Assembly: GCA_037129835.1 (NCBI GenBank)
Contig: JBAXUE010000002.1
Coordinates: forward strand, 66,334-130,333
Length of the DNA: 64,000 nucleotides
Direction of reading: 5' to 3'
DNA from: a bacterium
GTDB lineage: Bacteria > Patescibacteriota > CPR2 > UBA1875 > CAIMLA01
Shown: one piece after another, positions 1 to 64,000 of the stretch
Layout: each line of letters opens with the position of its first letter
How positions within the stretch are numbered: position 1 is the stretch's first letter
Made by a program: the position numbers and the translations under genes
The notes under the pieces: generated by a model
Told to the model about the DNA's origin: nothing
Database searches by the model: none
The model's input: the letters and a program-made list of their open reading frames with translations, nothing else

Positions 1-953
1 GTAGCATTGTAATTCTTCTTTTGGTTTTTGTACCGGGACTTAAGTTTTCTCATAATGGTGCCTCGCGATGGATTAATATTTTTGGGATTCAGTTTCAGCC
101 TTCAGAACTGATGAAAATTAGTATGATTATATTTTTAGCGAGCTGGCTCGAAAAAAGAAAAAATGAAATCGGAGATTTTCAAAAAGTGGTAGTACCATTT
201 GCCGGTATCGTTATTTTAGTACTCGGCCTGATATTAATCGAACCAGATATGGGAACAGCTACGGTTCTTGCGCTTACAGCAGGGGTAATGTTTTTTGTAG
301 CTGGGTCCAAAATGTCACATGTTTTCGCAGCAGTGGGTACCGCTATCGGAGGAGTAATTGTTTTAATAGCTGCCGCTCCCTATAGAATGGCCAGGTTTAC
401 TATCTTCTTAAACCCTACAGCAGATAAGTCTGGTAGTGGTTATCAAATTTCGCAAGCGCTGGTGGCAATTGGAAGTGGCGGTTTGTTTGGGCTTGGGTTC
501 GGCAGAAGTCGACAAAAATTCAATTATTTACCCGAGGCAGCTACAGATTCGATTTTTGCTGTTATCGCTGAAGAGCTTGGACTAATCATTTCCTGCGCCA
601 TCGTCTTTGTTTTTTTGCTTTTTGGCCTTCGTGGTTATAAAATATCTAGGGGAGCACCTGATATGTTTTCCAGGTTGGTAGCTACGGGGATAACTACTTG
701 GATTATTTCTCAGGCATTTATTAATATTTTAGCGATATTAAGCCTAATGCCCCTTACTGGGGTGCCTTTGCCATTTTTTAGTTATGGCGGCACATCATTA
801 ATGATGATTTTGGCTAGTTGTGGAATATTATTAAATATATCAAAATCTGCAAATCAAGGAGGAAGCGATGAGAATAATAGTATCGGGCGGTGGAACTGGC
901 GGACATATTTCCCCAGTTTTAGCAGTAATAGGCGAATTACAAAAAAAAGATAG
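1..953 (+). CDS. ftsW: SEDS-family peptidoglycan polymerase FtsW/RodA (5' end outside window)
   Basis: Frame is open from base 3 (the listed start at 21 is only TTG). Polytopic membrane protein with SEDS hallmarks: RWINIFGIQFQPSELMKI, EPDMGTA, SGGLFGLGFG, LPEAATDSIFAVIAEELG, PLPFFSYGGTS. Followed by murG and ftsQ as in dcw clusters. Confidence 0.9.
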   Translation, partial: SIVILLLVFVPGLKFSHNGASRWINIFGIQFQPSELMKISMIIFLASWLEKRKNEIGDFQKVVVPFAGIVILVLGLILIEPDMGTATVLALTAGVMFFVAGSKMSHVFAAVGTAIGGVIVLIAAAPYRMARFTIFLNPTADKSGSGYQISQALVAIGSGGLFGLGFGRSRQKFNYLPEAATDSIFAVIAEELGLIISCAIVFVFLLFGLRGYKISRGAPDMFSRLVATGITTWIISQAFINILAILSLMPLTGVPLPFFSYGGTSLMMILASCGILLNISKSANQGGSDENNSIGRWNWRTYFPSFSSNRRITKKR

Positions 954-2058
954 TTCAGTTGAAGTTTTATATATTGGTTCTTCGGAGGGGCTAGAGAGCA
1001 AGATTATCCCTCAAACTGGAATTAAATTTGTCGAAATTCATTCAGGTAAATTTCGTCGATATCACAAAAATAAAATATTAAATATTATTGATCCCACTAC
1101 TATTTATAAGAATTTTGTAGATCTTATCAAATTCAGTAGAGGTTACTTCGAGGCTAAAGAAATTATTTCAGAATATGATCCAGATGTTGTTTTTTGCAAA
1201 GGGGGATACGTTAGTTTCCCAGTCGGACTGGCGGCTTCTTCATTGAAATACCCTCTCGTTATCCATGAATCTGACAGTATTATGGGTATGGCAAATAAGG
1301 CGCTAGCTAAAAGGGCAGACAAGGTTTGCGTTTCATATCCGCTCAAAAACTTCACTGATGTTCCAAAAGATAAACTTGTTTATTCTGGTAATCCAGTCAG
1401 AGGAGATATTTTCGAGGGAGATAGAGGTAAGGCTGTAGAGGAATTTAGCCTTGTAAGGACGCTTCCGACACTTTTAATAATTGGGGGTAGCCAAGGTTCT
1501 CTGGTTATTAATCAAGTCGTTTCTGAGGCGCTTAGGAGTTTATTGAAAAGATATCAAATTATTCACGTATCGGGGGAAAGAGATTACGATTGGCTGAGTT
1601 TTCAAGCCGGCAAGCTACCAGAGGATGTAAAGGCGAACTATCATTTATATAATTTTCTTTCTGGAAGTCTCAAGCACGCATACAAAGTATCTGATTTGGT
1701 TATTTCTCGGGCGGGTAATAACGTGATTTCCGAACTTGCAGTACTTGGTAAGCCAACTATCTTAATTCCACTTCAGTCCTCTGCTAATGACCATCAGGTT
1801 TCAAATGCAAAGATTCTTTCTAGAATGGGTGCTGCTATGTTGGTCAAGCAGGACAGCCTAACAGCCCAATCGCTTGAGCGGAAAATAAATTATTTATTTG
1901 ATAATAAGGAAGAGCTAGATGGACTTGCTAGGAAAATTTCGGAATTATCAGCACCCGAAGCTTCTAAAATAGTAGCAGATATTATTAACGAAGAAGGAAA
2001 TAAGTTTATTCAAGAAACAAGCTATGAAGAAAATGAAAATAAGTCAGAGGAGAAATAA
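868..2058 (+). CDS. murG: UDP-GlcNAc:lipid I N-acetylglucosaminyltransferase MurG
   Basis: N-terminal MRIIVSGGGTGGHISPVLAV glycine loop, IIGGSQGS, and ISRAGNNVISELAVLGKPTILIP C-domain motif. GT28 architecture and dcw context. Acidic C-terminal tail. Confidence 0.93.
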   Translation: MRIIVSGGGTGGHISPVLAVIGELQKKDSSVEVLYIGSSEGLESKIIPQTGIKFVEIHSGKFRRYHKNKILNIIDPTTIYKNFVDLIKFSRGYFEAKEIISEYDPDVVFCKGGYVSFPVGLAASSLKYPLVIHESDSIMGMANKALAKRADKVCVSYPLKNFTDVPKDKLVYSGNPVRGDIFEGDRGKAVEEFSLVRTLPTLLIIGGSQGSLVINQVVSEALRSLLKRYQIIHVSGERDYDWLSFQAGKLPEDVKANYHLYNFLSGSLKHAYKVSDLVISRAGNNVISELAVLGKPTILIPLQSSANDHQVSNAKILSRMGAAMLVKQDSLTAQSLERKINYLFDNKEELDGLARKISELSAPEASKIVADIINEEGNKFIQETSYEENENKSEEK

Positions 2059-2845
2059 TTCACGAAATATTCGAAGGGCTGTTCGTCAACCTTCTCTATA
2101 TTCAAGGACAGAAGAGCCAGCTCCTAAGCCATTCTCTTTCCGTTGGATAATTATCTTCGTTATTTTGTTGTTAATAACTGGGATTATATTTTTAGTATTT
2201 ATTTCTGACGTATTTAGGGTTAATAATGTGGTTTTTTCTCCTACGAAATACATTAGTAGGGAAGAGTTGGAAAAAACTAAGAATAATAATCAGACACTTT
2301 TTGATAATAATATTATTTCTTTTGGCTTTTTTGGTCTGGCGGGAAAGCTTGAGAAAGTGACTGGAGTTTCTAAAATTTCTGTTATTAGAAAAAGCAACCA
2401 TGACATCTATGTAAATATAAAGGAAGAATATCCTCTCTTGGTTTGGCAGACGATGAATAAAAAATATTTGGTCAATAACGATGGAATTATCTGGGCTAAT
2501 TTTGAAGATAAATATGCCAGTGTCCCGATTATAATTGATACCAAGAATGTACCCGTAGAACTGAACTCAAAGGTAATTCCGGGTACCTTTATCTCTTTTA
2601 TTACTGAACTACAGAATAATTTTCCAAAGAAAACCGCTAATACAATTATAAAAATGGAAGTTTTGGATATAATCAGCGATCTTAGGGTCACTACCAAAGC
2701 TGGCTGGTGCGTTTATTTTGATACATCGAGAACTGCCGGTAACCAGATCATAAGCTTGGGCAGAGTTCTAACCGAAGTCGCTGCTAAAAAGCAACCACTT
2801 GAATATGTCGATCTTCGGGTCAGAGACAGAATATTTTATAAGTAG
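2024..2845 (+). CDS. ftsQ: FtsQ/DivIB-like cell-division protein
   Basis: Basic N-terminus, single TM (WIIIFVILLLITGIIFLVFI), POTRA-like segment (FRVNNVVFSPTKYISREEL) and a beta-rich C-domain. Position directly after murG. Start could be 2024 or 2033. Confidence 0.7.
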   Translation: MKKMKISQRRNNSRNIRRAVRQPSLYSRTEEPAPKPFSFRWIIIFVILLLITGIIFLVFISDVFRVNNVVFSPTKYISREELEKTKNNNQTLFDNNIISFGFFGLAGKLEKVTGVSKISVIRKSNHDIYVNIKEEYPLLVWQTMNKKYLVNNDGIIWANFEDKYASVPIIIDTKNVPVELNSKVIPGTFISFITELQNNFPKKTANTIIKMEVLDIISDLRVTTKAGWCVYFDTSRTAGNQIISLGRVLTEVAAKKQPLEYVDLRVRDRIFYK

Positions 2846-2890
2846 GTTCGATGCTCGCTTCGGGGGAGAGGACCACAATATTTGTATAAT

Positions 2891-2912
2891 AATTTATTAA
2901 TATTAATAAATT
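2891..2912. repeat. perfect 22-nt AT-only palindrome AATTTATTAATATTAATAAATT
   Basis: The sequence equals its own reverse complement. It lies 46 nt after the ftsQ stop. Confidence 0.9.
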
Positions 2913-2955
2913 AACTTCTAGGTATAAACGTATAAATGCCATAATGTTAATTTAA

Positions 2956-2993
2956 CTAATTATTTGATAATAATACAATTATCAAATAATTAG
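2956..2993. repeat. perfect 16-bp inverted repeat (CTAATTATTTGATAAT / ATTATCAAATAATTAG) with 6-nt spacer
   Basis: Read directly from the sequence. The arms are exact reverse complements. Confidence 0.9.
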
Positions 2994-2999
2994 TATTTT

Positions 3000-3027
3000 A
3001 CAGTTCAAATAATATATTATGTTAAAC
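3000..3027. other. candidate dif (XerC/XerD) recombination site
   Basis: ACAGTTCAAAT-AATATA-TTATGTTAAAC. The right arm matches the E. coli dif XerD arm TTATGTTAAAT at 10/11, with an AT-rich 6-nt centre. It lies in the only convergent strand-switch gap of the window. The left arm is a weak match. Confidence 0.35.
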
Positions 3028-3456
3028 TATACATTTAACAATTTACTTGCAAAGAAAACTCCAGCCACATACTGCAGAGCTATTACAGATACAGAATAAC
3101 TTTCTCCAATATTTAGGCTTTGCAAAGATATAAACGATGTATTTTTATCGTTTTCTATGACCACTTACACCCCCAAGTCGATATAATCAAATAGTCGTCC
3201 AAGATATATTGTGCGACACAATGCTTCAAGCAGTTCTGGTAGGTAAGGGTGAGGCTATGGTAGTCATCTAAGTATTTAATTAGGTCGACCCATACCGTTT
3301 AGACTTAGGGCGCAGAGAAAAAAGGGGGAACTTCTTTTACTTTATAATGTAACAATTCTATTGTATTTTGATTAAGTAATTGAGTATTTTAAAAATAATC
3401 CCCCCAAAAAAAATTGGATATAATTTGTAATCATAAACGATAACTTAATATATTAA

Positions 3457-6453
3457 TTAAAACCGGATTTCTTCGCCTGGCTTTATCTCTTTAGTACTAC
3501 TGATGATTATTTTTTCATGTGGAAGTATCGTGGTTATGTCTTTAAAGTCACTAGGAGCTATCTCTCGTTGCTTTTTGTCGCTATGAGTACTGTTTGTATG
3601 TATTGTACTCGGTTTCGCCACTGTGACGATGATTTCTTTTATCTCAGTCTTTGTCTCCAATTTTGGTTTTTCAATGGGGGAATCCAGCTTCTTGGGTTCT
3701 ATATTTTTTGTATTTTCGGTAATTGCCTGTTTTAACTTATCTGCCAGCTGAGTGTTATCGTTTTTTACTTCACTCTTTCCCCTATTTAAATTTGAATTAG
3801 AACGAGAATTTGTGTTCTTTTCTTTATTGTTACTATTAAATTTGTTTTTACTTCTCTCATTATTGTCGTTATGATCATTACTACTATTATTGGAAATATT
3901 GGTATTACCGCTAGCGCTAGGTTTTTCTTTATCTGGTTGCGGAGTAACCATTTCTTTGTTAGCAGGTGGAATGTAATTAGGATTTGTAATAGGTCTATCG
4001 CCTTCGTTGGCATTCACGCCAGCGATTACCGAATCGATATTGTACCATTTCCGAATATCGTCTTCTACTTTCTTTTTTGGAGTACCGTATTTTTTTCGCG
4101 AAATAGCAATTACTATGCTCGTTAGATCTTCCGTTGGCTCTGCAGAGGGAATACTTTTTGCTGAGAATGGTGAGCTATTTACTCCATTTACTGGCATATT
4201 AAGGTATAAATGCCGATTGTCTAGATTGATAAGGTCATTCTGTGAAAATATAGGCTCAAATTCTTTTTCTAGAAAGCTAGCATCTGTTGCGCCCACCCTA
4301 AATGATATCAGAGTACCTACGTTGCCAAATACCGCGTCTCTAACCTCTTCCTCCATCTGTGCAACGTATTGGTTGGCCACAGCTAGGGAAAGATGGTATT
4401 TTCGGGCTTCAGAAAGAATGGTTCCAAAGGATTCTGTGGCAAAATTTTGAAACTCATCAACGTAAAGATAGAAGTCTTTCCTCTCTGATTCAGGAATAAA
4501 CGCTCTTTGCATGGCAGCGAGCTGGATTTTTGTGATTATTAATGAGCCAAGAAGTTCTGAGTTTATCTCCCCTATTTTGCCCGTTGATAGATCTACTAGT
4601 AATATTTTTCCCGTATCCATTATTTCTGAAAAGTTAACAGTGCTTTTTGGTTGACCAACAATATTGCGAATAGTTTCTGAAGCTGTAAATTGGCCAACTT
4701 TATTAAGAATAGGCGCTACAGTCTCAGTAGCCATTTTATCATTATAGGTAGAAAACTCTTTGAGCCAGAACATCTGTACTACTGGGTCAGTTACTTGGCT
4801 AACTACATTTTTGCGATAATTTTTATCGGTTAGCATTCTGACAATACCTAGCATAGTAGAGCCCTCAACTTCTGCTAGCGCTAGTACCGTGTGATTTAAG
4901 ACATATTCTAGCCTTGGCCCCCAGGAGAACCCAAACATTCTCTTCAGTACTGATATAAAGCCCTTTGCAGTCTCTTCACGCATTCCAGGGGGGCTTTCCA
5001 GGGGATTAAAACCTAGGGGAAACTCTTTATCAGAGGGGTTAAGATAAATAACATCATCTAGGCGCTCTTTGGGGATAAATTTAAGAATATTATCTATAGC
5101 CTCTCCATGAGGATCAATAAAGGCTACACCCTCCCCTCTTTGGATATCTTGTATCGCTAAACCTTCAAGAAGCCTAGACTTTCCTACTCCAGTTTTCCCG
5201 ATTATGTACATATGTCTTCGTCTATCATCTCTTTTGATCCCGAACAGTTTATCGCTATTTCGGAAAGTTGTAATCGCAAGGGGTGAAATGTCTTTATCGT
5301 TAATGTTTTCATCAGTAATGAAGGGCAAGCTTGATGGTGGTTCGCCTTTTTTCGAAGATGTCCATACGATATTGGGCGTTTCTACCGAAACATGTGGCAA
5401 GTGATATAAACTTGCAAGTTCTTCAATATTAAGATCATAGCCCTTGTCATTAAATAGTCTTGCCCGATAAGCGTTTAAGAATTCTTCACTTGTAAATAAA
5501 CCCTTCCCAGTAAAGCCATTTAAGTTTGTTGTATTAAATTGTTTAAAAGCACCAACAACGGCTTGAATTTTATCGGTAGCCTTTTCTCTGGACTTAGAAA
5601 GATATACAACCCTTATCATGACGCGATACCCGAGTTTGGCGCTCTTGTCTTCAATGGCTGTTAACTCAGTTTCTTCTGCATGAGAAAGTTTAGGCGCCTC
5701 AGGCTTAGCATCTTTTTTAGCTTCTACGGGTGCAACATTGAGCGCATTGAATATAAAATCTAGAGGGAGGGTGCCGGAGTTGGGTTTTATGGTTTTTTTA
5801 GACGCGATATATGAAAGAGCTTTTTTCCTCCAGTCGTCATTTTCTGGTTTTGCGAGTATTTGAATCCAAATTTGTTCATTTGGCTCATTGGTCATAGAAA
5901 GCATGCCCGTAATTCCTGCCAGCGGGTCAACATCAAAGTTCAAAAAAGTTTTTATTGGGTAAATATCATCTTTTGTAAGAAGTAATTCTGTTCCCGCAAT
6001 AGCATCTGGATTTTTATCACCGTCTACATCGGTTGTTTTTGAGTAGTCATTAACCACTGATATTTCCGCAGTCGGATATTGAGCATAGACTTGACCTTCT
6101 ACAAATTCTTTAATCTTCTTGGGCACCCAGATGAAAAATTCTATAGAATTTAACGTAGAGACGATTTCAAGGCTGAAATGTTCTTGTACGGTGGTTCCCT
6201 TTTTTTGTTCGCTTTTTGAATGAAGAATACCGTGTAGGGCTGCGAACATCATTTCTGCTGCCACAGGGCCTTTCTCATTATTTTTAGGTATTTTTATTGA
6301 TAAGACAGTATGTTCAATTTCGTTTACGTATGAAGCTTTTTTAAAATTTTTCCATGAAAAAAATAGAACTAGTGGTACTATAAACCACCAAGTCCAAACT
6401 ACAACACTCCACATTCCTCCAAGTATCGCTAAGCTAAGTTCCTGCAAAAACAT
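3457..6453 (-). CDS. membrane-anchored TraD/VirD4/HerA-FtsK-like P-loop ATPase with low-complexity C-terminal tail
   Basis: N-terminal TM (WSVVVWTWWFIVPLVLFFSW), Walker A IIGKTGVGKSRLLE, Walker B FYLYVDEFQNF. The last ~190 aa are N/S/K-rich low complexity. Its start overlaps the upstream stop by 1 nt (TAATG). Confidence 0.75.
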   Translation of the reverse strand: MFLQELSLAILGGMWSVVVWTWWFIVPLVLFFSWKNFKKASYVNEIEHTVLSIKIPKNNEKGPVAAEMMFAALHGILHSKSEQKKGTTVQEHFSLEIVSTLNSIEFFIWVPKKIKEFVEGQVYAQYPTAEISVVNDYSKTTDVDGDKNPDAIAGTELLLTKDDIYPIKTFLNFDVDPLAGITGMLSMTNEPNEQIWIQILAKPENDDWRKKALSYIASKKTIKPNSGTLPLDFIFNALNVAPVEAKKDAKPEAPKLSHAEETELTAIEDKSAKLGYRVMIRVVYLSKSREKATDKIQAVVGAFKQFNTTNLNGFTGKGLFTSEEFLNAYRARLFNDKGYDLNIEELASLYHLPHVSVETPNIVWTSSKKGEPPSSLPFITDENINDKDISPLAITTFRNSDKLFGIKRDDRRRHMYIIGKTGVGKSRLLEGLAIQDIQRGEGVAFIDPHGEAIDNILKFIPKERLDDVIYLNPSDKEFPLGFNPLESPPGMREETAKGFISVLKRMFGFSWGPRLEYVLNHTVLALAEVEGSTMLGIVRMLTDKNYRKNVVSQVTDPVVQMFWLKEFSTYNDKMATETVAPILNKVGQFTASETIRNIVGQPKSTVNFSEIMDTGKILLVDLSTGKIGEINSELLGSLIITKIQLAAMQRAFIPESERKDFYLYVDEFQNFATESFGTILSEARKYHLSLAVANQYVAQMEEEVRDAVFGNVGTLISFRVGATDASFLEKEFEPIFSQNDLINLDNRHLYLNMPVNGVNSSPFSAKSIPSAEPTEDLTSIVIAISRKKYGTPKKKVEDDIRKWYNIDSVIAGVNANEGDRPITNPNYIPPANKEMVTPQPDKEKPSASGNTNISNNSSNDHNDNNERSKNKFNSNNKEKNTNSRSNSNLNRGKSEVKNDNTQLADKLKQAITENTKNIEPKKLDSPIEKPKLETKTEIKEIIVTVAKPSTIHTNSTHSDKKQREIAPSDFKDITTILPHEKIIISSTKEIKPGEEIRF

Positions 6454-7553
6454 TATTCCCTCCCGTTAGAAATGGTATAAGTAGCCCGAGATATTCGCCT
6501 AAATCGATCTCTTTGGAGATTGAGTAATATCGTCGTTTCTTTTACAACCCTTCGTTTCAATACCTCTATTATAATATCGTCTTTATGCATAGGTTCGCCA
6601 GATGTAATTAATATTTCTGCTATTACATCCTCTACCACGCCAGAAGTATAACCCCACTCCTTGAGCGCATAGATACCTCGACCGATTAAAATAAATCTGT
6701 CATCACGTATAAGTTCATTGTGTACGGCTTGTCTGGTAACGGTTTTTTTCTTAGTTCCAACATCTTGAATCTTTTTTGATATTTCAGAATAATGAAGAGG
6801 TTTTTTGTGTTTCTTTAAGATGTAATATGTTTTATCCTTAATACTTTTAGGATTAATTTCACGCCATTTGGTAAGGCCGAAGTGTCCTGCTTCGGTTTTG
6901 ATGATTTCCTTAGCGGTCGATAATATCGCGATAATATTTTTAGTATCTGTATTTGCTTCAGGGATAGTCATTTTTATTTCTCGTATAAGCTTTACTTCTT
7001 CTATGGGATTTTGTTCTTTTTCGAGGATACTAATAGCTGCAGCACTAATCGTTTTAATTAAGGGTATTGTAATTGGTTCGACAAAATACGATTTTTTAAA
7101 GTTATCAGCGTCAGAGAGCGTTGAGATGTTGTTACTGCAAGAGATCAAAAAACTTAGTTGATATCGTTGTTTTGTAGTAACCACAGCGGTGAAAATATCC
7201 TTTTCTAGGTCGCCAGAAACGATGATGCCACCGTTATTGATTATAATATCTTTAATGATTATATATATTTCTTGAGCTCGCATGTCGGTTTTGCCGAAGT
7301 CGCGAAGCTTACCAATGGCGTTCTTCTCTATTTGTCGTACGCGTTCCCTAGTAATGCCTAGACTCTTACCTATTTCTTCGAGAGTTTTTGGTTTTAGGCC
7401 ATCAACACCAAAGCGTTCGCTCAACACTTGTCTTTCGCGATCTTTTTTTATTTTTGCAGAATTCAAAAAAAAATTAACCTCGTCTGTTGCATTAAATTTT
7501 GCAACCGAAGGTATCTCTACTGTATTCGTGTTTTTTTCTTGTTTTCTAGGCAT
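6453..7553 (-). CDS. sigma-70 region-4 HTH plus HARE-HTH domain protein
   Basis: [28 protein letters not shown] is a sigma-70 region 4.2 HTH. The C-terminal [12 protein letters not shown]...[17 protein letters not shown] resembles the HARE-HTH of RNAP delta-like proteins. Confidence 0.65.
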
Positions 7554-7613
7554 AATTCGTAATACGATTATAGCATAAAATAGCCTGTTGTGTCAACTTA
7601 TTTGCCTATAGCG

Positions 7614-8462
7614 TTATTTTATGAATATATCTATTAAAGTGCCCGCAACGGTGCTGATAACCACCAGAATCAGGGCTATTTGTGCGAGATTTTTCCACTT
7701 AATGCCTCTAGCTGCTAGAACGACGAAGACCTCTCCACCAGCGGCAGAAAGTCCAGCTACTACGGCGCCAAAGGTAATGATTTTTTCAATATATAGAGTC
7801 GCTATCGCTATAGAGGTGCCACAACCTGGTATCAACCCCACTAATGACGCAAGGAAAGGCTGTAGCCATAAAATATTCGCAAAAAAGTCGTTTAAAAAAG
7901 TCATTGTATAGGTGTCTTGAATATAATTAAAAATAGCAAGCGTGATAAATACAATAAAGACCACTCGGATAGCATGTTTGATGGCATGTATGATCTCGCC
8001 TTTCAGGCCATCATGGTGCGGATGTTGTGCGCAACAAAACTCTATTTCTTTTTCAATTTTGGTTCTGCGTATCTTAAATCCAGGGAAGAAGTCTACTAGG
8101 TAGCCAGCCGTTATGGCTATAATTAGCTTAGCCAGTAAAATCGGTATAAACTTTTCTATCCCAAGCGGTATAAATACATATATCGCTTCGTCAGAGATAG
8201 CAATAATCGCGGCTACCAAGGTTCCTAGGGTCGCTATCCCTTCCGTAAACAATATCGCTATTACAACAGCTACATTACATCCGGGAAGCATTCCGAAAAG
8301 TGCAGCGAACAGAGGCATCATTTTCTTGGATTTTTCGAGTTTATGTTCAACCTTATGTCCGTATCGATGATTAAAATAATCAACAATCACAAAGATAGGC
8401 AGGATTATTACTCCTACTCTTAGCGCAGTTTTTGCTGCTTCTATTATTGGTTCCCAATTCAT
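7614..8462 (-). CDS. polytopic membrane protein, putative metal-ion permease (ArsP_2 / '10TM heavy-metal exporter'-like)
   Basis: About 8-10 TM segments, duplicated (M/G)LPGCN / LIPGCGTS motifs, and a His/Cys-rich loop CCAQHPHHDG. Confidence 0.55.
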   Translation of the reverse strand: MNWEPIIEAAKTALRVGVIILPIFVIVDYFNHRYGHKVEHKLEKSKKMMPLFAALFGMLPGCNVAVVIAILFTEGIATLGTLVAAIIAISDEAIYVFIPLGIEKFIPILLAKLIIAITAGYLVDFFPGFKIRRTKIEKEIEFCCAQHPHHDGLKGEIIHAIKHAIRVVFIVFITLAIFNYIQDTYTMTFLNDFFANILWLQPFLASLVGLIPGCGTSIAIATLYIEKIITFGAVVAGLSAAGGEVFVVLAARGIKWKNLAQIALILVVISTVAGTLIDIFIK

Positions 8463-8477
8463 TAGGTTATTTTACCA

Positions 8478-9287
8478 CTATTTAAACAATCTTTTATAAT
8501 TTAGCCAGCTAGAAAGTTCGCTTTCATTTTGAATGTATCCACGATATTCTATATTTTCTCCGAGATGTATGCCTAGGTGCAGGTGTTTTCTCTCCCCCCC
8601 ACTATTAGTACTGTAGGCTGGTGCCAAATTTGCTATTAAACTTTTTTTGTTTAAAATGTCGTTAACTTTTAGGTTTGATGAAGCAATATCAAGATGACCG
8701 TAAAGCACGGTTACTACTTGTTCTCCCACGTTGCAATCTTGGATAACAGCTCCTCCATATCCTTCTATTGGTCCGATTAGACGTATTTTTCCGTTACATA
8801 TTGCGGTTATTGGCACCGCGATATCTGCCTCATTAGATAGCGTTTCAAAATCAATGCCGGTATGAAATCCTATAAAATTCTCGGGCTGTATTGGTGATTC
8901 AGTAGGCGTGACATAGATTCCAAAAGGTTTTTTTGTTATTCTGGATAAAGAATTTGAGATGGGTTCGCCTAATGTCCCTATATTCGATGTCGTCGTCGGT
9001 ATTGGTGTAGGCGTTGGCGTTAACATCGGCGTCACACTAGGAGAAGATTTTGCATTAATGCTTCGTTGTAAATATACCCTACCTTTTACGACGCATTTTC
9101 GTGGATTGCTCATCTGAACTGGGATGCCAGCCTTTATACAACTTTCATAACTATTTATTTGGCTTAAGGTAAATTGTTTATATGCGTATACTAGAACAAT
9201 AAATATAATAAAAATTATTAATAATAAAAAATAATATATTCGCTTATTGTGTATCTTAATTCGTAAAAATTTACGTTTCCTATACAT
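8478..9287 (-). CDS. membrane-anchored M23 (LytM-type) peptidoglycan endopeptidase
   Basis: N-terminal TM, a Pro/Thr linker (TPMLTPTPTPIPTTT), and M23 metal ligands GFHTGIDFE and KHLHLGIH. Confidence 0.85.
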   Translation of the reverse strand: MYRKRKFLRIKIHNKRIYYFLLLIIFIIFIVLVYAYKQFTLSQINSYESCIKAGIPVQMSNPRKCVVKGRVYLQRSINAKSSPSVTPMLTPTPTPIPTTTSNIGTLGEPISNSLSRITKKPFGIYVTPTESPIQPENFIGFHTGIDFETLSNEADIAVPITAICNGKIRLIGPIEGYGGAVIQDCNVGEQVVTVLYGHLDIASSNLKVNDILNKKSLIANLAPAYSTNSGGERKHLHLGIHLGENIEYRGYIQNESELSSWLNYKRLFK

Positions 9288-10584
9288 CTTGCTTTCTTTC
9301 TTCTAGCCTTTTTTTGATCTCTAACTCTGCACCATTTGAGCTCGGTTGATAATATTTCTTGTGCTTTAATTCTGGTGGTAAATATTCTTGTTCAACGAAG
9401 TGTCCAGGATAATCATGAGGGTACTTATACCCCTTCCCTTTTCCTTGACTTTTATCAAAACCTGTTGGTGCATTTACGATATGTTTAGGCACACCGCTGA
9501 ATTTTTCTTCTCGAACATCACGAAGTGCATTATCGATAGCAAGATATGAGGCATTCGACTTTGGTGCACTGGCGAGATATATAACACATTGTGCGAGATT
9601 GATTCTTGCTTCTGGAAGGCCGATTTTTGTAACTGCATCGAAGGTGGTATTCGCAAGCACTAGTGCCATCGGTGCTGCATTGCCGATATCTTCAGAGGCA
9701 AAGACCAACATTCTGCGAGCAATAAACTTAGGATCTTCACCGCCCTCTATCATTCTTGCTAGCCAGTAGATTGCTGCGTCAGGGTCACTACCACGCATTG
9801 ATTTGATAAAAGCCGAGATAATATCGTAGTGCTCGGCGCCCTGTTTGTAACTACTGATGAATCTTTTACTAATTGCTTGTTGTAAAATATCTTGAGTAAT
9901 TTTGTTATTCAATAATTTGGAATTTGACGCGATTTCTAATGAGTTTAGGGCCACTCTTGCATCACCGCTAGAATATTCAGCCAGAGTCTCGAGTGCTTTC
10001 TTGTCTATCTTGATTCCCCTGTCCCCAAGACCGTTTGTTTTATCCTTTAGTGCAGCCTTAATAATGTTTATTATATCTATTTCTTCAAGTGGTTTTAGTT
10101 CGAATAGTTTCGACCGAGACATGATGGCAGAGTTGATTTCAAAACCTGGATTCTCGGTCGTCGCGCCTATCAAAATAATAGTACCGTTCTCAATATGAGG
10201 AAGAAAACCGTCTTGTTGAGATTTGTTAAAACGATGTATTTCGTCAACGAAAAGAACAGTTTTTTTGTCATAAAGCTCTCTGTTTTCTTTTGCTTCTTTG
10301 ACTACTCTACGGAGATCGGCTACACCGCTAGTAACTGCGCTAAATTCTTCGAAATTGCTCTTTGTTTGGTTTGCGATAATCCGTGCGAGAGTAGTTTTGC
10401 CAGTTCCCGGTGGCCCCCATAGGATTATCGAAGAGAGAGTATCATTTTCGATAATTTGTCGTAGAAGTTTCCCTTCACCGACGATGTCCTCCTGACCAAA
10501 AAAGAGATTAAAATCAGTGGGCCTCATTCTGTCAGCAAGAGGTTTGTGAGAATTATTTTTATTAAAGATATTTGGTATTTCCAT
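9280..10584 (-). CDS. rarA: replication-associated recombination protein A (AAA+ ATPase)
   Basis: ILWGPPGTGKTTLAR, VLFVDEIHRFNK, LIGATTENP, and MgsA C-domain RGSDPDAAIYWLARM / SEDIGNA. Confidence 0.93.
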   Translation of the reverse strand: MEIPNIFNKNNSHKPLADRMRPTDFNLFFGQEDIVGEGKLLRQIIENDTLSSIILWGPPGTGKTTLARIIANQTKSNFEEFSAVTSGVADLRRVVKEAKENRELYDKKTVLFVDEIHRFNKSQQDGFLPHIENGTIILIGATTENPGFEINSAIMSRSKLFELKPLEEIDIINIIKAALKDKTNGLGDRGIKIDKKALETLAEYSSGDARVALNSLEIASNSKLLNNKITQDILQQAISKRFISSYKQGAEHYDIISAFIKSMRGSDPDAAIYWLARMIEGGEDPKFIARRMLVFASEDIGNAAPMALVLANTTFDAVTKIGLPEARINLAQCVIYLASAPKSNASYLAIDNALRDVREEKFSGVPKHIVNAPTGFDKSQGKGKGYKYPHDYPGHFVEQEYLPPELKHKKYYQPSSNGAELEIKKRLEERKQDV

Positions 10585-10627
10585 AGTCTTATTCTAAGCT
10601 TAGAGTAAGCATAATTCAAGTGTACGT

Positions 10628-12157
10628 CTAGACTGTCTGTATGCCATCATGTGTTATCTCAAGTACCTTACTTGGTTTTATGGCTTCAAGAAACTCTCTG
10701 TCGTGAGTAATTACTATGTACGTTCCAGAGTATTTGTTGATAGCGGACTGAAGCTCTTCTGCGGCAGCAATATCCAAATGATTGGTTGGTTCATCAAAGA
10801 GCAGGACATTGGCTCCTTTCCACGACAAGCTAGCAAGTATCAATCTCTGTCTTTCTCCTGGGCTCATCTTTTCAGCAACTATATTATTCTTTTCATCTAG
10901 GTTAAATCTAGCGAGAACTTGTCGTAGTTTTCCTTCGGTTAAGCTTGATTTATCTGCCTCTAGTCCAGTCATGATCTTGAAATTATCTAGTAAGCTTTTA
11001 TCTGGTGCTGGAATCGATTGATCCTGGTCAATAAGGCCAAAGTGGACACTGGGACCGATGGATATATCTCCCGAAGTGGGCTTCAGTTCTTTGAGTAATA
11101 TTTTTAATAATGTAGTTTTACCTACACCATTAGCTCCCACTATCGCTATTCTATCCCCACGATTTACCTCTAGAGTCAGGGGTCCTATCTTTCGTTCTTT
11201 GCTTAGGTTTATTTCGACTTTATCTAGCTTTGCAATCGAGTCACCCAGATATTCGTGGTTATCAAACAGGAAATTTAAGTCCAACTCCTTTTGAGGCTTC
11301 GACTTATCGTCCATTCTACCGATTCGATTTCTTAAAACTTCAGTTTGACGCCCTAGTTTTCTGGTAGCAGATTCTTTCTCCCTATTGAAAGCGAGCTTAT
11401 CGTTATCCTTTTTGTTTTTTGAATTATTCGATTTTGTCGCATTTCTTTGCATTTCCCGATAAGCTTTTTCTGCTCGTTTTTTGTCTTCTAAGTAGTTCTC
11501 ATAATCAGATTTGATTTTTTCTTTTTCTAGATGTTTTTCGTTGAGGTAATCATCATAGCTCATATTGTATGTCGCCAGTCCAGTCGCGTTAGCGCTAAGT
11601 TCCAGTACTTTTGTGCTCAATTTACGGATAAAGGTTCGATCATGAGAAACAAAAATCACAGCCTTTTTGTTATTTAGTAAATACTCTTCTAAAAGTATCA
11701 GGCCTTCTTTATCGAGGTTATTTGTAGGCTCGTCGAGTAAGAGAATGTCACTACCCGCAAGCATAATAGTAGCCAGAAGAAGCTTCGTTTTTTCTCCCCC
11801 AGAAAGTGTGCCAACCTCTCTATCTAGAGATATCTCTCTAATTCCGGTCGAATCAAATACCTTTAATCTTTGAAACTCTTCGATATCCCCTATTCTTAGC
11901 TTTAGATATTCAAGAACGCTGCCCTTATAATTTGCCGGTATTTCCTGGGGGAAATAGCAGATACTTTGTTCTTTATCTTTCACTATTTCTCCCGAGTTTG
12001 CTTCTAATTCACCGGCAATTATCCGCAAGAGAGTACTTTTACCGACCCCGTTTTCACCTATTAGGGCGACCTTTTCACCCAAATCCAAAGTAAGAGAAAT
12101 ATTATTTAGTATTTCTCGACCTGCTATATTATAGTAAATATTATTTATTTTAATCAT
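10628..12157 (-). CDS. ABC-F family ATPase (two NBDs, no TM domain)
   Basis: Two Walker A sites (GENGVGKST, GANGVGKTT), two signatures (LSGGEKT, MSPGERQ), two Walker B sites (LLLDEPTN, LLFDEPTN), and a charged inter-domain linker. Confidence 0.9.
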   Translation of the reverse strand: MIKINNIYYNIAGREILNNISLTLDLGEKVALIGENGVGKSTLLRIIAGELEANSGEIVKDKEQSICYFPQEIPANYKGSVLEYLKLRIGDIEEFQRLKVFDSTGIREISLDREVGTLSGGEKTKLLLATIMLAGSDILLLDEPTNNLDKEGLILLEEYLLNNKKAVIFVSHDRTFIRKLSTKVLELSANATGLATYNMSYDDYLNEKHLEKEKIKSDYENYLEDKKRAEKAYREMQRNATKSNNSKNKKDNDKLAFNREKESATRKLGRQTEVLRNRIGRMDDKSKPQKELDLNFLFDNHEYLGDSIAKLDKVEINLSKERKIGPLTLEVNRGDRIAIVGANGVGKTTLLKILLKELKPTSGDISIGPSVHFGLIDQDQSIPAPDKSLLDNFKIMTGLEADKSSLTEGKLRQVLARFNLDEKNNIVAEKMSPGERQRLILASLSWKGANVLLFDEPTNHLDIAAAEELQSAINKYSGTYIVITHDREFLEAIKPSKVLEITHDGIQTV

Positions 12158-12193
12158 TTTGTGGCCTTATTCTAGGCCAAACACGGCTTATAT

Positions 12194-13444
12194 TCAAGTA
12201 GGTATCAGGGTGTTTTCTCGAAGCAACTTATCTAGTTCCCTTGCTTCATCGCTGACCTTTAAGGACATTTCATTATATCCTAGCAAGCTTAAGCCATCGA
12301 GTTCACGAATACGAGAGAGCGCGACATATCCAAGTCCATATGTAAATGCTCGGCTGAGGTCTATTTCGGCATAATCAAGAGTCATTCCTTGGCTTTTGTG
12401 TATTGTTATCGCCCATGCAAGCCGTAGCGGAATTTGTTCGATCCAGCCATCGAAGTCGATTTCTTCTATTCCCCAACGGATCGGCATCGCGATTATTTTG
12501 TTGCCCTTAAATGTTTCTACTATTGGATTGTTGGTTTCTAAATCGAAACCGATTATTGTACCCGTGGTGCCATTTACGTATCCTTTGGCAAGATTATTAA
12601 ATACGAACATTACAACGGCGCCGATCTTTAGCTTTAGTTTCTCGGGTGCGAGACAACCTTTTTTCATTTGGCCGACGATAAAGTCATCACCGCTCGACGA
12701 CATCAGATAGACTCTTTCGGCTTCATCTATCACTGCTAATCTCTGGAGATTATAGTCATCGACATTAGAATTGTGGGTAAAAAGCTTGGTGGGTATTATT
12801 CCTTCATCGAAGCCACAGTTTATTCTAGAGCTTAGTAGCTCGCAGGATTCTTCTGTCACTCTAGATTCTCTGATCTCGTTTAGAAGCCTATAAAGGTCGT
12901 TATTGTCGCTCTGTCTGTATTGTTTCTCGAGATAACATATCTGGAGGTCCATCTGTTGCCAGGCAGTGGATTTATTAACAAAATCACCACTAGATTTACC
13001 TTTCGCAACCGGAGGCAATTGGAAAAAATCTCCACAAAGCACTACTTGCAAGCCACCAAATGGCCCTAGATCCGTTCTTACTCTACGGCAAATCTCATCT
13101 ATCATGTCTAGTTGATGGGCGTGTAGCATCGATACTTCGTCTATTATCAGAACTTTTGCTTCTTGGATTCTTTTTACTGTAGATTTGTTACGACTAAAAA
13201 GCTTTTTGATATCTGCGCTAGTTATATTGTCCTTGATCCCTATCCCCGACCAAGAGTGGATGGTCACCCCGTTTAGATGTGTCGCAGCAATGCCAGTAGA
13301 GGCGGTAATGCCAACAGCAATATCGTTTTTATTTAAATACTGAATAAACTGGTTTAGTAGAAATGTTTTTCCAGTTCCTGCTTGGCCAGTTATCAGAGCA
13401 TTTTTGCCGCTTACTAATATTTCAAAAGCTTCTTCTTGGGTCAT
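12194..13444 (-). CDS. Pif1/RecD-like SF1B DNA helicase
   Basis: GQAGTGKTF, LIIDEVSM, LCGDFFQLPPV, and AITIHKSQGMT. Confidence 0.85.
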   Translation of the reverse strand: MTQEEAFEILVSGKNALITGQAGTGKTFLLNQFIQYLNKNDIAVGITASTGIAATHLNGVTIHSWSGIGIKDNITSADIKKLFSRNKSTVKRIQEAKVLIIDEVSMLHAHQLDMIDEICRRVRTDLGPFGGLQVVLCGDFFQLPPVAKGKSSGDFVNKSTAWQQMDLQICYLEKQYRQSDNNDLYRLLNEIRESRVTEESCELLSSRINCGFDEGIIPTKLFTHNSNVDDYNLQRLAVIDEAERVYLMSSSGDDFIVGQMKKGCLAPEKLKLKIGAVVMFVFNNLAKGYVNGTTGTIIGFDLETNNPIVETFKGNKIIAMPIRWGIEEIDFDGWIEQIPLRLAWAITIHKSQGMTLDYAEIDLSRAFTYGLGYVALSRIRELDGLSLLGYNEMSLKVSDEARELDKLLRENTLIPT

Positions 13445-13552
13445 TTATGTATTATCCCGTTTATTGGGAATATATTCCAGTAGACAGTCCATATATTTTG
13501 AGTACGAGTGTGTTTTTATAGATGAAGGGTTAAGGTTATTGAAAATTATGAC

Positions 13553-14188
13553 CTAAATATTTTTTAATGTCTTGACCGCCCTGTTTGTTTGTTCAATAAA
13601 ATCACCTTTGTATTCTATGATACGGAGGTTATATTTGTTTGTTTCTTTTGTAATTTTATCAGAATATTGGCTGAGCATATTGGCAATTTTGGGATAAATT
13701 TTGTTATTTTTTGATTTATTTTTCACCCAGCATGACTCACTTTGATCTAGTAGTATATTATTGATAAAATCTTCAGATTTTTGTTTCGTCACTATTACTG
13801 CCTTTATCTTTTTTTCGCCGTACTGGTCTATCATCTCTTTTATAAATTTCGGCGCCAGGTGATATCCTTCTATTATGATATTGTGTCCGTCTCCCAGGGT
13901 ATACGCTATTAGCCCCCCGATTGCAGGTTGTGTAATTGCTCCTTGAGCGGTGTAGGCACGGATAATGTCTGTTGCAGAGTTATTGTTATACATTTCTTCA
14001 TTTGATGATGTATTCTCTCTAATTGTATCGATGGGAAATAGCCTCGCAATATCAGCTTTATCAATATAAGGCTTTACCATACCCTCGATAGTGTCTGTGG
14101 AGACCCACGGGATGCCAGTATCTATGGACAGTTTATTTGCGACCGTTGTTTTCCCACATCTTGGCGGCCCGCCTATAAGATATATCAT
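13553..14188 (-). CDS. P-loop NTPase/kinase-like protein
   Basis: N-terminal MIYLIGGPPRCGKTT Walker A, small alpha/beta size. Substrate unknown. Confidence 0.55.
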   Translation of the reverse strand: MIYLIGGPPRCGKTTVANKLSIDTGIPWVSTDTIEGMVKPYIDKADIARLFPIDTIRENTSSNEEMYNNNSATDIIRAYTAQGAITQPAIGGLIAYTLGDGHNIIIEGYHLAPKFIKEMIDQYGEKKIKAVIVTKQKSEDFINNILLDQSESCWVKNKSKNNKIYPKIANMLSQYSDKITKETNKYNLRIIEYKGDFIEQTNRAVKTLKNI

Positions 14189-14220
14189 ATATTACCTCAA
14201 AATTATTTTGTTCTTTAAGC

Positions 14221-15708
14221 TCATTGAATTTTTCCGAGAAATTCCCATATCTTGACCATCGCTAGTGTGTCGAGTCCACAGTAGTCCCAGAGGTCTTTTA
14301 GAATTTTCTCTTTTTCGTCTGGATTATTACCATCGAGGACCGCTCCCATCCACAGTCTTTGGGCAGCCAGTCCTTCGGATATTTCTAGGTCTTTGTGTGA
14401 AAGCTCGGGAATAAGTACAGGTAGAACGTGTTTTATTGAAGCACTACCGCCAAATCTAGCGTCCACGTAGTCAAACTCTATAAATGGAGTGATTAGATCG
14501 ATGATTCTCTCATTCAGATTATGATAAAAGGTATGAAACTCGGGCAACATCTCTCCCATATCCCGATTACATCCCTTTTCGAAATCTTCCCACCAGACTA
14601 GTACACTGCCTTTTTTGCCAATATTTTCTGCAAGAGATTGTGATAGTGGTAATACTGGATTGCTATTGTCCTTGTGTAGATATTCGAGATGTCTTACTTC
14701 TGCCCCAGGGCTATCTATAATATGTAGTGAATATTGGAAAGGCACTTGTTGAAACGGTTTATGACCGTCAAAATACGGTATCACACTGCTCATAGTCTCA
14801 TAGTCAAGAAAATATATAGGATACTCTATTGTTGCCAAGAATTGTTTAATATTTTCTTTATTAATAAGCGCTTTATTCTGTTTTAGGGCCTTTATTTGCC
14901 ATCCTTGTTTATCAGAGAGACCAGCGAAATCTTCTGGAACCTCGGCAATCTTCGTGTAACCAGCTTTTTCTAGCTTTCCTATCAGGGTCGCGCTAGGATT
15001 ATAGATATCATAGATACTGCCATCACCGCTTTTTATCCCTGCTAGTAGTTTGTATATTTCTATCCAGTCAGAAGTAGCCGAAAGACCACAGTGTGCAGGT
15101 GAAATATCTGGCATTTTATCTAGCTTGGCAGTTCTAAGAGCTTCTGCGATATTTTCTCTGGCCGCAGGTATTCGTTTTTTTACGGCATCGGTAATATCTG
15201 TGACCGTAGTAATGTCCTCGGGTTTTATTTCTCCTTGTCGAACGAAGTCTTTGTTCACATGAGCTACCATAATGTTGCGTACATGGTATCCCGAGTCCTC
15301 GATCACTATTGTCTGAAATGCCAGATCATGTTCGTGATATACTCGTGGTCCCGTGGAAGATTTGATTTCATATAGATCAATCATATTCTCGTCAACAAAC
15401 TGGATTACGTCAAAAATACAGGTTAGCTCCCCTGCTTCGAAACGACCTTGGAATATAGTTTTAGCGCCAGATTCGATTACCAGTTTTGTTCTACCCGGTA
15501 GAGATAGATACTCTTTGTAGCCGTCCCAGTTTAGCTTCACACCATCTGGAAAAAGCTTCTCGGCGTAGGTTTCAAAACGAAAACCCGCTGCGAATATCGC
15601 TTGAGTAGCCGCGTCGTATGGCGGCAGTTTCTTGGGCTCATTCTTTTTGAGCCAAAGCCAAGCAGGGTGTTTTAAATATAATAAATAATCAGATTTGGAT
15701 AATTGCAT
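14221..15708 (-). CDS. DUF2779-like protein (Cas4/PD-(D/E)XK-type N-domain plus RNase-H-like C-domain)
   Basis: Opening LSKSDYLLYLKHPAWLWLKK and the DLYEIKSS / YFLDYET segments match my recollection of DUF2779. Confidence 0.6.
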   Translation of the reverse strand: MQLSKSDYLLYLKHPAWLWLKKNEPKKLPPYDAATQAIFAAGFRFETYAEKLFPDGVKLNWDGYKEYLSLPGRTKLVIESGAKTIFQGRFEAGELTCIFDVIQFVDENMIDLYEIKSSTGPRVYHEHDLAFQTIVIEDSGYHVRNIMVAHVNKDFVRQGEIKPEDITTVTDITDAVKKRIPAARENIAEALRTAKLDKMPDISPAHCGLSATSDWIEIYKLLAGIKSGDGSIYDIYNPSATLIGKLEKAGYTKIAEVPEDFAGLSDKQGWQIKALKQNKALINKENIKQFLATIEYPIYFLDYETMSSVIPYFDGHKPFQQVPFQYSLHIIDSPGAEVRHLEYLHKDNSNPVLPLSQSLAENIGKKGSVLVWWEDFEKGCNRDMGEMLPEFHTFYHNLNERIIDLITPFIEFDYVDARFGGSASIKHVLPVLIPELSHKDLEISEGLAAQRLWMGAVLDGNNPDEKEKILKDLWDYCGLDTLAMVKIWEFLGKIQ

Positions 15709-15718
15709 ACTCGCCTAT

Positions 15719-15997
15719 CTAGTTGGTAAAGCCAACGTGCTTGGTATTTTCTTCTGCTTGCTCTATCTTAACTCCAAAACCGCTTTCATACTGTTCTATA
15801 TTGGTTTTGAGTGCCTCGTAGAGCCTTTTGGTGTGTCCTGGTGACATTATTATCCTTGAGAGCAACATTCCTTGGTTCTGGAAGATATTAATGAAATCTA
15901 GGGTAAATTCTTCTCTAGTATGTCCGATCATCGCGACATTGGCATAGTTTCCCTTCAGGGTGGCGTCATCGGCTTTTATTTGTACTTGTTGTTCCAT
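15719..15997 (-). CDS. DUF3467-like small protein
   Basis: YANVAMIGHTREEFTLDFINIF resembles the DUF3467 core. SD-bearing 92-aa ORF. Confidence 0.55.
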   Translation of the reverse strand: MEQQVQIKADDATLKGNYANVAMIGHTREEFTLDFINIFQNQGMLLSRIIMSPGHTKRLYEALKTNIEQYESGFGVKIEQAEENTKHVGFTN

Positions 15998-16018
15998 AGT
16001 GTCTCCTTTTCTCTCTTC

Positions 16019-16102
16019 GTCATTCTGAACCGAGTGAAGAATCTAGGATTGTATCTGGATTCCTGCTTACCGCAGGCAAGCTTCTTTCCGACTCAGGATG
16101 AC
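16019..16102. repeat. GTCATYC hairpin-repeat element (two modules in inverted orientation)
   Basis: GTCATTCTGAACCGAGTGAAGAATC at 16019, plus at 16057-16102 the reverse complement of the 46-nt module found at 19816-19861 (43/46 identical). Confidence 0.85.
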
Positions 16103-16122
16103 GATTTGGGGGTGTTAAATTA

Positions 16123-18852
16123 TTATTTTGATACTAATTTCTCTGCTACTAGTTGGGTTATTCTCTTTGGAGGTTTATTTCTAGCTTTAAATGTTTCTTG
16201 AACCAAAAGATAGAATAAAGCGATAAATATTGCTATTGCCCAGGCAGAGAAGTTAAGCGGTGCCATGCCAGCGAATTTCTGGAGAAAAGGAACGTAAATT
16301 AATAAATTTACAAACATAAAAGACACGGCCAGTCCTATCCAGACTCTTTGTGAACCAAGTAGTTTCCATACTGGTTTTCTGGCTGACCGTATAGAAAAAG
16401 CGTTGGCATATTGGCACAGGGCCATGGTGGCATAAGTGACAGTAGTGGCCGCAATATATGTTTCGTTATTCGGAAAAGCACTCCCCCAACGCCAACCATT
16501 TAGATATCCATATATGCAAAATCCCGCCACCGAAAAAACACCCAGCATTATACCACTCCTTACGATGTAGTAGATAGTATCTGTACCAAAGAGGATATCC
16601 TTTTTGTCTCTTGGCGGTTTTGACATCACATCATCCTCTTCTATATCGCCTGCAAGTGCGAGAGCCGGAAAAGCCTCTGCGCAGAGGTCGATTAATAGTA
16701 TTTGGATAACAAAAATCGGAGGCAAGCCGATAACTAGCCCAAAAACAACAGCAGTGAACTCCGCCATATTTGCAGTAAAGACATATTTTGTTGCTTTTTT
16801 GATATTGTCATAGACGATTCTGCCCTCTTTTACCGCCCAAACAATAGAAGAAAAACTGTCGTTCAGCGAAACCATTTCTGCAGCTTCTTTGGTAACATCT
16901 GTTCCTGTCAGCCCCATCGCTACGCCAATATCCGAGGTCTTTAGAGCCGGAGCGTCATTGACGCCATCGCCTGTGACCGAGACGATATTTCCATGTGCTT
17001 GTAGTACTTTCACTAGCCGCAGCTTGTGGATTGGGTCTACCCGAGAGAATATTACATCTCCAGTTTCGATAATCTGATATAGTTCATCGTCTTTCAATTG
17101 ATTTAGTTCATTACCGTCGATGACGCGCGGATCTATGTTCAGCTTGATTCTCTTACCTACGGCTGCTGCTGTCAGGCCATAGTCGCCAGTCGCCATTATT
17201 ATCTTTATTCCAGCTTCTTTAGCGATTCTGACAGTTTCTGCTACATCTTCTCTTGGTGGATCGATAATACCAAGAAGTCCTAAGAAAATCAGGTCAGAAT
17301 CGATTGTACTGCCATCCATAGGCTTATAGGCAGAGGCTATTACTCTCAGCGCATCCTTGGAATATTCGTCATTTGTTTTTTCGATATCTTTTCTATCAGC
17401 TGTAGTTAGTTCGACTGCTTTGCCACCCTTAAGTATTTTTGTACATTTTTGTAAGATAACCGCAGGCGCCCCTTTGACGTATACCGTCTTTTCACCTTTG
17501 TAGTCGACTGCCTTGGCCATGAATTTTCGTTCTGAAGTAAAGGGTATTTCCTCTACACTTTTCGCTTCCCTCTGCATCGTATAAGTATCTAGTCCTGCCT
17601 TTTCTGCTGCCACAAGCAGAGCGATCTCGGTTGAGTCACCGATATAATCTGGTTTGTGATGATTTTTTGTATCGACTTCGGCATTATTGGAAATAGTTAC
17701 AGCTTGAAACAATATATTAGTTTCATCCAGACAGCTTCTGTTGCACAGTTTTCCTTCACGGGTGATTTCCCCGTCGAGACTATATCCCACGCCCTTTATA
17801 TGATAATTTTCGTTATTAAAGTAAATCTCTTTTACGGTCATCTGGTTCTTGGTTAGGGTGCCTGTTTTGTCAGTAATGATGTAGTTTGCCTCACCTAGGG
17901 TTTCCACTGCCGAAAGTCTGCGGATAGCAGCCTTTCTTCTGGTCATTTTTTGGATGCCGATCGCAAGTGCGATAGACACCGTGGCTGGTAAACCCTCAGG
18001 GACAAGAGAAGATGCTACTCCGATGGCAAAACGAAAAGATTCTAGTGCGTCAAAGTGACCCTTTGCTACTGTATCGACTACGAGCAGGATGAGAACGACC
18101 CAGAAGGTTGCTTTGGCTACAGTCTTGGCAATCCGGTCTATCTCTATTTGTAGCGGTGATTTTGATACCTTTTGGGTCGAGGTTATTTTGGCAATTTTAC
18201 CAAAGCTAGTTTCCATTCCGGTGGATACCACCACACCGATACCGTTACCAGAGATTACGTCAGTTCCCATAAATACAGAGCCTGTTACATCGACTACGTT
18301 TCTCTCGTTCTCCTCTGTTACCATCGCTACTTTGGATTGTGTTTCAGATTCTCCTGTAAGTGCTGCATCATTCGTTTCTAACTCATTTGCAGATATTAGC
18401 CGGATGTCTGCTGGTATCTTCATTCCCTCGGAAAGAACAATAATGTCACCGGGTACGATATCCATGGCGTCGATAGTCTGGCGGTCATTGTCTCTGATAA
18501 CGGTTGCAGACTGAGCGACAAATTTCTTAAGAGCGTCTATCGCTTTATCAGCTTTGTATTCTTGGAAAAAACCAATAGTGCTATTGGCAATCACAACTAA
18601 AAAGATGACAATTGCATCTTTAGGTGCTCCTAGAATATATGCGAGACCGGCGGCCGTCAGAAGAACTATCGCTAGAAGGTCAGTGAATTGGACAAGAAAT
18701 TTGACTATATATGGAGTTCGTTTTTGCTGTACTAGCTTATTGTGGCCGTATTTATTGAGACGCGTTGTAACTTCTGCGCTCGAAAGACCTTTGTCAGTCG
18801 TCTTTAGAGTATCTAATACTTTAGTAATATCGTCATAGAGCAATGAATTCAT
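16123..18852 (-). CDS. P2-type cation-transporting P-type ATPase (Ca2+/SERCA-PMCA-like)
   Basis: TGES, PEGLPA, DKTGTLT, TGDGVNDAPAL, and 10-TM topology. Confidence 0.9.
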   Translation of the reverse strand: MNSLLYDDITKVLDTLKTTDKGLSSAEVTTRLNKYGHNKLVQQKRTPYIVKFLVQFTDLLAIVLLTAAGLAYILGAPKDAIVIFLVVIANSTIGFFQEYKADKAIDALKKFVAQSATVIRDNDRQTIDAMDIVPGDIIVLSEGMKIPADIRLISANELETNDAALTGESETQSKVAMVTEENERNVVDVTGSVFMGTDVISGNGIGVVVSTGMETSFGKIAKITSTQKVSKSPLQIEIDRIAKTVAKATFWVVLILLVVDTVAKGHFDALESFRFAIGVASSLVPEGLPATVSIALAIGIQKMTRRKAAIRRLSAVETLGEANYIITDKTGTLTKNQMTVKEIYFNNENYHIKGVGYSLDGEITREGKLCNRSCLDETNILFQAVTISNNAEVDTKNHHKPDYIGDSTEIALLVAAEKAGLDTYTMQREAKSVEEIPFTSERKFMAKAVDYKGEKTVYVKGAPAVILQKCTKILKGGKAVELTTADRKDIEKTNDEYSKDALRVIASAYKPMDGSTIDSDLIFLGLLGIIDPPREDVAETVRIAKEAGIKIIMATGDYGLTAAAVGKRIKLNIDPRVIDGNELNQLKDDELYQIIETGDVIFSRVDPIHKLRLVKVLQAHGNIVSVTGDGVNDAPALKTSDIGVAMGLTGTDVTKEAAEMVSLNDSFSSIVWAVKEGRIVYDNIKKATKYVFTANMAEFTAVVFGLVIGLPPIFVIQILLIDLCAEAFPALALAGDIEEDDVMSKPPRDKKDILFGTDTIYYIVRSGIMLGVFSVAGFCIYGYLNGWRWGSAFPNNETYIAATTVTYATMALCQYANAFSIRSARKPVWKLLGSQRVWIGLAVSFMFVNLLIYVPFLQKFAGMAPLNFSAWAIAIFIALFYLLVQETFKARNKPPKRITQLVAEKLVSK

Positions 18853-18967
18853 AAATATATTTTATGCTATATATAGATAATAATGAAGAGAAATAAATAC
18901 AAATGGAGAAGGTCCGCGCCGGGAAGACGCTTTATATAGCTACCTTCTCGTTGCGGACCTCTTGGAC

Positions 18968-19342
18968 CTAGTCTTCGACCTCATCGATCCCGAGCATCGC
19001 TCTCGCGACTTCGATATCGGGTGCCAGGTCGAAGTTGTTGGTGTACTTCACCAACTTCTTAGAGACCTTCTCGTCCTCGGGGACTACGATCACAAACGGA
19101 ATGTGATCATTCATCAGGTACCGACCAAAGCTGTAGATACGGCCGATAGCCGCGCTACAAAGCTTGGTGACCATTGCGAGGTCGAGAATGACTCCGGCCT
19201 TGCGGGCCTTTATCAGAGTCTTGTCGAACTCGAGTCGGAGAACCGGCTCGACACTGTCGTCGAGATTTCCTCCGAGCTTCAGGATCACGGCCTTGTGGCC
19301 GTTACCTGCTTCGAACTTTTCGATACTGTGTACACAATGCAT
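18968..19342 (-). CDS. STAS-domain protein (anti-sigma-antagonist fold), in G+C-rich islet
   Basis: 124 aa with the pattern VILKLGGNLD...EPVLRLEFDKTLIKARKAGVILDLAMVTKLCSAAIG typical of SpoIIAA/STAS. G+C clearly above its neighbours. Confidence 0.6.
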   Translation of the reverse strand: MHCVHSIEKFEAGNGHKAVILKLGGNLDDSVEPVLRLEFDKTLIKARKAGVILDLAMVTKLCSAAIGRIYSFGRYLMNDHIPFVIVVPEDEKVSKKLVKYTNNFDLAPDIEVARAMLGIDEVED

Positions 19343-19351
19343 ATATCCCCC

Positions 19352-19666
19352 TCAGTCGGTTTCTAGTATTGCCGGGTTTTCGGAAAAGAACCATGAACCC
19401 CACAGCTCTCTCTTGACACCTACTTGCAGCGAATGTACCCACATTCCCCCTATGGGGATTTCGAAAGAGGGAAAGAAATCGAGTTCGATCTCTCCCTGCC
19501 AAACCACTTTCTCACGGTCAACGATATCGTAGATGACAAGTGAGTCACCGGTCTGGAGCAAGTGCAGGCCATCATAGCCGCCTTGCCTTCCTTCTTCTTC
19601 GAAGGCCCAGAAACCTCCTTCGGTTCCGGTCTCGAAGTAGAAATGTAACGTACCCACAAGTTTCAT
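19352..19666 (-). CDS. hypothetical protein (104 aa), in G+C-rich islet
   Basis: ATG at 19666 is preceded by GGGAGGTGA. The longer listed ORF (to 19768) lacks an SD. There is a 9-nt gap to the STAS gene. Confidence 0.55.
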   Translation of the reverse strand: MKLVGTLHFYFETGTEGGFWAFEEEGRQGGYDGLHLLQTGDSLVIYDIVDREKVVWQGEIELDFFPSFEIPIGGMWVHSLQVGVKRELWGSWFFSENPAILETD

Positions 19667-19759
19667 GTGGCTCACCTCCCAAACGATGTTATCGTGATTG
19701 AGACAAAGAGGATTATACAACATAATGAGTGTTCTGTAAAGATAAACATATACTCCCCA

Positions 19760-19861
19760 GTCATCCATGGCCCGCTTTCGTCATCCTTGCGAACGCGAGG
19801 GTCTCTTTTGGCAACGTCATCCTGAGTCGAAACGAAGCTTGCCTGCGGTAAGCAGGGATCC
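19760..19861 (+). repeat. three tandem GTCATCC modules
   Basis: GTCATCC starts at 19760, 19780 and 19816. The last module contains the hairpin CCTGCGGTAAGCAGG. Confidence 0.85.
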
Positions 19862-20234
19862 ATGTCCACTCTCCTTATCGTTCGAATTCTAATGAGAACT
19901 ACAGATACAGGTTATATGTAGTTTTCATAGGATCTACGTAATCCAACCATCAGTTCGAAAAGAAAGAGAGTAAAGTAACGAAGTTATAATAAATAACTTC
20001 CGGTATCGGCTTGTTGTTATTTATTATATTTGAGCTACTGCAACGAATGATACTTTAAAGAATCTGTTAGGTTGGGCTTTTTGCACCACTTTTATTAAAA
20101 AAGTGGCATATATTATAATATAACGTTTAAAAGATATTCGCTAAAGTCGTAATTGCTCGACCTCGAAGATAGTCGAGTACACGGTACCAAGGCGATTTTT
20201 CATTGGGATTAACGCTTAAATATACCGCCCCTTT

Positions 20235-20330
20235 GTCATCCCTGGTCGCACTTGTCCTCCAGTAGCTTGTTAGCGAAGTAGGAACCCCAGTCTGCCCGAG
20301 CCGTACGCTCGTGTCGGCCAGGGGGATCTC
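20235..20330 (+). repeat. GTCATCCCTGG...CCAGGGGGATCTC module with ~55-nt insert
   Basis: Same ends as the short modules at 21275 and 34750-34779. The internal AGTAGC..GCGAAG..AAC resembles 21328-21343. Confidence 0.75.
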
Positions 20331-20331
20331 T

Positions 20332-20619
20332 CTAGTTCCCTTTTATAAATTCCAAAAGTTTCCTTTTAGTTTCCTCTGGGTCATTCGTATATATAAAGAT
20401 ATACTGTCTCGTCGTATTCCCACGGACGACGCATTTAAACCCACTATCGATGTCGAGAAGCTTGATGTTGCGTATTCCCCTGCCGATAACCTTGATTTCA
20501 CCGAGAGAAATCTTACTCACTTCTGGATATTTGGATGCAGCATCGACAAAATCCTCCGCAGCATCGATGATGGTGGTGTGACTGCCGGCATATTTGCTGC
20601 CAGAGCGGTGCGGACTCAT
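20332..20619 (-). CDS. hypothetical protein (95 aa)
   Basis: Its start overlaps the upstream peptidase stop by 4 nt (ATGA). No family assigned with confidence. Confidence 0.55.
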   Translation of the reverse strand: MSPHRSGSKYAGSHTTIIDAAEDFVDAASKYPEVSKISLGEIKVIGRGIRNIKLLDIDSGFKCVVRGNTTRQYIFIYTNDPEETKRKLLEFIKGN

Positions 20620-21254
20620 TTCTTATTCTCTCTGGCCTTCTCCCACCGTATTTCTAGCTCTTGTTTTACTTCAGTCTCGAAATCCAAAATTGATATGCCG
20701 TATACTTTATTAAAATCCTTTGCAAAGCCCTTTTCTGTCATATCTGGGCCCATATATTTGATCATTTCTAGTAGCTTATCTTTACCGTAGTCTCGGACTA
20801 ACTTGTTTACCATCAGGATTCCCCAGCGATATGTTTGCTGATCACAGCTAGAATAATGCTTTGCACAGACATTTTCGTCAGTTTCTACTGGGAGATATGT
20901 TTTCTGTCCCGCCATGTGTTCGGCTAGTCCCTCGACAAACCAAATAGGCTCCCCGTTGTATCTTCCGACGATATGATCAAAGTACCAGTGGCTCATCTCG
21001 TGGTGGACTACTTTCCAAAAATCCCCCTTTTTATGCGGGGTGATGTCTTCCAAAACACTTTCGTCGATAAAGGCCAGTCCCCTGCTATGCGTAGTCGCCC
21101 TGACCCAGTCCTCTGTTTTCCTACCTGTGAATTCGTCCATCTCAGCCCTAGTAAATAGAAACTTTATCGGCGGATCAGGGACTTTATCAGCATCGGTGAG
21201 CTCGAAGAACTCTCGACACAGTTTTTGTATTTCTTTTATCTTCTTTGTATTCAT
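20616..21254 (-). CDS. Peptidase_MA-like HExxH zinc-metallopeptidase-fold protein
   Basis: VVHHEMSHWYF followed about 20 aa later by WFVEGLAEH (gluzincin-type third ligand). No signal peptide. Paralog of 56359..56931. Confidence 0.65.
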   Translation of the reverse strand: MNTKKIKEIQKLCREFFELTDADKVPDPPIKFLFTRAEMDEFTGRKTEDWVRATTHSRGLAFIDESVLEDITPHKKGDFWKVVHHEMSHWYFDHIVGRYNGEPIWFVEGLAEHMAGQKTYLPVETDENVCAKHYSSCDQQTYRWGILMVNKLVRDYGKDKLLEMIKYMGPDMTEKGFAKDFNKVYGISILDFETEVKQELEIRWEKARENKK

Positions 21255-21274
21255 AATTACTTTTCCTCTCCTGT

Positions 21275-21343
21275 GTCATCCCTGGCCACAAACCAGGGAT
21301 CTCCTGCTTATTGTTCGAAGATCGGCAGTAGCCGAAGCGAGAA
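21275..21343 (+). repeat. GTCATCCCTGGCCACAAACCAGGGATCTC hairpin module plus tail
   Basis: 6-bp stem CCCTGG/CCAGGG. Near-identical copy in reverse orientation at 34750-34779. Confidence 0.85.
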
Positions 21344-21369
21344 CTAAAAAATAGCCTCTTGGTACTAGT

Positions 21370-22356
21370 TTATACCTCGCTAATTACGTCAAAGCCCTTG
21401 AAACTACCAGTTATGGCAAGGCCAATTATTTTGCCGTTTGTTAGGTGTTTTTCTCGCATTTTTCCAGCGATTTCATTAATAGTTGCGCCAGAACCGACGG
21501 CATCATCTATTATCAAGATATTTTTGTATTTACTGTTATCTTCTACCACGAATGTTTTTCTAGCATTTTCTATACGGTCCTCAAGTTTATTGAGAGTTTT
21601 CTGGGGTACTATCACTTGAGTTTTTATCTTTACGATACCTATCGTTCGAATGTGCAGATTTAGCTCTTTCTCCAGCTCTTTCATAAACTGAAGTTCACGT
21701 TTCACGGTAGGCTGAACAAAAGCCACCCCGTCTACATTCTTGTCATGTATCAGCTTCATAATCTGCGGTTTGATACTATCCACCAGATCATCGATGAGCT
21801 CCCTATTTTGGCTTTGTTTAGAATATAGTAGTAGTTGACCCAGGCGAGTTTTACCAAATCTTTCGATACTATAAAAATCGAGATAATATAGGTTGTCTAC
21901 ATTCACTTGTTCGAAACTAGTTCGAAGCTTGTCTATGCCAGATATCAAACCATTTTTTGTGTATTTCAGATACTTTTCGAGTGTTTTGATATACTCCACA
22001 GCTGTTTTTGTGATGTCTAGATGGTTTTTCTGAGTCCAGTATGCGAAACCCTCCCATCCAGTTTTCATTTCGCCAGCAGGCGTAATAATGAGGTAGTTTT
22101 TGTCTATAGTATTGATTATTTTTCTATCAACATTAAGACCGTCTAGGGTTTTGCCAGCCTCACCAGACTCACTTAGTGAATAATACACCTTGGGAGGCGT
22201 GCCACTCTTTACTAGGGCACCATTTTCTATCAGATTCTTGAGCTGTTTGTGAATAGCCTGTTCTGATATATCAAACTCAACAACCAATTCCTTGGGAGTT
22301 GCTTGTTTGTGTTCTGAGATGTATCTGATTATATTTTTTGAGGTATCTGTTTTCAT
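21370..22356 (-). CDS. winged-HTH plus ComF/GntX-like phosphoribosyltransferase-domain protein
   Basis: N-terminal IIRYISEHKQATPKELVVEFDISEQAIHKQLKNLIENGAL (wHTH). C-terminal PRTase signature NILIIDDAVGSGATINEI, preceded by ComF-like FVQPT...Q..L....R..N spacing. Confidence 0.65.
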   Translation of the reverse strand: MKTDTSKNIIRYISEHKQATPKELVVEFDISEQAIHKQLKNLIENGALVKSGTPPKVYYSLSESGEAGKTLDGLNVDRKIINTIDKNYLIITPAGEMKTGWEGFAYWTQKNHLDITKTAVEYIKTLEKYLKYTKNGLISGIDKLRTSFEQVNVDNLYYLDFYSIERFGKTRLGQLLLYSKQSQNRELIDDLVDSIKPQIMKLIHDKNVDGVAFVQPTVKRELQFMKELEKELNLHIRTIGIVKIKTQVIVPQKTLNKLEDRIENARKTFVVEDNSKYKNILIIDDAVGSGATINEIAGKMREKHLTNGKIIGLAITGSFKGFDVISEV

Positions 22357-22431
22357 AGTAAGATTATATATGGTTTATGGTTTAGTGTCAACTATAAACT
22401 ATAAACTATTAATCAAATAATATTTCTGGTC

Positions 22432-22617
22432 TTATCGTATTACCCCTTCTCTTTTCTCGGCTTCTTCAAGGATTTCGTTGATTCCTCCATCAGATACGAG
22501 GAATTTGAAGGGCTGTATCAGCCTCTCGCCTTTTTTGGTGATGACTGTAGCAGTTTCATTCTTCATATTTACCTTTACTACTGTGACTTGGTTCTCAAAA
22601 TAATCAAATACTGTCAT
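22432..22617 (-). CDS. hypothetical protein (61 aa)
   Basis: ORF 8 nt downstream of the DUF2130 gene on the same strand. No recognisable motif. Confidence 0.4.
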   Translation of the reverse strand: MTVFDYFENQVTVVKVNMKNETATVITKKGERLIQPFKFLVSDGGINEILEEAEKREGVIR

Positions 22618-22625
22618 AATGCCCC

Positions 22626-24428
22626 TTACTTCTTATCGAGTATTTTTACATTTTTTTTAGCATAGTCAGCAGAGAGCATTTTGATCCCCGTATCTTTAAA
22701 AGAAACTCGAATTTCATCATCAGATATTCCCTCTACTTCGCCTATTCCGAAATCAGGATGACTGATAAGATCCCCAACTTCCAAGAAAGTTTCCGACTCT
22801 TCATCGATGTGTTCTACCACAGGTTCTTCGTCTGACCTATCTTCTACTCCTTTAGTATTTCCACTAAATATCGCTCGAAGTATTTTTTCTTCTGACGACT
22901 GAATAGCTTTTTCCTCTTCTACAGAAACAACTGTTTTTTCTACTTCTGTAACAGGTTTCTGGAAGTCATCTCCACCAGGAAGCTCTAGTGCCTTTATCTC
23001 AGGTAGGGCTATGTGACCACCAATATCACCATACATTCCTACAGTATTTGTGAGTACTCTGCTAAGCTGCTTTTCTCTCTCACACCATATCTTTTCGAAA
23101 GCGTTTCGCTCTTTGCGTATACCACTTTCCATAGCTCCAAAAGCCTCTACTATGGCCTCTACCCTTTGTTTAAACTCATTGCCCGTAAGGTATGTATATA
23201 GGTAGTCCATCTTGTCGTTCTTGTTGACTGCCAAGGCCTTCTCTCTATAGACATCCACCAGGCCTTTTCTCAGCACTGTAGCGAGTGCAATAGCATATTT
23301 TAACTCACATACCCAAATCTTTTCTATTTGTACGAATCCATGAGCATCTCCAGGCATAGCTGCTGTTACTATCACTCCGATATCTGCCTTTATAGCCCTC
23401 ATATCTTCTTTTAACTTATCTACCCAACCTGCACTCCAAGACTTGGTTTGCTTGGATTCCCAAGCTATTTTGCCACACAGAGCACCGGCTTTGTTTTGTA
23501 CTAGCTGTACCACATCAGCACCGTTTACACCCTTTGGTACTGGCGCGATAGCGTCAAAAGGAAAAGCGTCGGTTAGCACTTGTTCTAGCTCGAGCTCCTG
23601 AACTTCGCCTTGGGTTTGCATGGAGCCTTGCTCCAGCTTCCTAGCTAGATCGTCCTTTGCCCTGCTGACATTCGATAGCTTCATCTCTAGCTCAGCAATC
23701 TTTTTGTGCTGTTGCTCTTCGGCCTTTCTACCCGCTTCTTCTTGAATCTTCTGACGCTCCTCGTCTAGCTGTCTCATCTTCTCTAGCTCAAAGCTCTGCT
23801 TGTCTTCCTCTAGGGTAATCTTTTGCTTTCGAAGTTCCAGCTCTTTTTCCTGAGCTTTACGGAGCTTCTCGTCCTTTTCATTCATTTGCTCTTGGAAACT
23901 ACGTTTCTCTAGCTCCAGCTCTTTTTGAGTTTCGTCGGCTAGCTCTTTTTTGAGCTCTAGGCGATAGGCCTCAGTCTTCTCGGCGTATTTCTTCTCGACT
24001 TCGAGCTCTATCTTGATTTTTTCCTCTTCTAGCCTAGTCTTTTCTTTTCTGAGCTCTATTTCACTCTCTTGAGCTTTTTCGAGCTTTTCATTTTTTTCCA
24101 AAATTAACTGCTCAAAATTATGTTTTTCTAGCTCTAGCTCTTTTTTTGCCTCTATTGATAATTCTTTTTTGAGTTCTAGCCGATAATTTTCTATCTTTTC
24201 GGCATACTTTATCTCAGCCTCTAGTTCTATCTTGGTTTTCTCTTTTTCTATCTCAGATTCTCTGGTGGCCAGAAGCCTATTAGTCTGCTCTAGCTCATCT
24301 TTTAGCTTTTGCTGTTCACTACTTAGCTCTTTGCGAACCTTTAGTTCCATCTGCTCTTTTAGGATGTCGTCGATGTCTATATCCCAACCGCATTTTGGGC
24401 ACTTAATGTTTTGTTCTGAATCTGTCAT
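22626..24428 (-). CDS. DUF2130-like coiled-coil protein with internal 73-aa tandem duplication and C-terminal Tudor/CarD-like tail
   Basis: N-terminal zinc-ribbon IKCPKCGWDIDID, long E/K coiled coil, conserved C-half (GADVVQLV..., IGVIVTAAMP). The tail VGDLISHPDFGIGEVEGISDDEIRVSF resembles small beta-barrel DNA/RNAP-binding domains. Confidence 0.65.
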   Translation of the reverse strand: MTDSEQNIKCPKCGWDIDIDDILKEQMELKVRKELSSEQQKLKDELEQTNRLLATRESEIEKEKTKIELEAEIKYAEKIENYRLELKKELSIEAKKELELEKHNFEQLILEKNEKLEKAQESEIELRKEKTRLEEEKIKIELEVEKKYAEKTEAYRLELKKELADETQKELELEKRSFQEQMNEKDEKLRKAQEKELELRKQKITLEEDKQSFELEKMRQLDEERQKIQEEAGRKAEEQQHKKIAELEMKLSNVSRAKDDLARKLEQGSMQTQGEVQELELEQVLTDAFPFDAIAPVPKGVNGADVVQLVQNKAGALCGKIAWESKQTKSWSAGWVDKLKEDMRAIKADIGVIVTAAMPGDAHGFVQIEKIWVCELKYAIALATVLRKGLVDVYREKALAVNKNDKMDYLYTYLTGNEFKQRVEAIVEAFGAMESGIRKERNAFEKIWCEREKQLSRVLTNTVGMYGDIGGHIALPEIKALELPGGDDFQKPVTEVEKTVVSVEEEKAIQSSEEKILRAIFSGNTKGVEDRSDEEPVVEHIDEESETFLEVGDLISHPDFGIGEVEGISDDEIRVSFKDTGIKMLSADYAKKNVKILDKK

Positions 24429-24514
24429 CTTATCTCCTTATTCTTTTTAGCATTTATTAATAGCTCCTGCATTATACACCCCAATAATGCCAAAAGTGCC
24501 CATTTACGAAAAAA

Positions 24515-24757
24515 TTAATCAAAAAGTATAAAAGGATTCATCTCCGCCGGTGTTTTCCAGCGTATTTTATACTTCTTCCTAAGTATTTCTTTTTTCTTAT
24601 GCCAAAAGGTATGGCAATATCCCAAATCACCTTCTTTGATTGGCGAATCTTTCAACGCATCCGTGACTTCATTATTGATTTTTGCGAAAATATCACGATA
24701 CCTCGGGTCTCGCTCTATTGGATCGTTAGCTATGTCGTCATCGTACATATTAATCAT
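24515..24757 (-). CDS. hypothetical protein (80 aa)
   Basis: Intact ORF in the co-directional string. LGYCHTFWHKKKEILRKKYKIRWKTPAEMNP looks like a conserved core. Family unknown. Confidence 0.5.
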   Translation of the reverse strand: MINMYDDDIANDPIERDPRYRDIFAKINNEVTDALKDSPIKEGDLGYCHTFWHKKKEILRKKYKIRWKTPAEMNPFILFD

Positions 24758-24768
24758 CTTTGTTCTTC

Positions 24769-25110
24769 TTATTCCGGAGCTTGAATTGGCTTCGCTTCTC
24801 GTCTTTTCTTTATGTAGCTAACTAGGTTAATTATATCTACAACGAATGACCCAAGCAAAATCACTACGAAAAAGAATAGACCAAGTGCATAAGAGATGGC
24901 ATCACCCCAGGCCTGGTTTGGTAATGTGCGTATATAGGTTCCGAATAGAAAAAATCCGACGGCTACTACGACGCTAGTTATCTTTAGACCTATTGATAGA
25001 TCTCCGAGTTTTTTCCCGGTCTTGATATAGATAATGATCGAAGGTGCGACCATAGCCGCGATAGCAAGCAAGAGTATGAATAGCCCAGTAATTAGACCCA
25101 TAAGCACCAC
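24769..25110 (-). CDS. small integral membrane protein (3 predicted TM)
   Basis: Three hydrophobic stretches. Gap of 11 nt to the next gene. Confidence 0.55.
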   Translation of the reverse strand: MVLMGLITGLFILLLAIAAMVAPSIIIYIKTGKKLGDLSIGLKITSVVVAVGFFLFGTYIRTLPNQAWGDAISYALGLFFFVVILLGSFVVDIINLVSYIKKRREAKPIQAPE

Positions 25111-25146
25111 CCTCCAGACGCGATACGTAACGATTTTGTTATGATA

Positions 25147-26121
25147 TTACTTTTGTACATGTTCCTCTCCTTTTGCATGAATTATATTTTCCATATTATC
25201 ATACAGATAAACAAAATATTTTTCTATTTCATTCATTTTATTTGGTAACATATTTTTTGTAAGAGCTGCCGATTCTGCAAAAAACTCTTCGAAATATTCT
25301 GCATATTCAAGAATAAAGTCGTCAGTGAACTCTCCCTTAATTATACATTCATCATAGAGTGGTTTGATCGCCTTTACTCTGGTCTTTAGATATGGGGTAA
25401 AGGGATTATCTATTAGATATCCCATCCCTGGTGGGTTGTAATACATATTGCCTTCGTCATCTTTGATAAAGAAGAACTGTCCGAATTCGGTATTTGCTAG
25501 TATTCCTCGTTCTAGTTGAGCGCCAGTCCCGTTTTCTGTAGCGTAAAGATTTTTAAAATAAAAATGTCCGATTTCATGTGCAAGTAGATATTCGAGTAGC
25601 GCCTCTTCTTTGTTATCTGCTTCTTTTACTACATCTGGCATCTCGTATGGATAGTCATAGGTATCAAATAGCTTTATATCGCCAAAGTGCTCGCTTTCTC
25701 TGTCGGAAATGGCATGTGCCCGTACCCTCAACCACTCATCACCCTCAGGTAGCTCGTTGTTTGCTTTGGCTTTTTCGTATTCTTCCCTGTTATAAAGCTT
25801 CTTTTCATTCTCTATTCCTGGGGTGTAGACATACATTATTACATTATCATAGATTATTTTTGATATACCGACTTTTTTAAAATCCTCTAATTCGTAATTT
25901 CTCGCGATGAACTCCAAGGCGCTCTCTCCTAGATTCTTGTTTTCTTCAAATCCTTCGAAACCGAGATATGCTCGAAAATCATCTAGCTTCTCCTTTGATA
26001 TTTCATCATGAGTTTCCGTATAGACACTACTAGTAGGCGCACTTTCTTTAAGTTTTGTTCTTTCCCACAGCTTACTAGCCTCACGCTCAGCAGGTCCTAT
26101 TGGTAATGGTATATGTTCCAC
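25147..26121 (-). CDS. hypothetical HExxH protein (324 aa)
   Basis: YLLAHEIGHFYF motif. Acidic, with no signal peptide or TM. Confidence 0.55.
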   Translation of the reverse strand: MEHIPLPIGPAEREASKLWERTKLKESAPTSSVYTETHDEISKEKLDDFRAYLGFEGFEENKNLGESALEFIARNYELEDFKKVGISKIIYDNVIMYVYTPGIENEKKLYNREEYEKAKANNELPEGDEWLRVRAHAISDRESEHFGDIKLFDTYDYPYEMPDVVKEADNKEEALLEYLLAHEIGHFYFKNLYATENGTGAQLERGILANTEFGQFFFIKDDEGNMYYNPPGMGYLIDNPFTPYLKTRVKAIKPLYDECIIKGEFTDDFILEYAEYFEEFFAESAALTKNMLPNKMNEIEKYFVYLYDNMENIIHAKGEEHVQK

Positions 26122-26140
26122 TATTATCCTTTCTTTGTAT

Positions 26141-26812
26141 TTATTTCTCTTTCGTCACCAAGAACGGAAAAACTCTGTTCATTTCATCGTTCCGAAGGAT
26201 AAATGCCGCCTCGAGGAAAGTATACAGTAAATCTTTTGTATTTTTCAGTACATCAGCACTACAAAAGACGACGAAATCAGCTTCGTTTATCTCTGAGGGC
26301 GATTGGATGTGGATCTTGTTTCTCAAGTTCTTGAGCTGTTTCAAATCATTTCGATAAAAGGCAAATGACAGCCCGAATGTCTGCTCCTGCGCAGACTTAT
26401 AGAGTAAGCTCTTAAAATCATGGATATCGTCATAGCTGGCACCTGTTTCTTTGTGCTGGATATACAGAATAGACTCTATTATTAGTGCCGATATCAGAAC
26501 AAATGTCTTCACATTCTGCCCATAGAGAGAGCTGGTGAGATATAGCTGCTTGGTGCATTCGTCTAGATAGTGAAGATATTGGAGATTATAGGCGATGTTA
26601 CTAAAAGCAGCATACTTTGGGTCATCATCAGAAAATTCGTAATCTATCAGCCGTGGGAATATAGTACTGCGATAGAAATCTATTGAGTTTGGCAGAAACT
26701 TGTTCGAACCCTCCTCTTTGGAACAAACCCGACACAAGATATTAGGCTTGTCTGGATTGTACAAGTCCTGCTTTACAAAGCCTGAATTGCTGTGTTGTTC
26801 TGTTTTAGTCAT
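26141..26812 (-). CDS. hypothetical alpha-helical protein (223 aa)
   Basis: Intact ORF flanking the DUF262-HNH genes. Contains LKNLRNKIHIQ (see rejected HEPN idea). Confidence 0.5.
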   Translation of the reverse strand: MTKTEQHSNSGFVKQDLYNPDKPNILCRVCSKEEGSNKFLPNSIDFYRSTIFPRLIDYEFSDDDPKYAAFSNIAYNLQYLHYLDECTKQLYLTSSLYGQNVKTFVLISALIIESILYIQHKETGASYDDIHDFKSLLYKSAQEQTFGLSFAFYRNDLKQLKNLRNKIHIQSPSEINEADFVVFCSADVLKNTKDLLYTFLEAAFILRNDEMNRVFPFLVTKEK

Positions 26813-26873
26813 TTTTCCCTTTTATAAAAGAATACATTGTTCTATCTTACTTTGTAAAAAATTATTAACTAAA

Positions 26874-28229
26874 CTAGTCTCTGCCACCCCTTTGTCTATT
26901 ACAATATCGGTGGACTAATCTGGCGTTTGATAGCTTGGTTTCTCCACCTCGCCAGTAAAACTCAATATGATCAACCTCAGAATCGTCTAAAACACGTATT
27001 TTTTGACCACATATTTTACAGGTTGAATCAGTGTCAAAAAGTTGCTTTTTCTCGTCGTGTGAATAGTTTCTTGTCTGTGACTTGGAATAATCTACGATTT
27101 TCCTCAAAGATTCTAGCCATTTCTCAAATCTGTATTGCACATTTTCTGGCTTATCTGTTGATGACTTCAAGGAATCTTCAAATTTCTTGACAGCTGTCAT
27201 TAAGTGTAAAAGTTCTTCGCGAATAGAATCAAGGTGAGGGATAATTTCGTTTTTTTGATACATCGTGAAACCCCACATTACGATGTCAAATAAGCCTTTG
27301 TTTATTTTTGTATTTTCCCACTTTCCGTTTGAGTCAGATTCTTCGCCTACAACAAACCTACGAAAAGCATTGTCACCAAATACTGAGCGAGTTAGGTCAA
27401 CAGATTTTTTAAAAACCTCACGAAGTTCTTTTGCTTTTTCTTCATTTAGATTTTGGTTATTATGCATTTCTTGATTTAGAAACTGTCTCATGGGTGCTTT
27501 GTATTTTAAGTATGAGTTATTATAAAAAGCGAAAAATCGTAATAAAAGCTCTCTATCAATCATTCTTATGGACATAGCTGGTGATTTTAATAATGTTTGA
27601 TATTCTTTATTTTCGGCAAGCTCGATTAGTAAGTCGTTATATTTTCCACGGTAAATACAGTTTCTGAGTTCCTGGTCGTTCAGCTTCACTGCGCCAGTAT
27701 TTAGTCTTTCGAAAACCTCAAATCTAACATTGATATCAGAATCCTTTTTGATTCTGATAAATGGTATAAGATAAGAATCAACTTTTCGCTGTGTTATTTT
27801 GTCTAGTTCCTTAAATGATTTCCTGTTTAGTCCTGTCAAAACCTTTAATCCCGAAAGGGCAAATTTTTCGTGCTTGTCTTGAAAGTACCCGTCCTTAAAA
27901 GAAAAGATAGAAATTAGTCTTTGTTGCCCGTCTATTACTGATTGGGTACCGTCATCTTCTTCGGCAGTGTATATTACTGGTATCGGGACTCCCAAGAGAA
28001 TAGATTCTATCAGTCTACTAGCTTTGCTTTTATCCCAGACATATCCTCTTTGAAAGTATGGTCTTACATCAAGTTCCCCTGCCTTGTAATCAGAATATAA
28101 GTCTTTTATGGCTCTACTGGGGTTGTCAAAGGTAATTCTTCTTTCATCCTCAGGTATATCAAAAACCAGTGGTTCGTTGTCATTATTGTCTTCTTCAAGA
28201 ATAACGTCATTATTATCTATTACCGTCAT
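26874..28229 (-). CDS. DUF262 (ParB-like NTPase) plus C-terminal HNH nuclease, GmrSD-like
   Basis: RPYFQRGYVW...VIDGQQRLISI (DUF262 DGQQR motif). C-terminus CKICGQ...VDHIEFYWRGGETKLSNARLVHRYCN (HNH). Confidence 0.8.
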   Translation of the reverse strand: MTVIDNNDVILEEDNNDNEPLVFDIPEDERRITFDNPSRAIKDLYSDYKAGELDVRPYFQRGYVWDKSKASRLIESILLGVPIPVIYTAEEDDGTQSVIDGQQRLISIFSFKDGYFQDKHEKFALSGLKVLTGLNRKSFKELDKITQRKVDSYLIPFIRIKKDSDINVRFEVFERLNTGAVKLNDQELRNCIYRGKYNDLLIELAENKEYQTLLKSPAMSIRMIDRELLLRFFAFYNNSYLKYKAPMRQFLNQEMHNNQNLNEEKAKELREVFKKSVDLTRSVFGDNAFRRFVVGEESDSNGKWENTKINKGLFDIVMWGFTMYQKNEIIPHLDSIREELLHLMTAVKKFEDSLKSSTDKPENVQYRFEKWLESLRKIVDYSKSQTRNYSHDEKKQLFDTDSTCKICGQKIRVLDDSEVDHIEFYWRGGETKLSNARLVHRYCNRQRGGRD

Positions 28230-28285
28230 AATTCTCCTTTACTTTGATCTATCGTTTTTGCTTATCAAGTTTTTTCATTGGTTCG

Positions 28286-29449
28286 CTATTTATTTCCCTT
28301 GGCACGGTTATGTGTTTTACAAAGCATCTCACAGTTATTGATATCTGTGGCGCCACCTTTACTCCATGCTGTAACATGGTCAGCATCCATTTCGGTAAGA
28401 CTCCAGATTTTTGTCTTGTTGGCGTCGTGACCGATTACGCAATTCGGACAATTTGAAATGCCTTTAGATTTAGCGGTCGTAGTTTGTGACGAATATACCG
28501 CTTTTTTAGTTGCCTCATCAAAAACACGAACTTCAAGTAGTTTCTTTTCATTAGACCCACCTAGAATATATTCAAATATTCCCTTTCGATTTTTTATGTA
28601 TGGGTCTCCATAAAGCTTTTGTACGGCCAATGACACTTTTGCAGGATCATAGGCTTTTGTATGAAATTTTTTATAAAGTCGACCCCAATCCAGGCCTCGC
28701 ATTTCACTTTCAACATCTATAAATACACCAGAAACCCATTCTATTACGCTTTTAAAATATGCTTTTAACTCAGTGATATTGTTATCAAAGCGGTGACGAC
28801 TCATATATTCGCCGTTATTACCACAACTAATCCAGTCTAAGGCTCTCTCTAGAAATTCCTGTCTGTTGGCACTGCCAGTTACATAAGCACTCCATTTTTG
28901 AATGTTGGCATTTTGACTATTACTGAATTCCTCTTTACCAAGTGTGACAAATGGACCAGAATAAACCGCATTTAATAGTTCTTGATTATTTAGCGGTACA
29001 CCGGCAATGTTTATGGTTTTGAACCACTCTTTTATTTCACTTTCTTCGCCCTCGCATTCGTATATAAGAAGCTCAGCGTTCATGATTTTAGCCTGCTTAT
29101 CTGAAGCAATTCCACTGAAGTATTGTTCCATGCCGTTTTCGTCTTTTATGGCAAATTTGTTATAAACGAATCGTCCGATACTAGTGATACGTTGTTGTCC
29201 GTCCAATACTTCTAAGTTGTCAGTGCTCACTTTGTTAAAATATATTAAGCCCAGCGGATAGTCTTTGAGTAATGAGTCAATGACCGCGACGTCTTTTTTA
29301 CCATCAGCATAGATGTAGTTACGTTGATACTCTGGCTGAATAGTGAGCTTGCCAGAGAGTCCGAACAAACCCTTGCCTTCATGCTGGTTATACACAAATC
29401 CTTCACATATATTTCTTACGGTTATGTTAGTTACTAAAGTAGTTTTCAT
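28286..29449 (-). CDS. DUF262 (ParB-like NTPase) plus C-terminal HNH nuclease
   Basis: [11 protein letters not shown]...[12 protein letters not shown]-terminus CPNC...[26 protein letters not shown]. Its start overlaps the methyltransferase stop by 4 nt. Confidence 0.8.
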
Positions 29450-30648
29450 GCTATACCTTTCTTGTGTTTGATTAAAATCCTAGCGAATGGAACCACAACA
29501 GTTTCATCTTTTATCATATATAAATCACCGTTCACCGTTCCTCTTTTTTGCACTTCTTTCCGATACTTTTTATGCTCAGGTTTATACGGTTTGACTCCGA
29601 TGGATAAGCCCAGGTTTGCTATTCCCAAACCAATAATATCAAATTGTTCAGGAGAATATTTGTCAAGGAAACTAATTGGCACGCCCATAATACCCTTAAA
29701 GTCTCCAGGAATATGTTTAACGAAAGGAACTTCTATTGCATTAAAATTATCATAATTATCAAAAGATCTTTTAGTGCCAAATTTTATAACGTCTGACAAT
29801 TTCATTAATGGTAAGAATTCGTGAAGCCTTCCGTGGTCAAGATTAGTAAACCAGCGAACACCTTGGACTCTCGTGATGTAAACTTTCTTACCATTTTCAT
29901 CCGTCCGTATTTCGCGTACTTGCTCTAGATTGGCAATATCTTCTGGTATTTCATAAAACATTGCTCCACCATTCACTTTATGATTATTGCCAAGCCAAAT
30001 CTTGTTATCCTTAATTAATGGAAAGACTTCTTTATAAGTAATAGCGTTCATACTACCAATTATTAAGAACTTTTTTTTGTACTCAATAAGTTGTTTTAAG
30101 TACTCGCGGAACAAACTGAAAGGCGGGTTAGTTACCACTATATCAGCCTGCTTTAGTAGCTCAACACACTCGTTGCTCCGAAAATCTCCGGCTGCGTATT
30201 TATCATCGCCAAGTAAAAGCGAATAAGCATTATTGTCATGTTCTAAAAGCCATTTCACATCATTAAGGTTGGTTATGCCATCTTTATTAAGGTCTGAAAC
30301 CTCATTGATCTCAATTTTAAATGCTTTTTTATTTTTTCGATTAGAAAGTGTCTTATTTTTACCCATTTCTTCGAAACCCGGTATTTGTATCTGTGTTTGT
30401 ACAATCGGCGAACCAACGTAGCTTGTCGTTATCAACTTTTTTAAGCCAAATTCCTTAAATTTATTTGCAAAATACTTGAAGAAATTACTTTCAAATGGGT
30501 CATCGCAGTTGCAATAGACTATCTTGCCGCGAAAAACATCAGGATCGTAATCAATGTAGGCTTGGATTTCCTTCTGAATATCTTGATATTGAGTATAAAA
30601 CTCGTCGTTTTTAGTCTTTTTTGCGTTATGTAAATTTTTTTGTGCCAT
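29446..30648 (-). CDS. EcoRI-methylase-family N6-adenine DNA methyltransferase
   Basis: N-terminus [25 protein letters not shown] is typical of that family. Catalytic motif [11 protein letters not shown]. Confidence 0.8.
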
Positions 30649-30660
30649 TTAAAACCTTAT

Positions 30661-31128
30661 TTATTTTTCAAAGCAAATTGGATTAAATATCTTTTCAGGA
30701 AAATCGTTATCTCCAATTTTATATTTTAATTCACCGTTTGTTCCATGTACTGAATATTTTTCTCGATTGCGCTTTGACACAGAAATTGATTTGACTCCGG
30801 ACTGGCTAGGCCTTAACAACCTCTCAATTTCGTCATAGTTTAAGCAACAAACTCCTGCATCGTAACATACAAGTAGGACAAAAACCTTCTCAAACTTTGA
30901 TTTTAGCTCTAATAGTTTTTCGAGATGATTCTCCGAAAATGTAAAGCTCCAGGGGATTAACCGACTCTCAGTATATTTAACATATAAGCCACTTTCTCTG
31001 AGCTGAGAGAGAATCTTAAAACTAGAATTGTCATCATCAACATAATCACTAACACCAAGACATCTTTGGTCTTGAATTATTTTTAGTAAAGCTGCCCCGT
31101 AATATAGTTGATATTTAAAATTTGCCAT
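30661..31128 (-). CDS. hypothetical protein (155 aa) between the Z1 and methyltransferase genes
   Basis: Gaps of 6 nt and 12 nt to its neighbours. Has D/E...K-containing beta-strand segments (YVKYTES, VFVLLVCYD), but no secure nuclease motif. Confidence 0.55.
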   Translation of the reverse strand: MANFKYQLYYGAALLKIIQDQRCLGVSDYVDDDNSSFKILSQLRESGLYVKYTESRLIPWSFTFSENHLEKLLELKSKFEKVFVLLVCYDAGVCCLNYDEIERLLRPSQSGVKSISVSKRNREKYSVHGTNGELKYKIGDNDFPEKIFNPICFEK

Positions 31129-31134
31129 AATAAT

Positions 31135-33018
31135 TTATCTTAGCCTATAGTTTGCCTTTTTAAGGCTATCTTTAAAATAGTAAACAAATCTACACTTTCC
31201 TGCCTCGTTTCTGATCAACATAATATGGTGCTTTGCATTGGGAAAAGCGACCATTTCTGTACCACCAAAAACACCCCTACTTCTGTATAAAAAGTCCTTA
31301 TATTCAAGGTCATCTGTTTTTGAAACCATTCTTATTGGATGGAATGCTATGTCCTTGTCTGCAGTCATTCCACTGTATACAATAAAATTAATTAGAAATA
31401 GAGGCACCACACTGCCACCGTAAAGCCGGTTAACTTCTTTTAGCTTTTGGATATTACTTATTCCTTTTTTACTAATAATATCTGAAAAAATGCTAGCGTA
31501 ATCAAACATAGGAAAATACATTTCGTTTTTGTCAGTTAATATATTCTTCTTGTCGATACTAGAACTAGAGGCGGGCTTAACTCTTTGGCTTGAAATCCAA
31601 ACTGGTGCTGCACCCTCGTCATTGCTTTTTAATGATTTTAAAGATAAATCATGAAAAATAAAACAACGGTGCCAGTCCTCGAAAAGTGATTTTGGTATTG
31701 AGAGTTCAAAGAAGTCTTTGTATTTGCCTCTACTGCCGAACATTCTAGCTCTTTGGATATAAGTGTCTTGTTGAATCCTGTGTTTAGCAGTTCGTGTGAA
31801 GAACATGCCCAAAAGATTCTTTATTGTTAAGCCCCGGGAAATTATATTTCCACCAATTATTATTGTAAAAAGAGCTGGTGCATTAGTTGGGTCTTCTTCC
31901 ATTTTATTATTTGAGTTAATAACATAAACTTTTTTCTTATTAACATAATCTTTGACAAATGTTGTCACTTCTTTTGCTGCTATATCACCAAATCTTTCTT
32001 CTGCAATACTGTGTATTATTCCAAGGTAACGTTCCCATTTGGGACCCTTATTTGTATCTGCCAGTGCGTCAAAAAAATTATCTACAATTTTTTTATCTCT
32101 TTCGTGTTCACTTTTAATGCCACTTGTATGAATAATAAAAGCAAAATTAACATCATCATTATTCGCATTTTGTTCTACGAGCTTTTCCTTGTACTCGGGA
32201 TTTATATTTAAATAAGAAGCATTAACTAAAAAGCTTGCTAAAGCTTCATGTAAATATGATGGGTCATCTCCATTCTCAGGAAGTATATTCACCATGTATT
32301 CAACTTCGGTTATTTTTTCTAGATTAATTGGAAAAAAAAAGTCTTTGCCTACATAATTTTTATGAGAATCAAAAAATACCCATTCTTCAGATAAATTATC
32401 AAAAGTATTGTTAAGATCTAGTCGTGCTGGAGTGGCTGTTACCCCAACGTAGGTGCCGTCTCTTCGAAGTAATTTGCCGATTTCGTTATTAATTGCCGTT
32501 ACTTCATCTTTATTTATTTTAGAATTTGGGCTGGCATAATCAGCCTCGTCATCAATTATTATTAAACCACTTCTATTTCTTAGTTTTTCGTTTAAATTTG
32601 TTAAATTGCGGATATTTTTCTTTGAAAAAATTATAACCTGCCCATCATTTAAGTCTTCTTCAAGAAAAGCCCTGCTAGACATGGTATCTGGTGTAGGGTC
32701 GATACCTGAACTAGTAAATCTTTCGAGATTTTGAAGTTCAAGCTTTTTATTGTCATTCATGAGAATAACAATAGTGTTGTTGCCAATATCAAGTAATTTT
32801 GCTGTAAGCGATATCATCATTTCGGTTTTGCCACTTTGTGGCTCACCGTAAATCACAAATGATGTTATACCCTTTTGAATTTTTTCTACTGAATCTGAAA
32901 CAGCGTTTTCAATTTGAAAAGTATCAATACCCTTTTTATCTCTAAGGAAATTAATTCTTTTCTCATATCGGCTGTTTCTTCTATTTTCTGAGTCTCTATA
33001 ATCATCTGGATTAAACAT
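31135..33018 (-). CDS. Z1-domain protein with SF2-helicase-like ATPase core
   Basis: GEPQSGKTE (Walker A), IIIDDEADYAS (DEAD-like), VGVTATPARL, GGNIISRGLTIKNLLGMFFTR, DTYIQRARMFGSRGKY. SD GGAGAG before the ATG. Confidence 0.8.
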   Translation of the reverse strand: MFNPDDYRDSENRRNSRYEKRINFLRDKKGIDTFQIENAVSDSVEKIQKGITSFVIYGEPQSGKTEMMISLTAKLLDIGNNTIVILMNDNKKLELQNLERFTSSGIDPTPDTMSSRAFLEEDLNDGQVIIFSKKNIRNLTNLNEKLRNRSGLIIIDDEADYASPNSKINKDEVTAINNEIGKLLRRDGTYVGVTATPARLDLNNTFDNLSEEWVFFDSHKNYVGKDFFFPINLEKITEVEYMVNILPENGDDPSYLHEALASFLVNASYLNINPEYKEKLVEQNANNDDVNFAFIIHTSGIKSEHERDKKIVDNFFDALADTNKGPKWERYLGIIHSIAEERFGDIAAKEVTTFVKDYVNKKKVYVINSNNKMEEDPTNAPALFTIIIGGNIISRGLTIKNLLGMFFTRTAKHRIQQDTYIQRARMFGSRGKYKDFFELSIPKSLFEDWHRCFIFHDLSLKSLKSNDEGAAPVWISSQRVKPASSSSIDKKNILTDKNEMYFPMFDYASIFSDIISKKGISNIQKLKEVNRLYGGSVVPLFLINFIVYSGMTADKDIAFHPIRMVSKTDDLEYKDFLYRSRGVFGGTEMVAFPNAKHHIMLIRNEAGKCRFVYYFKDSLKKANYRLR

Positions 33019-33044
33019 AGCTCTCCAAATTTAATATATATTAT

Positions 33045-33073
33045 ATTCTACTCTCCTTTTGTGCTTATCGCAA
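33045..33073 (-). promoter_or_regulatory. putative sigma-70 promoter of the Z1 operon
   Basis: On the - strand: TTGCGA-17 nt-TAGAAT, about 27 nt upstream of the Z1 ATG. The -35 overlaps the small palindrome TGCTT..AAGCA. Confidence 0.4.
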
Positions 33074-33109
33074 GCATAAATTCGGTTTGACGGCTCTAGG
33101 CATCGGATA

Positions 33110-33137
33110 TTGACAACTAAAATACGCGGAGTATAAT
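33110..33137 (+). promoter_or_regulatory. consensus sigma-70 promoter (TTGACA-16 nt-TATAAT) facing away from the Z1 operon
   Basis: Exact -35 (33110-33115) and exact -10 (33132-33137) hexamers on the + strand in a non-coding gap. Confidence 0.6.
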
Positions 33138-33142
33138 TATTC

Positions 33143-33243
33143 ATGAAGAGAGCAGTAATGCCTATGTAACGCCGAGTGGAGGCACCTCGATAGAGGGCCC
33201 GTGAAGCGAGGAGCACGAGTATATAGGTCACCTCTTCTTTTTT
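33143..33243 (+). ncRNA. candidate ~100-nt small RNA (unknown class) between DUF3800 and Z1 genes
   Basis: Starts just downstream of the consensus promoter. Closing stem GAAGAG (33145-50)/CTCTTC (33232-37) is followed by T6. Inner 8-bp hairpin GCACCTCG (33182-89)/CGAGGAGC (33207-14). G+C-richer than its surroundings. The only ORF here (33031..33231 -) lacks an SD. Confidence 0.45.
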
Positions 33244-33877
33244 ATAGCTTATTTTCTAAATATATTAAATTAACTTTTTTACCTAGTTTAGTCAGAGTTT
33301 TTTTATTTCCATACAGGTGACTATGAATAATTCCACATATCTGATCTGCTATTTGTAGATTTGCTTCTTCTGACGTGCCAAAATCAATACGAAAGTCCGA
33401 CTCTGGGTACTCTAGTTTTAGTTCGGTCTCGATAGTTCTTGATAAACCTTCTTTATTAATTAATTTTGTTTTAAAACTATCTAAAGTCACTATAGTCACC
33501 TTTTCACGTTTAAATGTTTTGCTAGATTCAAGCAAAACCTTCTTTACAAGGTTGATGTACAACCTGTCATAGACAAGCTTACTTTTGTAATAATATTTCT
33601 GAGACAGCAGATTCTTGCTCTGAGAAGCAGCGAATACTGTAATCTCAGGTGCTGGACACTCAGGACTAAAGATATATGGCAATATATACAAGTCTGATAA
33701 AGCATTTGAGCTCTTTATTTCACCTTTCGGATAACTGGCAGGTAGTGCCTTCCTCTTAACCTTCTTATACCATTTCGCCGTCTCACCCGGATTTGCAGTG
33801 CTAAAACCGGCCACAGCCATAAACTGATTTTTTGTGCCCTTTTCTAAGTTAAAAGTTTCGTCGATATAGATAAACAT
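33242..33877 (-). CDS. DUF3800-like protein
   Basis: N-terminus MFIYIDETFNL (the IYIDE acidic motif typical of DUF3800). 211 aa. Confidence 0.65.
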   Translation of the reverse strand: MFIYIDETFNLEKGTKNQFMAVAGFSTANPGETAKWYKKVKRKALPASYPKGEIKSSNALSDLYILPYIFSPECPAPEITVFAASQSKNLLSQKYYYKSKLVYDRLYINLVKKVLLESSKTFKREKVTIVTLDSFKTKLINKEGLSRTIETELKLEYPESDFRIDFGTSEEANLQIADQICGIIHSHLYGNKKTLTKLGKKVNLIYLENKL

Positions 33878-33941
33878 ACTTATATTTTACCCTTGCCATA
33901 GGATAAAACTAGTAGACAAGTTGAAACAGCACGCTAGCCTA

Positions 33942-34661
33942 CTATTTCAAATCACGTAATTCCTCTATCACTCCGACTTTATTAAGAATGGGTATCATTT
34001 CGGAGCTACCTTCATAATTACTATAGTAGAAAGTTCCACCGATTTCGTACCATCTTTTAAATGGTTTCCCTTTCTCTGGAGTGAACAAAAAATGTGTCCA
34101 AAGTCTGTAGTCTAGCATGTCGATGTGATTTGTCTCGACATGTAGAAATGAGTGCGGCTTCAACACGCCTAGTGAGTTCTCTGCTATCCCCATCGGTGCT
34201 GGCGGGTCATCATCTTGAGGTATATTACCCCCTACAATATCCTCGACACTGGTATAGTGATTACTTGAATCATTTATAATATAGGCGTCATAGAAGCCAG
34301 ACTCTTTTTCGTCAAAGACGATTGCAATGTAGAGTCCCTTGTTATGTTTTCTGATTTTGTCCCACTCTTTCTGTTCTTCTATCTCTGGACATATCATCTT
34401 GGCACTGCATTTAGGGCATGGATGACTAGCTGGCCAGATGTGATACTTTTCGTCATGACAATATGGGCATAGATTCACTAGAGACTGAAAGTATTTCTCT
34501 GGATCCCACGGCACATCCCAAGCCTTGGTAGTGACTTCTACTAATATCTTTCTTCTATCACAGACACAAGTCCGCGTTTCCTGATCGGCACAGCGGCCAA
34601 AACCAGCAATAGTCTTTTTTTGATAATTACACTTTGTGCATTTGTATAACTTGTGTGTCAT
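33942..34661 (-). CDS. hypothetical multi-zinc-ribbon protein (239 aa)
   Basis: Start moved to the ATG at 34661, because the listed 5' extension translates hairpin repeats. Cys pairs: CTKC, CVCD, CPYC, CPKC. Confidence 0.55.
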   Translation of the reverse strand: MTHKLYKCTKCNYQKKTIAGFGRCADQETRTCVCDRRKILVEVTTKAWDVPWDPEKYFQSLVNLCPYCHDEKYHIWPASHPCPKCSAKMICPEIEEQKEWDKIRKHNKGLYIAIVFDEKESGFYDAYIINDSSNHYTSVEDIVGGNIPQDDDPPAPMGIAENSLGVLKPHSFLHVETNHIDMLDYRLWTHFLFTPEKGKPFKRWYEIGGTFYYSNYEGSSEMIPILNKVGVIEELRDLK

Positions 34662-34702
34662 ATTTGCAATATACGCTCGTTTTGTGCCTGGGGCAAGACC
34701 CA

Positions 34703-34779
34703 GGAGGTCATCCTTACGAAAGTAAGGATGACCTCCGGAGGGTAAGAAAGAGATCCCTGGGTTTGTGACCAGGGATGAC
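34703..34779. repeat. two GTCATCC hairpin modules
   Basis: GGAGGTCATCCTTACGAAAGTAAGGATGACCTCC (14-bp stem) and GAGATCCCTGGGTTTGTGACCAGGGATGAC (reverse copy of the 21275 module). Confidence 0.9.
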
Positions 34780-34976
34780 AACGGGTGTTCCCACGAAAAA
34801 TAACTCAGTCCGCAGACCGACACTTTGAGAAATATGTATGCTGTAGCTCGGCTACTAAAAGTATTTTTAAAAGAGAGTTGTTATTTTTCTTGAACTTAAC
34901 TCCATTTTCTTTCAAGAGAAAATGGATAATAAATAATTAATAAATTTTTAGTTAGAATAAATTGGTATATTGCGAA

Positions 34977-35546
34977 TTAATGTCCGCCGTAGACAGTGAA
35001 GCCTTTTTGTTTTAGCTCTTCGGCGAGCTTTATCTCGGCCTTTTTTGCTTCTTCTCTATTTTCTATCTTTCCTATCTTGCCGTAGAGGTCTGGGCGGAGC
35101 TTTGGATTGTCTGCCTTTCGGACCTTTACTGATGAGTTCAGCCCTGCCATGTGTTGCTCCAGTCGTATTTCTGGATCATAGATACTTTGCCCGATATATA
35201 TTTTCTTCTCGTTGTTATCTAGTTCGATAGCATATACTTGCCAAAAATCATTCTGGACCATGGGTCCAGCGATAACCATATATTTTTTTGCTTCGAGAGC
35301 GACGATAACCGCTTTTGCGGCCTCTATCGCCTCTTCGGCAGTATCATACTCTGGTAATTCTTTTGTCCATTTGGTCAGATTAGCGGGGTGACGTTCTTTG
35401 CGAACGCTAGTCACAAACTTTTCAAAGGCTTGCTGGTGATTGCTCGTGCCATATCCGACAAATACTTTTTTCTTACCTTGGTCTATTTCAAATACGTTTA
35501 CTATGTATTTATTATCTTCCATTTTTTTGGTCTCCTGTAGCGTCAT
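34977..35546 (-). CDS. GIY-YIG-like domain protein
   Basis: The C-half WQVYAIELDNNEKKIYIGQSIYDPEIRLEQH fits GIY-YIG spacing. The N-half has no assignment. Confidence 0.5.
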   Translation of the reverse strand: MTLQETKKMEDNKYIVNVFEIDQGKKKVFVGYGTSNHQQAFEKFVTSVRKERHPANLTKWTKELPEYDTAEEAIEAAKAVIVALEAKKYMVIAGPMVQNDFWQVYAIELDNNEKKIYIGQSIYDPEIRLEQHMAGLNSSVKVRKADNPKLRPDLYGKIGKIENREEAKKAEIKLAEELKQKGFTVYGGH

Positions 35547-35577
35547 TTTACTCCTATTTTGTGCTTAGAGCAAGGGA

Positions 35578-36651
35578 TTATTTATCCCAAACGCAGCTAC
35601 TCCCAAAGTGTCCGTGCTTTGCGGTTTCTAGATACATTGGCTTTTTTAGTTTTAGAAAACTGATGATTCCCCGAGGGGTCAAGTCGTACTCGTTCGATCC
35701 CAGTAGGTTTACCTCGGTTCTGTTATCAATAATAGCGATGGCCATCACCGGCTCTGCGACACCGATACTATAAGCAAGCTTCACGAGCACTTCATGGGCA
35801 TTTTCTTTGCGGAGATAGTCTACGGCGATACGGCGCGCCATATAGGCAGCGCTTCTGTCTACCTTCGTGGCGTCTTTGCCACTAAAACAGCCACCTCCTA
35901 TGGGAATCTGAGGACCGTAATTGTCTACTGCTAGCTTGCGACCGGTGAGACCAGTGTCGGCGGTAAAGCCTCCTACTACAAATTCCCCTGTCGGGTTAAT
36001 GTGAATATGTTTTGGTTCAAGTGTTTCCGCTAATATTCTCAGGGGTGTAAAGTCTGCGCCTTCAAGATGCTGGGCACTGATGACTACTGTGTCTACTTTA
36101 CCATTTTCACCCAACGTTACTTGACTTTTCGCATCTGGACCGAAACCTTTCGGTAAATTCTTCATCAGTTGTCTGGCTAAATATAGCTCCTGCGGGATCA
36201 TTTCTTCGTTTTCATCGCAGGCATATCCGACCATGATTCCTTGGTCCCCCGCCCCACCAGTATCTACTCCTTGGGCGATTTCTGGGCTTTGATGAACGAT
36301 ATTTATGTGTATCTCGAGTTCGTCAGAATATCCGATTTCTGAATAAATATTTTGTACAATATTTTTGACGTCTACTTTTGCACATGATGTCACTTCTCCG
36401 GTGATATATATGTGCCCATGACCTCCCATCGTCTCTATCGCTACCCTACTTTCTGGGTCTTGTCTTAGATATTCGTCTAGTAATCCGTCGGATATTTGGT
36501 CGCAGACTTTATCGGGGTGTCCAGGGCTGACGCACTCGGCTGTCCGTATCCCCTTCTTGCTATAATATTCTACTTTTTCTTTTCGCGAGTTTATCGCCGT
36601 CATCGCTTCTTTCACTACTTCCTCCTTTGTCTTACCATGGGTATCGATCAT
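35578..36651 (-). CDS. metK: S-adenosylmethionine synthetase
   Basis: GHPDKVCDQISD, GAGDQGIMVGYA, GGGCFSGKDATKVDRSAAY. Confidence 0.95.
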   Translation of the reverse strand: MIDTHGKTKEEVVKEAMTAINSRKEKVEYYSKKGIRTAECVSPGHPDKVCDQISDGLLDEYLRQDPESRVAIETMGGHGHIYITGEVTSCAKVDVKNIVQNIYSEIGYSDELEIHINIVHQSPEIAQGVDTGGAGDQGIMVGYACDENEEMIPQELYLARQLMKNLPKGFGPDAKSQVTLGENGKVDTVVISAQHLEGADFTPLRILAETLEPKHIHINPTGEFVVGGFTADTGLTGRKLAVDNYGPQIPIGGGCFSGKDATKVDRSAAYMARRIAVDYLRKENAHEVLVKLAYSIGVAEPVMAIAIIDNRTEVNLLGSNEYDLTPRGIISFLKLKKPMYLETAKHGHFGSSCVWDK

Positions 36652-36668
36652 AAATAATAGTTCTTTTG

Positions 36669-36818
36669 TTATTTCTTCCTTCTTTCTTTTTCACATCTAT
36701 CAATATAATTAATAGTTACTTCTGCAATTGTTTCTGGTGTTTCATTTAGCACATCAGTCAGGTATCCTATCCCGAATCGAATTTCTTGTTTTTCTTTTTC
36801 TGTTAGATACATAAACAT
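36669..36818 (-). CDS. possible small leader ORF (49 aa) upstream of metK
   Basis: ATG at 36818 (MFMYLTEKEK...), 17 nt before the metK start. Weak SD and no homology recognised. Confidence 0.3.
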   Translation of the reverse strand: MFMYLTEKEKQEIRFGIGYLTDVLNETPETIAEVTINYIDRCEKERRKK

Positions 36819-37174
36819 CCCTTTCTTTTCTTTCTTTTCTTTTGAAAAATCATTAGGTAGCCTCAGCTGCCCGACTATCAACGATTGCCAGAAATTGCGT
36901 TAAACGAATTTCTTAATGAGTTGAAGGAGTCGATTTTCCTGAACCTGGCGCCACCTGCTTTCAAGAGGAGGTGGCAATTAATAAAATTAATCTGCCGTAA
37001 TCTATAACTATTTAACTACTTATTTTGATACCTTTGTCTTTCGTCACAAAGGTATCGCCAAAAGACTCTTTTCATGCGGACTCACTGCGGTTCACCGCAA
37101 TGTCTGATAATATTTTGTTTTCAGAAACATCGTTGTCATTGAATCAACTTTCATCAAGTTAGTTATTTACCAAT

Positions 37175-37350
37175 CAAAAAATCTTTCCATTTGGAAAGAT
37201 AAGTTCGACCTTTGAGTTTTCACTCCTTATCGTTCCGCATTTGCGGCTAGCATTGGCACCCATTTGGTGTGGGTTGCCGGCAGGTACCGCCGTCGCGACG
37301 CTATGTCGGTCAGGCATCGGGCTAGTTCCCTATCTGCACTCTTGATATAT
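37175..37350 (-). promoter_or_regulatory. SAM-I (S-box) riboswitch with intrinsic terminator
   Basis: The - strand reads TATCAAGAG..AGATAGGGAACTAGCCCGATG..GCCGGCAACCC..GGTGCCAATGCTAGCCG..AACGATAAGGAG, matching S-box conserved blocks. Terminator ATCTTTCC-AAAT-GGAAAGAT+T6 at 37200-37175. Extended -10 TGATATAAT at 37373-37365. metK lies downstream. Confidence 0.85.
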
Positions 37351-37370
37351 TTGATTGTAGATATATTATA

Positions 37371-37940
37371 TCACATCTTTGATTTTCTCGTTTCGGTAAG
37401 TAGCCTTTCATATTCGTCTATTATATTGCTATCTAGTTTTGTTTTCAGCACTCTTAGTATTTCTTCGTGATACCAGAGTCTTTCTTCTGGAGTGGAGTTA
37501 AAGTTTTTTCCAGCTTCTTCGCCTACTAATTTCTTGTCGTCTAATAGGTTTCTCATATTATGAATTTTGTCTGCGGCACACACCATCAGAGACTCTACTC
37601 TGTCGTTTTCCAGATTCTCAATATAGGCATCTTTTCTGACTTTCCATGGCAGTTTCTCTTTGCCATCTGATTTCTTTTCAGTAACGCCCATAACTATCTC
37701 ACAGACATCTGGTCCAAAATCTCTGGTAAGCTCCTCCGGAGTGTATTCTGAGTCTTCTATCGTATCGTGAAGTAGCCCGGCTACTATGGTATTTTCGTCA
37801 TCGGTGTAGTTTGACAAGATAATAGCGACAGCAAAAGGATGAATGATATATGGAATGGCTACGTCTGATTTTCTTAGTTGATCTCGGTGGCAGACTGCTG
37901 CTACCTTTAGGGCTTTTTCGATCTTTGGTGTATATTTCAT
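37371..37940 (-). CDS. HD-domain (p)ppGpp hydrolase-like protein (small alarmone hydrolase type)
   Basis: AAVCHRDQLRK..IPYIIHPFAVAIIL...GLLHDTIEDS is typical of the SpoT/RelA HD hydrolase domain. 189 aa, stand-alone. Confidence 0.8.
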   Translation of the reverse strand: MKYTPKIEKALKVAAVCHRDQLRKSDVAIPYIIHPFAVAIILSNYTDDENTIVAGLLHDTIEDSEYTPEELTRDFGPDVCEIVMGVTEKKSDGKEKLPWKVRKDAYIENLENDRVESLMVCAADKIHNMRNLLDDKKLVGEEAGKNFNSTPEERLWYHEEILRVLKTKLDSNIIDEYERLLTETRKSKM

Positions 37941-38093
37941 ACAACCTCCATTTCTTTGTTAATGCATTTATAAACAAAAAGCGGTCAATAAACAAGGTAC
38001 AATCCTTGTAATAACCGCAATGGACGCTCCTCGGAGCCGCTGACCTATTACATGTTTATTATATCATTATGGGTTGAAAAATCAACTTTAGGA

Positions 38094-39956
38094 TTAGCAC
38101 CCGCCTCCACCGCCACCGCCGCCACCACCACCAGCTCCACCAGAACCAGACATCGAAGAGCTAGCGACAGATGATGAAACAGAAGACATGGCCGATGAAA
38201 AAGAGTCGGCATTGAAGTTATTAAAAGAGCCGACATACCAAACGGGTGCATATGTATTGAAGTATTCCTTGCCATAGATATCTTCCATTTTCTTTGCCCA
38301 TTCTTTGGTAATGCCAAATACGATTGCATAGGGCAGTAGCTTTTCAAATATCCCCTCTTTTTCATAGAATCTTTGGCGATATTTTTCGGCAATATTCATA
38401 TAATATCTCAGTCCTTCTATTCTCCATCTAGCTTCTGCTCCCTTGGGCGTTACTTTGTCCATCAGAATCCCAAAGATAATGAGTATAGCCGCCGAGATAC
38501 CAAATGATGCGGTAACAAAAAAATTGGAACTTGCGATAATATAGGCAAGAAAAGCAAAGAAGCCACCTATGCTTAAAATAATTATTTGATTTTTACTACC
38601 GCTAGTATCTAAATATCCAGCTGAAACCAACTCTGCTTTTATTAGTTTTTCTACCATCGTATACGTGGTTGTGAATTTATTTTTTAAAGCCGATAGTTTC
38701 CTAGTTGTTTGAAGACCCATATCTACTTCGTTTTTGGGGTCATAGTCTCCTGGAGTTATTTTTGGCTTGCCCGAGAATATTAGTCCAATTTTGCCGATAA
38801 CATTTACCGGATCCATAAAAACACCTCGAATAAGTATCCTTTGATGCTCTTTGAGTTTACTAAAGTCCCGATTGAGTAGGGTGAATTGAAAATCCTTTCC
38901 GAGTCCTAGAAAGCTACCCTTGATTTCCTCGATTTTTAGATATTTGTTTGTTGCTAGATATACAAGTTCAGCAGCGATAAATTTATCTTTACCACCACCA
39001 CCTTGTAAGTAGCTGATCTCCCCAGGAGATAATTCGTCTGGTGGGTCGTATTCGGCAACTATCGCGGCTTTCTTCTTTGGGTCGCGGCCGTATTTATACC
39101 AAAACCAAAATACAAACGGGAAGAGGAACAAAGGGATTATTAACCAAAAAACATCAAAAGGAACGATATCGAAGAGTCCGAGCTTGGCGGCCGTGAATGT
39201 GTTTTTGGGTAGTTTTGCATCAATCGTAATCCCATCCCCTTTTCGCATAAGTTCTGTCCGCGTAAGTGATAAGGTGTTGTCGGTGTTCCAAGAAGCCGTA
39301 GAGCTAATGTTATTAGTGCCCCCTTGACTACCGTAGTATATCTTGTAATCTATCTGGTTTTCGGTAACGTTATCAGGGAATCTAATCGTCGCGACAACTT
39401 GGTCTATCTCCATGTCCCAGCTGTTGCCAGTAATATTCCAATTAAATCTGTCATAGTCAGAATTGGAATAGTCTATACCGTTTTTGACATGATAAGTTAC
39501 CATATATTCATTCACCCCCGATACATTTACTAGGTCATCCGCGATTCTCAAAGTGATGAGGCCACTTAAAGAATCAATAGTAGTTGTATAGTATCGGTTT
39601 TTTCCGGAAAAGTCAGTAACAGAAGAAATAACTATTGGCGTAAAGATAATATTACCCTGATCGCTTAGATAGCGAGTAGGTAAAACTCTAAAGATACCGT
39701 GTTTGTCATATACATCGCCAATATCTGCGGTAATTTTCTCCGTAATGTCTAATGATGAGTCCTGATTTACTATAATATTGGTCTCAAAATTCTGTACGTA
39801 CCACTCGGTGATGTTGGTGCGGCGAGGTGGTATCGATAACTCATTAAAGGTTAAATTGTCTGTGTTTAAGCTATCAGCTGTGAAACTATTTAGGGTCTGA
39901 GCTGATACGGTGATTGGAAACAATAATAAAGTTAAGAATATAAAAATTTTCTTCAT
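38094..39956 (-). CDS. DUF2207-like membrane protein with poly-glycine C-terminus
   Basis: Signal/TM at the N-terminus, large extracytoplasmic domain, TM cluster, and tail SGSGGAGGGGGGGGGGGC as commonly seen in DUF2207. Confidence 0.7.
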   Translation of the reverse strand: MKKIFIFLTLLLFPITVSAQTLNSFTADSLNTDNLTFNELSIPPRRTNITEWYVQNFETNIIVNQDSSLDITEKITADIGDVYDKHGIFRVLPTRYLSDQGNIIFTPIVISSVTDFSGKNRYYTTTIDSLSGLITLRIADDLVNVSGVNEYMVTYHVKNGIDYSNSDYDRFNWNITGNSWDMEIDQVVATIRFPDNVTENQIDYKIYYGSQGGTNNISSTASWNTDNTLSLTRTELMRKGDGITIDAKLPKNTFTAAKLGLFDIVPFDVFWLIIPLFLFPFVFWFWYKYGRDPKKKAAIVAEYDPPDELSPGEISYLQGGGGKDKFIAAELVYLATNKYLKIEEIKGSFLGLGKDFQFTLLNRDFSKLKEHQRILIRGVFMDPVNVIGKIGLIFSGKPKITPGDYDPKNEVDMGLQTTRKLSALKNKFTTTYTMVEKLIKAELVSAGYLDTSGSKNQIIILSIGGFFAFLAYIIASSNFFVTASFGISAAILIIFGILMDKVTPKGAEARWRIEGLRYYMNIAEKYRQRFYEKEGIFEKLLPYAIVFGITKEWAKKMEDIYGKEYFNTYAPVWYVGSFNNFNADSFSSAMSSVSSSVASSSMSGSGGAGGGGGGGGGGGC

Positions 39957-40063
39957 AAATATATCTTACACTTTATTGAAATTATTTAATACTAAAGTAT
40001 AAAATCTTAATTAAAATAATCTTTACAGTAATTCAGAAAGCGTTAAAAACTAAGCTTATGAGA

Positions 40064-43000
40064 TTATTCTTCTTTGCTTTCGATTTCCGCAGCTGCCTTG
40101 ATGGCTATCATGGTTTTCCAGAGATCTTGTAATGTGCTTAAGCCCTCGGTATGGCTAAGTGCGGCCTGACTCGGTTTGCTTATTTCGACGAAACCGGCTT
40201 TACCGATAATCTCAGGGACAAAACCTTGTGAGTCATCATTAATCGGTTTCTCATAGTCAGTCCACGGGTCTACAAAGGCTACTTCCATGTGTTTTTCGGT
40301 CGGCATTATCTCAACAAATTTTGTATGATCTTCACCGACACCATCCTTGGTTTTACCAAAAAATCGTAATGTTACTCCACCGAGAGATTCCTGTCTTCTG
40401 TTTAAAAAGTTGTAAAGACACTCGAGAGATCGGGGTGCTCTTCTAGTAGATTCATCCATAAATAAAGCTCTTCCTCCAAGCATTGAAATCATTTTGAGGA
40501 ATGTGAGATACTCATCGATCCCCTCTGGCTCATCTTTACTGGCGTTAGAAAGACTAGAAGGAATTTTCGTGCCATATATTGGTATTATAAGCTCATCGTC
40601 ATATCCAATAGCTTCTTTTGCCTCTGTAATTAATGTTTCGTCTAAGGCGCCAGTTTGTTCATACTCTTCAAAGGCGGCTTCAATCCGATCTTTATTTGCT
40701 CGTACAAAATTGCGAATATCATCGGTACGAAGCTCTTGGAGTATTTTTCTTTCTTTAGCAAACTGTTCTGGTAAGTATTCGGCTGCTACATCGGCAGGAC
40801 CAGTCCTCTCATTGGCAAGCAAAAAAACAGGGCTTTCTGGATTTTCTCTTTGATATAACAGAGCCGTATTCCAAGTAGTGACTGATGACTCAATATTATG
40901 TTCCATAGTTTCTATCAATTGCTCTGGAGTAAAATTTGATTTTCTACGATTTCTACCTTTTTTGTCTTCTAGTGAACCAAGCTGTTCGTAAAAAATATCT
41001 CCAGTAGTATAGGCTGAACCCTTTTCTATAATTTTTTGTGCGATATATTTTGCCATTTCTACCAGTGGTATTGCATTAGGATGTTCTCTTTTTATCTTCA
41101 CAAATTCTCTTAGAAACTCAACAGGCATCTTAAAATTCTTTGGCTTAATATTTAGATCGCTGACAATCTCATCGTAGATCTTTCTGATGTGTATATAATC
41201 GGAGGAAAAACGGTCAATCTGTGCTGCATCTTGGGAAAAAGGAACAAAACCTTCCTTGAAACCATCCAAAGAGGCTTCTAGCTTACTCTGTATCTGCTCT
41301 ACAGTATCATCTAGGGTTACTTGGTCTTCTGTCAGCCACCTAAGTGCCCGTGAAATTATTTGAAATCTATCGGCGTCAGAATAATTTTCTAGTTCCCTTG
41401 TTAGTATTTGTAGTTTTATTGGGTTATCAAACTGTTTATAACAGGAAATGTCCAGTAGTATCTGTGTGGCTTCTTTTCCCTCTGCAAACAAAGATGCTGT
41501 CAACTGTCCCAACTCAGAATTTTTTGTTTCCTCTAGGTCAGATATTCTTTCGTCGGAAATATTCGTAATGTTATCCACAAAAGTCATAAAAGAATCAAGT
41601 AATAGTTCTCGATTTTCTTTTTTGATACTACCGCTTTCTATAGTGTCTTGGTAAACGTCTATAAAATACCAGAAATTATCAAGACCGGTTTTGTCGATCA
41701 CTTTACTAAAAAATTCTATATCATCATCTCCGCTAAATAATTCGGGATTCGACACAAGATATTCGCAAAGCCTTGTATAATTTATTGCTTCAGTGTGATC
41801 TGTGGCAGACCCCAATATTTTATTTATAAAATCCTTGAAACCAGGCTTTTCGGCAAGAATAAAGACATTCGGCAAAGCCTCTTCGGATAAATATAGGTCA
41901 TAAAATAATTCATTATTTGCCCTTAAGTCTGTTATGTATGCGACATATTCGCTAGCTGCAGTCACCTGCTCTTTTGTAACTCCATGTACCTGTCCATATA
42001 ATTCGAACCCAGACTCGGAAATTTTGTCAGAAAGGAAAAGAGCATCCAATAACATTTTTGCAGTATTTTTGCTTTTCCCAAGCCTTTCGTAATTGTTCAA
42101 CAATACAAGGATAGCAGTCCTAACATATTCTAAATCTCCTTTATAGGTAAATTCTTGGAAGATTTCCACTAAAGAAGCTATAACTCTTGGGTTGGTAGCG
42201 GTTTGAAGTGCTTGGTCGAGCTCGTTTAGATGATCAGCTTTTGCTTGCTCTACATTCTCACTACCATCTTTATCTTTTTCTGGAAAATCTTCCATAATCC
42301 CAATGATAAAAAATCGCTCTTCTTCAGTTCCATTGTTGGCAAAATATAGTGCAGTTTGCCTTAAAAGGCGGCGAAATTCACGGTCATTGTCAAAATTACT
42401 TTTTTCTCCACTGTCTTGATACCAAAGTTGCAGGGTATTCGGATTGGCCTTGATGAAAAGTATAAAATCCAGAAGCTCTTTGGGGAGCTCTATTAGGTTT
42501 CTCAAGTCATCAGATGAAAGTGACTCTAGATATCCGGGTAACTGATCAATATATGGCCAACCTCCAGAATAACCTACCTCTCTAAAGGCATTTAGGACAT
42601 TAATCTTTACGGCCTCGGGATCTTTAAAAGAAAGAAGCATAGAGCTACATCTCACCGAAAGGTCTGAATGGTCGTTTATTACTGTCATTTCATCGATAAT
42701 TGATCTTTTTATTTTAGTACGGATTATATCGACTAGGGTTTCTCCAAAAATATCTGACAAACCAGGGGCTTCTATTAAGAATTTGATTAAATCACGTTTT
42801 TGATTAAGAAAATCACCATCAATTTCAGTTATTAATCGTTTTAGCATTGTGGTATCTGCAATTGAGTCTTTTTGAGGGTTGCTTTCGACTTGTCGTATGC
42901 GTTTTCTTATCAATTCGGCTAGATCATTGTATTTATCGAATTCTGTAAAAATAGTAACGGCATCTGCAATATTATTTCTACTAATATTCATTGATTTCCT

Positions 43001-43846
43001 GATCTCAGAGGCTAAATCATGGCCACCGATCTCCCTAATTTTTTCTTCAGTCTCTGAAAAGTCACCGTCTTGGTAAAATTCTAAAAGGGGTACTCTCGCT
43101 TTTTCTAAGTTTTCATCAGAAAGTGCTTTTATTTGTTTGACCAGATAGTCGCGATAAGGCCAGACAATCAATTCTTTTTCTGCTTCTTCTCGTGTCTTCC
43201 GAGCTTCTTGAACAAAGTATTCATAGAAGGAAAGACCCATCTTCTTTTGTAATTCTACCCCTGGATCTAACTCATCTTTTTCGGTTAGGATGCTATTTAC
43301 GGCTTGTTTCATCTCGTCGATCTCTTCCCAACCGACAGACATAGATGGTTCTGCGATACTAATGATTGAACTTATAGTTAGCGCGCCATTAAAATTATAA
43401 TATTCTGGTTGTACGGGGCTAGTAATATTTGAAGATTCTTTAAGTCTTGGGAGGTTATTTTGTAAAACCTTGATTCTAACGTTATTTTCTCTGATGGAAA
43501 TGCTCAGCTGGACAATTTCTGTGATGATTGTTTCTAGTTCTTGATTTGTATTATCTTTAGATAATATCTCTCTCAATTGAGACATTAATGTGAATAATTT
43601 TTCATCAAACCTGCCGTTCATTTCCACCCAAATTTTAAGAGACTTGCATAGTTCTTCATACTCCGTCACATCAATTTGTTCTTTCGACTCTAGTTCCATC
43701 TTATAGTCTACGATAGAGGGCAAAAGCGGTTTTGTAATGTCAATATATAGACGAGAAAGTAGTTCGTTCTTGTCAATGCGTTTTTCTAATCTTTGATAAG
43801 GCGTTTCCGGGAACTCTGTATTCTCATGTTCTATTTCTTGGCTCAT
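40064..43846 (-). CDS. very large acidic hypothetical protein (1260 aa), no recognisable domain
   Basis: Uninterrupted ORF, helical and acidic, with no TM, signal peptide or P-loop. Confidence 0.7.
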   Translation of the reverse strand: MSQEIEHENTEFPETPYQRLEKRIDKNELLSRLYIDITKPLLPSIVDYKMELESKEQIDVTEYEELCKSLKIWVEMNGRFDEKLFTLMSQLREILSKDNTNQELETIITEIVQLSISIRENNVRIKVLQNNLPRLKESSNITSPVQPEYYNFNGALTISSIISIAEPSMSVGWEEIDEMKQAVNSILTEKDELDPGVELQKKMGLSFYEYFVQEARKTREEAEKELIVWPYRDYLVKQIKALSDENLEKARVPLLEFYQDGDFSETEEKIREIGGHDLASEIRKSMNISRNNIADAVTIFTEFDKYNDLAELIRKRIRQVESNPQKDSIADTTMLKRLITEIDGDFLNQKRDLIKFLIEAPGLSDIFGETLVDIIRTKIKRSIIDEMTVINDHSDLSVRCSSMLLSFKDPEAVKINVLNAFREVGYSGGWPYIDQLPGYLESLSSDDLRNLIELPKELLDFILFIKANPNTLQLWYQDSGEKSNFDNDREFRRLLRQTALYFANNGTEEERFFIIGIMEDFPEKDKDGSENVEQAKADHLNELDQALQTATNPRVIASLVEIFQEFTYKGDLEYVRTAILVLLNNYERLGKSKNTAKMLLDALFLSDKISESGFELYGQVHGVTKEQVTAASEYVAYITDLRANNELFYDLYLSEEALPNVFILAEKPGFKDFINKILGSATDHTEAINYTRLCEYLVSNPELFSGDDDIEFFSKVIDKTGLDNFWYFIDVYQDTIESGSIKKENRELLLDSFMTFVDNITNISDERISDLEETKNSELGQLTASLFAEGKEATQILLDISCYKQFDNPIKLQILTRELENYSDADRFQIISRALRWLTEDQVTLDDTVEQIQSKLEASLDGFKEGFVPFSQDAAQIDRFSSDYIHIRKIYDEIVSDLNIKPKNFKMPVEFLREFVKIKREHPNAIPLVEMAKYIAQKIIEKGSAYTTGDIFYEQLGSLEDKKGRNRRKSNFTPEQLIETMEHNIESSVTTWNTALLYQRENPESPVFLLANERTGPADVAAEYLPEQFAKERKILQELRTDDIRNFVRANKDRIEAAFEEYEQTGALDETLITEAKEAIGYDDELIIPIYGTKIPSSLSNASKDEPEGIDEYLTFLKMISMLGGRALFMDESTRRAPRSLECLYNFLNRRQESLGGVTLRFFGKTKDGVGEDHTKFVEIMPTEKHMEVAFVDPWTDYEKPINDDSQGFVPEIIGKAGFVEISKPSQAALSHTEGLSTLQDLWKTMIAIKAAAEIESKEE

Positions 43847-43945
43847 AAAGTAATATTAATATTATTTAAGCTTTATTACAAGAAACTATTATCATTGAGA
43901 TTCTTATTTCCTAGATATATGACATGGGTCTATTTTGTATATATG

Positions 43946-44752
43946 TTATAAAACTTTTAATTCTTTCGCACGCTTTATTTGAGAAATATCTTCTGGTATT
44001 TTCCCAGCTAGAGAGTTTCCTTTAAATGATTGAATAATCCTAACTTCTTCAATATCAATATCGACTCGACTGGTAGAGGCTAATACCAGTCCTGGTTCTC
44101 TGATTGTGCCTTTTGACGGACCACCCGTGATAAAGCATTTTCTAGCATCCATAATGATGAGATCTGGTGTATAGATAGTATTCATCTCAGCGACTTTCTC
44201 GGATACTTTGCCGAGATGTAGACTGATTCTCTCTGTTGGCTTCATAAAGCCAATAATAATCTTCAGTGCACCGGTAAAGTCAGCGATAAAGTGGGTTTTG
44301 CAGCAGGGCAAGAGAATAATCTTGTCTACTTCATCCATGATCTTTGGCACTGATACTTTCTTTAGATATTTTCCTTCTGGGATTTGTTTTGTCACCCACT
44401 GATGGTCATCAAAAATGTATATATCCGGTGGTGTCTTGGATTTCTGCAGGTCATAGACACATGCCTTGCACAATGTCTTTTCTGTTGATATAGAGTGATT
44501 ACTGATAGTAAAAGTTGAGCTCTCGCCCACTATCACCCTTTTGGCTCCAGCTGCGAAGACGAGCTCGACAGTAGCTGCCAAGAAGTCTGGTGCTGTCGAT
44601 GCCGGTGATTCATCCGCGGTATTGTAGTTGGGCTTTATTAGTACAGTCTCACCTTTTTTAACGAAATTATCAAAACCACCAATTTCATCAACTGCTTTTT
44701 GAATTGATGGCTTAATATCTTTTTCTGCTTTTACCTTGGCTATATGCATCAT
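43946..44752 (-). CDS. DUF362-like protein
   Basis: GETVLIKPNYNTAD and RVIVGESS match the DUF362 N-terminal pattern. Confidence 0.6.
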   Translation of the reverse strand: MMHIAKVKAEKDIKPSIQKAVDEIGGFDNFVKKGETVLIKPNYNTADESPASTAPDFLAATVELVFAAGAKRVIVGESSTFTISNHSISTEKTLCKACVYDLQKSKTPPDIYIFDDHQWVTKQIPEGKYLKKVSVPKIMDEVDKIILLPCCKTHFIADFTGALKIIIGFMKPTERISLHLGKVSEKVAEMNTIYTPDLIIMDARKCFITGGPSKGTIREPGLVLASTSRVDIDIEEVRIIQSFKGNSLAGKIPEDISQIKRAKELKVL

Positions 44753-44765
44753 AATTTTTTTATCC

Positions 44766-46043
44766 TTATCTGATTATGTCTTCCATCCCATGTTTTAAAA
44801 GTAATCTAATGAACTCCCCAGAGGTAAATATCTTTGCGAAGTTTGGTCCACTAGCGGTAAGGTCCGCACCTTCTTTTTCTGAGAGCAGCTTAAGTAGCGC
44901 TTCGGCTTCTTCTGGGTCAACGATATTTTCTACTGAGTGTGAGCTTTTCCCTCCGATTTGAATAGCTGATTTTCTTCTTTGTTTTCTTGTTTCTGACATG
45001 TAATAATCAGTCATAAATTTATCATAGTCTGGGTCCATCATAGATACCTCTCGATAGATTCCTTCATTGGTTAACTCAGTCATTTCTTCATTTATCTCAT
45101 ATCCGGTCATCATGACAGTGTCGCCTTCACTATTATCTATCCTGATTCTCCCACCCAAAATCTTAACAGCATATCCGTCTTTTAGTGTTCCGTCTGGTTT
45201 TAGTAGCCTTTCTTTGTAAAAGTTTTCAACTCTAGTCTTGAACTCGGCATTCTGCTTATAATGATTGTTATTTTTGATAAAACTGTTTATCAGCTGTCTT
45301 TCGAAATTAGCTATTATCACTTTTGCTAGTCTATCTTTTTCTTCTGGGTCGGTTACTAACTCTGGCTTTGACTCTAGGTGAATATATTCATGAGACAGTG
45401 TATGTGATACATCAAGTAGCTTCATTTGTCGTATTTGCTCTGGTGTATGAATAGCTGTGATCTCTGGGCTCTCAAACTGATATGAAAATTCCTGCATATT
45501 CTTTTTTACGTCTGCATAAGTCATATATGCCTTACCGTCCTCGACGAAGCTAGTAGTGGCAAATACATAATCTTTTCCTGGTTCTAGGTACATGGTGAAT
45601 TCAAATTCGTCCTTAAGAATCTTTTGTAGATCTTTTGTTTCAGTAGAACGACTGTCAGATTCTTTCTTTTCTATTACTTCGCCGTCCACTATTTCGAATA
45701 AATCGGCTGAGAAATCTGCTGCGATATCTGGGACAATTTTTTCCATTGCTTGTTTTACAGATATAGATGCTTCAGCTATCAATGATTGCATAACAGGGAT
45801 AATCTCTGCCTTTTCTTTCTCAATATCTCGGGTCATCTCATTAGCTTCATTTATTTGATCAATACTGTCTTGAGACCCCTTGGGGTCGTTCTCACGGTGT
45901 TTTGTAAAAAATCCCTCTGCTCTTGAGTAATCTTCTGTGCTAGGCAATGTAACATTGCGATCACTCGCTATTGCTTCTGCAATTTTCTTTACTACGAGTC
46001 CTTCTTTGTAGGCTTCGTCGTTGCTAAGTCTTTCTGGTGTCAT
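44766..46043 (-). CDS. hypothetical HExxH protein (425 aa)
   Basis: HTLSHEYIHLE motif. Acidic N-half, no signal peptide. 13-nt gap to the DUF362 gene. Confidence 0.55.
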   Translation of the reverse strand: MTPERLSNDEAYKEGLVVKKIAEAIASDRNVTLPSTEDYSRAEGFFTKHRENDPKGSQDSIDQINEANEMTRDIEKEKAEIIPVMQSLIAEASISVKQAMEKIVPDIAADFSADLFEIVDGEVIEKKESDSRSTETKDLQKILKDEFEFTMYLEPGKDYVFATTSFVEDGKAYMTYADVKKNMQEFSYQFESPEITAIHTPEQIRQMKLLDVSHTLSHEYIHLESKPELVTDPEEKDRLAKVIIANFERQLINSFIKNNNHYKQNAEFKTRVENFYKERLLKPDGTLKDGYAVKILGGRIRIDNSEGDTVMMTGYEINEEMTELTNEGIYREVSMMDPDYDKFMTDYYMSETRKQRRKSAIQIGGKSSHSVENIVDPEEAEALLKLLSEKEGADLTASGPNFAKIFTSGEFIRLLLKHGMEDIIR

Positions 46044-46168
46044 ATTATTCTTCCCTTATTATCAAATATTACCTCAGTTAGTTGTTGTAAACAACCTTAG
46101 TTTACAAAAGTTCGGAGCCCAAGATCGGGCCCCATTAGGGTGCCGTCCATGGGCTCATATTGTTCTAC

Positions 46169-46492
46169 TTACTTCTTCTCGAAGGCTGGTGGTTTTACCC
46201 ACACACCTCTTTTGCGAAGTAGCTTATAGAAACCTTTTAGGATATCTTGGTATTCCGACTCTACAGTCGAAATGTTGAGCTGTTGCCAAGCCTCCTTTAG
46301 TTCTCGATACGAGATGTTGCTCGCTAGTGACTTCCACTGGTCTTGAGCCCCAAAGTAGAAGATATAGCTACTAGGGCCGCATCGCTTTCCGGTGATGTGT
46401 ATCACTATTTCTCGACGACGATTCGACTTGCATAAATAGACTTTGACACAGTTGTGTCGAAAGCATCTGCCGATAAAGCCAAGCTTACTCAC
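46169..46492 (-). CDS. hypothetical protein (107 aa), in G+C-rich islet
   Basis: GTG at 46492 is preceded by GAGGAGGA plus 6 nt. Followed by hairpin GGGCCC/GGGCTC plus a U-rich tract. Confidence 0.5.
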   Translation of the reverse strand: MSKLGFIGRCFRHNCVKVYLCKSNRRREIVIHITGKRCGPSSYIFYFGAQDQWKSLASNISYRELKEAWQQLNISTVESEYQDILKGFYKLLRKRGVWVKPPAFEKK

Positions 46493-46533
46493 GATGGGTC
46501 CTCCTCTCACTAGGGGCAGATTGTGCGACTACT

Positions 46534-46650
46534 CTAGCTGCGGTGCTTCTTCTTCCCTTTTCTTGGGTGAGCAGCAGTTACGGCCTTGCCACAACCTCTG
46601 GCGCAACATTTCCTGCAACGCCGCAGATCCTTTTCGTTACAGATTCGCAT
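46534..46650 (-). CDS. candidate 38-aa Cys/Arg/Lys-rich peptide MRICNEKDLRRCRKCCARGCGKAVTAAHPRKGKKKHRS
   Basis: ATG at 46650 is preceded by GGGGGGAG plus 5 nt. Putative promoter TTGCTC-17-TATTAT upstream. 41 nt upstream of the 107-aa ORF. Confidence 0.4.
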   Translation of the reverse strand: MRICNEKDLRRCRKCCARGCGKAVTAAHPRKGKKKHRS

Positions 46651-46863
46651 GCTCGCTCCCCCCGATAGTAATGGATACCAGACTAGGTGATAATATACTA
46701 AAATATTTGTCAGAGCAAGGTAAATCTGCTCAAAATTAATTAATAATTGTAAATATATTTTGTAATATGCGGCCATTTTCTTTGCATAAAGCCACAAAGG
46801 TTCTCTCAGCTTTTGCTCAGATTTGATGTATACAATATAGATGTCATTTAAACAAGGAAGGAG

Positions 46864-47142
46864 ATGAATGACAAAACCTGGCGAGTAGTGATCGCCGCTA
46901 TCAAGACTTGGCGCCACTGGAGGACACGAATTTCACAAAGAGTTGGTGCTAGTGTGTCGCAAAAGTCGGATAGCAAATACAGTTCAGGGCTAGAAGTACA
47001 TATTCTCAGCTCGGGCAGGGTCACGAAAACCACCACAACTAAATATATATTTTTCATTCCACTCAAAATAATAGAGGCCATCCCCCGGCCTCTATTATTA
47101 TTAATATCAATAATGCAAAAAGCCATCGTTTGGGAACGATAG
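46864..47142 (+). CDS. doubtful ORF (92 aa) in G+C-rich islet
   Basis: AAGGAAGGAG lies right before the ATG, with TTGCTC-17-TATAGA upstream. However, the ORF runs through a strong hairpin (47073-47093) and its C-half is low quality. Confidence 0.25.
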   Translation: MNDKTWRVVIAAIKTWRHWRTRISQRVGASVSQKSDSKYSSGLEVHILSSGRVTKTTTTKYIFFIPLKIIEAIPRPLLLLISIMQKAIVWER

Positions 47143-47269
47143 CTTCCATAGGCATTCCTCTCTGTTGTTGGAATAATAGATGGTTTGCTGTTTGGTCGAA
47201 GTCCTCTGCGATATTACTCGCTCTCTCACCTACTGGTGAGACCCATGGGCTCCATTGTTGCGGTGTTGA

Positions 47270-47500
47270 CTAGCTTGGGAATTTGATTCGCTTGCCAATT
47301 TTTTCGGCTCTTACTGCCTTAAGGAATTCTTCGGGTTCTATCCCAAAGTGCTCCGAGAGCCAGTTTTGAACCTCACAGAGGGCGTAGTTGCGTTCCCACA
47401 ACGTATCTCCTCTAAAGGACTGTGAAGCCAAAGCGATAACCTCCGCTCTGCTAAAACTGTCATAACCGTCTTTGTTGGTACTGTTACTCCCTTTCTTCAT
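47270..47500 (-). CDS. hypothetical protein (76 aa), in G+C-rich islet
   Basis: ATG at 47500 is preceded by GGAGA plus 5 nt. No family recognised. Confidence 0.5.
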   Translation of the reverse strand: MKKGSNSTNKDGYDSFSRAEVIALASQSFRGDTLWERNYALCEVQNWLSEHFGIEPEEFLKAVRAEKIGKRIKFPS

Positions 47501-47631
47501 GATTGTCTCCAATCGCTAAACGCTGGTTTGATCCAACGCTGTCGTCTTATGAACGACAAGAACTGATAGGACTTAACACAAACGATATTATAGTCATTTA
47601 ACGGGGTTTTGTCAATAAGCATCAATAATAA

Positions 47632-47664
47632 AGCCGAGGTGATCTTTCCCCCTCGGTTTTATTT
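47632..47664 (-). terminator. intrinsic terminator of the ABC operon (bidirectional shape)
   Basis: CCGAGG...CCTCGG stem flanked by an A-run and a T-run, starting about 10 nt after the ATPase stop. Confidence 0.7.
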
Positions 47665-47672
47665 AATGGTAA

Positions 47673-48554
47673 TTATTTTGCTACTTTGCCGTCGACTATC
47701 GTGATCGTACGAGTGCAGAGTTTGGCCACTTCTGGATTATGGGTAACAATTATAAATGTCTGCCCGTGCTGATTGAGTCGAACTATAAGATCCATTATTT
47801 CTTTGGTCATTTTGATATCTAGTTCTCCTGTAAGCTCATCACCAAATATAATTGCTGGTTTATTTACTAGAGAGCGAGCTATTGCTACTCTCTGCCGTTG
47901 ACCGCCCGAAAGTTCGTTTGGAGTGTGAGTAAGTCTATCTCCAAGCCCCACAAGCCTTAACGATTTTTCTGCAAGTGCCCTTCGTTCGTTTCTCGGAGTT
48001 TTTCCATAACGGAGTGGTAGCATCACATTTTCTATGGCTGTCAGCGTTGGAATCAGATTGAAAGATTGAAAGACAAAGCCGAGCTCGCTAGATCGGACTT
48101 CTGGTAGTTTGTTTTGACTAATTCCAGTAACATTGACGCCTCGTAGAAATATCTGCCCAGTCGTTGGCTCGTCTAGAAGGCCTAGCATATTTAAAAGAGT
48201 TGATTTCCCAGAACCAGATGGTCCCATAATAGCAACCATCTCCCCCTTTTTAATATCTATGTCCACGCCATTTAGGGCATGGACAACAACCCCTTTTTCA
48301 TTTTTGCCTTCTTTTATTTTTTTACCCGTTAGAAAATGATAAGTTTCGACGTATTTTTCTTTATCAAATAAATCTTGTGCTTTTTCTAGTCTTATCTCAA
48401 TTTCAGAAATTTTTTCAGTATTATTCTTTGAAACTGCTTTTTCATAAGCATGATGAAGTTTGTGGATTGCTTCCTGGGCCTTTATTGCCACCTTCTTATT
48501 CCCCATAATGTAAACCTTGCGAAGGTTATTAAGCTTTAGAATAGTATCGGCCAT
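47673..48554 (-). CDS. ABC transporter ATP-binding protein (MacB/LolD type) with ~65-aa N-terminal insertion
   Basis: GPSGSGKST, LSGGQRQR, IIFGDELTGELD. A helical insert lies between the first beta-strand (ILKLNNLRKVY) and VHALNGVDIDI. Confidence 0.88.
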   Translation of the reverse strand: MADTILKLNNLRKVYIMGNKKVAIKAQEAIHKLHHAYEKAVSKNNTEKISEIEIRLEKAQDLFDKEKYVETYHFLTGKKIKEGKNEKGVVVHALNGVDIDIKKGEMVAIMGPSGSGKSTLLNMLGLLDEPTTGQIFLRGVNVTGISQNKLPEVRSSELGFVFQSFNLIPTLTAIENVMLPLRYGKTPRNERRALAEKSLRLVGLGDRLTHTPNELSGGQRQRVAIARSLVNKPAIIFGDELTGELDIKMTKEIMDLIVRLNQHGQTFIIVTHNPEVAKLCTRTITIVDGKVAK

Positions 48555-48556
48555 GA

Positions 48557-49711
48557 TTATTCCTCCCTCAGTGATTTAACAATACTGATTTTCACCGCAT
48601 AGTAAGCGGGGTAAATACCCGCAATTACGCCGATGGCGAGCGAGAATATCATTGAACCGATAAGTAACCTAGGAGTGAGTAAAAATATCTTGTCCCCAGT
48701 CTGCTCCATATAATAGTTCACTAAATATACAATAACAGCTCCAAGGGCTATCCCGATGGCGCCACCAAAAAATCCGATAACGCCAGCTTCTGTAAGATAT
48801 TCGAGTAATATATTGCGGTTTTTTGCCCCTAGAGCTTTCTTTATCCCTATTTCCTTAGTTCTTTCTGAAATTGACATCGTCATGGTATTGACTATTGATA
48901 GCGTGCCAACAAGAAGTGAGATGATACAAATTCCGTAAATAATTGAGTTAAAAGTTTGCATTGTAGATGCTATTTGGTCTTGAAATTGTTTCGGTCCAAG
49001 AGTATCAACGCCTTTGACCTCTTTCTTTATTTTTTCTGATAATTTATTTGGGTCTACACCTTTTTTAGGATAGGCAATAAAGCCATAAACCAGATCGTCT
49101 GGTTTCGTAGTATTTCTAAGTAATTCGGGTAATTCATTGTACATTATTTCTCTACCATCATGTAAAGAGACGGATATTTGAGTATCAGGTAGAGTGAAAG
49201 TTTTTTCGGCAATGCCAACAACTTCAAAATTTTTACCTCTAATTTTGATATTTTCTCCCACCTTGGCTTTTAGTTTTTTTACTAGGTCTGCGCCGACCAA
49301 TGCCTTGTTACGGTCTGAAGCAGTAATAGCTCGCCCACTAGTAAGTCTAATTTTAAAGCTTTCGTAATCGTTGGATTTTTCGTCAATGCTAATAATGTTT
49401 GCTAGTGGTCCAAGACTAGCAGTGATGTTATCACTAAGTAGTGAATAAGTTTCGGCCGCTACATATGCGACGCCATCGACTTTTTCTATTTCTTTTTTCT
49501 TATCAATCTTTAATGGGCTACTATATGTACTTATTTTGGCAGATATTTCTACTTTGTCCTTATAATATTCTGCCCCTCCATCTACAAGCAAACTCAGTTT
49601 CTCGGCGATAGCTCCCATAACCACAAGGGCCAGGATACCGATGGCGATACCAAAAACCGTCAGTAGTGTTCTGGTTTTTCGTCTCCACATATTTTTTAAG
49701 ATTTCAAACAT
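48557..49711 (-). CDS. ABC transporter permease, MacB/FtsX-like
   Basis: N-terminal TM, periplasmic MacB_PCD-like domain, and a C-terminal FtsX 3-TM bundle (ERTKEIGIKKALGA). Confidence 0.85.
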   Translation of the reverse strand: MFEILKNMWRRKTRTLLTVFGIAIGILALVVMGAIAEKLSLLVDGGAEYYKDKVEISAKISTYSSPLKIDKKKEIEKVDGVAYVAAETYSLLSDNITASLGPLANIISIDEKSNDYESFKIRLTSGRAITASDRNKALVGADLVKKLKAKVGENIKIRGKNFEVVGIAEKTFTLPDTQISVSLHDGREIMYNELPELLRNTTKPDDLVYGFIAYPKKGVDPNKLSEKIKKEVKGVDTLGPKQFQDQIASTMQTFNSIIYGICIISLLVGTLSIVNTMTMSISERTKEIGIKKALGAKNRNILLEYLTEAGVIGFFGGAIGIALGAVIVYLVNYYMEQTGDKIFLLTPRLLIGSMIFSLAIGVIAGIYPAYYAVKISIVKSLREE

Positions 49712-49762
49712 TTAATTCCTTATGATTATGAAAATATTTTAACATAATTATGAATGATAAAT

Positions 49763-49816
49763 AATAAAAAGAAAAGGCCCGCACTAGGGTAGGTGTGAAC
49801 CTTCTCTTTGCGGGCC
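49763..49816 (-). terminator. intrinsic terminator closing G+C-rich islet 3
   Basis: 8-bp stem GGCCCGCA/TGCGGGCC followed on the - strand by TTTTCTTTTTATT. Lies 13 nt after the stop at 49829. Confidence 0.7.
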
Positions 49817-49828
49817 GTTGTGTCTTGT

Positions 49829-50191
49829 TTAGAACAGGGAGGGCTGGTCTTTCCCAGCAGCATCAGACGTATCTGATACTTGCAGTTTGTCGATAGGTCC
49901 CTTTGGAAACCTCTCGACAAACTCCTCGAGATTACTGTCTTGCACCAACCAGCTCTGTTCTATCTTGCGATTGAACTTCCTACTCAGTGCATTGCTGATG
50001 ATGTGTGAGAAGTTCACAGTAGTAGTGAACTCCCGGGGACGAGCGTGCCACGCGTCGTGTTGCTTCTGCGTGACATAGATACCGACACTCAAGCCGGCGA
50101 CCTTGAATACCCCGATGTAGGGGCAATTGGGTCTGGTGACCTTCATTTTTGTTACATCTGTAGTGCTAGTGCGTTTGGCCAAGCCAAACAC
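49829..50191 (-). CDS. hypothetical protein (up to 120 aa), in G+C-rich islet
   Basis: GTG at 50191 abuts the upstream TGA (possible coupling). An alternative ATG is at 50146. No family recognised. Confidence 0.45.
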   Translation of the reverse strand: MFGLAKRTSTTDVTKMKVTRPNCPYIGVFKVAGLSVGIYVTQKQHDAWHARPREFTTTVNFSHIISNALSRKFNRKIEQSWLVQDSNLEEFVERFPKGPIDKLQVSDTSDAAGKDQPSLF

Positions 50192-50196
50192 CCCCT

Positions 50197-50550
50197 TCAG
50201 TTTAGTGAGATGTACAGGTCGGTTCTTGCTCTTTCAGGTTCGTGCCGGGCTGCCATAAAGAGTAAAACAATCGCTCTTCTGCTGGCCAAAACCAGTGTTT
50301 CAGGATCTTTGGTTGTTGGGCCGAAGCAACCGCTTTCGATGTACTCGATCTGATCGCCGATAATCTCAGCAATCGTGATCATGTCATCGGGCACTTGATA
50401 ATGTGCCGCGAAGTTTAGTACCGCCTCTCTTTGGACAGAAGCCGTTAACAGTACAGTAATACTGAGTTCAGGCTCGAGACCTAGATCTTCACAGCGTTGA
50501 ACTAGCATGTCTTGGACTGCCCCAAGTATTAGTGTGCTTAAAGCCGCCAT
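50197..50550 (-). CDS. hypothetical protein (117 aa), in G+C-rich islet
   Basis: ATG at 50550 is preceded by GAGGGGA plus 6 nt. The listed 5' extension lacks an SD. Confidence 0.5.
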   Translation of the reverse strand: MAALSTLILGAVQDMLVQRCEDLGLEPELSITVLLTASVQREAVLNFAAHYQVPDDMITIAEIIGDQIEYIESGCFGPTTKDPETLVLASRRAIVLLFMAARHEPERARTDLYISLN

Positions 50551-50640
50551 TGACAATCCCCTCGTTTCTAGACGAATTGTGTAGGTACAATGTAAATTAC
50601 TATACCACTTTATGGTATATTTGTAAAGCATGATTTACGC

Positions 50641-50670
50641 AAAAAACAGCCCTAAGTCGGGGCTGTTTGT
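50641..50670 (-). terminator. intrinsic (bidirectional-shaped) terminator
   Basis: AAAAAACAGCCC-TAAGTC-GGGGCTGTTTGT. On the - strand the stem is followed by TTTTTTG. Confidence 0.7.
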
Positions 50671-50842
50671 AATAAATTGCAGGTTGAGCCGCACTGTAGG
50701 GTAACAGTAGTGCGCGGCTTTGCCCATAGGCGAATCCTCTCTCATGAAGGGTTGTGGTATCTTACTTGAGTTATTGAGATTGACCTAATCCCAGAATCAA
50801 ACTGTTTCCAGTTACCCTTGATTCTGAGTGCAGAGTTTTGGG

Positions 50843-51118
50843 TTATCTTTTTTGGAAGAAGACTTTGCGACCAAGGTCCTGTGGTTTACAAACGGCCCAG
50901 AAAAGACTAAGTCCCATCTCGGATAAACCAAGAAGGTCATCTAGTAATTCTGGGTTATTCCATCGAACCTCTTTGCCGGCATACTTCTTGAGTAGTTCGT
51001 CGACGTCCCTGATATTTTGGTCTCTTTCGATTTCACGCCGTTGTTCTTCAAGGTCTACTAAGACCTCAATGTGATACCCATTACGCTGCAGAGCTTGTAA
51101 AAGAGCTAATTGAGTCAT
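50843..51118 (-). CDS. hypothetical protein (91 aa), in G+C-rich islet
   Basis: ATG at 51118 is preceded by AAGGGAG plus 5 nt. No family recognised. Confidence 0.5.
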   Translation of the reverse strand: MTQLALLQALQRNGYHIEVLVDLEEQRREIERDQNIRDVDELLKKYAGKEVRWNNPELLDDLLGLSEMGLSLFWAVCKPQDLGRKVFFQKR

Positions 51119-51268
51119 AAAGACTCCCTTCGTTTGACAGCACTTCGCAATATTGCGGAGTAACTGCATCATCACGTTGCCGCGACTCATGTGCGGTATT
51201 ATACTCTTTTTTACCTATATGTCAAGATAATTTACTGTTACAAGTTTTTGTTATAGGAATAGGTTGCT

Positions 51269-53377
51269 TTAGTTGAATTTAACTTCTGCGACCTTTGAGA
51301 TATCGCTAAGTTTATGACCCTGAATCATCGAATCCGAAATTGTGTACAAAATGTCACCAATATATAAAATTCTAGATATTGTACTGTTGGCTGCATAGTC
51401 GTAAGAATAATTATTTTTTGAGTTTTCGTTAGTTGTTTTGTGTGTGATGCGATCGCGGAACTGGAATCCTTTTTCTAAGTCCACTTTGTAAACATAGGCT
51501 CCTTGGAAAGTATCCGTACCATATGTATTTGCCTCTGCCCCAGTACTCGCCTTTTGTTCTGGTGTTAGCTCGGCAAGAGATATTGGTAACGATAATAGGC
51601 TTTTTGCTTTATCAAACAGAAACGCCTTTGGGTCTGTAAGGACTGGTGAATCAGTCCCTCGGTCACCTATTACCGTCTTGAACATTTCTTTTGGATTGGT
51701 AACATCTGTAACATCAAATATAGCCATCTTTACGCCCTGGTACCAAGCGAAGTCCAAATTTCTGCTTTCGATCGCTTCGGTGGAGGCGTCGATAGCTTCT
51801 TTTCCGATGCCGATAATGTGGTTTTCGTCATATGGATGTAAATAGTCAGAGTATCCCGGTATCTTTAGGTATCCAAGAACAGCGGGTTTCTCGGGATCCT
51901 TAAGGTCAATAACATAAAAAGGATCTACTTTTTTGAAAGTGACAAGGTACCCTCTATCTCCCATAAATCTGGCGGAATATATCTCTTCTCCTGGCGCAAG
52001 ATCTTCTAGGGCGCCAACTTGTTTCATGTCACCATTAAAAACATAAATATTATTTGTCGATTTATTGACTGTATCAGTAATACTTCCCTTGGTAGCGGCT
52101 ACTCTAAAAAATCCATTGCTCTCGTCCATAGAATATTGATTAAGCGCACTACCCTCTATCGAAGCCGAACTAAGATATTCAGAATTGTTACCTACTAGTT
52201 TAAATTTGTGGAACTGTGTTTTTGAGACAGTGTTCCTGGTATAGTTTGTATAAATTGGTTGTTCAAGACTGGCAAGATACAGGTTTTGGCTGGATGCATA
52301 TACAATGTCTGAATTTCCGATAATTGTCCGTCTATTGATTTCCTTGGTTTCGTCTTTGATCGATAGACTCACAACACTTACAAAGGTGTTATTGGTCTTA
52401 TCTTCTATATTATTAACGTTTTTGAAATATTCCACATCGGCACAGCCACAAGTGGGTTTATAAACTGCTTTGGCAGAACCTTGAACATCAGAATATTTAG
52501 GAAGTAGAGATAGGGCATCTGTTTGGGGTGTAATGACATTATAATTTGGATATGTATTAAGAACTAAGTGAACATTGTCACCAATCATTCTGCCAGCACT
52601 ATAATTACCTTCATACTCAACACTTCTAGTGAGTTTTGGGTTTGTCTTATTGCTAGTATCCCAGATTTTGATAAAAGTATAGGTGGTAGAGGGATTATAG
52701 GGTTTTGTAAACCTTTCGATAATACTATTATTTGTAGAGGTCTCTTTTGTAACTGTTTTATTGCCGATGGCTAATAACCTATTTTTCGCGATAAATAATT
52801 GACTAACATTTCCATAATCGCTACCCGTATATTCTTCAGGCATTATAGAGGAAGGGCTAGCATCGGTATTGTTACTTTCTACTACCTTGATTGTTTTTAC
52901 AAGTTTGGCATCTTCGGCGGGATAAGCTTTAACGATGTCAATGTTACCTTGCCTGACAGTATAGATATATTCACCATCATTCTTAACAGTATCAGCTTCG
53001 TCAACTCCCTCAACTTGCACATTCGTTTTAGAATAATCACTACTACCTCCTGTAGTATCTGCGGTAGTGGCTTCACCGGCCTCTATACTCATGCCAAGCG
53101 GGGCATTAACGCCTATGTTTTTTGTTTGTACATCTCTTGCGAGCATTTTAGTAATATCTCCGCAGGATTTTGCAGTTCCAATGTACGTATTATTAACTTT
53201 GATAGCGCTTTTCGATGTATTTCTTACGCGATAATACCAGCCCAAGGCGATAATTGAAAATAAGAATATAATTGCTATAGATCCAAAGAAAATTTTCATA
53301 AAGACAGGGCTTTTGTAAAAATTATTTTTTATAGAGTCCTTTTTTGTTATATCCATATCATCTCCTTTAATATACAT
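51269..53377 (-). CDS. secreted/anchored beta-propeller-domain protein (Beta_propel family-like)
   Basis: N-terminal TM. Segment SARFMGDRGYLVTFKKVDPFYVIDLKDPEKPAVLGYLKIPGYSDYLHPYDENHIIGIGK is characteristic of that family. Confidence 0.75.
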   Translation of the reverse strand: MYIKGDDMDITKKDSIKNNFYKSPVFMKIFFGSIAIIFLFSIIALGWYYRVRNTSKSAIKVNNTYIGTAKSCGDITKMLARDVQTKNIGVNAPLGMSIEAGEATTADTTGGSSDYSKTNVQVEGVDEADTVKNDGEYIYTVRQGNIDIVKAYPAEDAKLVKTIKVVESNNTDASPSSIMPEEYTGSDYGNVSQLFIAKNRLLAIGNKTVTKETSTNNSIIERFTKPYNPSTTYTFIKIWDTSNKTNPKLTRSVEYEGNYSAGRMIGDNVHLVLNTYPNYNVITPQTDALSLLPKYSDVQGSAKAVYKPTCGCADVEYFKNVNNIEDKTNNTFVSVVSLSIKDETKEINRRTIIGNSDIVYASSQNLYLASLEQPIYTNYTRNTVSKTQFHKFKLVGNNSEYLSSASIEGSALNQYSMDESNGFFRVAATKGSITDTVNKSTNNIYVFNGDMKQVGALEDLAPGEEIYSARFMGDRGYLVTFKKVDPFYVIDLKDPEKPAVLGYLKIPGYSDYLHPYDENHIIGIGKEAIDASTEAIESRNLDFAWYQGVKMAIFDVTDVTNPKEMFKTVIGDRGTDSPVLTDPKAFLFDKAKSLLSLPISLAELTPEQKASTGAEANTYGTDTFQGAYVYKVDLEKGFQFRDRITHKTTNENSKNNYSYDYAANSTISRILYIGDILYTISDSMIQGHKLSDISKVAEVKFN

Positions 53378-53397
53378 TATTATTAATACTTTACACT

Positions 53398-53871
53398 TTA
53401 CAATTTCTTTTGAAAAGTAACATCTGTTTCCGTAAGGCCCATTTTGGTATAAAAGTTTCTGCCAAAACTATTATTGTAAGACGCAGTAATAGTCATTAGA
53501 TTTGAATCTTGCGCTATGGCCCATTTTTCAATCATCGTATACAACTGTTCACCGATACCCATTCTGCGGTATTCTTTTTTGATGAAGGTGTTTTCAACTT
53601 CTGCTAATTTTAGGTCCTTTCGCATATGGTCGGGAGTTTCTGTCAAATGTGCAATCATGTACCCAATAATCTTTTCGTCAGTTTCAACTACAAGAACTAG
53701 CGAGTCGCTTATGTTTATTCTTTTTTCGAAATAGTCTCTACCCCACTGAGAATCTGGCCAGGCAACATCCAATGTATCGTCAAAAACATAATCGTGTTCA
53801 AATAGCGCGGTATTTAAGTTTACGATAGTATCGATATCTTTTGTTGTAGCTTTTCTTATATTGGTATTCAT
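53398..53871 (-). CDS. GNAT-family N-acetyltransferase
   Basis: 157 aa. Acetyl-CoA motif A region KEYRRMGIGEQLYTMIEKWA. Confidence 0.85.
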   Translation of the reverse strand: MNTNIRKATTKDIDTIVNLNTALFEHDYVFDDTLDVAWPDSQWGRDYFEKRINISDSLVLVVETDEKIIGYMIAHLTETPDHMRKDLKLAEVENTFIKKEYRRMGIGEQLYTMIEKWAIAQDSNLMTITASYNNSFGRNFYTKMGLTETDVTFQKKL

Positions 53872-54007
53872 ATAAAAATCCGTTAGTAGACCATTTTATA
53901 GGTTATTCTAACCTAACTTCGAGATAATGCAAAATTACGTTTTTTTTGTATAATTAATAAGCTCAAAATATTATCTATCCGAGAGCACAAATAAATATAT
54001 TATAGTA

Positions 54008-54109
54008 TTATTTCTCGGCTTGAACTGAAGAAGTAATTTGAATACCTTTAGGCTTTTTTGCCTGCTTTGGTTTCTTGGTATTCTTTTGTGAATTTTTTCC
54101 TTTAGCCAT
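54008..54109 (-). CDS. candidate 33-aa basic peptide MAKGKNSQKNTKKPKQAKKPKGIQITSSVQAEK
   Basis: Not in the ORF track (under 60 aa). AAGGAGG plus 4 nt before the ATG, 18 nt after the topA stop. Confidence 0.4.
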   Translation of the reverse strand: MAKGKNSQKNTKKPKQAKKPKGIQITSSVQAEK

Positions 54110-54126
54110 TTTTCCTCCTTGTAGCA

Positions 54127-56289
54127 TTATACATTTTTATGTGGATTATGATTAGGACAATCTTTGCTAGAACAACGCTCTGGGATAGTTTTGGTCCCTT
54201 CCATCATCAGAGAGCCGCATTCTTTACATATATTACCTGTCGGTTTCGCTTTAATAGCGTATTTGCATTTTGGATAATTGTTACAAGAATAGAATATTCC
54301 GAAACGACCTTTTCTTTCAGCCATTTCACCTTTTTTGCAGACTGGGCACTTTACGCCAGTACCATTATCGATTACAGCCGTTTCGTCTTTTCTGATATAT
54401 TTGCATTTCGGATAATTTGAACAAGAAATGAATTTGCCGTATTTTCCCTCACGTTCAATAAGATCTCCGCCACATTCGGGGCAGGGTTCACCGATTGGTT
54501 TCGGCCCTTCCATCTCTTCGCCTTCCATAGTAAGTGCACCCTGGCATTCTGGATACTTGGAGCAACTAAGAAATTTACCGTTCTTCCCAAGCTTTATTAT
54601 CATACTACTTTTGCATTTTGGGCATTTGAATTTTGGATCCGCAGGTTCTGGTTTTACTGGTTCTTTGAGCTCTGTTTTTACTTTTTTGATAAATGGACCA
54701 TAAAATTCTGACAGTATTTGGACATACTTGGCTTTTCCGTTAGCTATAAGGTCAAGTTCATCTTCCATTTCAGCAGTAAAGGTGTCGCTGATGTATTCGG
54801 CAAAATATTTTTCAAGAAAGGTACTAACAACATCGCCGGTATCTGTAGGAATGAGTGTTCGACCCTCTTTTGTAACATAGCCACGATCTTCTAGTGTTTT
54901 CATAATGGAAGCATAAGTACTAGGTCTGCCGATACCTCTTTTCTCTAATTCCTTAATCAGGCCAGCTTCCGTGTATCTGGTTGGAGGTTCGGTCTGTTTG
55001 GCAGTAGTAACAAAATCTATCAGTGTTAGCTCGTCACCGATATTAACTTTTGGTAGGTTGACTTCTTCGCCTGCCACTGCCGGATCAGCTGAAAGCCAGC
55101 CGGCGAATAGTTGATGACTACCATTGGCTGTAAATAAAGGAAATTTGTTGTCATCGTAATACTTGGCAGTTATCTTGCTTCGAAGAAGTTTGGCATCAGC
55201 CATCTGACTTGCCACTGTTCTGCCCCATATCAGCTTGTAGAGTTTCTTTTGTTCGTCATTGTGACCAGCATTGTCATGTTCAAAATTTGTGGGACGGATT
55301 GCCTCATGAGCTTCCTGGGCATTTTTACTCGTAGTTTTGTATTTATGAGGGGATAAATATTCTTTGCCGTACTTACTCGTCACCACTTGGTTTATTTGTT
55401 CTAGCGCTGTCTCTGAAAGATTAGTACTATCGGTACGCATATAACTGATTAAACCTGCTTCATATAGTTTCTGTGCTACTCCCATGGTTCGTGATGGCGA
55501 GAATCCTAGTCTAGTGCTCGCTGTCTGCTGTAGTGTAGATGTAGTAAATGGTGGTTTTGGTGCTCTTTTTGCTTCTGTACTTGTGACATTGGCAACTATC
55601 CATTGTCCATTTTTGGCAACGGTTTCTATTTCGGTTAATCGTTCTATATTTTTTGGCTCTTCGGTACAGGTAAGCGAAAGATTATCTTTGCCCAGAGTCT
55701 TTGTTTCGGCAACTAGTGTCCAAAAATCTTCACTGACAAAAGCTCGTCTTTCTCTTTCTCTTTCCATAATAATTCTAAGTGCAGGAGATTGTACTCGGCC
55801 TGCAGATAGACCATATCGAACCTTTTTCCAGATGACTCCAGAAAGGTCATAGCCAACAAGACGGTCTAGGACACGCCTAGCCTGTTGTGCATCTACTAAG
55901 TCAATATTTATCTTGCGTGGATTATTGGCGGCATGTTCAACTGCGCTTTTGGTGATTTCATGAAATTCAATCCTGTCATAATCGCTTTCTTTTAGCTTCA
56001 ACGCTTGGGCCAAGTGCCACGAAATTGCTTCACCTTCACGATCAGGATCAGTCGCCAGTAGTACTTGGTCGGCTTTCACTGCTACCGCTCGTAGATCACT
56101 GATAATTTTTTTACCACGGGGAGTAATAATGTATTTTGGTTTAAACCCGTGTTCGATATCTACGGCGTCTTTATTGCTTTTTGGTAGATCTCGCACATGT
56201 CCAAAAGAAGCCATTACTTTGTGGCCTGGACCTAAATATTTTTCTATTGTCTTCCCTTTTGCGGGAGACTCTACAATTACAAGTTTCAT
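54127..56289 (-). CDS. topA: DNA topoisomerase I
   Basis: TOPRIM MKLVIVESPAKGKTIEKYLG, DPDREGE, active-site region GLISYMRTDS, and four C-terminal CxxC zinc ribbons. Confidence 0.95.
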   Translation of the reverse strand: MKLVIVESPAKGKTIEKYLGPGHKVMASFGHVRDLPKSNKDAVDIEHGFKPKYIITPRGKKIISDLRAVAVKADQVLLATDPDREGEAISWHLAQALKLKESDYDRIEFHEITKSAVEHAANNPRKINIDLVDAQQARRVLDRLVGYDLSGVIWKKVRYGLSAGRVQSPALRIIMERERERRAFVSEDFWTLVAETKTLGKDNLSLTCTEEPKNIERLTEIETVAKNGQWIVANVTSTEAKRAPKPPFTTSTLQQTASTRLGFSPSRTMGVAQKLYEAGLISYMRTDSTNLSETALEQINQVVTSKYGKEYLSPHKYKTTSKNAQEAHEAIRPTNFEHDNAGHNDEQKKLYKLIWGRTVASQMADAKLLRSKITAKYYDDNKFPLFTANGSHQLFAGWLSADPAVAGEEVNLPKVNIGDELTLIDFVTTAKQTEPPTRYTEAGLIKELEKRGIGRPSTYASIMKTLEDRGYVTKEGRTLIPTDTGDVVSTFLEKYFAEYISDTFTAEMEDELDLIANGKAKYVQILSEFYGPFIKKVKTELKEPVKPEPADPKFKCPKCKSSMIIKLGKNGKFLSCSKYPECQGALTMEGEEMEGPKPIGEPCPECGGDLIEREGKYGKFISCSNYPKCKYIRKDETAVIDNGTGVKCPVCKKGEMAERKGRFGIFYSCNNYPKCKYAIKAKPTGNICKECGSLMMEGTKTIPERCSSKDCPNHNPHKNV

Positions 56290-56358
56290 AACTAAGTGTT
56301 AATGTTATTTTAATTAGTGCTATGTGTCAATCTTTTCCATTCATGGCTGCCGGTAAAG

Positions 56359-56931
56359 CTATTCTTTGTTTAGCCATGGAAACATTTTGACGAGCTCTAT
56401 GTTTCTTTCGTCATTTTTTTCTAACGAGGCAAGGTTAAATAGTTTTTCTTTGCCAAATTCGGACATGATCAAATTGACCATAGTTATACCCACTTGATAT
56501 TTATCACCGTTTTGGGTGTAGCTAAGTTTATTCAGTAACTGTATATTTATATCTTCTTGGGTCCAAGTACTACTTTGGCCAGCAACGTATCCGCAGACAC
56601 CTTCTATTAACCATCCTGGCGTATGCTTATTGCTGACAGGGCGTAAATATTTATGAACCAGTTCGTGTTTTAAAACTTTCTGAAATCTGATGTGACCTGG
56701 ATCCTTTTGCGGGGGCATTCCATTTGGACCAATAATGTAAATATGGTTTTGGGGAGAAAAGCCAACGAGGTAGTCTGGGGCTGGGATATCATCATTTCTG
56801 TTTTTGTCATAAAAAGTAATAATATCTTTTTGACTATCAAACAAAACAACGTCTATATCTTTTAGTGGTTTGGTGCCGAAAAAGTCTGCCACTTCCTGAT
56901 TGTACCTTTGGGCTAGATCGTTTGTATCCAT
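56359..56931 (-). CDS. Peptidase_MA-like HExxH protein (paralog of 20616..21254)
   Basis: VLKHELVHKYL followed by GWLIEGVCGYVAGQ. Same layout as the 20616 protein. No signal peptide. Confidence 0.6.
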   Translation of the reverse strand: MDTNDLAQRYNQEVADFFGTKPLKDIDVVLFDSQKDIITFYDKNRNDDIPAPDYLVGFSPQNHIYIIGPNGMPPQKDPGHIRFQKVLKHELVHKYLRPVSNKHTPGWLIEGVCGYVAGQSSTWTQEDINIQLLNKLSYTQNGDKYQVGITMVNLIMSEFGKEKLFNLASLEKNDERNIELVKMFPWLNKE

Positions 56932-56949
56932 ATTATCTCCTTAAATATT

Positions 56950-58038
56950 TTAATTGATTCTATATACCATACCACCAATATGCTTAATTTTGCCAGATAT
57001 TTCCATAATGGTTATAGCAGAGCTTATTTCACTTTGGGAGAGCCCGGCTTTTTTTGAAATCTCGTCAATGTGTTTTGGTTCTAGTCTTAGCACTTCGATA
57101 ATTGTTTTTTCTGTTTTATTGCTACCAACTGCTTGGCGCATCTCGGAAACTACTTCAGGGCAAGAAAACCCAAATTCATCATAGACGTCTTGAACACTGG
57201 TAAGGACATGAGCTCCAGATTTGATCAGGTTGTTTGTTCCAATACTGGCTAAACTAAATATATTTCCAGGAACGGCAAAAACTTCTCTGTTCTGGTTCAG
57301 TGCCGAAAGCGCAGTGATGAGGCTTCCAGAGCTCTCTGCTGCTTCGGTAACGATGAGACCCTGAGATATACCGCTAATGATTCGGTTTCTGGCTGGGAAG
57401 TTTTGTTTTAATGGAGGAGTGTCGAATGGATATTCAGAGATTATTGCTCCGTTACCGATGATTTCGCGAGATAATCTAAAGTTGCTGCTCGGATAGATCT
57501 GATTCAGGCCGCAGCCGATAACCGCAATAGTCTGCCCACCGCCAGATAGGGCTCCTTTGTGAGCGGCAGTATCGATGCCAATTGCTAGCCCACTAACGAC
57601 TGTCACACCTCCCATGGCAAGTTCGCTGGTAATCTTTTCTGTGACGCGGAGGCCATAGTCAGAGGGTCTTCTACTGCCTACTACGCCGATACATAACTGA
57701 TTTAGCTTGGCTGTGCCCTTTTTGTATAGAATAAATGGAGGATCGTAAATCTGTTTCAACAGTTCGGGGTAGTCATTTTCAAAAATAAAGACAGGCTCTA
57801 TATTATTTTGTTTAAGTTCGTGGAGAACGTTTTCTGGTTTGTAGTTCTCTTTTGAGAATATGAATTCTTTGAGACATCGCTTGCTTAGTTTGAGAGCTCT
57901 TAGCTTGCTATCGGGTAGCTCGAACAAATTATTTATGGGAGCGTCTAAGGCGAAAACCTCAAGAAACAGAGAGGCAGTGAATCGAGCATTTCTACCTAGT
58001 GTAAGCCAATATATGTAGTCTTCAATATTCTTTTCCAC
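56950..58038 (-). CDS. dprA: DNA-processing protein DprA
   Basis: GVVGSRRPSDYG and SGLAIGIDTAAHKGAL, plus a C-terminal wHTH. Start set to GTG at 58038 (GGAGGGG upstream). The listed start at 58095 is TTG and overlaps a + strand promoter. Confidence 0.88.
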   Translation of the reverse strand: MEKNIEDYIYWLTLGRNARFTASLFLEVFALDAPINNLFELPDSKLRALKLSKRCLKEFIFSKENYKPENVLHELKQNNIEPVFIFENDYPELLKQIYDPPFILYKKGTAKLNQLCIGVVGSRRPSDYGLRVTEKITSELAMGGVTVVSGLAIGIDTAAHKGALSGGGQTIAVIGCGLNQIYPSSNFRLSREIIGNGAIISEYPFDTPPLKQNFPARNRIISGISQGLIVTEAAESSGSLITALSALNQNREVFAVPGNIFSLASIGTNNLIKSGAHVLTSVQDVYDEFGFSCPEVVSEMRQAVGSNKTEKTIIEVLRLEPKHIDEISKKAGLSQSEISSAITIMEISGKIKHIGGMVYRIN

Positions 58039-58056
58039 AACCCCTCCAAAAAACAC

Positions 58057-58085
58057 TTGACAAAAGTAGCCAACAGTGCTAGAAT
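58057..58085 (+). promoter_or_regulatory. near-consensus sigma-70 promoter TTGACA-17 nt-TAGAAT
   Basis: Read directly. It points into the 58.09-58.34 kb non-coding gap. Confidence 0.55.
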
Positions 58086-58091
58086 AAATAG

Positions 58092-58341
58092 TCAACCTAA
58101 ATCAGGATGACATTTGACAATAAGTTTCTCTAGGTAAACGCCAGTTATGGCGAGTGTCCTATCAATGAGTAAGGCCTTAAACACCCTCCTTTAAGCTTAC
58201 TTGTTGGTAGGGTTCTCCCCGTAACCGCCAGCCAATATTTTGGGCTAGGTAAAGTCTTCGGATCGAGTTACACTAACGGGAGAACTTTGAAACAAAAGTA
58301 AGGGAGTCGTATTTATACGGCTCCCTTACTTTATTATATTT
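58092..58341 (+). ncRNA. candidate ~250-nt ncRNA of unknown class
   Basis: Bounded by the promoter above and a 17-bp-stem terminator (AAGTAAGGGAGTCGTAT/ATACGGCTCCCTTACTT plus a T-rich tail). Internal hairpins: CGCCA-GTTA-TGGCG, AGTAAG..CTTAAA-CACCCTCC-TTTAAG-CTTACT, and a UUCG loop at 58254-58261. No credible ORF. G+C-richer than its flanks. Confidence 0.4.
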
Positions 58342-58375
58342 AAGTGTTTATGACTAGTGGACAAGGAAAAATTAA

Positions 58376-59344
58376 CTATTCTTTAACTATTTTCACAACA
58401 TTAATTTTCGGGGTTACTTTTACCACTACAGGTTGCTTTATTTTTGGTAGGCTCACATCACTTCCCTCTCGCACTTCAGCTGTGGCAAAGATGTTATTAG
58501 ATTCTTTCGGTAATACTCTCTCTCGGATAAACGCCAGTCTTTCTGGGTCTAAAGAGTCAGGATCTACAATTGCTGCTACCATACTGTCACAAAAATCTTC
58601 AGCAGCAGAATGGATTGCATATTCGCTGATACACCTTGATGGATCTTTGGGTTTAAAATACAAAGTAAGGCCACCAGGTGTTGTTATGCCTTCTGGGACG
58701 TGTTCCCAGCCAAAATCTTTCTGCCATTTATCTAGTTGTTTAGAGGCCAAACTGTGAGAAAGCTCATGAATTAATGTCCCTTCAAAGTTTGATGTAGCCG
58801 ATATTCGGTGTTGTTTGTCTTCTAACGCAGGAGGATAAAGCTTAATTGCACCTTCGCCTGTTTCTGCGTAACCATTTAGTGGCTCATTAGTGTATTTATT
58901 AATCTCGTTTTTGTCATCAATTAGAATATATTTAACGGTATTAAGAGCTTCGCCACCTAAGATATTAGAGAATTTCTCTAATATGGATTTTAGCTGAAAT
59001 ATTCTCTTGTCTTCTATTTTTTGACTAAAACTGTATAATTCAAGGCTGTACTCACCTACTTTAATCGATACTTGTTGTTCTGGTATGCCTTTTTCTCTCC
59101 ACTTATCCTGTAACCACCAATTATTACTAATAATTTCTTCTTTTGCTTTTTCTTCAATATTTTCTTGAGAAACTGTAATATCTGCCACTCGATCACTACC
59201 ATCTTCTAGAAATTCAAATTTAATGTCGTTTATTTTTTCATACTCTCGATCTTTCGGTAATTGGAATTCAGAAGCCTTGATATTAGAAATAATTTTGTGA
59301 CTTTCTTTTTTCATTTCTTGAAAATCTACTAGTTGTTTTTCCAT
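58376..59344 (-). CDS. hypothetical HExxH protein (322 aa)
   Basis: GTLIHELSHSLA motif. Acidic N-half, no signal peptide. Confidence 0.55.
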   Translation of the reverse strand: MEKQLVDFQEMKKESHKIISNIKASEFQLPKDREYEKINDIKFEFLEDGSDRVADITVSQENIEEKAKEEIISNNWWLQDKWREKGIPEQQVSIKVGEYSLELYSFSQKIEDKRIFQLKSILEKFSNILGGEALNTVKYILIDDKNEINKYTNEPLNGYAETGEGAIKLYPPALEDKQHRISATSNFEGTLIHELSHSLASKQLDKWQKDFGWEHVPEGITTPGGLTLYFKPKDPSRCISEYAIHSAAEDFCDSMVAAIVDPDSLDPERLAFIRERVLPKESNNIFATAEVREGSDVSLPKIKQPVVVKVTPKINVVKIVKE

Positions 59345-59383
59345 ATAAACCCTTAATCTTTTACTATTGCTGGATACTGTTAT

Positions 59384-59938
59384 TTAAATACTAATATGCT
59401 CTATGCCTTCTGCGAGGGCTTTTTCTATTTCTGACACTGTTTTTGTGACAACTTCTTGTGCAAGGGCCTCTTCATCTTTAGTAAATTTCTGTAACACAAA
59501 AGCTTCTGTGGGTATATTATCACATTCTTTTGTTTTGATTCCCATTCGAAACCTGGCAAATTCATCAGTGCCGATACACTCTATGATAGATTTAACACCT
59601 TTGTGTCCCGCAGAGCTACCACCTTGTCTGACTCTGACTACACCAAGCTCGAGATCGATATCGTCATAAGCGACCCAGAGATGTTCAGTATTAATATTAA
59701 AATAACTCATTACAGATTGTATAGCTTCTCCAGATAGGTTCATAAAAGTCTGAGGTTTAAGAAGTTTGATCTTTTCGCCACTTACTATTATTTCGCAGAT
59801 CTCAGCCTTGAACTTTTTCTCAAGCTTAAAATCACCGTCATATTTATCTGCTAGGTTATCAACCGTAGCGAAGCCGAAATTATGGCGTGTGCCGATATAT
59901 TCTTTTCCCGGATTACCAAGTCCAACGATTAGTTTCAT
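59384..59938 (-). CDS. pth: peptidyl-tRNA hydrolase
   Basis: MKLIVGLGNPGKEYIGTRHNFGF, GGSSAGHKGVKS. Confidence 0.95.
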   Translation of the reverse strand: MKLIVGLGNPGKEYIGTRHNFGFATVDNLADKYDGDFKLEKKFKAEICEIIVSGEKIKLLKPQTFMNLSGEAIQSVMSYFNINTEHLWVAYDDIDLELGVVRVRQGGSSAGHKGVKSIIECIGTDEFARFRMGIKTKECDNIPTEAFVLQKFTKDEEALAQEVVTKTVSEIEKALAEGIEHISI

Positions 59939-59957
59939 GGTTTATGTACTTTCCCCC

Positions 59958-60012
59958 GTCATGCTGAATTTATTTCAGTATCCCGAGATCCTGAATCGAG
60001 TTCAGGAAGACG
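59958..60012 (+). repeat. GTCATGCTGAA / CCTGAATCGAGTTCAGG hairpin-repeat module
   Basis: Related to the 16019 module (GTCATTCTGAACCGAG). Two short hairpins, lying between der and pth. Confidence 0.7.
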
Positions 60013-60036
60013 CAAAGAGGTGTGCGACGAGTGTAG

Positions 60037-61437
60037 TTATTTTTTCTTTTTACTTTTCTTATTATACTCAGCATTTTTCTTTTTGAAAACCAGTCTTATG
60101 GCCGTACCTGAGAAATCCCAGTGGTCGCGAATTCGATTTTCGAGATATCTTTTGTAAGAAAAGTGAATATGTTCTGGGTGACTTGAGAAGAAAATAAATG
60201 TCGGTGGATTGATATCGGCTTGAGTGATGTAGTTGATTTTGGGTAATACATTCTTCTTTGCTGGTGGTGATTTTTTCAAGATGTCCGCACCTATAAGTAG
60301 GTTTAGCTCGGATGTTGGGATTCGGCGGGCACGTGCTTCTGTTACTTCGAAGACTACATCGGGGATTTTCTCGATATTTTTACTTGTTTTTGCTGAAACG
60401 AATACAACTGGAGCAAAAGGTAGGAATGAAATCTTGTTATGAAGATAGGCAAGATAGTTTTGCATGTCGGTTTCGTCTTTATCAATTGCGTCCCATTTGT
60501 TAACAACTATTACAACACCTTTTGCTTGATCGGCGGCGAATCCTGCGATGTGTAGGTCTTGTGATGTAAGTCCTTCTGTTGGATCTATAAGTATTAGCAC
60601 GATATCAGCGTCTTCAACGGCACGGAATGAACGAAGGACTGAGTATTTCTCTATTTTACCTTCTTCATATTTGGTTCCTAGATCTCCAACTTTACCTCTT
60701 CTTCGGATTCCAGCAGTATCGATAAAGTTTATTTTTCCTCTTTCGTCTTCGAAACTCGAAATAGTAAAGTCTCTGGTGGTGCCAGCAATATCAGAGATAA
60801 TTGCTAGCTTTTTGCCGATGAGAGCATTGAAAAGGCTTGATTTGCCGACGTTCGGACGACCCGCAATAGCGACGTTTATTCCTTCTTCGTTGTCTATGAC
60901 CACTTTTCTTTGTGGTTCGATATCTTTTAGATTTGTGACAATACCGTCCATAAGATCGCCCATATTGCGGCCTGTGAGCGCAGATATCGGTGTTATTTCA
61001 CTTGCGCCAAGGCGGTGAAGCTCTGATAAATTTGAAAGATATTTTTCACTATCATATTTGTTGGCAGCAACAATAAACGGTTTTTTTGCTTTTTGTACCA
61101 TTCTAATGGCATTGTCATCGTCTTTAGTCGGTCCGACAGAGGCATCAACGATAAATACTATTAGATCTGCTTCATCGAGTGCTACTAATACCTGTTCTTT
61201 GACATCTTCATCGAGAACTGTGTAAGCAGTTCCTTCTGATTCTATTCCTGCGGTATCAACTAATATAAATTCGGTACTATTCCAGGTTGTCCTTGCATAT
61301 AGACGGTCTCTAGTCGTTCCAGCCCAGTCGGCAGTAACTGCTTGTTGTTTTCCTAAGATACGATTAAAAAGAGTCGATTTTCCGACATTCGGTCTGCCCA
61401 CAATGGCAATAACTGGGATATTAGCATTTTCTGACAT
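60037..61437 (-). CDS. der: ribosome-biogenesis GTPase Der (EngA)
   Basis: Two G domains, each with GRPNVGKS(T/S), DTAG and NKxD, a KH-like C-domain and a Lys-rich tail. Confidence 0.95.
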   Translation of the reverse strand: MSENANIPVIAIVGRPNVGKSTLFNRILGKQQAVTADWAGTTRDRLYARTTWNSTEFILVDTAGIESEGTAYTVLDEDVKEQVLVALDEADLIVFIVDASVGPTKDDDNAIRMVQKAKKPFIVAANKYDSEKYLSNLSELHRLGASEITPISALTGRNMGDLMDGIVTNLKDIEPQRKVVIDNEEGINVAIAGRPNVGKSSLFNALIGKKLAIISDIAGTTRDFTISSFEDERGKINFIDTAGIRRRGKVGDLGTKYEEGKIEKYSVLRSFRAVEDADIVLILIDPTEGLTSQDLHIAGFAADQAKGVVIVVNKWDAIDKDETDMQNYLAYLHNKISFLPFAPVVFVSAKTSKNIEKIPDVVFEVTEARARRIPTSELNLLIGADILKKSPPAKKNVLPKINYITQADINPPTFIFFSSHPEHIHFSYKRYLENRIRDHWDFSGTAIRLVFKKKNAEYNKKSKKKK

Positions 61438-61468
61438 ATTTTCTCTTTGGTTTACTTAACGATGTATT

Positions 61469-62368
61469 TTACCACACAAAGTGGGTAAAAATCCATGAGT
61501 TTATGTTATAAGATTCAGAAAATCTACTCGCTGAGCCGATCACTGCCGTCAGAACCTCGTGGCCATCTTGCTTTTCTAGGGATATTAGGCACTCTCCTGC
61601 CCCAAAAGTATAACCGGTTTTGACACCGAAATATTTCTTTCCATCGAGCAAGATATTTGTATTCGTGAGATAGATCGGTCTTCCGGCCGTGGTGTAGACC
61701 ACCTTTTGTGTTGTCGCCACTGTTTCTGCGAAGAAATTATTTCTGAGTAATATTCGGCTTAGCTCTAACATGTCTTTGGCGCTAGAATAGTTGCCTGCAT
61801 CGTCCCAACCTACAGGATTGGCAAAATGAGTATTTGATAGGTTTAGGCTCTCTGCTGCTAGATTCATTTTTGTCACAAAACCATCAACGCTCCCAGCATC
61901 TAGAGTCGCTAGCGAGGTAGCGGCGTCAGAGCCAGAATTCAACAGCATTCCAGTAAGTAGATCGCGCTTAGATATTTCCTCGCCTTTACTTATGCCCATC
62001 AGGGCGTCGCCAGCTTGAGTGATGTAATCTGGGATTGTAACTTTCTCGTCTAGGTTTGGGCTGTCTTTTAGGACTACATATGCCGTCATTAGCTTCGTTA
62101 GGCTGGCAATCTGAAGCTTTTCGTCTTTGTTGCTCTCGTTTAGAGCTGTGTTGCTGCCAAGATCAATACTATAAACTGATTTCGCCAAATTTTGGTATTC
62201 TGCATCAACGCTAGATAAAGTAGGACCGCTTACAATCTCCGGCAATTTTGTAACTACAGTTTCTTTTTGAGGGGATGGCTTCAAAAAATTATCAAGATAA
62301 GCCCTTGGTCCGTCGAAAATATGCCAACCGGGTGTCAGTAATAGTAGTATTAAGGCTATTTCACGCAT
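61469..62368 (-). CDS. serine-type D-Ala-D-Ala carboxypeptidase (peptidase S11-like)
   Basis: SxxK (IASLTKLM), SGSDAA region, and KTG (FGVKTGYT). N-terminal signal/anchor. Confidence 0.85.
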   Translation of the reverse strand: MREIALILLLLTPGWHIFDGPRAYLDNFLKPSPQKETVVTKLPEIVSGPTLSSVDAEYQNLAKSVYSIDLGSNTALNESNKDEKLQIASLTKLMTAYVVLKDSPNLDEKVTIPDYITQAGDALMGISKGEEISKRDLLTGMLLNSGSDAATSLATLDAGSVDGFVTKMNLAAESLNLSNTHFANPVGWDDAGNYSSAKDMLELSRILLRNNFFAETVATTQKVVYTTAGRPIYLTNTNILLDGKKYFGVKTGYTFGAGECLISLEKQDGHEVLTAVIGSASRFSESYNINSWIFTHFVW

Positions 62369-63059
62369 CTAGAAGGCTCCTGAGCTCTTTTTCTGTTAGA
62401 TTGCGATATTCACCCATCTTCAAATTACCTAGTTCTAGTGGGCCTACTTTGGCCCTGTGAAGCTTGGTAATGTTTTTACCAAAGTGCTCAATAGAACGCC
62501 GAATCAGTCTATTTCGGCCCTCGTGGACTCTAACCAGATATTTACCCTGAGAAAGCACTTCTAGGTGATCTGGTTTAAACTCGCCATCTTCTAGGGCAAT
62601 CCCCTTTTTCATCTTCGCTAATTCTACATCAGAGAGCGGTCTATCTACTGAAAAACTATATTCTTTGAGTTTTTGATGGCTCGGATGTGTAATCTTTTGG
62701 GTTAGGTCTCCGTCATTTGTCATAATAATCAGACCCGAGGTGTTTTTGTCTAGTCTACCAACAGGCCAAACGCTGGGACTTCCTGGGACGAGCTCGGTAA
62801 TAAGAAGATCGGCGTGTCTGTCTGAGACCGTAGAAGTATAGCCAACGGGCTTATTTAGCAGATAATACACCTTATTGCTTATCTGCACTTCTTTACCATC
62901 AAGTAATATCTTATCTACTTCAGACACAGAAAAAGCAGGATCGATAATGTTTGTACCGTTTACTGTAACTCTGCCAGACTGAATAATGTCTTCACTTTTT
63001 CTTCTCGAAGAAACCCCGGTAGATGCTAAATATTTAGCTAGCCTCATCGTTTTTCTCAA
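62361..63059 (-). CDS. RsuA/RluB-family pseudouridine synthase
   Basis: N-terminal S4 domain (RLAKYLASTGVSSRRKSEDIIQSGRVTVNG). Catalytic VGRLDKNTSGLIIMTNDG. Confidence 0.9.
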   Translation of the reverse strand: MRKTMRLAKYLASTGVSSRRKSEDIIQSGRVTVNGTNIIDPAFSVSEVDKILLDGKEVQISNKVYYLLNKPVGYTSTVSDRHADLLITELVPGSPSVWPVGRLDKNTSGLIIMTNDGDLTQKITHPSHQKLKEYSFSVDRPLSDVELAKMKKGIALEDGEFKPDHLEVLSQGKYLVRVHEGRNRLIRRSIEHFGKNITKLHRAKVGPLELGNLKMGEYRNLTEKELRSLLDA

Positions 63060-63585
63060 AAAGATTTAATTCTTCCATCTTGGGTAGTGCATTTTCGTTT
63101 TCTAGACCACAATATTGGATAAATTCCATAGTAGTACCGTAAAGTATCGGTTTACCGACACTTTCTTTGCGGCCTATTTCGGCTATAAGCCCTCGAACCA
63201 TTAGATTTCGAACTATCTGGTCGGAGTTTACTCCTCGGATTTCTTCGATTTCGGCTTTTGTCAGGGGCTGTTTGTAGGTAATTATAGCTAGTGTCTCTAG
63301 AGCTGCTTGTGATAAATCGTGTCTGAGCTCTTCGTTGAGTAGTCTGCTTACTTCCTTTGAATTTTCAGGAGCCGAGATAAGGGCAAAATATTCACCTTTA
63401 TTTATGAGGCTTATTCCCCTATTTTTGTAATCAGCTTCAAGCTCTTTTAGCGATTTCTGTATCTCCGAAACTGGGATGCCGATCGCTTCGGCGATTTCTA
63501 GTAGAGAAAGTGGTTTTTCGGCAACAAAAAGTAAGCTTTCTACGATAGATTTGATATTAATATTTTTTGTTTCTATTCCGCTCAT
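63034..63585 (-). CDS. scpB: segregation and condensation protein B
   Basis: IESLLFVAEKPLSLLEIAEAI and two wHTH repeats. Follows scpA. Confidence 0.88.
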   Translation of the reverse strand: MSGIETKNINIKSIVESLLFVAEKPLSLLEIAEAIGIPVSEIQKSLKELEADYKNRGISLINKGEYFALISAPENSKEVSRLLNEELRHDLSQAALETLAIITYKQPLTKAEIEEIRGVNSDQIVRNLMVRGLIAEIGRKESVGKPILYGTTMEFIQYCGLENENALPKMEELNLFEKNDEAS

Positions 63586-63589
63586 AGCT

Positions 63590-64000
63590 TTATTTTAAAC
63601 CCATTATAAGGATATCCGCAAAGGATTCTTTTTGGATGACCCCTATTTCTTTCTGTTTTATCATTTCTAATATTGCCAAAAAGGTCACAATAACCTCGGT
63701 TTTATTCTTTGCACCAGCTAATATTTCTTTGAATCTAATAGTTTTTTTCTTTTTAGTTAGGGAATAAATAATCTTTTTTTTGTCTTCTATGGTAATTTTT
63801 TGCTCAGGTGAATCTGTAATAACTCTTTCCTCTATTTGCTCTGGTAATTTGTTTAGAGTTTCTTGGAAAATCGCGAAAAGCATTTGATGATTAATGTCCT
63901 GTGGAGGTAAAAAGATTATTTCTGACTCTGATTTTGCGCGTCTGGAATAGCCTCTTTGGCCGTCTATAAGGATAGATTCTAAATTTGCTGCCGCTTTTTT
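63590..64000 (-). CDS. scpA: segregation and condensation protein A (5' end outside window)
   Basis: The frame stays open upstream of the listed ATG (63883) to the window edge (..KKAAANLESILIDGQRGYSRRAKSESEIIFLPPQDINHQ-MLFAIF..). The C-terminus VIVTFLAILEMIKQKEI is typical of ScpA. Confidence 0.8.
   Translation of the reverse strand, partial: KKAAANLESILIDGQRGYSRRAKSESEIIFLPPQDINHQMLFAIFQETLNKLPEQIEERVITDSPEQKITIEDKKKIIYSLTKKKKTIRFKEILAGAKNKTEVIVTFLAILEMIKQKEIGVIQKESFADILIMGLK

Follow-up and report, generated by a model that had tools for sequence, protein, structure and literature searches.

The hairpin repeats dispersed through the intergenic DNA of this Saccharibacteria contig are understood as members of the superfamily of CGTC-tagged REPs, a reading that includes the enzyme-driven copying proposed below and to which we assign a probability of about 80%. 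REPs, short palindromic repeats that neither code for protein nor move autonomously, belong to the commonest non-coding elements of bacteria. Those with a CGTC tag make up the families CGTC-1 to CGTC-4 of Di Nocera, De Gregorio and Rocco (BMC Genomics 2013; PMC3733652). An earlier note on this DNA had recognized a REP/MITE-like family of dispersed intergenic hairpins; that description was correct and is here refined to the CGTC superfamily (PMC3733652). Members of the family are scattered over this contig and are found in related Saccharibacteria as well; they are confined to permissive intergenic space, and their position differs between genomes of common gene order.

The window, by which we mean the whole 64,000-nt stretch of DNA analysed, holds ten clear modules and one decayed module at six intergenic sites (Table 1). 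A module starts with a (C/T)GTC tag, continues into a stem of 7–9 bp that opens with A-T and T-A, and ends, after a variable loop, in a C(TC) tail. Across 28 distinct modules the unpaired GTC of the tag is invariant (28/28), A4, T5, the C7-G pair and the ATC end vary little if at all, the first stem pair is A-U in 26 and the second U-A in likewise 26, and the module termini read GTCATYC and GRATC. The base before GTC, read by eye in the 14 modules found on this contig, is C in six, T in six and another base in two. Tails nearly always open with C and are mostly CTC or CTA, with CCA found only in two 45-nt modules. Short modules have loops of 4–8 nt, and two subfamilies carry long structured inserts (45 nt and 94 nt).

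Modules are arranged singly, in tandem arrays, or as dimers with the tags outside (HH dimers). The latter occur at 16019–16102 and 59958–60011 of the window, at 7895–7968 of L005 on the same contig, and in the comparison loci L131 (two), L135, L138 (8305–8358) and L143 (4710–4781 and 6926–6977); their partners are usually of unlike hairpin types. A dimer with tags inside and a short spacer was not seen. The copies listed in the earlier note are all present, the last module, however, occupying 59987–60011 instead of reaching 60012; the head of this module is GTCTTCC, where the canonical GTCATCC stands in the 94%-related strain L142. The first and last sites were confirmed, each being, however, a pair of inverted modules. 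Only two of three supposed tandem modules at 19760–19861 are real; at the remnant that was counted as the third, a diverged, unrelated 38-nt patch stands in strain L148. The copy at 20235, taken for the 21275 module with an insertion, does have the same stem base, but its inner 37 nt recur in L152, which makes it a representative of a long-stem subfamily and not a carrier of a private insertion; the same position in L148 is occupied by a short-type module.

Table 1. REP modules and associated features of the window (HH, dimer with tags outside; R1, covariance model described in the text)
Feature	Position	Strand	Remarks
REP module GTCATTCTGAACCGAGTGAAGAATC	16019..16043	+	left half of HH dimer, between P-type ATPase stop and DUF3467 start; R1 27.9 bits; 21/25 identity to widespread canonical type GTCATTCTGAGCGAAGCGAAGAATC
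45-nt REP module GTCATCCTGAGTCGGAAAGAAGCTTGCCTGCGGTAAGCAGGAATC, tail CCA	16058..16102	-	right half of HH dimer with 16019..16043; whole dimer 16019–16102 folds at -32.7 kcal/mol, z -4.0
Decayed remnant, GTCATCC head alone, no hairpin	19760..19779	+	fold -1.4 kcal/mol, z 0
REP module GTCATCCTTGCGAACGCGAGGGTC	19780..19803	+	R1 29.6 bits; hairpin type also in L143, L138, L148 and 20 viral stretches
45-nt REP module, tail CCA, partner type of 16058–16102	19816..19860	+	upstream of promoter-like site 19740–19712(-)
Long-stem REP module, 94 nt	20235..20328	+	begins 3 nt past stop codon of DUF2103 gene
REP module GTCATCCCTGGCCACAAACCAGGGATC	21275..21301	+	3' end of 1,181-nt insertion; fold z -4.15
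Perfect palindrome GTCATCCTTAC-gaaa-GTAAGGATGAC, tag at each end	34707..34732	.	fold -15.8 kcal/mol, z -7.4; R1 matches both strands
REP module GTCATCCCTGGTCACAAACCCAGGGATC	34752..34779	-	R1 match; joined to ~170-nt block X (34780–34945)
REP module GTCATGCTGAATTTATTTCAGTATC	59958..59982	+	half of HH dimer between engA and pth; R1 match
REP module GTCTTCCTGAACTCGATTCAGGATC, mutated head GTCTTCC	59987..60011	-	other half of engA-pth HH dimer; R1 match
96-nt insertion: 25 nt + HH dimer + 17 nt with RBS GGGGGAAAG	59941..60036	-	present in window and L142, absent from L141 (alignment); AAC...AAC direct repeat at ends

That the modules fold as supposed is borne out by covariation. In the eight window modules on which the covariance model R1 was trained, 94.6% of the stem cells are paired, and the covariation score was reached by none of 500 shuffles; in the full set of 28 distinct modules, of which 20 had not been used for training, pairing rises to 97.4%, the covariation score is 0.596 vs 0.245, and 44 doubly changed cells document strong compensatory change in the stems, the upper stem and loop covarying freely. 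Stem mismatches of the kind that might tell which strand folds are too few for a powerful comparison (four G-T vs two A-C). Scanning of the window with R1 gave no copies beyond those known. Counting both strands, the window has 14 copies of the heptamer GTCATCC, compared with about 5 expected from our composition estimate, and nine of the 14 fall within the listed intergenic sites; the loose form GTCATBC is not enriched in the window (25 found vs 18 ± 4.6 expected). Intergenic DNA makes up roughly 8% of the window and contains all six sites (P ~3e-7). Comparison with Rfam gave no match at the gathering threshold anywhere in the window, nothing relevant at E ≤ 10 within 15950–21450, and no match to the REP modules at E ≤ 5 within 34600–37450. 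Intrinsic terminators were considered and rejected: a T-rich tract follows only 19783–19802, on the non-coding strand, and no T-run is found at the other modules.

Published CGTC REPs have the tag CGTC (variants TGTC and CCTC), a stem of 8–9 bp with A-T residues "almost invariably" in positions 1–2, a loop of 4–5 nt with exceptions in some species, and a short unpaired tail of consensus CCA; they are mostly HH dimers, are extragenic and chiefly placed between unidirectional or convergent ORFs, and are abundant genome-wide, in tens to hundreds of copies, in the five phyla reported (PMC3733652). The hairpins described here are alike in the unpaired CGTC/TGTC tag, the A-T/T-A stem base and the short unpaired tail opening with C, and equally so in the HH dimers of often unlike partners, the intergenic sites with co-directional or convergent neighbours and the lack of a flanking transposase. 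They are distinct in their host, Saccharibacteria/Patescibacteria, which stands outside the five phyla, in tails that are mostly CTC/CTA and not CCA, in the wider range of stems (7–9 bp) and loops (4–8 nt plus the 45-nt and 94-nt variants), and in the coexistence of many hairpin types at high density. The sphingomonad example CGTCATTGTGAGCGAAGCGAAGCAATCCA, itself in an HH dimer, has an apical core common to the canonical type and module 16019; the window-derived covariance model gives it no score. Top-ranked literature on Saccharibacteria, Patescibacteria or TM7 with REP/MITE holds no mention of "repetitive extragenic".

Two named groups of repeats already belong to the superfamily: Neisseria dRS3 are CGTC-1 REPs, and the Rickettsia elements RPE-4 and RPE-6 are CGTC-4 and CGTC-1, respectively (PMC3733652). 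Rickettsia resembles the present case in having a reduced-genome host, but its elements often lie in frame inside genes whereas all copies seen here are intergenic. As in the dRS3/NIME regions of Neisseria, the modules here cluster and adjoin short blocks that vary from strain to strain; unlike there, no filamentous prophage or Piv/IS110-type recombinase was seen, and block exchange is deduced from three strain comparisons. The GTAG REPs and REPINs are similar as tagged hairpins with covarying stems, dispersed between genes and forming doublets that fold into larger hairpins. RAYT and IS200-type Y1 enzymes act on GTAG REPs. In contrast to these, the tag here is GTC followed by paired AT, with no GTAG in the modules, and the association with a RAYT transposase contemplated in the earlier note did not materialize: Pfam annotation of the called genes in ~83 kb of the contig contains no RAYT, Y1_Tnp or other transposase family.

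The possibility that the copies are local duplications only, which was the condition named for abandoning the idea of a dispersed family, fails on their distribution. In the ~83 kb examined of the 372-kb contig there are 14 modules at seven sites, about one per 6 kb, the new copies (7858–7968 of L005) lying 1.7 kb past the window end. R1 has matches in five related Saccharibacteria contigs, the distribution across 10 relatives being patchy. A related canonical type occurs on plasmids of four other phyla. Both the canonical type and two hairpin types known from the window occur among the viral contigs of IMG/VR, more than 120 of which carry them; the neighbours in these uncultured phages are structural genes (capsid, adaptor, portal, tail). 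Canonical hairpins in viral contigs show no orientation bias (32 sense, 28 antisense), and viral loci comprise 60 co-directional, 17 convergent and 6 divergent settings, the excess of convergent over divergent agreeing with what is reported for REPs. Viral locus L049 contains a dRS3-like hairpin, ATTCCCGC...GCGGGAAT. The Bpu elements of Cycas and Ginkgo mitochondria, 36-nt short interspersed hairpin repeats (AAGGTTATCCCTTTCCTGAGCGTAGCGAAGGGAAGG) present in hundreds of copies (PMC8297867), have the apical core CCTGAGCGNAGCGAAGG in common with the canonical type of bacteria and phages; they are organellar, lack the GTC tag and the A-T/T-A stem base, and end in AAGG terminal direct repeats, and the likeness may be convergent.

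All six window sites lie between co-directional genes, and the L005 copies stand after a TTGTTA-17-TATAAT promoter, in a 5' UTR. Such placement would also suit host-functional RNA hairpins that protect mRNA ends, attenuate transcription or tune translation, kept by selection and not mobile. This alternative appears rather unlikely to us, even though it draws on the strong stem covariation, on sites between co-transcribed genes, in the 5' UTR of L005 or 3 nt past a stop codon (20235, and also in L148), on the structural-gene neighbours in phages, and on mRNA stabilization by REPs, which is known from E. coli. The modules are present or absent among near-identical strains, and the engA-pth junction of most relatives is just 2–17 nt long; the hairpin at a given site changes with the lineage, orientation is unbiased relative to transcription, a T-rich tract follows one module only, and one cluster precedes a promoter instead of lying in a transcript. 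A generic role moreover leaves the invariant unpaired GTC tag unexplained. As a practical matter, metagenome annotation is affected, with ORFs lengthened by the modules or called spuriously on their account: the listed ORFs 15920..16201(+) and 19672..19869(-) read through modules, as had been pointed out, and 33942..34823 is inflated at its 5' end. For the last of these, the source's gene caller places the start at 34661, giving 239 aa.

Comparison of strains shows the turnover directly. Relatives at 84–98% nucleotide identity of the flanks differ in REP presence, hairpin type and adjoining blocks. Within the conserved gene order S11-HK-RR-(aspS)-scpA-scpB-rluB-S11-engA-pth, copies stand at differing junctions between genomes and at differing positions within one junction. 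The 96-nt insert that contains the engA-pth dimer is present in the window and L142 and missing from L141 despite closely similar flanks, and the junction measures only 2–17 nt in eight more distant relatives too; a donor copy was searched for and none was found. A 1,181-nt insertion (~21255–22435, comprising promoter, HTH/PRTase gene, REP and RBS) is missing from relative L146. At one site, L148 differs from the window in both hairpin and adjacent block: blocks X and Y alternate directly after a REP, and X adjoins a different REP in L148. Since near-identical strains differ in REP presence, copies are evidently still gained, lost or swapped. The placement at borders of accessory segments proposed earlier holds for the insertion end at 21275 and the block swaps with L148, but other copies sit at the core housekeeping junctions engA-pth and RR-aspS.

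These same borders could point to sites of recombination, comparable to dRS3/NIME or attC, that delimit exchangeable blocks or cassettes and at which a site-specific recombinase or phage integrase would recognize tag and hairpin to insert or swap DNA. REP 21275 at the end of the 1,181-nt insertion, the alternation of X and Y, and the identity of dRS3 with CGTC-1 REPs are in line with this, as are the near-identical inverted pairs 16058–16102/19816–19860, which enclose a 3.7-kb ATPase segment (57-nt inverted match of 16047–16103 with 19815–19871, 88% complementary), and 21275/34779, around a 13.4-kb defence island. With few hairpin types, however, inverted pairs are expected by chance; the indel junctions lie 17–25 nt from the tags and not at them, the 1,181-nt insertion has a REP on one border only, and annotations of the ~83 kb include no integrase or recombinase family. 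We regard this explanation as improbable. Integron attC sites are defined by R''/R' boxes (RYYYAAC ... GTTRRRY) with an IntI integrase nearby; they were rejected, given that the termini are GTCATYC/GRATC, that R-box motifs are absent and that no integrase family occurs in ~83 kb.

Very improbable, in our judgement, are true MITEs, a reading under which a DDE-type IS would have left deletion derivatives, inserted with a target-site duplication, whose inverted termini are the HH dimers. Dimers 16019–16102 and 59958–60011 do resemble terminal inverted repeats of ~14 nt (GTCATYCTGA...), and AAC is directly repeated at the ends of the 96-nt insert. Single modules and tandem arrays are nevertheless common, dimer partners are usually of unlike types, the polymorphic insert runs 25 and 17 nt past the supposed termini, and no IS with GTCAT-type ends was found in the ~83 kb examined. 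The junction repeats of the two clean indels, AAC (3 nt) and ATGA (4 nt), are also unequal.

For the CGTC-tagged REPs, we propose by analogy to RAYT/Y1 that a trans-acting enzyme would read the invariant tag and stem base and generate new copies on single-stranded DNA, the gene of this putative enzyme lying in another part of the genome or in a phage. Against this stands that both clean indels carry sequence beyond the REPs and have junction repeats of unequal length; they could therefore represent microhomology-mediated insertion or deletion of whole intergenic blocks and not hairpin transposition. The 2013 survey reported no dedicated transposase for CGTC REPs and left the formation of new copies open (PMC3733652). 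The short conserved cores could double as recombination breakpoints and so give rise to mosaic intergenic blocks, as in Neisseria dRS3/NIME regions. Modules inserted inside operons would be transcribed, and as stable hairpins of a generic kind they might influence mRNA decay and the coupling of translation; such effects would be secondary and not the cause of their existence. To our knowledge, no mobilising enzyme of the CGTC class has been described.

Lastly, the locus places the CGTC class in Patescibacteria, with densely spaced copies in a genome of very small size, and the strain pairs with clean insertions and swaps are material for working out how the elements move. A more speculative and improbable extension is that CGTC hairpins are still actively mobile via an unrecognised enzyme common to Saccharibacteria and many uncultured phages. 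In a bolder variant, a REP together with an RBS would enter along with inserted DNA and serve as an adaptor through which the gene downstream is expressed again. If active mobility were true, the filled-site and empty-site strains (window and L142 vs L141; L146; L148) would offer a direct route to the mechanism of mobilisation.

The hairpin repeats of the window are understood as a lineage-level new occurrence of the known CGTC-tagged REP superfamily (Di Nocera, De Gregorio and Rocco 2013, PMC3733652) and not as a new kind of element. The assignment is made because the anatomy agrees with the published description, according to which such REPs carry CGTC, in many cases TGTC, as a tag at the terminus, have loops and an unpaired tail that are both short, occur mostly as HH dimers (two inverted modules, defined by tags outside) and sit between unidirectional or convergent ORFs. 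Read 5' to 3' at the coordinates tabulated, the modules comprise a (C/T)GTC tag, stem, loop, a closing G-R-A-T and an unpaired C, usually followed by TC, TA or CA. From the base up, the stem pairs are A-T, T-A, (C/T/G)-(G/A/T) and C-G, with upper stem and loop variable. The window contains ten clear modules, plus a single decayed head, spread over six sites. The family claimed in the earlier note is real and was correctly described. The short modules are more stably folded than shuffled controls (z -1.8 to -7.4).

Coordinates of REP modules and two neighbouring repeated features (window positions unless a locus is named)
Feature	Positions	Strand	Remark
REP module	16019-16043	+	tags outside
REP module	16058-16102	-	tags outside
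Decayed REP head	19760-19779	+	
REP module	19780-19803	+	
REP module	19816-19860	+	
Long REP module	20235-20328	+	
REP module	21275-21301	+	
REP module	34707-34732		perfect palindrome, tag at each end
REP module	34752-34779	-	
REP module	59958-59982	+	tags outside
REP module	59987-60011	-	tags outside
Second hairpin family	34885-34932; 36934-36981		
Second hairpin family	L143 ~14659-14707, 1004-1040; L148 ~1185-1226		other contigs
30-nt motif	33045-33074; 34668-34697; 35545-35574		directly upstream of three consecutive genes

A covariance model, R1, built from 8 short modules (alignment A1), scores the modules at 27.9-31.8 bits versus <=13.1 bits for the rest of the window, and the earlier note therefore overlooked no copy there. 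The scan proposed in that note also yielded independent copies elsewhere: three modules on the same contig at L005 7858-7968, ~1.7 kb past the window end, and others in the related contigs L131, L135, L138, L142, L143, L148 and L152. L131, L138 and L143 count, with the window lineage, as REP-rich, and L130, L132, L136 and L137 as REP-free. Alignment A3, which comprises 28 distinct modules, has G1, T2 and C3 without exception, whereas A4, T5, the C7-G pair and the terminal ATC vary little or not at all. Stem cells pair at 97.4%, with 44 cells changed on both sides; the covariation score of 0.596, on an alignment fitted to the model, compares with 0.245 for shuffles (0/500) and <=0.12 for slid controls.

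Like the published class, the repeats form tags-outside dimers (window 16019-16102 and 59958-60011, L005 7895-7968, also L131, L135, L138 and L143). Unlike it, their tails are mostly CTC or CTA instead of CCA, loops reach 8 nt and two long subfamilies exist; the inner 37 nt of the 94-nt module recur in L152. A Novosphingobium CGTC REP, read directly within an HH dimer, is CGTCATTGTGAGCGAAGCGAAGCAATCCA; the widespread canonical type, a GTCAT-headed hairpin of viral contigs and plasmids, is GTCATYCTGAGCGNAGCGAAGRATC(TC), and window module 16019 is GTCATTCTGAACCGAGTGAAGAATC, with 21/25 identity to the canonical type. Sequence continuity of this kind ties the window modules to the published class. 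R1 is too narrow to return a hit on the Novosphingobium region, where the element was read by eye. In L152 (5891-5951, minus strand), the 3' half of a CCCTGG-type long module (GTCTGCCCGAGC...GTGTCGGCCAGGGATC) is nested in the loop of an ATTCCGG/CCGGAAT module, which suggests that REP loops are themselves sites of insertion or extension. The class includes Neisseria dRS3 and Rickettsia RPE-4/RPE-6, and is recorded in Proteobacteria, Chlorobi, Bacteroidetes, Spirochaetes and Thermotogae (PMC3733652). The 2013 survey found no dedicated transposase for it (PMC3733652). The present contig (ENA ERZ27300174:k141_20016, 372,584 bp) has Candidatus Saccharibacteria MAGs as its closest named relatives by EngA (65-71% amino-acid identity), and the term 'repetitive extragenic' was not found in the 15 top-ranked papers for Saccharibacteria/Patescibacteria/TM7 and REP/MITE. 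Literature searches with module sequence strings matched primers and a Cycas Bpu paper only.

In its loose form, GTCATBC, the heptamer shows no enrichment in the window (25 vs 18 expected). GTCATCC occurs 14 times on both strands (128 kb), against ~5 expected by our own composition estimate, and 9 of the 14 occurrences lie inside the six intergenic sites; this rarity and placement led us to reject a reading as DNA uptake sequence. The window genes are tightly packed and nearly all on the minus strand, and the intergenic placement claimed earlier is borne out, all six sites falling within the intergenic ~8% of the window (P about 3e-7). Rfam searches (gathering and E-value thresholds) and an ARAGORN tRNA scan gave nothing relevant at the modules. 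A hammerhead-like ribozyme (CUGA...GAAAC) was likewise rejected, given no Rfam hit, an incomplete core and no orientation bias.

Several other features lie nearby. REP modules are often adjoined by a second family of conserved hairpins, whose stems covary while the loop, CTCTTGAAAG (CTTTCAAGAG on the opposite strand), stays fixed; these hairpins are followed by a T-run on neither strand. The 30-nt motif reads CTTGC-N4-RGCACAAAA on the gene strand, followed by an RBS, ahead of genes for 66-aa, 239-aa and GIY-YIG proteins; its role may be that of a common 5' leader or an operator. The REP trimer has a near-consensus promoter, TTTACA-17-TATAAT (19712-19740, minus strand), close by on its downstream side, and a 25-codon ORF (MFIFTEHSLCCIILFVSITITSFGR; 19672-19750, minus strand) with a GGGGAG RBS precedes a 104-aa gene. 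Upstream of a 70-aa ORF and metK (35578-36651), a 489-nt structured non-coding region matches the SAM riboswitch model RF00162 over its full length but below threshold (37224-37351, minus strand; 30.8 bits vs gathering 44.4, E 2.9e-4); the element is plausibly a SAM-I riboswitch of divergent sequence that controls metK. A low-GC defence island at ~24-34 kb holds two GmrSD genes, an EcoRI-like methylase and ResIII/Z1. Its edge is occupied by alternative cassettes: flanked by the same small genes, a DUF2130 protein is encoded in the window (22626-24428) and an SRA_ScoMcrA-like protein in the 84-91% related strain L146 (461-877).

The canonical type is widespread. Among the IMG/VR matches listed, the pattern GTCATYCTGANNNNNNNNAAGRATC gives >120 stretches, its eight free bases being GCGNAGCG in 85 of 149, and covarying ACGNAGTG variants are present. 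Many further GTCAT-stem-ATC hairpins with unrelated stems lie at the same viral loci, and two window hairpin types are found in 1 and 20 viral stretches. At loci L010-L129 the GTCATYCTGAGCGNAGCGAAGRATC hairpins adjoin major capsid, head-tail adaptor, portal, prohead protease and tail genes, in L024 at 19 nt past the capsid stop; a Pfam scan of 130 adjoining ORFs gave no recurrent transposase family among the 25 families listed. Orientation relative to flanking genes is unbiased (32 sense, 28 antisense), and gene settings are 17 convergent vs 6 divergent. The type is essentially absent from the cultured-phage genomes searched, whereas plasmids of Cyanobacteria, Bacteroidota, Acidobacteria and Alphaproteobacteria carry it without annotation. 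In the mitochondria of Cycas and Ginkgo, the 36-nt Bpu elements (PMC8297867) have the apical core CCTGAGCGNAGCGAAGG in common with the canonical bacterial/phage hairpin, which may reflect either convergence or kinship to the CGTC REPs, themselves mainly alphaproteobacterial.

Turnover is evident between strains. In the window and in L142 (94% EngA identity), 96 nt are inserted at the junction of engA and pth: 25 nt, an HH dimer, and a further 17 nt that include an RBS. L141, from the same metagenome as L142 and closely similar in its flanks (EngA C-terminus 100% identical), has the empty junction TAA-CC-ATG. An AAC direct repeat bounds the indel, and no donor copy was found in any sequence compared. 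Eight more distant relatives have a spacer of just 2-17 nt, which marks the empty state as ancestral; other HH dimers occupy this junction in L131 and L135. In L146 (84-91% nucleotide identity), a 61-aa gene overlaps a 212-aa gene by ATGA, where the window has 1,181 nt inserted (promoter, HTH/PRTase gene, the REP at 21275, RBS) with ATGA at both junctions. L148 is 96% identical to the window across 5 kb. Its DUF2103 stop is immediately followed by a short-type REP; at that position the window carries the 94-nt module. A ~170-nt block follows in L148, 82% identical to window 34780-34945, which adjoins another REP in opposite orientation, and the window has an unrelated 319-nt block in its place. 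This non-coding block X (L148 1058-1226) is joined to a different hairpin-type REP in each copy, and the L148 copy contains an extra 19-nt GC hairpin, CCCGCCTGCGGCAGGCAGG. Lastly, the gene order S11-HK-RR-(aspS)-scpA-scpB-rluB-S11-engA-pth is conserved in eight relatives with REPs at differing junctions, before or after the promoter at the RR junction. Contigs from other samples (L002, L003, L006, L007, L009) are 99.97-100% identical and hence uninformative. Together, the four comparisons (engA-pth, L146, L148 and conserved gene order) point to modules having been gained repeatedly and independently in the few spacers that a compact genome leaves permissive, with recombination around modules.

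Family identity and turnover are seen in the sequences themselves; how the copies are made, we infer. RAYT and IS200-type Y1 enzymes recognise GTAG REPs at the hairpin foot on single-stranded DNA. Because tag and stem base are invariant while the upper stem is free, a foot-binding protein is suggested here too, which would recognise the unpaired tag and stem base on single-stranded DNA. By this analogy, RAYT/Y1-like recognition is tentatively the most likely copying route, at somewhat below even odds; precomputed Pfam annotations of ~83 kb (window and both extensions) include no transposase, integrase, RAYT or IS200-type Y1 family. In both clean indels (engA-pth and 61-aa/212-aa), extra sequence accompanies the hairpins, and the junction repeats are unequal, 3 nt in one and 4 nt in the other. 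Serious alternatives are for that reason insertion mediated by microhomology and, as in the mosaic elements of Neisseria, recombination between REP cores. Purely host-functional RNA hairpins would account for covariation and for sites inside operons, in a 5' UTR and beside phage capsid genes, but leave unexplained the strain-level presence/absence, the absent orientation bias and the conserved unpaired tag, and a 3' T-rich tract follows one module only. For the folding strand, G-T vs A-C mismatches number 4 vs 2, an underpowered comparison. The REP family is dense within a reduced genome, and its flux between co-occurring strains bears on how CGTC REPs move.

Follow-up and report, generated by a model that had tools for sequence, protein, structure and literature searches.

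STAS-domain proteins are described in two settings that bear on the locus reported here. SpoIIAA and RsbV (PF01740, TIGR00377; structures 1auz, 1th8, 1sbo and 4hyl) are switched by a classical phosphorylation cycle involving an anti-sigma kinase and a PP2C phosphatase, and carry a DS(S/T)G motif whose Ser/Thr can be phosphorylated. MlaB, from the Mla ABC transporter (PDB 7ch8; compare the STAS domains of SulP/SLC26), exemplifies a transporter STAS that is not phosphorylated. A third point of reference is the genomic islet acquired by horizontal gene transfer (HGT), which is recognised by atypical base composition and codon usage, by its absence from related genomes and by the company of mobility genes or a tRNA. 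The locus described here is a G+C-rich islet of two small genes in a 64-kb stretch of DNA, referred to as the window. Like an HGT islet it has an abrupt shift in GC3 and codon usage, small orphan genes and a variable neighbourhood; unlike one, its STAS gene is equally atypical in relatives, mobility genes, tRNA and donor are all absent, and its G+C excess has outlasted saturating divergence.

The account we favour, to which we give a probability of about 70%, is that the islet is a self-contained, old operon comprising a conserved G+C-rich STAS gene and a later orphan gene with old alleles. It would be a bicistronic operon in a small, AT-rich genome of probable Saccharibacteria-like (CPR) type, running from a promoter and 5' UTR through a 104-aa gene, 9 nt of spacer and the STAS gene to a hairpin terminator. 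This placement of the genome is based on one hit of the ATPase, 73% identical, in a Saccharibacteria MAG and on a gene content typical of CPR. The STAS gene would be an old resident of its chromosomal neighbourhood in the clade, and the 104-aa gene a later, lineage-specific addition. The features concerned are as follows.

16047..16103, minus strand: one of the two arms of a 57-nt inverted repeat (complementarity 88%), just past the 3' end of the ATPase gene
16123..18852, minus strand: P2-type (Ca2+-ATPase-like) cation pump of 909 aa, assigned by family match; ordinary composition (GC3 0.39)
18913..18960, minus strand: long hairpin AGGTCCGC/GCGGACCT, with a 9-bp outer stem and an inner stem, then a U-rich tract
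18968..19342, minus strand: STAS gene, 124 aa, single domain, ATG at 19342; assigned from homology, composition and orthologue context
19343..19351, minus strand: 9-nt spacer with the Shine-Dalgarno (SD) site of the STAS gene, GGGGGA, read from the sequence; directly 3' of the TGA of the 104-aa gene
19352..19666, minus strand: 104-aa orphan gene, an open reading frame with ATG at 19666 and a TGA stop
19667..19705, minus strand: 5' UTR, conserved, containing an 11-bp hairpin with an interruption; the 3' arm of this hairpin overlaps the first bases of the SD site GGGAGGTG
19712..19740, minus strand: sigma-70-type promoter-like site, TTTACA-17 nt-TATAAT, with 11 of 12 consensus matches, upstream of the 104-aa gene
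19759..19871, plus strand: three GTCATCC hairpin modules, all G+C-rich; the third, at 19815-19871, doubles as an arm of the 57-nt inverted repeat

The arrangement of these parts suggests that the 104-aa and STAS genes form a compact operon. Both reading frames lie in the same frame with 9 nt between them, and SD-like sites precede each start codon (GGGAGGTG before the ATG at 19666, GGGGGA before that at 19342), in agreement with the spacing and strong SD sites reported by the first-pass annotation. The position of the second SD site, immediately after the stop of the 104-aa gene, suggests translational coupling. Both promoter hexamers are identical in all three allele groups, while the coding sequence downstream has diverged by about 28%. 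Covariation backs the 5' UTR hairpin only weakly, because it consists of one compensatory pair (U-A / U-G / C-G) in three sequences. The hairpin at 18913-18960, which the first-pass annotation had also noted, is real: it is followed by the U-rich tract, its region (123 nt) folds with z = -2.5, and it is 100% conserved in L001 and altered at five positions in the L004 copy, all in the loop or inner stem, with the outer stem intact. Transcription of the two genes probably terminates here. A search of the whole window against Rfam found no family at the gathering threshold, and two matches within 18700-20400 were at chance level (E > 0.4).

In base composition the islet is the strongest outlier of the window, which has a mean G+C of 39.0%. 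The interval 18901-19650 has the highest G+C of all 750-bp windows in the 64 kb (52.1%), the interval 18961-19700 reaches 51.6% (z = 3.6; equalled by 0.1% of windows), and in successive 100-bp bins G+C climbs from 0.21 (18801-18900) to 0.55 (18901-19000). The abrupt jump near 18.9 kb from which the first-pass annotation had set out is thus confirmed, and the G+C-rich run that it quoted, GACCTCATCGATCCCGAGCATCGCTCTCGCGACTTCG, lies at about 18977-19013. Synonymous sites carry the excess. Across the 57 open reading frames GC3 averages 0.381 (sd 0.083); the STAS gene ranks first at 0.704 and the 104-aa gene third at 0.552. C-ending and G-ending codons are both raised in the STAS gene, the G-fraction at NNR codons being 0.77 against 0.29, and ATC is preferred to ATA, which is avoided, as NNC is to NNT.

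A mis-join of DNA from two organisms was among the things that the first-pass annotation had wished to see checked. Six contigs from five independent assemblies span the junction at 18.9 kb, and six contigs from six assemblies that at 19.9 kb (the spanning assemblies being ERZ27300174, Logan SRR7053572, ERZ27299960, ERZ27300140, ERZ27300155 and two JGI metagenomes), and the limits of the anomalous composition coincide with those of the genes. An assembly chimera, for which the compositional change is the sole argument, is refuted by these observations and its probability is negligible.

A more substantial proposal, made in the first-pass annotation, is that both genes were recently acquired from a G+C-richer donor lineage. 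Such an origin would account for the GC3 values (0.70 and 0.55 against 0.38) and for the rise of both C- and G-ending codons, both proteins are near-orphans, and the surrounding region is variable, with many defence genes. Comparison with related genomes does not support the proposal. Orthologues of the STAS gene occupy the same backbone in six of them (L052, L053, L055, L057, L059 and L060), the shared order being TopA/MetK ... STAS ... PIF1-MgsA-M23-ArsP_2-sigma-r4 protein-DUF8128; the gene lies after topA in L053 and L055, before metK in L052, and between metK and the ArsP_2 gene in L060. The housekeeping neighbours in these relatives are 48-88% identical to the genes of the window. Every orthologue is G+C-richer than its surroundings (GC 0.51-0.57 and GC3 0.60-0.77, in loci of GC 0.45-0.51) and shows the same codon shift, with C- and G-ending codons both up.

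This largely refutes recent acquisition for the STAS gene, and other evidence points the same way. A donor lineage was sought among 1.84 billion representative proteins, and the best matches of the STAS protein were in-clade proteins or sequences of the same population, with none from outside the clade. Neither integrase nor transposase appears among the Pfam hits nearby, nor is there a tRNA, and the 104-aa gene has no viral relatives in IMG/VR. Both islet genes are present in every strain variant, with alleles much older than the strains themselves. The islet does have the atypical base composition and codon usage by which islands are recognised; absence from related genomes applies only to the 104-aa gene, which is missing from the relatives' loci examined. 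Because relatives carry an equally G+C-rich STAS gene and the alleles of the 104-aa gene are very old, we regard the islet as a long-standing, fast-evolving locus and not as a fresh foreign import. Recent transfer of both genes is therefore improbable, while an older acquisition of the 104-aa gene alone is still conceivable. The G+C-rich synonymous codons would then be a conserved property of the STAS family and not the scar of a recent transfer.

Divergence of the STAS gene is out of step with that of its neighbours. Between L053 and L055, TopA is 88% identical, DprA 83% and Pth 80%, against 34% for STAS; between L053 and L060, ArsP_2 is 84% identical and STAS 42%. Either evolution in the STAS family is far faster than in the adjoining genes, or STAS alleles may have been swapped within the clade. 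Repeated lateral replacement within the clade, itself a form of HGT, and fast vertical evolution are indistinguishable here, because the STAS tree is incongruent with the neighbouring genes; the comparison draws on the seven genomes that contain the gene.

The first-pass annotation's assignment of the 124-aa protein to the STAS domain proved right, by way of the family profile alone. Searched singly, the protein gives no STAS match in Pfam even at E <= 10, scores 21.4 bits against TIGR00377 (E = 1.7e-4; cut-off 53.45), and falls below every curated cut-off of the SpoIIAA/RsbV models. An exhaustive phmmer search of the representative proteins returned 15 hits at E <= 1e-3, about 10 of them full-length at roughly 121 aa. 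Alignment A3 combines the window protein and 11 relatives found at E <= 1e-3. PF01740 is detected in 10 of its 12 members, and the A3 profile matches the SpoIIAA-type chains 4hyl, 1sbo and 1th8 with E values from 2.9e-14 to 8e-11 over positions 17-120. The match is collinear and full-length, these positions corresponding to residues 13-115 of 4hyl, and a core-only alignment (A4) still matches 4hyl at E = 5.5e-7. A single-sequence AlphaFold2 model has a pLDDT of only 36 and is unreliable, although its order of secondary-structure elements fits the SpoIIAA-like alpha/beta fold. By profile homology, the 124-aa protein is a divergent STAS-domain protein of a rare, clade-restricted subfamily.

Its likeness to SpoIIAA and RsbV extends to a similar length (about 120 aa), to the patterns ...G.LD... 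and VILDL..V..(x)..G common to both, and to a serine that aligns with the phospho-acceptor, which we take to be S58 in SpoIIAA numbering. The differences are concentrated at the switch itself. The aligned serine sits in LCSAA (LCSAAIG) in place of DSSG, and the position is unconserved in the subfamily, being occupied by G, E, P, K or M in core relatives; D-S-S/C occurs only in the distant members P0010, P0011, P0013 and P0016, and the DS(S/T)G motif with its Ser/Thr for phosphorylation is not conserved in the subfamily. The subfamily also has conserved features of its own, an N-terminus MH..H(S/G) and the motif LR.EFDKTL...R.GGV. No HATPase_c kinase or PP2C phosphatase is found among the Pfam hits of the called genes, either in the loci covering the window or in those of the relatives. 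Because both a conserved DSSG context and a nearby kinase or phosphatase are missing, the STAS protein, with its probable SpoIIAA-like fold, would serve as a small module for binding or regulation, outside the control of the classical phosphorylation cycle.

That result bears out one part of the earlier statement that the window holds no partner for the STAS protein. The other part, that there is no sigma factor, needs qualification: a 366-aa protein at 6453..7553 combines sigma-70 region 4 with an RNAP-delta-like HARE-HTH, lacks regions 2 and 3, and is the only sigma candidate in the window. Its gene is syntenic in L053, where it lies 2.3 kb from the STAS gene. Nor is there support for the view that a lone STAS gene is unusual: no 104-aa gene precedes it in any of the five relatives in which the upstream gene is visible, and the copy in L052 is a single gene bounded by a terminator and a promoter. 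The pairing of the two genes is not obligate, because the 104-aa gene is absent before STAS in these five relatives.

Comparison with MlaB rests on a weak match to 7ch8_K (E = 0.52 for the single sequence, 4.3e-5 for profile A3) and on two shared circumstances: as in a non-phosphorylated transporter STAS, the window protein has no conserved phospho-site, and its gene lies directly upstream of a P-type ATPase. This adjacency is confined to the present lineage, with a terminator-like hairpin intervening, whereas the STAS neighbours in relatives are topA, metK, ddl, an ArsP_2-family gene and a short-chain dehydrogenase gene. A search for literature on STAS proteins in Saccharibacteria returned nothing, and a broader one no directly relevant paper. 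Among what the locus adds are an STAS subfamily that is rare, confined to this clade and lacking the classical phospho-switch, and an orphan gene whose alleles within a single population are unusually old.

That orphan, the 104-aa gene, is genuinely protein-coding and is seen only in one lake population. Neither the protein, which the first-pass annotation had called unknown, nor a profile of its three alleles finds a match in Pfam, NCBIfam, PHROGs, PADLOC or PDB. Only two clusters were recovered among 5.8 billion proteins, neither GTDB genomes nor IMG/VR gave a relative, and a scan of JGI metagenomes yielded only contigs of the same series, from the same population. The protein is predicted to be all-beta, inspection by eye shows no signal peptide, and Foldseek with its AlphaFold2 model (a poor one, pLDDT 47) gave nothing below E = 0.46. 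Its three alleles are 55-70% identical; dS is saturated between them and dN/dS is 0.15-0.2 (from three alleles only). We also considered whether the gene might be the target of a diversity-generating retroelement, and rejected this: no reverse transcriptase is present among the Pfam hits and no repeat copy within 15500-21500, while the differences span the whole coding sequence, include indels and saturate synonymous sites.

Two small, tightly coupled genes, one of them with hyper-divergent alleles, could represent a toxin-antitoxin-like or a defence/counter-defence module in which the 104-aa protein is the variable partner. The surroundings are suggestive, with an HTH-PRTase gene matching PsyrT about 2 kb away and a cluster of GmrSD, methylase and Z1 genes about 7 kb away. 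Yet neither protein gives a meaningful E-value in PADLOC, Pfam or PHROGs, the STAS gene stands without the 104-aa gene in the five relatives mentioned above, and dN/dS, as an average over the gene, indicates purifying and not positive selection. We consider a module of this kind very doubtful.

Downstream of the orphan gene, strains share a nearly identical block made up of the ATPase gene, the spacer that follows the STAS gene and the greater part of the STAS gene itself. Over 910 codons the ATPase has a dS of 0.000-0.002, where genes on the flanks have 0.19-0.31, and relative to L001 the values are 0.000 for the ATPase, 0.05 for STAS and again 0.19-0.31 for the flanks. Within 5 kb, therefore, 2.7 kb of ATPase with dS near zero, a background of 0.2-0.3 and a saturated 104-aa gene lie side by side, and three such different coalescence depths bear on recombination and selection in ultra-small bacterial populations. 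In the old operon that we favour, three deep alleles of the 104-aa gene would be maintained in one lake population between the conserved promoter and 5' UTR on one side and the near-identical downstream block on the other, a pattern that fits recombination-mediated allele exchange or balancing selection.

What would keep such an operon G+C-rich for so long? The candidate causes are codon selection in a strongly expressed operon and GC-biased gene conversion (gBGC). The first, that the operon is very highly expressed and C/G-ending codons are preferred in translation, is a tentative possibility: the promoter is near consensus and both SD sites are strong, ATC is favoured over ATA and NNC over NNT, and orthologues retain the bias even though their divergence is saturating. 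Shorter genes in the window also have generally higher GC3 (Spearman -0.48, p = 1.6e-4). Against this, G-ending codons are raised to the same degree as C-ending ones, which rather resembles a general GC shift, and the window contains no highly expressed reference genes (ribosomal proteins, EF-Tu) against which codon bias might be compared.

gBGC reportedly occurs in bacteria, and the G+C excess might be its by-product at a recombination hot spot with frequent allele exchange. The sharp recombination boundaries marked by the changes in dS, the decoupling of STAS divergence from that of its neighbours across the clade, and the synonymous-site excess of both G and C are all as such a process would have it; the ATPase, however, lies inside the recombined block and has an ordinary composition. 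We regard this explanation as somewhat unlikely.

A bolder reading, and a long shot, would make the islet a member of an undescribed class of 'allele-cassette' genes in Saccharibacteria-like epibionts, small, G+C-rich and hyper-divergent, whose alleles are long kept at fixed positions and shuffled through conserved flanks (here the promoter and UTR on one side and a conserved gene on the other). Frequency-dependent interaction with host or phage might be involved, the STAS protein would act as a phosphorylation-independent switch, and the G+C-richness would be a signature of gBGC and not of foreign origin. Unless a functional link of that kind is shown, current understanding is unchanged. The old operon that we favour nevertheless implies that a gene family can stably inherit a sharp anomaly in G+C and codon usage, without any recent transfer. 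Tools that call islands from composition should be used with that caution in CPR genomes.

The non-coding sequence upstream of the gene pair has features of its own. The three GTCATCC modules described there by the first-pass annotation are present, the heptamer occurring at 19760, 19780 and 19816 where chance would give about 3.2 occurrences on each strand over the full 64 kb; no such module was found in viral contigs. The 57-nt inverted repeat invites interpretation as the ends of a mobile element, an idea that we rejected: the repeat encloses the ATPase, of ordinary composition, it does not bound the identical block, and it resembles the other hairpin modules, which form a dispersed family. 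The GTCATCC modules differ among strains.

The G+C content of the window averages 39.0%, and its richest 750-bp stretch anywhere in the 64 kb lies at 18901-19650 (52.1%); the value for 18961-19700 (51.6%, z = 3.6) is reached by 0.1% of windows. The edge is sharp, with G+C stepping from 0.21 at 18801-18900 to 0.55 at 18901-19000 in 100-bp bins, and these two scans bear out the G+C-rich islet with an abrupt edge that the first-pass annotation had described. Two ORFs in the same frame, 9 nt apart, together fill the islet, which has an operon-like anatomy:

19740-19712, minus strand: sigma-70-type promoter-like site, TTTACA-17-TATAAT (11/12 matches)
19352..19666, minus strand: ORF of the 104-aa gene
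18968..19342, minus strand: ORF of the 124-aa STAS gene
18913-18960, downstream of the STAS gene: long hairpin, then a U-rich tract (z = -2.5 vs shuffles)

The promoter-like site is followed by a UTR of about 40 nt, able to form an interrupted 11-bp hairpin over the start of the SD sequence GGGAGGTG, and GGGGGATAT stands directly after the 104-aa stop codon, ahead of the STAS gene ATG. The next gene, beyond the long hairpin, encodes a 909-aa P2-type (Ca2+-ATPase-like) pump of ordinary composition. Given the promoter-like site, the 9-nt spacing and a hairpin that splits the pair from the pump gene, the islet would most simply be a self-contained bicistronic operon. The three GTCATCC sites reported from first inspection are at 19760, 19780 and 19816, and the reported hairpin and SD sites are likewise present. 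The ATPase gene itself has no recognisable SD in the stretch ahead of it (18853-18900); with a TAAAAT box some 7 nt from its ATG, its mRNA may be leaderless.

The G+C excess is mainly synonymous, GC2 being ordinary in both genes. GC3 reaches 0.704 in the 124-aa gene and 0.552 in the 104-aa gene, where the 57 ORFs of the window average 0.381 (sd 0.083); C-ending codons (NNY C-fraction 0.64 vs 0.36) and G-ending codons (NNR G-fraction 0.77 vs 0.29) are both raised, and ATA is avoided. G+C-richness of small genes is a wider trait that extends beyond the islet: GC3 falls with gene length across the window (Spearman -0.48, p = 1.6e-4), and the loci of three related genomes (L052, L053 and L055) hold many small unannotated genes of GC 0.55-0.61 beside housekeeping genes of 0.40-0.46. 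Among these small genes only the STAS family is common to the genomes, the rest being genome-specific orphans. A second G+C-rich spot within the window (49776-50631; 50.1% over 750 bp) contains a 120-aa ORF (49829..50191; GC3 0.61), unannotated in the public gene call, and a 144-aa gene, neither with a family match. Richness in the islet might be kept by codon-usage selection, were the operon strongly expressed, or by GC-biased gene conversion, were the locus a recombination hot spot; the window contains no highly expressed reference genes to tell these candidates apart.

Taken alone, the 124-aa protein fails curated cut-offs. It has no Pfam match even at E <= 10, scores 21 bits (E = 1.7e-4) against TIGR00377, where the cut-off is 53, and finds a SpoIIAA-like protein as its best PDB match at E = 0.086; a word-indexed search of 5.8 billion proteins returned only the protein itself, and its AlphaFold2 model (pLDDT 36) is too poor to inform. 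When 1.84 billion representatives were searched exhaustively with HMMER, 15 matches reached E <= 1e-3; roughly ten are full-length, ~121 aa, and share 27-49% identity. With the window protein and 11 of these relatives aligned, 10 of the 12 members are Pfam STAS. A core-subfamily profile matches the SpoIIAA-like structure 4hyl (E = 5.5e-7) and, with three canonical members added, matches 4hyl, 1sbo and 1th8 over their full length at 3e-14 to 8e-11. Since most of the aligned relatives are Pfam STAS proteins and the family profiles match SpoIIAA-type structures, the original STAS-domain call was correct, supported by transitive homology, and the protein is predicted to be a STAS-fold protein, a new and divergent member of the superfamily. 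Its subfamily signature comprises an MH..H(S/G) N-terminus, LR.EFDKTL and R.GGV(I/V).DL.

The serine aligned with the SpoIIAA phospho-acceptor (S58 in B. subtilis) lies in the context LCSAA, whereas SpoIIAA has DSSG, and in the closest relatives this column is G, E, P, K or M. Among the called genes of the window-covering loci and of the relatives' loci, none is recorded as a HATPase_c kinase or PP2C phosphatase, leaving no recognisable phospho-switch partners within reach. For these reasons we do not class the protein with the phospho-regulated anti-sigma antagonists of the classical kind; it could instead serve in binding or regulation independently of phosphorylation.

The composition had been taken as a sign of recent horizontal acquisition, and the genomic context of the STAS gene argues against this. 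Contigs with STAS relatives belong to the same clade as the window, with housekeeping genes 48-88% identical to those of the window, and share its gene order (EngA-Pth-DprA-TopA ... MetK ... PIF1-MgsA-M23 peptidase-ArsP_2-sigma-r4/HARE-HTH protein-DUF8128). Orthologues occur in six genomes: after topA in L053 and L055, before metK in L052, between metK and the ArsP_2 gene in L060, and also in L057 and L059. All are G+C-richer than their surroundings (gene GC 0.51-0.57, GC3 0.60-0.77, locus GC 0.45-0.51), with the same codon shift as the window gene. Because this signature persists in orthologues only 30-50% identical, it would be a maintained property and not the un-ameliorated scar of a recent transfer. 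No donor outside the clade emerged from any search (5.8 billion proteins; 1.84 billion representatives), and no tRNA, integrase or transposase was found near the islet. The evidence thus indicates that the STAS gene was not recently acquired, nor does the islet qualify as a recently acquired island; the case is a caution against composition-only calls of horizontal transfer. An assembly chimera is excluded: six contigs, drawn from five separate assemblies, cross the 18.9-kb junction, and six contigs from six assemblies cross that at 19.9 kb. The argument that a lone STAS gene is unusual also lacks support: in L052 the gene has its own upstream terminator and promoter, and in relatives with a visible upstream side it is not preceded by a 104-aa gene.

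Divergence of the STAS gene does not keep pace with that of its neighbours. For the pair L053 and L055, TopA, DprA and Pth are 88%, 83% and 80% identical and the adjacent STAS protein only 34%; between L053 and L060, ArsP_2 is 84% identical and STAS 42%. Such a pattern would reflect either very fast evolution or lateral allele replacement within the clade at a fixed position. The sigma-r4/HARE-HTH protein of the shared gene order is a 366-aa protein (6453-7553, minus strand) with sigma-70 region 4 only (residues 36-90) and a HARE-HTH domain like that of RNA polymerase delta (residues 237-308); in the relatives, too, its gene keeps company with those of ArsP_2 and a DUF8128/TrwB-like ATPase.

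The 104-aa protein forms two clusters among 5.8 billion proteins, with a third allele on contig L008; GTDB genomes, IMG/VR and the rest of the JGI metagenomes yielded no relatives, and the gene is absent from every relative's locus examined. By these searches it is confined to this population, its product having no known relatives. It is still a real gene under purifying selection: identity among the three alleles is 55-70%, and dN/dS is 0.15-0.18. With the translational coupling that the 9-nt spacer suggests, its product is probably a lineage-specific partner or modulator of the STAS protein, a role proposed with low confidence because no 104-aa gene stands ahead of STAS in relatives whose upstream side is visible. 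It is not a DGR target (no RT, no template repeat, and variation that is gene-wide and includes indels), and the islet does not fit a TA or defence module.

Comparison of strain variants revealed a mosaic population structure.

Synonymous divergence (dS), window strain against L001, except the 104-aa gene (three allele pairs)
DUF2779: 0.19
DUF3467: 0.21
DUF2103: 0.31
ATPase: 0.000 over 910 codons (0.000-0.002 between strain variants)
STAS: 0.05
104-aa gene: saturated (pS 0.63-0.79, dS 1.4 or more)

Coalescence depth shifts about tenfold, twice, within 5 kb. A near-identical block of ~3.3 kb (16000-19300), between flanking genes of dS 0.19-0.31, takes in the ATPase gene with its adjoining spacer, as well as most of the STAS gene, and looks like a recent gene-specific sweep or a recombination block. 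Ahead of the 104-aa gene, all three allele groups share promoter hexamers, a UTR and an SD that hardly vary; this includes L008, although its sequence farther upstream is unrelated. On the simplest reading, old 104-aa alleles would have been retained, or traded between strains when their conserved flanks recombine, and the ATPase-STAS block would have swept recently through the strains. That the two genes represent a class of allele-cassette genes, G+C-rich and hyper-divergent, in Saccharibacteria-like bacteria seems improbable. The population-genetic pattern is modestly intriguing; the islet reveals no new mechanism.

The GTCATCC elements upstream of the islet are short G+C-rich hairpins of the form ATCC-stem-loop-stem-GGAT, which vary between strains, have no Rfam match and were not found in viral contigs. 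Modules built on GTCATCC...GGGATC lie in intergenic DNA at these positions:

16047-16103
19759-19871
20225-20330
21265-21306
34704-34780

One upstream module and a copy downstream of the ATPase gene form a 57-nt inverted repeat (88% complementary) around the ATPase-STAS-104aa trio; we reject these as mobile-element ends, since they enclose an ATPase of normal composition and match no compositional or population boundary. Nearby is an indel polymorphism: contigs L001-L004 carry ~190 bp in place of a 408-bp AT-rich spacer (19916-20323) that contains a 24-nt inverted repeat (19974-20039).

STAS-transporter pairs of the MlaB/SLC26 type offer an analogy for a possible functional link between the STAS protein and the adjacent pump; here, however, the two genes are neighbours in this lineage only, with a terminator-like hairpin between them. 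A 328-aa winged-helix and phosphoribosyltransferase protein (21370-22356, minus strand), encoded about 2 kb from the islet, may be a defence effector, with matches to PsyrT in PADLOC (E = 4.7e-20) and to models of retron type III-A PRTase effectors. A defence-island-like cluster at 24700-33100 comprises two GmrSD_N+HNH genes, an EcoRI-type methylase and a ResIII/SWI2_SNF2/Z1 helicase.

Follow-up and report, generated by a model that had tools for sequence, protein, structure and literature searches.

When a methyltransferase gene is translationally coupled to a gene for a DUF262-HNH nuclease, does the nuclease recognise its own target, read the methyl mark or act under the direction of the methylase? 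The pair considered here lies in a 64,000-nucleotide stretch of a patescibacterial contig (JBAXUE010000002.1, positions 66,334 to 130,333), hereafter the window. The first-pass annotation of this DNA had proposed that the nuclease is either the R subunit of a novel type II-like pair, blocked by methylation, or a protein that reads the mark as a self signal, and had considered either to be an uncommon use of DUF262. The two genes, referred to as M (methylase) and R (nuclease), and their junction are as follows.

29446..30648, minus strand: M gene, encoding a 400-aa EcoRI-family N6-adenine DNA methyltransferase (open reading frame, Pfam and PADLOC).
28286..29449, minus strand: R gene, encoding a 387-aa nuclease that comprises a ParB/DUF262 NTPase-like domain, a helical middle domain and an HNH domain.
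29446..29461, minus strand: M/R junction, consisting of an SD-like GAAAGG, a 6-nt spacer and ATGA (read from the sequence).

Reading the sequence confirmed the overlap of the methylase stop and nuclease start that had been reported at 29446-29449. On the minus strand, from 29449 to 29446, the nuclease ATG occupies 29449-29447 and the methylase TGA occupies 29448-29446. The SD-like GAAAGG lies inside the methylase gene, at 29456-29461, 6 nt 5′ of the nuclease ATG. The methylase matched the full profile of the Pfam family EcoRI_methylase (PF13651; positions 1-345 of 345, E = 1e-122) as well as the PADLOC model MTase_II (E = 5e-102). The nuclease matched GmrSD_N/DUF262 (E = 1e-21) and HNH (PF01844; E = 1e-7) in Pfam, and the PADLOC REase_II model PDLC03418 from end to end (positions 7-372 of 372, E = 8e-84). 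The Pfam matches and the motifs NPPF, DGQQR and D-H thus upheld the first-pass assignment of an m6A methyltransferase and a DUF262-HNH protein. A search of NCBIfam yielded no model for either protein, and PDB sequence searches with both gave no meaningful match.

The pair is part of a seven-gene same-strand run between 33018 and 25147; the gaps are short, and no terminator-like site was found on that strand over this interval. The pair's region is slightly AT-rich, with a GC content of 0.34-0.37 versus about 0.39-0.43. It looks like a defence island, and the surrounding genes fall outside the conserved module. None of the other window neighbours recurred beside the pair among related loci, and no ssp genes were present among the nuclease's neighbours.

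The extent of the pairing was evaluated in a scan of one genome per species, in which at least 583 species genomes contained a relative of the nuclease. The analysis covered the best 80 loci, which are those most similar to the window's nuclease; more divergent nucleases, which possibly track methylase types, lie outside them. Each protein search gave at least 8000 candidates within the E-value limit, in two separate clades. Of 73 evaluable genome loci, 72 had an EcoRI-family methylase upstream of the nuclease; the junction was tight in 64 and interrupted by inserted genes in 8. The adjacency is thus not peculiar to this genome, a possibility that the first-pass annotation had allowed for. Specifically, 64 of the 80 loci had both genes on one strand and a junction that measured between -4 and +8 bases, and 28 of those had the exact 4-base overlap. 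The eight interrupted loci carried one to three mobile or accessory genes between M and R: RhuM-like, Bro-N-like, T5orf172/GIY-YIG, IS200-type transposase, PIN-like, and nucleotidyltransferase with Fic. One locus (L073) had a decayed methylase, another (L048) had no methylase within 3.2 kb, and six of the 80 ended too close to a contig end for the presence of a methylase to be judged. Overall, the pairing of M and R is far above chance.

The pair is also widely dispersed. A metagenomic contig of 372 kb carried an exact copy of the nuclease, and relatives of approximately 80% identity numbered in the thousands, in Patescibacteria, Bacteroidota, Chloroflexota, Spirochaetota, Cloacimonadota, Proteobacteria and Firmicutes. 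A second nuclease clade, of 360 aa and 37-41% identical, was likewise paired with EcoRI-family methylases. Plasmids also carry the pair, in Firmicutes, Actinobacteria and Proteobacteria; their hosts include Enterococcus faecium, Moraxella, lactic acid bacteria and actinomycetes. One phage, Flavobacterium phage laban6-1, has it too. Some of the plasmids that bear it are resistance plasmids. In Cloacimonas loci, M and R were the only genes common to the different contexts; most of these loci were beside an integrase and one had quite different flanks. M and R therefore constitute a conserved mobile cassette that spans phyla, plasmids and a phage, and the pair ranks among the most widespread M-R pairs of uncultivated bacteria, CPR/Patescibacteria included. 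The description of the pair as novel, and of its use of DUF262 as uncommon, did not survive these data: in addition to its presence in the species genomes counted above, it is already represented in PADLOC, and the BanLI system, to which we return below, has been published. The locus adds another copy of a very abundant R-M cassette that has already been catalogued.

The nuclease contains the following elements.

29189..29203, minus strand: DGQQR motif (residues 83-87), predicted to form the centre of nucleotide binding in the DUF262 domain (read from the sequence).
28289..28450, minus strand: HNH nuclease domain, residues 334-387, with CxxC...CxxxC and the predicted catalytic D357-H358 (Pfam, alignments and structural matches).
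28376-28381, minus strand: D-H motif of the HNH domain (read from the sequence).

The nucleotide-binding role of DGQQR is taken from published work (PMC4619093, PMC12065111). The motif was invariant in alignments A1 and A3, which cover the two clades and a neighbouring paralogue. Across the same proteins, the ParB/DUF262 motifs QR (Q42, R43), D83-G-Q-Q-R87 and F143xxxN147 were invariant or nearly so, as were the HNH residues C334, C337, D357, H358, N372 and N381; the Pfam HNH match spans residues 347-387. An initial AlphaFold model of the nuclease, based on a shallow alignment of 80% identity, had a pLDDT of 56 and a disordered middle domain, and was discarded. Adding the second clade to the alignment gave a model with a pLDDT of 81. 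This predicted structure was similar to BrxU, the best structural match, and to SspE and CTP-bound ParB domains, and its C-terminal part matched HNH domains. The middle domain is a plausible DNA-binding module (PMC12065111). The literature searched contained no biochemical study of this nuclease family.

The DUF262 N-terminal domain and the structural similarity to BrxU would fit a GmrSD-like, modification-dependent type IV nuclease, for which the adjacent methylase would have no functional meaning. GmrSD and BrxU are stand-alone proteins that use a DUF1524 nuclease to cut modified DNA, whereas R shares only their DUF262 N-terminal domain, carries a zinc-binding HNH and is nearly always paired with a methylase. 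Indeed, the C-terminal nuclease belongs to PF01844 rather than DUF1524, with no Pfam match to GmrSD_C (DUF1524) in that region; none of the GmrSD/BrxU-type models of PADLOC matched the nuclease, while REase_II did. Above all, the linkage to the methylase is near-obligate among evaluable loci, holds across clades and includes translational coupling. We regard the type IV interpretation as extremely improbable.

The features of the methylase that bear on target recognition are listed below.

30118..30129, minus strand: predicted catalytic NPPF motif, residues 174-177 (AAC CCG CCT TTC in the reverse complement), within a conserved block of the 69-sequence alignment.
29869..29988, minus strand: cassette V2, residues 221-260, a putative half of the target-recognition element (low column conservation).
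29494..29628, minus strand: cassette V3, residues 341-385, a putative second half of the target-recognition element (low column conservation).

In the alignment of 69 sequences, the core blocks of the methylase (residues 1-80, 161-220 and 261-340) are conserved, and V2 and V3 are swapped wholesale. Column conservation in V2 was 0.29-0.38, versus 0.78-0.83 in the flanking blocks. In V3, it was 0.18-0.23 across residues 341-380, after which follows the conserved tail Y-x-R-I-L-I-K-H-K-K. The swaps are in frame, between the anchors W-x-G and TNLDHGRRH for V2 and between SPEQF-x-I-x-G and the conserved tail for V3. Single-linkage clustering over-merged the V2 types, and average linkage was used instead. 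It resolved 11 types of V2 and 25 types of V3 among the 69 loci, with identities of 73-80% inside a type and 17-21% across types. The types were extensively reassorted: 49 different V2 × V3 combinations occurred in the 69 loci, every V2 type was paired with several V3 types, 13 V3 types were paired with several V2 types, and 10 four-gamete quartets were found between the two cassettes. The window's V2 type was common to eight other loci and its V3 type was also found in a Cloacimonas methylase and in clade-B methylases; its combination of the two was unique in the sample.

Segments that are discrete, unrelated to one another and recombined independently inside an otherwise conserved methylase characterise target-recognition elements, as in the S subunits of Type I systems and the Mod subunits of Type III systems. 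Because V2 and V3 behave in this manner, we infer that they are the specificity determinants of the methylase. A different explanation is that all members of the family share one target, that the V2 and V3 surfaces diversify under pressure from phage anti-restriction proteins and that R has a fixed specificity. The uniform conservation of R would be consistent with a single specificity. However, the cassettes are discrete, mutually unrelated, of differing lengths and independently recombining, a pattern that characterises the target-recognition domains of Type I and Type III systems, and EcoRI-family methylases are known to have diverse targets, namely GAATTC, RTCAGG and CTAT (PMC3990576, PMC3536716). 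A shared target thus appears very unlikely. An analysis of observed and expected k-mer frequencies in 784 kb of host flanks revealed no target site, only the generic avoidance of palindromes (GGCC, GATC and ACGT); RTCAGG was not depleted in these flanks (O/E 0.94-1.0).

The nuclease presents the opposite picture. Among the loci most similar to that of the window, its pairwise identity had a median of 80% (73-97%) and its length was 386-390 aa in 82 of 82 copies, versus a median identity of 62% (42-95%) and lengths of 345-410 aa for the methylase. Of the two partners of an orthodox type II system, it is usually the restriction enzyme that evolves faster. The pattern of evolutionary rates in this pair is the reverse. 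Moreover, the identity between nucleases was 80.3-82.4% whether the cassette types of their methylases were the same or different. Three pairs of nearly identical nucleases (L027/L028, L004/L037 and L032/L040) had methylases with unrelated cassettes: nucleases of 96.7%, 95.3% and 94.6% identity adjoined methylases in which V3 or both cassettes were unrelated. Cultured strains such as Flavobacterium xanthum DSM 3661 (L052), Cytophaga aurantiaca DSM 3654 (L034) and Lacihabitans CCS-44 (L062) likewise combine a near-identical R with differing cassettes. In 69 sequences, a number in which a few specificity-determining residues could escape detection, no nuclease column was associated with cassette type above the permutation maximum. 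In the methylase core, 13 columns exceeded this maximum for V2 and 3 columns for V3.

These results bear directly on the reading under which REBASE and PADLOC file such pairs, that of a classical, IIS-like type II system in which R and M read the same sequence independently and methylation blocks R. The separate adjacent genes, the full-length match of R to REase_II, the description of BanLI as an incomplete type IIS system (PMC3990576) and the possible DNA-binding function of the middle domain (PMC12065111) are all consistent with it. However, R would need as many specificities as M, yet the R proteins are approximately 80% identical and almost free of indels, no R residue is associated with the 11 × 25 cassette types, and R proteins of 95-97% identity occur with unrelated cassettes. 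The invariant NTPase motifs are likewise not expected in an orthodox type II enzyme, for which Mg2+ suffices and no NTP is needed. For the classical reading to hold, either co-varying residues, of which none were detected, or cassettes without effect on specificity are needed.

A further point against the classical reading is that intact R genes persist beside M genes that are absent, truncated or frameshifted (L048, L073, L095 and L099), as expected if R alone were harmless. It is also possible that a compensating methylase is encoded elsewhere or that the assembly is in error; most of the loci come from metagenome-assembled genomes, and some of the broken methylase genes could be assembly errors. 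Taken together, we consider a classical type II system to be unlikely. The earlier proposal of a type II-like R subunit was therefore borne out in part: R is indeed the partner of a protecting methylase, as indicated by the conserved mobile cassette, the PADLOC match and BanLI, while the label type II-like is probably too simple for a nuclease that does not co-vary with the cassettes.

The absence of co-variation between R and the M cassettes argues against independent sequence recognition by R. If V2 and V3 set the target, a single, near-invariant R serves dozens of specificities and cannot read those sequences. R thus probably takes its target from the methylase without itself reading the target sequence. 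A constant R and a variable M would also be compatible with an SspE-like mechanism, in which R senses N6-methyladenine in any context as a generic self mark, such that methylated DNA switches R off and unmarked DNA is nicked or cut. In SspE and GmrSD, the DUF262 domain serves as a sensor of modification (PMC12065111), and the model of R resembles SspE and BrxU. Nevertheless, a generic reader provides no selective reason for the combinatorial diversification of the cassettes, and any invader that carries m6A would escape. The methylase core also co-diverges with the nuclease clade (A-A 73%, B-B 62%, A-B 55%), which suggests a specific partnership and not a generic reader of a mark. The chance that R is such a reader is, in our estimation, small.

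Since R is almost invariant and the M cassettes are combinatorial, R is most likely guided by M. Our preferred interpretation, which we hold to be somewhat better than an even prospect, is that the locus encodes a BanLI-type R-M module in which M sets the target, R is directed by M and cleavage by the HNH domain is gated by NTP. According to this scheme, M would place N6-methyladenine on the host DNA at a short site, with V2 and V3 setting the specificity. On encountering an unmethylated site, M would recruit or activate R, as Mod does Res in Type III systems. R, lacking sequence specificity of its own, would attack the DNA without the mark: the binding or hydrolysis of a nucleotide at DGQQR, the ParB-type site, would be the switch that licenses the cut, and the HNH domain would cleave the DNA. 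Host sites that are methylated or correctly hemimethylated would be ignored. The translational coupling of the genes may serve the joint production of the M and R subunits.

More tentatively, and with somewhat less than even confidence, we suggest that the BanLI-like family is a distinct class of R-M systems that has been mis-filed as type II. In this class, M would supply all of the specificity and the constant R would act only through M, reproducing the logic of Type III systems with unrelated proteins; a ParB-like nucleotide switch may stand in for the helicase-like motor in communication along DNA. The combination of a constant nuclease and shuffled cassettes predicts a methylase-guided, NTP-gated mechanism that is absent from current classifications. 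If correct, it would represent a fourth solution, beside Types I, III and IIG, to the placing of specificity in M together with a constant R. It would also provide a compact, two-protein scaffold whose specificity could be reprogrammed by swapping cassettes.

Comparison with known systems places the pair between several of them. M.EcoRI belongs to the same Pfam family as the methylase, but R.EcoRI is a PD-(D/E)XK homodimer that reads GAATTC alone and is unrelated to the DUF262-HNH nuclease. SspE, of about 770 aa, differs from R in having a DUF1524 nuclease and in responding to a phosphorothioate mark made by four proteins; the PADLOC SspE models did not match the nuclease, and the neighbouring paralogue alone matched them, weakly. 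NsnA of the Menshen system gave a partial match to the nuclease in PADLOC (residues 33-222, E = 1.5e-27), and PADLOC found neither NsnB nor NsnC near the locus.

The similarities to the Type III systems EcoP15I and EcoP1I are more extensive. In both cases, the nuclease gene follows that of the methylase in tight coupling, the recognition elements that vary are confined to the methylase while the nuclease is constant (here judged from the sequence pattern), and the conserved nuclease subunit carries an NTPase, which is predicted in the present case. In addition, BanLI, the only relative to have been characterised, places its methyl mark on a single strand of an asymmetric site. The proteins themselves are unrelated: M is of the EcoRI family and not a Type III Mod, and Res combines an SF2 helicase with a PD-(D/E)XK nuclease whereas R combines a ParB/DUF262 NTPase with HNH.

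The closest counterpart is BanLI, described in Bifidobacterium animalis subsp. lactis in 2014, in which the gene order is integrase, banLI.M (41.7 kDa) and banLI.R (43.5 kDa) (PMC3990576). Its methylase was aligned to M.EcoRI by its authors and methylates RTC(6mA)GG on one strand only; in E. coli, the cloned system decreased the plating of P1vir about tenfold (PMC3990576). In a 2026 paper, the restriction enzyme that REBASE lists for the RTCAGG motif (Ban8145ORF124P) is the product of a gene whose annotation reads 'DUF262 domain-containing protein' (PMC13091528). The published descriptions thus match the present pair in having M upstream of R, an EcoRI-like M, a DUF262 R of approximately 43.5 kDa and a type II filing, and the integrase beside BanLI recalls the Cloacimonas loci. 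The literature searched did not identify the REBASE enzyme behind PDLC03418, and a search seeded with a homologue from a Bifidobacterium choerinum plasmid returned metagenomic proteins only, with no named B. animalis protein. RTCAGG need not be the target of the present locus, because the methylase cassettes differ among family members. BanLI was interpreted as an incomplete or crippled type IIS system, a second methylase being missing (PMC3990576), whereas the family-wide data presented here point to one methylase as the norm. The EcoRI-like M.MpnI likewise modifies a single strand of its asymmetric site, CTAT (PMC3536716). If R is guided by M as proposed, the one-strand methylation by BanLI would be explained as the normal state of such a system, with no second methylase having been lost.

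The pair formed by the EcoRI-family adenine methyltransferase (M) and the DUF262-HNH nuclease (R) lies among seven successive minus-strand genes at 25147-33018 that overlap or are separated by gaps of 6-61 nt. No terminator-like site was found on the minus strand within this interval, and the seven genes may constitute one long transcription unit. The GC content of the island drops to 0.34-0.37, as compared to approximately 0.39-0.43 in the flanks. Just upstream, on the minus strand, are genes encoding a DUF3800 protein (33242-33877), a GIY-YIG protein (34977-35546) and S-adenosylmethionine synthetase (35578-36651). Further features near the pair were as follows:

22626-24428, minus strand: DUF2130 protein, 600 aa, approximately 4 kb from the pair
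25147-26121, minus strand: ORF, 324 aa, after the NsnA-like gene
26141-26812, minus strand: ORF, 223 aa, after the NsnA-like gene
26874-28229, minus strand: second DUF262-HNH gene (NsnA-like), 451 aa, 56 nt 3' of the R gene

The DUF2130 protein combines a long N-terminus rich in Glu and Lys with a CarD/Tudor-like stretch at its C-terminus. In another locus carrying an R relative, a DUF2130 gene (L048:1944-3260) occurs immediately 5' of a nuclease gene that has no methylase.

Among loci with R relatives, the M-R junction is interrupted in L011, L018, L020, L041, L065, L070, L078 and L086, with L039 and L080 being contig-edge cases. Usually one accessory or mobile gene, oriented as M and R are, sits between the two: Bro-N-like (four cases), RhuM-like, T5orf172/GIY-YIG, an IS200-type transposase or a PIN-like gene. 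One locus has a three-gene insert encoding a nucleotidyltransferase, a membrane protein and Fic. This junction appears to be a preferred site of insertion.

The complete pair, with its 4-base overlap kept, is carried by Flavobacterium phage vB_FspS_laban6-1 (L092:2781-5143), where it has been inserted beside the tape-measure gene, on the opposite strand; the phage nuclease is 78% identical to that of the window. On plasmids, antibiotic-resistance genes surround the pair in Enterococcus faecium pBN83-1 (optrA and erm(A); L090) and Macrococcoides canis pMiCAN82a (mef(F) and msr(G); L093). Plasmid 2 of Variovorax sp. PBL-E5 bears a pair of EcoRI-family methylase genes (L094:719-1747, 2426-3442) ahead of a single nuclease gene of clade B, the second R clade, which is 37-41% identical to the clade of the window's nuclease. 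This arrangement could reflect methylation of both strands or two specificities sharing one nuclease.

Finally, the 451-aa protein encoded downstream of R shares only 27% identity with R. The PADLOC profile for NsnA, the sensor of the Menshen (NsnABC) defence system, matched this protein almost end to end (E = 1.7e-91). Searches of the nearby genes with PADLOC detected neither NsnB nor NsnC, and the 223-aa and 324-aa ORFs had no family match. The NsnA-like protein contains an HNH domain of its own and may represent a stand-alone NsnA-HNH fusion system.

Follow-up and report, generated by a model that had tools for sequence, protein, structure and literature searches.

What does a short, GC-rich islet between two operons of an uncultured bacterium amount to: one imported cassette, a relic of a mobile element, an artefact of assembly, or small genes of its own kind? 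CPR bacteria (Patescibacteria) have small genomes, in which a large fraction of the genes falls in no known family. In the 64-kb stretch of DNA analysed here (the window), a gap of 1.6 kb separates an ABC-exporter operon from a gene for a 425-aa protein. The islet at positions 46090-47560 had been originally predicted to be a single, self-contained cassette of small genes. The features found there are listed in Table 1, and the ORFs, the AT-rich spacer (46700-46860), a promoter, a terminator and the strong hairpin of the original prediction are all present.

The islet is probably best explained as two separate transcription units rather than as one cassette or a recognisable mobile element. 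Unit A would span 47615 to about 47065 (minus strand) and comprise a perfect sigma-70 promoter, a gene for a 76-aa protein, a folded 3' RNA and two terminators. Unit B, also on the minus strand, would run from about 46700 to 46105 as a bicistronic message for a 38-aa and a 107-aa protein with a terminator of its own. The DNA between the two would consist of a near-neutral non-coding stretch and an AT-rich promoter spacer. A single cassette does not survive the comparison of lineages, in which the islet splits into a part common to all three (about 47612-46789) and the variable unit of the 38-aa and 107-aa genes.

Table 1. Features of the islet and its upstream edge (window coordinates; a dot marks features given no strand)
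Feature	Position	Strand	Remarks
Intrinsic terminator, ABC-exporter operon	47623..47656	-	CCGAGG...CCTCGG then T-run; upstream edge of the islet
Sigma-70 promoter of 76-aa gene	47587..47615	-	perfect TTGACA-17-TATAAT
76-aa gene	47270..47500	-	ATG start, GGAG SD 6 nt upstream
Structured 3' region of 76-aa transcript	47112..47269	-	hairpins H1, H2 and H3
H1	47242-47225	-	hairpin in 3' region of 76-aa transcript
H2	47221-47208	-	hairpin in 3' region of 76-aa transcript
H3	47145-47120	-	terminator-like, then UUUUU
H4	about 47066-47099 (arms 47067-47079, 47087-47099)	-	13-bp perfect stem, loop GGGGGAT, then UAUUAUUUUG
Near-neutral non-coding stretch	46864..47072	.	overlapped by plus-strand ORF 46864-47142 and minus-strand ORF 46848-47126
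AT-rich spacer, presumed promoter region of 38-aa/107-aa operon	46700..46860	.	GC 0.29
38-aa gene	46534..46650	-	ATG start, GGGGGAG upstream; product MRICNEKDLRRCRKCCARGCGKAVTAAHPRKGKKKHRS
107-aa gene	46169..46492	-	GTG start, AGGAGG SD
Intrinsic terminator, 38-aa/107-aa operon	46105..46134	-	stem kept in L007, loop changed; local folding z -5.5

Authenticity and origin of the locus

The DNA of the gap is genuine and stems from an uncultured member of the Patescibacteria (CPR), whose MetK shares 74-77% identity with its counterparts in Saccharibacteria and Patescibacteria MAGs. The gap recurs with 100% identity in at least 4 independent assemblies made from different samples by different pipelines (ENA, Logan, JGI), as well as in additional contigs. 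The source samples are from a lake and are represented by the ENA assemblies ERZ27300174, ERZ27300155 and ERZ27299960, by run SRR7053572 and by JGI 3300021473 and 3300021601. Because the sequence is identical in these independent assemblies, the islet is not a mis-join, which answers the question of chimerism that the original prediction had raised. The terminator that closes the ABC-exporter operon is kept in two related contigs, L007 and L009, and a different terminator takes its place in a third, L008.

A rise in GC within an AT-rich genome and the inconsistent calls among gene callers would be expected if the islet were an assembly chimera or held non-coding RNA genes only. This reading is extremely improbable. 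Both junctions, like the sequence, are the same across the independent assemblies. As for RNA genes alone, the islet has neither Rfam nor tRNA matches, the part of it with the highest GC, 46300-46850, has a folding z of about 0, and three of the ORFs carry an excess of synonymous substitutions.

Composition

The original prediction placed sharp switches in composition at 46.09 and 47.56 kb. GC is indeed raised (0.447 over 46090-47560 versus 0.390 for the window), but the rise is modest and uneven, and the oligonucleotide signature is that of the host. At the scale of the islet, its GC has a z of 1.9 and ranks 18 of 626; its sub-blocks have values of 0.48, 0.29, 0.45 and 0.46; and at least 6 other sites in the window are equal or higher, including 18844-19921, 35526-36214 and 49739-50619. 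The tetranucleotide distance (z 0.76) and the dinucleotide delta* (z -1.1) are both typical of the host. Codon usage departs further: GC3 of the three minus-strand genes is 0.51-0.55 (0.53 for the 76-aa gene, 0.55 for the 38-aa gene), compared with 0.347 +/- 0.06-0.09 for the host, and codon log-likelihoods of the islet genes are 0.00 and -0.16, against 0.31 +/- 0.09. The GC excess would then arise from the GC-rich third codon positions of these three genes, from hairpin stems and from the non-coding DNA at 46860-47270 (GC 0.45). Such values indicate a foreign origin only weakly, and it is unproven in view of the host-like oligonucleotide signature and the host-type promoter of the 76-aa gene.

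Three small genes and their orphan status

Three small minus-strand ORFs, of 76, 38 and 107 aa, have the substitution pattern of real protein genes that belong to no known family. Their dN/dS values lie between 0.13 and 0.32, with a synonymous excess at P 0.003 to 0.023. This purifying selection, together with the presence of a promoter and terminators, bears out the original prediction that the small genes are real and carry expression signals of their own. The "very strong SDs" attributed to them hold for the 107-aa gene alone, with AGGAGG; the GGAG of the other two is an unremarkable SD in this genome. One of the three genes under purifying selection, the 38-aa gene, was called by none of the gene callers or pipelines, which matters for the annotation of tiny ORFs in CPR genomes.

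The expectation that the proteins would resemble no known family was likewise borne out, since Pfam, PHROG, PADLOC and NCBIfam gave no match to any islet ORF, and PDB gave none for the islet either. A word-indexed search of 5.8 billion proteins and an exhaustive HMMER search of 1.84 billion representatives returned only relatives of 84-99% identity; one extra match, to an EF-hand-repeat protein, was spurious. The homologues of the 76-aa protein, at 96% and 88% identity, come from the same clade only. Paralogues of the islet genes were found neither in the window nor at the loci of distant Patescibacteria, and a scan of GTDB genomes with the 425-aa protein gave no match. By these searches, the islet genes appear to have no homologue beyond a narrow clade. 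Peptide-pattern scans of IMG/VR, and blastn and tblastn searches of GenBank phages and PLSDB plasmids, were also empty. One sequence, L042, which came from two IMG/VR DNA motif scans, proved to be a chance match with no further similarity.

Unit A

The consensus promoter of the 76-aa gene is of a kind that occurs 5 times in the window, against 0.05 expected, each time upstream of a gene, and L008 has TTGACA-17-TATAAT at the same position. The gene has a dN/dS of 0.14 relative to L007 and of 0.26 relative to L008, with a synonymous excess of P ~0.01 in each comparison. Its product is predicted to form three helices and to be near-neutral (pI 7.9); the AF2 model has a pLDDT of 60.

Just after the stop codon, the transcript would fold into a multi-hairpin RNA with an MFE of -71.7 kcal/mol (z -4.75; sliding-window z -4 to -6). 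This folded region shows 0 differences from L007 over about 200 nt; its flanks differ by 3-10%. The window and L007 also share an identical ABC operon, so a recombination tract, and not selection, could account for part of this lack of differences. In L008, H1, H2 and H3 are kept, and the changes fall in loops or turn a U-A pair into U-G, with three weak internal pairs broken; H4 has two compensatory double changes (G-C to A-U and U-A to A-U). H4 adds a further intrinsic terminator, one that is largely bidirectional.

A multi-hairpin region right after a stop codon, two terminators made of a stem and a U-run, and substitutions between lineages that are loop-only or compensatory are all features shared with structured 3' UTRs and the small RNAs derived from them, and the terminators recall tandem terminators. 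Unlike known 3'-UTR-derived small RNAs, the Unit A RNA has no Rfam family, and its conservation is known from three close lineages. Rfam 15 at gathering thresholds gave 0 matches over the entire window, and at E <=10 on 45900-47800 the best sub-threshold match was Thr_leader (26.7 bits versus 55), a terminator look-alike. The 3' RNA may act as a tail that stabilises or terminates the Unit A transcript, or may be a 3'-UTR-derived small RNA.

The DNA between the units

Gene callers disagree over the stretch at 46864-47072, and two gene-calling pipelines chose an ORF there that shows no purifying selection. The stretch is 89.5% identical to L007, and substitutions are spread evenly over the codon positions of both overlapping ORFs (6, 6, 7 for the plus-strand and 6, 7, 7 for the minus-strand ORF). 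The plus-strand ORF, which had been called doubtful from the start, was rejected as a gene: its dN/dS is 0.65, codons 1-30 alone have a pN/pS of about 0.7, and in L008 it is frameshifted and shortened to 40 aa. The minus-strand ORF, with a dN/dS of 1.22, was rejected as well. The adjoining AT-rich spacer is 96.7% identical to L007 and so more conserved than its flanks. Its promoter-like matches are weak and lie on the plus strand, and homology with L008 stops within it, at about 46789.

Another reading of Unit A is a type I toxin-antitoxin system. Here the toxin would be a hydrophobic 30-aa ORF (47063-47155, minus strand; MPMEAIVPKRWLFALLILIIIEAGGWPLLF) with its SD and AUG sequestered, and the antitoxin a convergent plus-strand RNA from the spacer. 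The ORF has a tail resembling a membrane helix, its SD and start fall within predicted helices, L007 has an in-frame 3-nt insertion, and the hairpin is bidirectional. However, the L008 version (MPMEAIVPKRWLFALYKIETGGGLYMSF) lacks the hydrophobic tail, and the ORF has a dN/dS of 0.92, spans the H3 terminator and has no SD match; nor is there a convincing conserved promoter on the plus strand. Judging from the L008 sequence, this reading seems already largely refuted, and we consider it highly improbable. An RNA like those of type III toxin-antitoxin systems is excluded because there are no tandem repeats.

Unit B

The 38-aa and 107-aa genes lie on the same strand, 41 nt apart, with one terminator downstream. 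The 38-aa peptide contains five cysteines (C4, C12, C15, C16 and C20) and has a net charge of +12, a pI of 10.7 and a GRAVY of -1.21. Relative to L007, its gene has 4 synonymous and 2 non-synonymous changes, for a dN/dS of 0.13 (P = 0.023, on six substitutions in all), and every cysteine is retained.

Ribosomal protein bL36 is a small, basic, zinc-binding protein of 37-38 aa with the pattern CxxC...C...H. The 38-aa peptide is like it in length, in its strong basic charge, and in having a CxxC motif and additional Cys/His residues without a signal peptide; it is unlike bL36 in the spacing of its cysteines, in its restriction to one lineage group and in its place within a variable, non-ribosomal operon. 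No bL36 match to the peptide appeared in Pfam or NCBIfam, even at E 0.1 to 1.

The product of the 107-aa gene (dN/dS 0.32) is also basic, with a pI of 9.9 and a charge of +13, and is predicted to have four beta-strands followed by three helices. Its three N-terminal cysteines are not conserved. Codons 8-26 form a hyper-divergent patch (26% divergence) in which dS rises along with dN (omega 0.49); the raised dS favours recombination over positive selection as the cause. PDB sequence searches of the Unit B products were empty, and the structure model of the 107-aa protein gave weak matches to single-stranded nucleic-acid-binding folds of the PUR-alpha, Whirly and PC4 type (beta-beta-beta-beta-alpha). 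Our best guess, which leans on these predicted properties and folds, is that the Unit B products bind nucleic acid as small regulators or form an addiction-like pair, in which case both basic proteins would act jointly through nucleic-acid binding.

A stricter version of the second idea is a toxin-antitoxin or addiction pair in which one product neutralises the other, the pair being kept by post-segregational or anti-phage selection. Like type II toxin-antitoxin operons, Unit B consists of two small genes that point the same way and lie close together, with a promoter region and terminator of its own and a presence that varies between strains; its codon usage is atypical, and the hyper-divergent patch recalls the swapping of specificities. 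Unlike them, it has no sequence or profile similarity to such systems (no toxin, antitoxin or defence model matched in Pfam, NCBIfam, PADLOC or PDB), its first gene, at 38 aa, is below the typical size of an antitoxin, and both products are strongly basic, while the omega of the patch suggests recombination. Such a pair is unlikely.

The charge and the five cysteines of the 38-aa peptide, and a MacB_PCD/FtsX permease and ABC ATPase 1 kb away, could also suggest a leaderless secreted or antimicrobial peptide exported by this neighbouring MacB-type system, with the 107-aa protein providing immunity or acting as a partner. In addition, neither the ABC operon nor Unit B is present on contig L008, although this is a single observation. 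The peptide has no leader, no signal and no hydrophobic or amphipathic segment. Unlike leaderless bacteriocins with a dedicated ABC exporter, it is cationic but hydrophilic, and the exporter, which has no peptidase domain, belongs to a separate operon with its own terminator, and Unit A and three terminators stand between it and Unit B. In L008 the two absences are distinct events, one on each side of the retained Unit A, and the ABC genes are present in L009, which belongs to that lineage. An exported peptide is therefore very unlikely.

Variation among lineages

Three lineages were sampled: that of the window, that of L007, and that of L008 and L009. Unit A is in the same place in all three, and L008 retains 47612-46789. 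Beyond this, the 38-aa, 107-aa and 425-aa genes are replaced in L008 by a hairpin and a gene for a 237-aa LTXXQ protein, followed directly by the DUF362 gene, so that Unit B is missing jointly with a gene from outside the islet. The replacement gene ends in a second, similar copy of the H4 hairpin. The window and L007 have the same ABC operon sequence, while their islets and 425-aa genes have diverged by 2-15%. As to whether the islet is conserved core DNA in relatives, a point on which the original prediction was to be judged, the answer is mixed: Unit A is kept in close relatives, but in Patescibacteria further removed, no part of the islet was seen beside the 425-aa homologue. These comparisons of sequence indicate that Unit B and the adjoining 425-aa gene occupy a strain-variable, recombination-prone slot, and the islet as a whole has the look of an ordinary strain-variable accessory spot. 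Its genes may have been acquired through recombination with related CPR populations of somewhat higher GC.

In another reading, the islet would be a decayed, integrated mobile element (a phage, plasmid or other) that has lost its mobility genes and left its small genes behind as cargo (morons). The raised GC and GC3, the orphan genes, the near-neutral DNA at 46864-47072 (GC 0.45), which resembles a dead gene, and the location in a hot spot for gene gain and loss would all fit. As originally predicted, there is no integrase or transposase (none among ORFs of at least 30 aa in 44500-49500, and no Pfam, PHROG or NCBIfam match for the islet ORFs), and ARAGORN found no tRNA or tmRNA in the 64-kb window. 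Comparisons with IMG/VR, GenBank phages and plasmids showed no similarity in either DNA or protein, the tetranucleotide and dinucleotide signatures are those of the host, and Unit A keeps its position in 3 of 3 lineages. The sole flanking repeat, the 10-nt GAGCCCATGG after the stops of the 76-aa and 107-aa genes, was rejected as an att-like site; it is at chance level (2 matches with <=1 mismatch, versus 1.65 expected) and incongruent with the L008 breakpoints. A decayed element has, in our estimate, a low probability.

The preferred reading, two units in an accessory spot, has parallels elsewhere. Flexible islets of orphan small genes are common between conserved genes in bacterial populations. 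Like them, the islet lies between conserved genes, has its content swapped between close lineages, shows mosaic divergence, and carries family-less genes of somewhat atypical codon usage with no mobility genes. It is unlike them in that every sampled lineage carries Unit A, whose promoter follows the host consensus, in its host-like oligonucleotide signature, and in its length of just 1.6 kb. The locus thus displays mosaic recombination and gene replacement at the level of strains in an uncultured CPR population.

It is unlikely that something more novel is present, whether Unit B as a two-protein CPR system not seen before (serving, for instance, addiction, defence or host interaction, and diversified by recombination), the four-hairpin RNA as a new functional RNA working with the 76-aa protein, or both. 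Otherwise, there is no sign of a new mechanism; the suspicion of a foreign cassette or chimera is mainly cleared, and a clean map of genes and RNAs has been gained. In a hypervariable patch at about 49830-50040, which was considered as the variable region of a DGR and rejected, the substitutions are of all types.

Two units of different history

The islet lies between an ABC-exporter operon and the gene for a 425-aa protein; six public contigs encode this protein. Three independent assemblies reproduce the entire 1629-nt gap of the window at 100% identity: a 372-kb contig from ENA, an assembly of a second ENA sample, and a Logan assembly of SRR7053572. Additional JGI and ENA contigs also carry the islet sequence. 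Thus, a mis-join is excluded, and the islet is not a chimera. MetK of the window is 74-77% identical to that of MAGs labelled Candidatus Saccharibacteria or Patescibacteria group, indicating that the host is a CPR bacterium.

Two related lineages were recovered beside the window strain: contigs L006, L007, and L011, collinear with the window from 51207 to 45435, and contigs L008 and L009, whose DNA is ~84% identical. L007 matches the window without a difference over the ABC operon and most of the upstream DNA, and differs from it by 2-15% from ~47800 across the islet and the 425-aa gene; this pattern is a recombination mosaic. L008 retains just 47612-46789, which corresponds to Unit A (promoter, 76-aa gene, and folded 3' RNA). 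Downstream of ~46789, the 38-aa and 107-aa genes of Unit B and the 425-aa gene are all replaced by a second copy of a GGGGGA-loop hairpin and, on the opposite strand, a gene for a 237-aa LTXXQ-repeat protein, directly followed by a DUF362 gene. Thus, the islet, originally predicted to be a single cassette, comprises two units with separate histories. Among the relatives compared, Unit A is present in all three lineages, Unit B is replaced in L008, and no islet lies near the 425-aa homologues (38-41% identity) of more distant Patescibacteria, whose neighbours differ.

The best-supported picture has two small-gene units, each autonomous, in a slot that varies among strains and is prone to recombination; in it, Unit A is fixed across the clade and has a strong promoter, and Unit B is accessory and moves together with the 425-aa gene. 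The locus adds one more case to a familiar class, that of orphan small genes occupying a flexible slot in the genome of a CPR bacterium, here with a conserved RNA tail rich in terminators; no evidence points to a system of a new kind. Overall, the original observation was confirmed in part and its interpretation partly supported.

L008 also lacks the ABC operon, which is present in L009; upstream of Unit A, a small-gene terminator (window ~49815-49770) is fused straight to a TTGACA-17-TATAAT promoter. The absence of both this operon and Unit B would fit export of the 38-aa cationic peptide by the neighbouring MacB-type ABC system. However, this co-absence is one observation, the peptide is hydrophilic and leaderless, and the two are separate operons.

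Genes and products

Coding was assessed by Nei-Gojobori counts between lineages, with P for synonymous excess. Support was obtained for the 76-aa gene (dN/dS 0.14, syn:nonsyn 5:3, P 0.0098 against L007; 0.26, 8:9, P 0.012 against L008) and, against L007, for the 38-aa gene (0.13, 4:2, P 0.023, all five Cys kept) and the 107-aa gene (0.32, 15:19, P 0.003). A pure RNA islet is likewise excluded. In the 107-aa gene, divergence is 26% at codons 8-26, where dS (0.55) and dN (0.27) are both raised, and 7% in the remainder. These codons are a further tract of recombination, not a clear case of positive selection.

The plus-strand ORF, already considered doubtful, indeed does not behave as a gene (dN/dS 0.65; substitutions by codon position 6,6,7); in L008 it is frameshifted to 40 aa. 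Even over its first 30 codons, pN/pS is ~0.7. Also rejected were a minus-strand ORF (dN/dS 1.22) and a 30-aa hydrophobic ORF (0.92), whose hydrophobic tail is gone in L008; L008 thereby contradicts a type I TA based on the latter. Automated gene callers were inconsistent: two assemblies have the plus ORF called, others have the minus ORF, and none has the 38-aa gene. In NCBI, the 107-aa ORF is listed as a MAG hypothetical protein.

As predicted, the products resemble no known family: there were no matches in Pfam, NCBIfam, PHROGs, PADLOC, PDB sequences, IMG/VR, GenBank phages, or PLSDB plasmids, and no relatives outside the clade among ~15 billion proteins. The architecture of Unit B fits a type II TA-like pair, but homology to one is absent. 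Charge and a weak fold signal allow the guess that the pair might bind nucleic acid.

Expression signals and the folded RNA

The predicted ORFs, 41-nt gap, AT-rich spacer, hairpin, promoter, and terminator are all found in the sequence. Perfect TTGACA-N16-18-TATAAT sites number five in the window versus 0.05 expected by chance, and the host clearly uses canonical sigma-70 promoters. The claim of very strong SDs holds for the 107-aa gene (AGGAGG) only; the 76-aa and 38-aa genes carry GGAG, common among host genes. Elsewhere, the motif TGTCATCCCTGGYCRCA occurs in three copies, in both orientations, near gene ends; it is a possible REP/MITE-like or regulatory element.

From the 76-aa stop codon (47270) to 47069, the window and L007 show zero differences, compared with 3% and 10% in the flanks. 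The 218-nt minus-strand RNA has an MFE of -71.7 kcal/mol (z -4.75 versus dinucleotide shuffles), and sliding-window z is -4 to -6 at 46950-47350 and ~0 over the GC-richest coding part. When the window and L008 sequences are folded independently, four hairpins recur in both; weaker internal helices have three pairs broken in L008. The region, which has no Rfam match, can be read as a folded 3' tail carrying tandem terminators, possibly with a further role, for example as a candidate 3'-derived small RNA.

Features of the islet and its surroundings (window positions unless stated)
Feature	Position	Strand	Detail
Sigma-70 promoter	7567-7596		perfect consensus
Sigma-70 promoter	22363-22391		perfect consensus
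Sigma-70 promoter	33110-33137		perfect consensus
Sigma-70 promoter	47615..47587	-	TTGACA-17-TATAAT; drives Unit A
Sigma-70 promoter	51198-51225		perfect consensus
TGTCATCCCTGGYCRCA copies	20229-20250, 21274-21294, 34760-34785
Inverted repeat	16047-16103, 19815-19871		57 nt, 88% complementary
P-type cation ATPase gene	16123-18852
ORF-poor stretch	18844-19921		GC up to 0.55
425-aa gene	44766-46043	-
Islet terminator	46134..46113
Block	46090-46700		GC 0.48
Block	46700-46860		GC 0.29
Block	46860-47270		GC 0.45
Block	47270-47560		GC 0.46
Minus ORF	46848-47126	-	rejected
Plus ORF	46864-47142	+	rejected
30-aa ORF	47063-47155		rejected
H1	47242-47225		L008: loop change only
H2	47221-47208		L008: loop change only
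H3	47145-47120		then UUUUU; L008: one U-A to U-G
H4	47098-47066		then U-rich tail; L008: two compensatory pairs (G-C to A-U, U-A to A-U)
ABC ATPase and MacB/FtsX permease operon	47673-49711		missing whole from L008 (1-215); short TTTATTATT repeats at both edges
Second GC-rich gap	49739-51268		GC 0.45, peaks 0.53
Hypervariable ORF	49829-50146	-	~105-117 aa
144-aa orphan	50197-50631
115-aa orphan	50843-51190
237-aa gene	L008 1113-1826	-

Base composition

The predicted sharp switch in composition is a real shift (44.7% G+C versus 39.0% for the whole window, SD 0.045 in 300-nt windows; flanking genes, 0.38-0.39), but a modest one with uneven blocks. Ranked against all 1471-nt windows of the sequence (n=626), the islet has z 1.9 for GC (rank 18), 0.76 for tetranucleotide distance (rank 92), and -1.1 for dinucleotide delta* (rank 554), and GC is as high or higher at several other sites, including ordinary genes such as metK. 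By oligonucleotide signature, the islet is no outlier. Its GC rise is explained by gene GC3 (0.51-0.55 in the three supported genes versus 0.347 +/- 0.06-0.09 in equal-length host gene chunks), hairpin stems, and the near-neutral non-coding 46860-47270. Host-codon log-likelihoods of these genes are low (0.16, -0.16, and 0.00 versus 0.31 +/- 0.09). A decayed mobile-element remnant would agree with the elevated GC3 and with a GC-rich spacer that evolves near-neutrally, but mobility genes and att sites are lacking, no similarity to phages or plasmids was found, and the oligonucleotide signature is not foreign.

Neighbouring features

The second GC-rich gap, upstream of the ABC operon, carries two orphan small genes (GC3 0.44-0.46) without Pfam matches. 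Beside them, an orphan ORF, also without a Pfam match, is hypervariable in its C-terminal half (~49830-50040): the window and L007 differ by 55 substitutions/400 nt with zero indels and the frame kept, and are otherwise identical for kilobases either side. The patch looks like allele replacement via recombination; a DGR was rejected because the substitutions involve all base types.

The 425-aa protein is family-less, and its HEYxH (H218, E219, H222) and GYExNEE motifs are invariant in four equal-length Patescibacteria homologues, which suggests an undescribed zinc-metallopeptidase-like family. The 237-aa protein of L008 has a signal-like N-terminus, two repeats with LTEAQ/LTEDQ motifs, and a weak Spy/CpxP-like NCBIfam match (E 0.014). 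Far from the islet, the inverted repeat encloses the P-type cation ATPase gene together with the ORF-poor stretch, the GC-richest part of the window.
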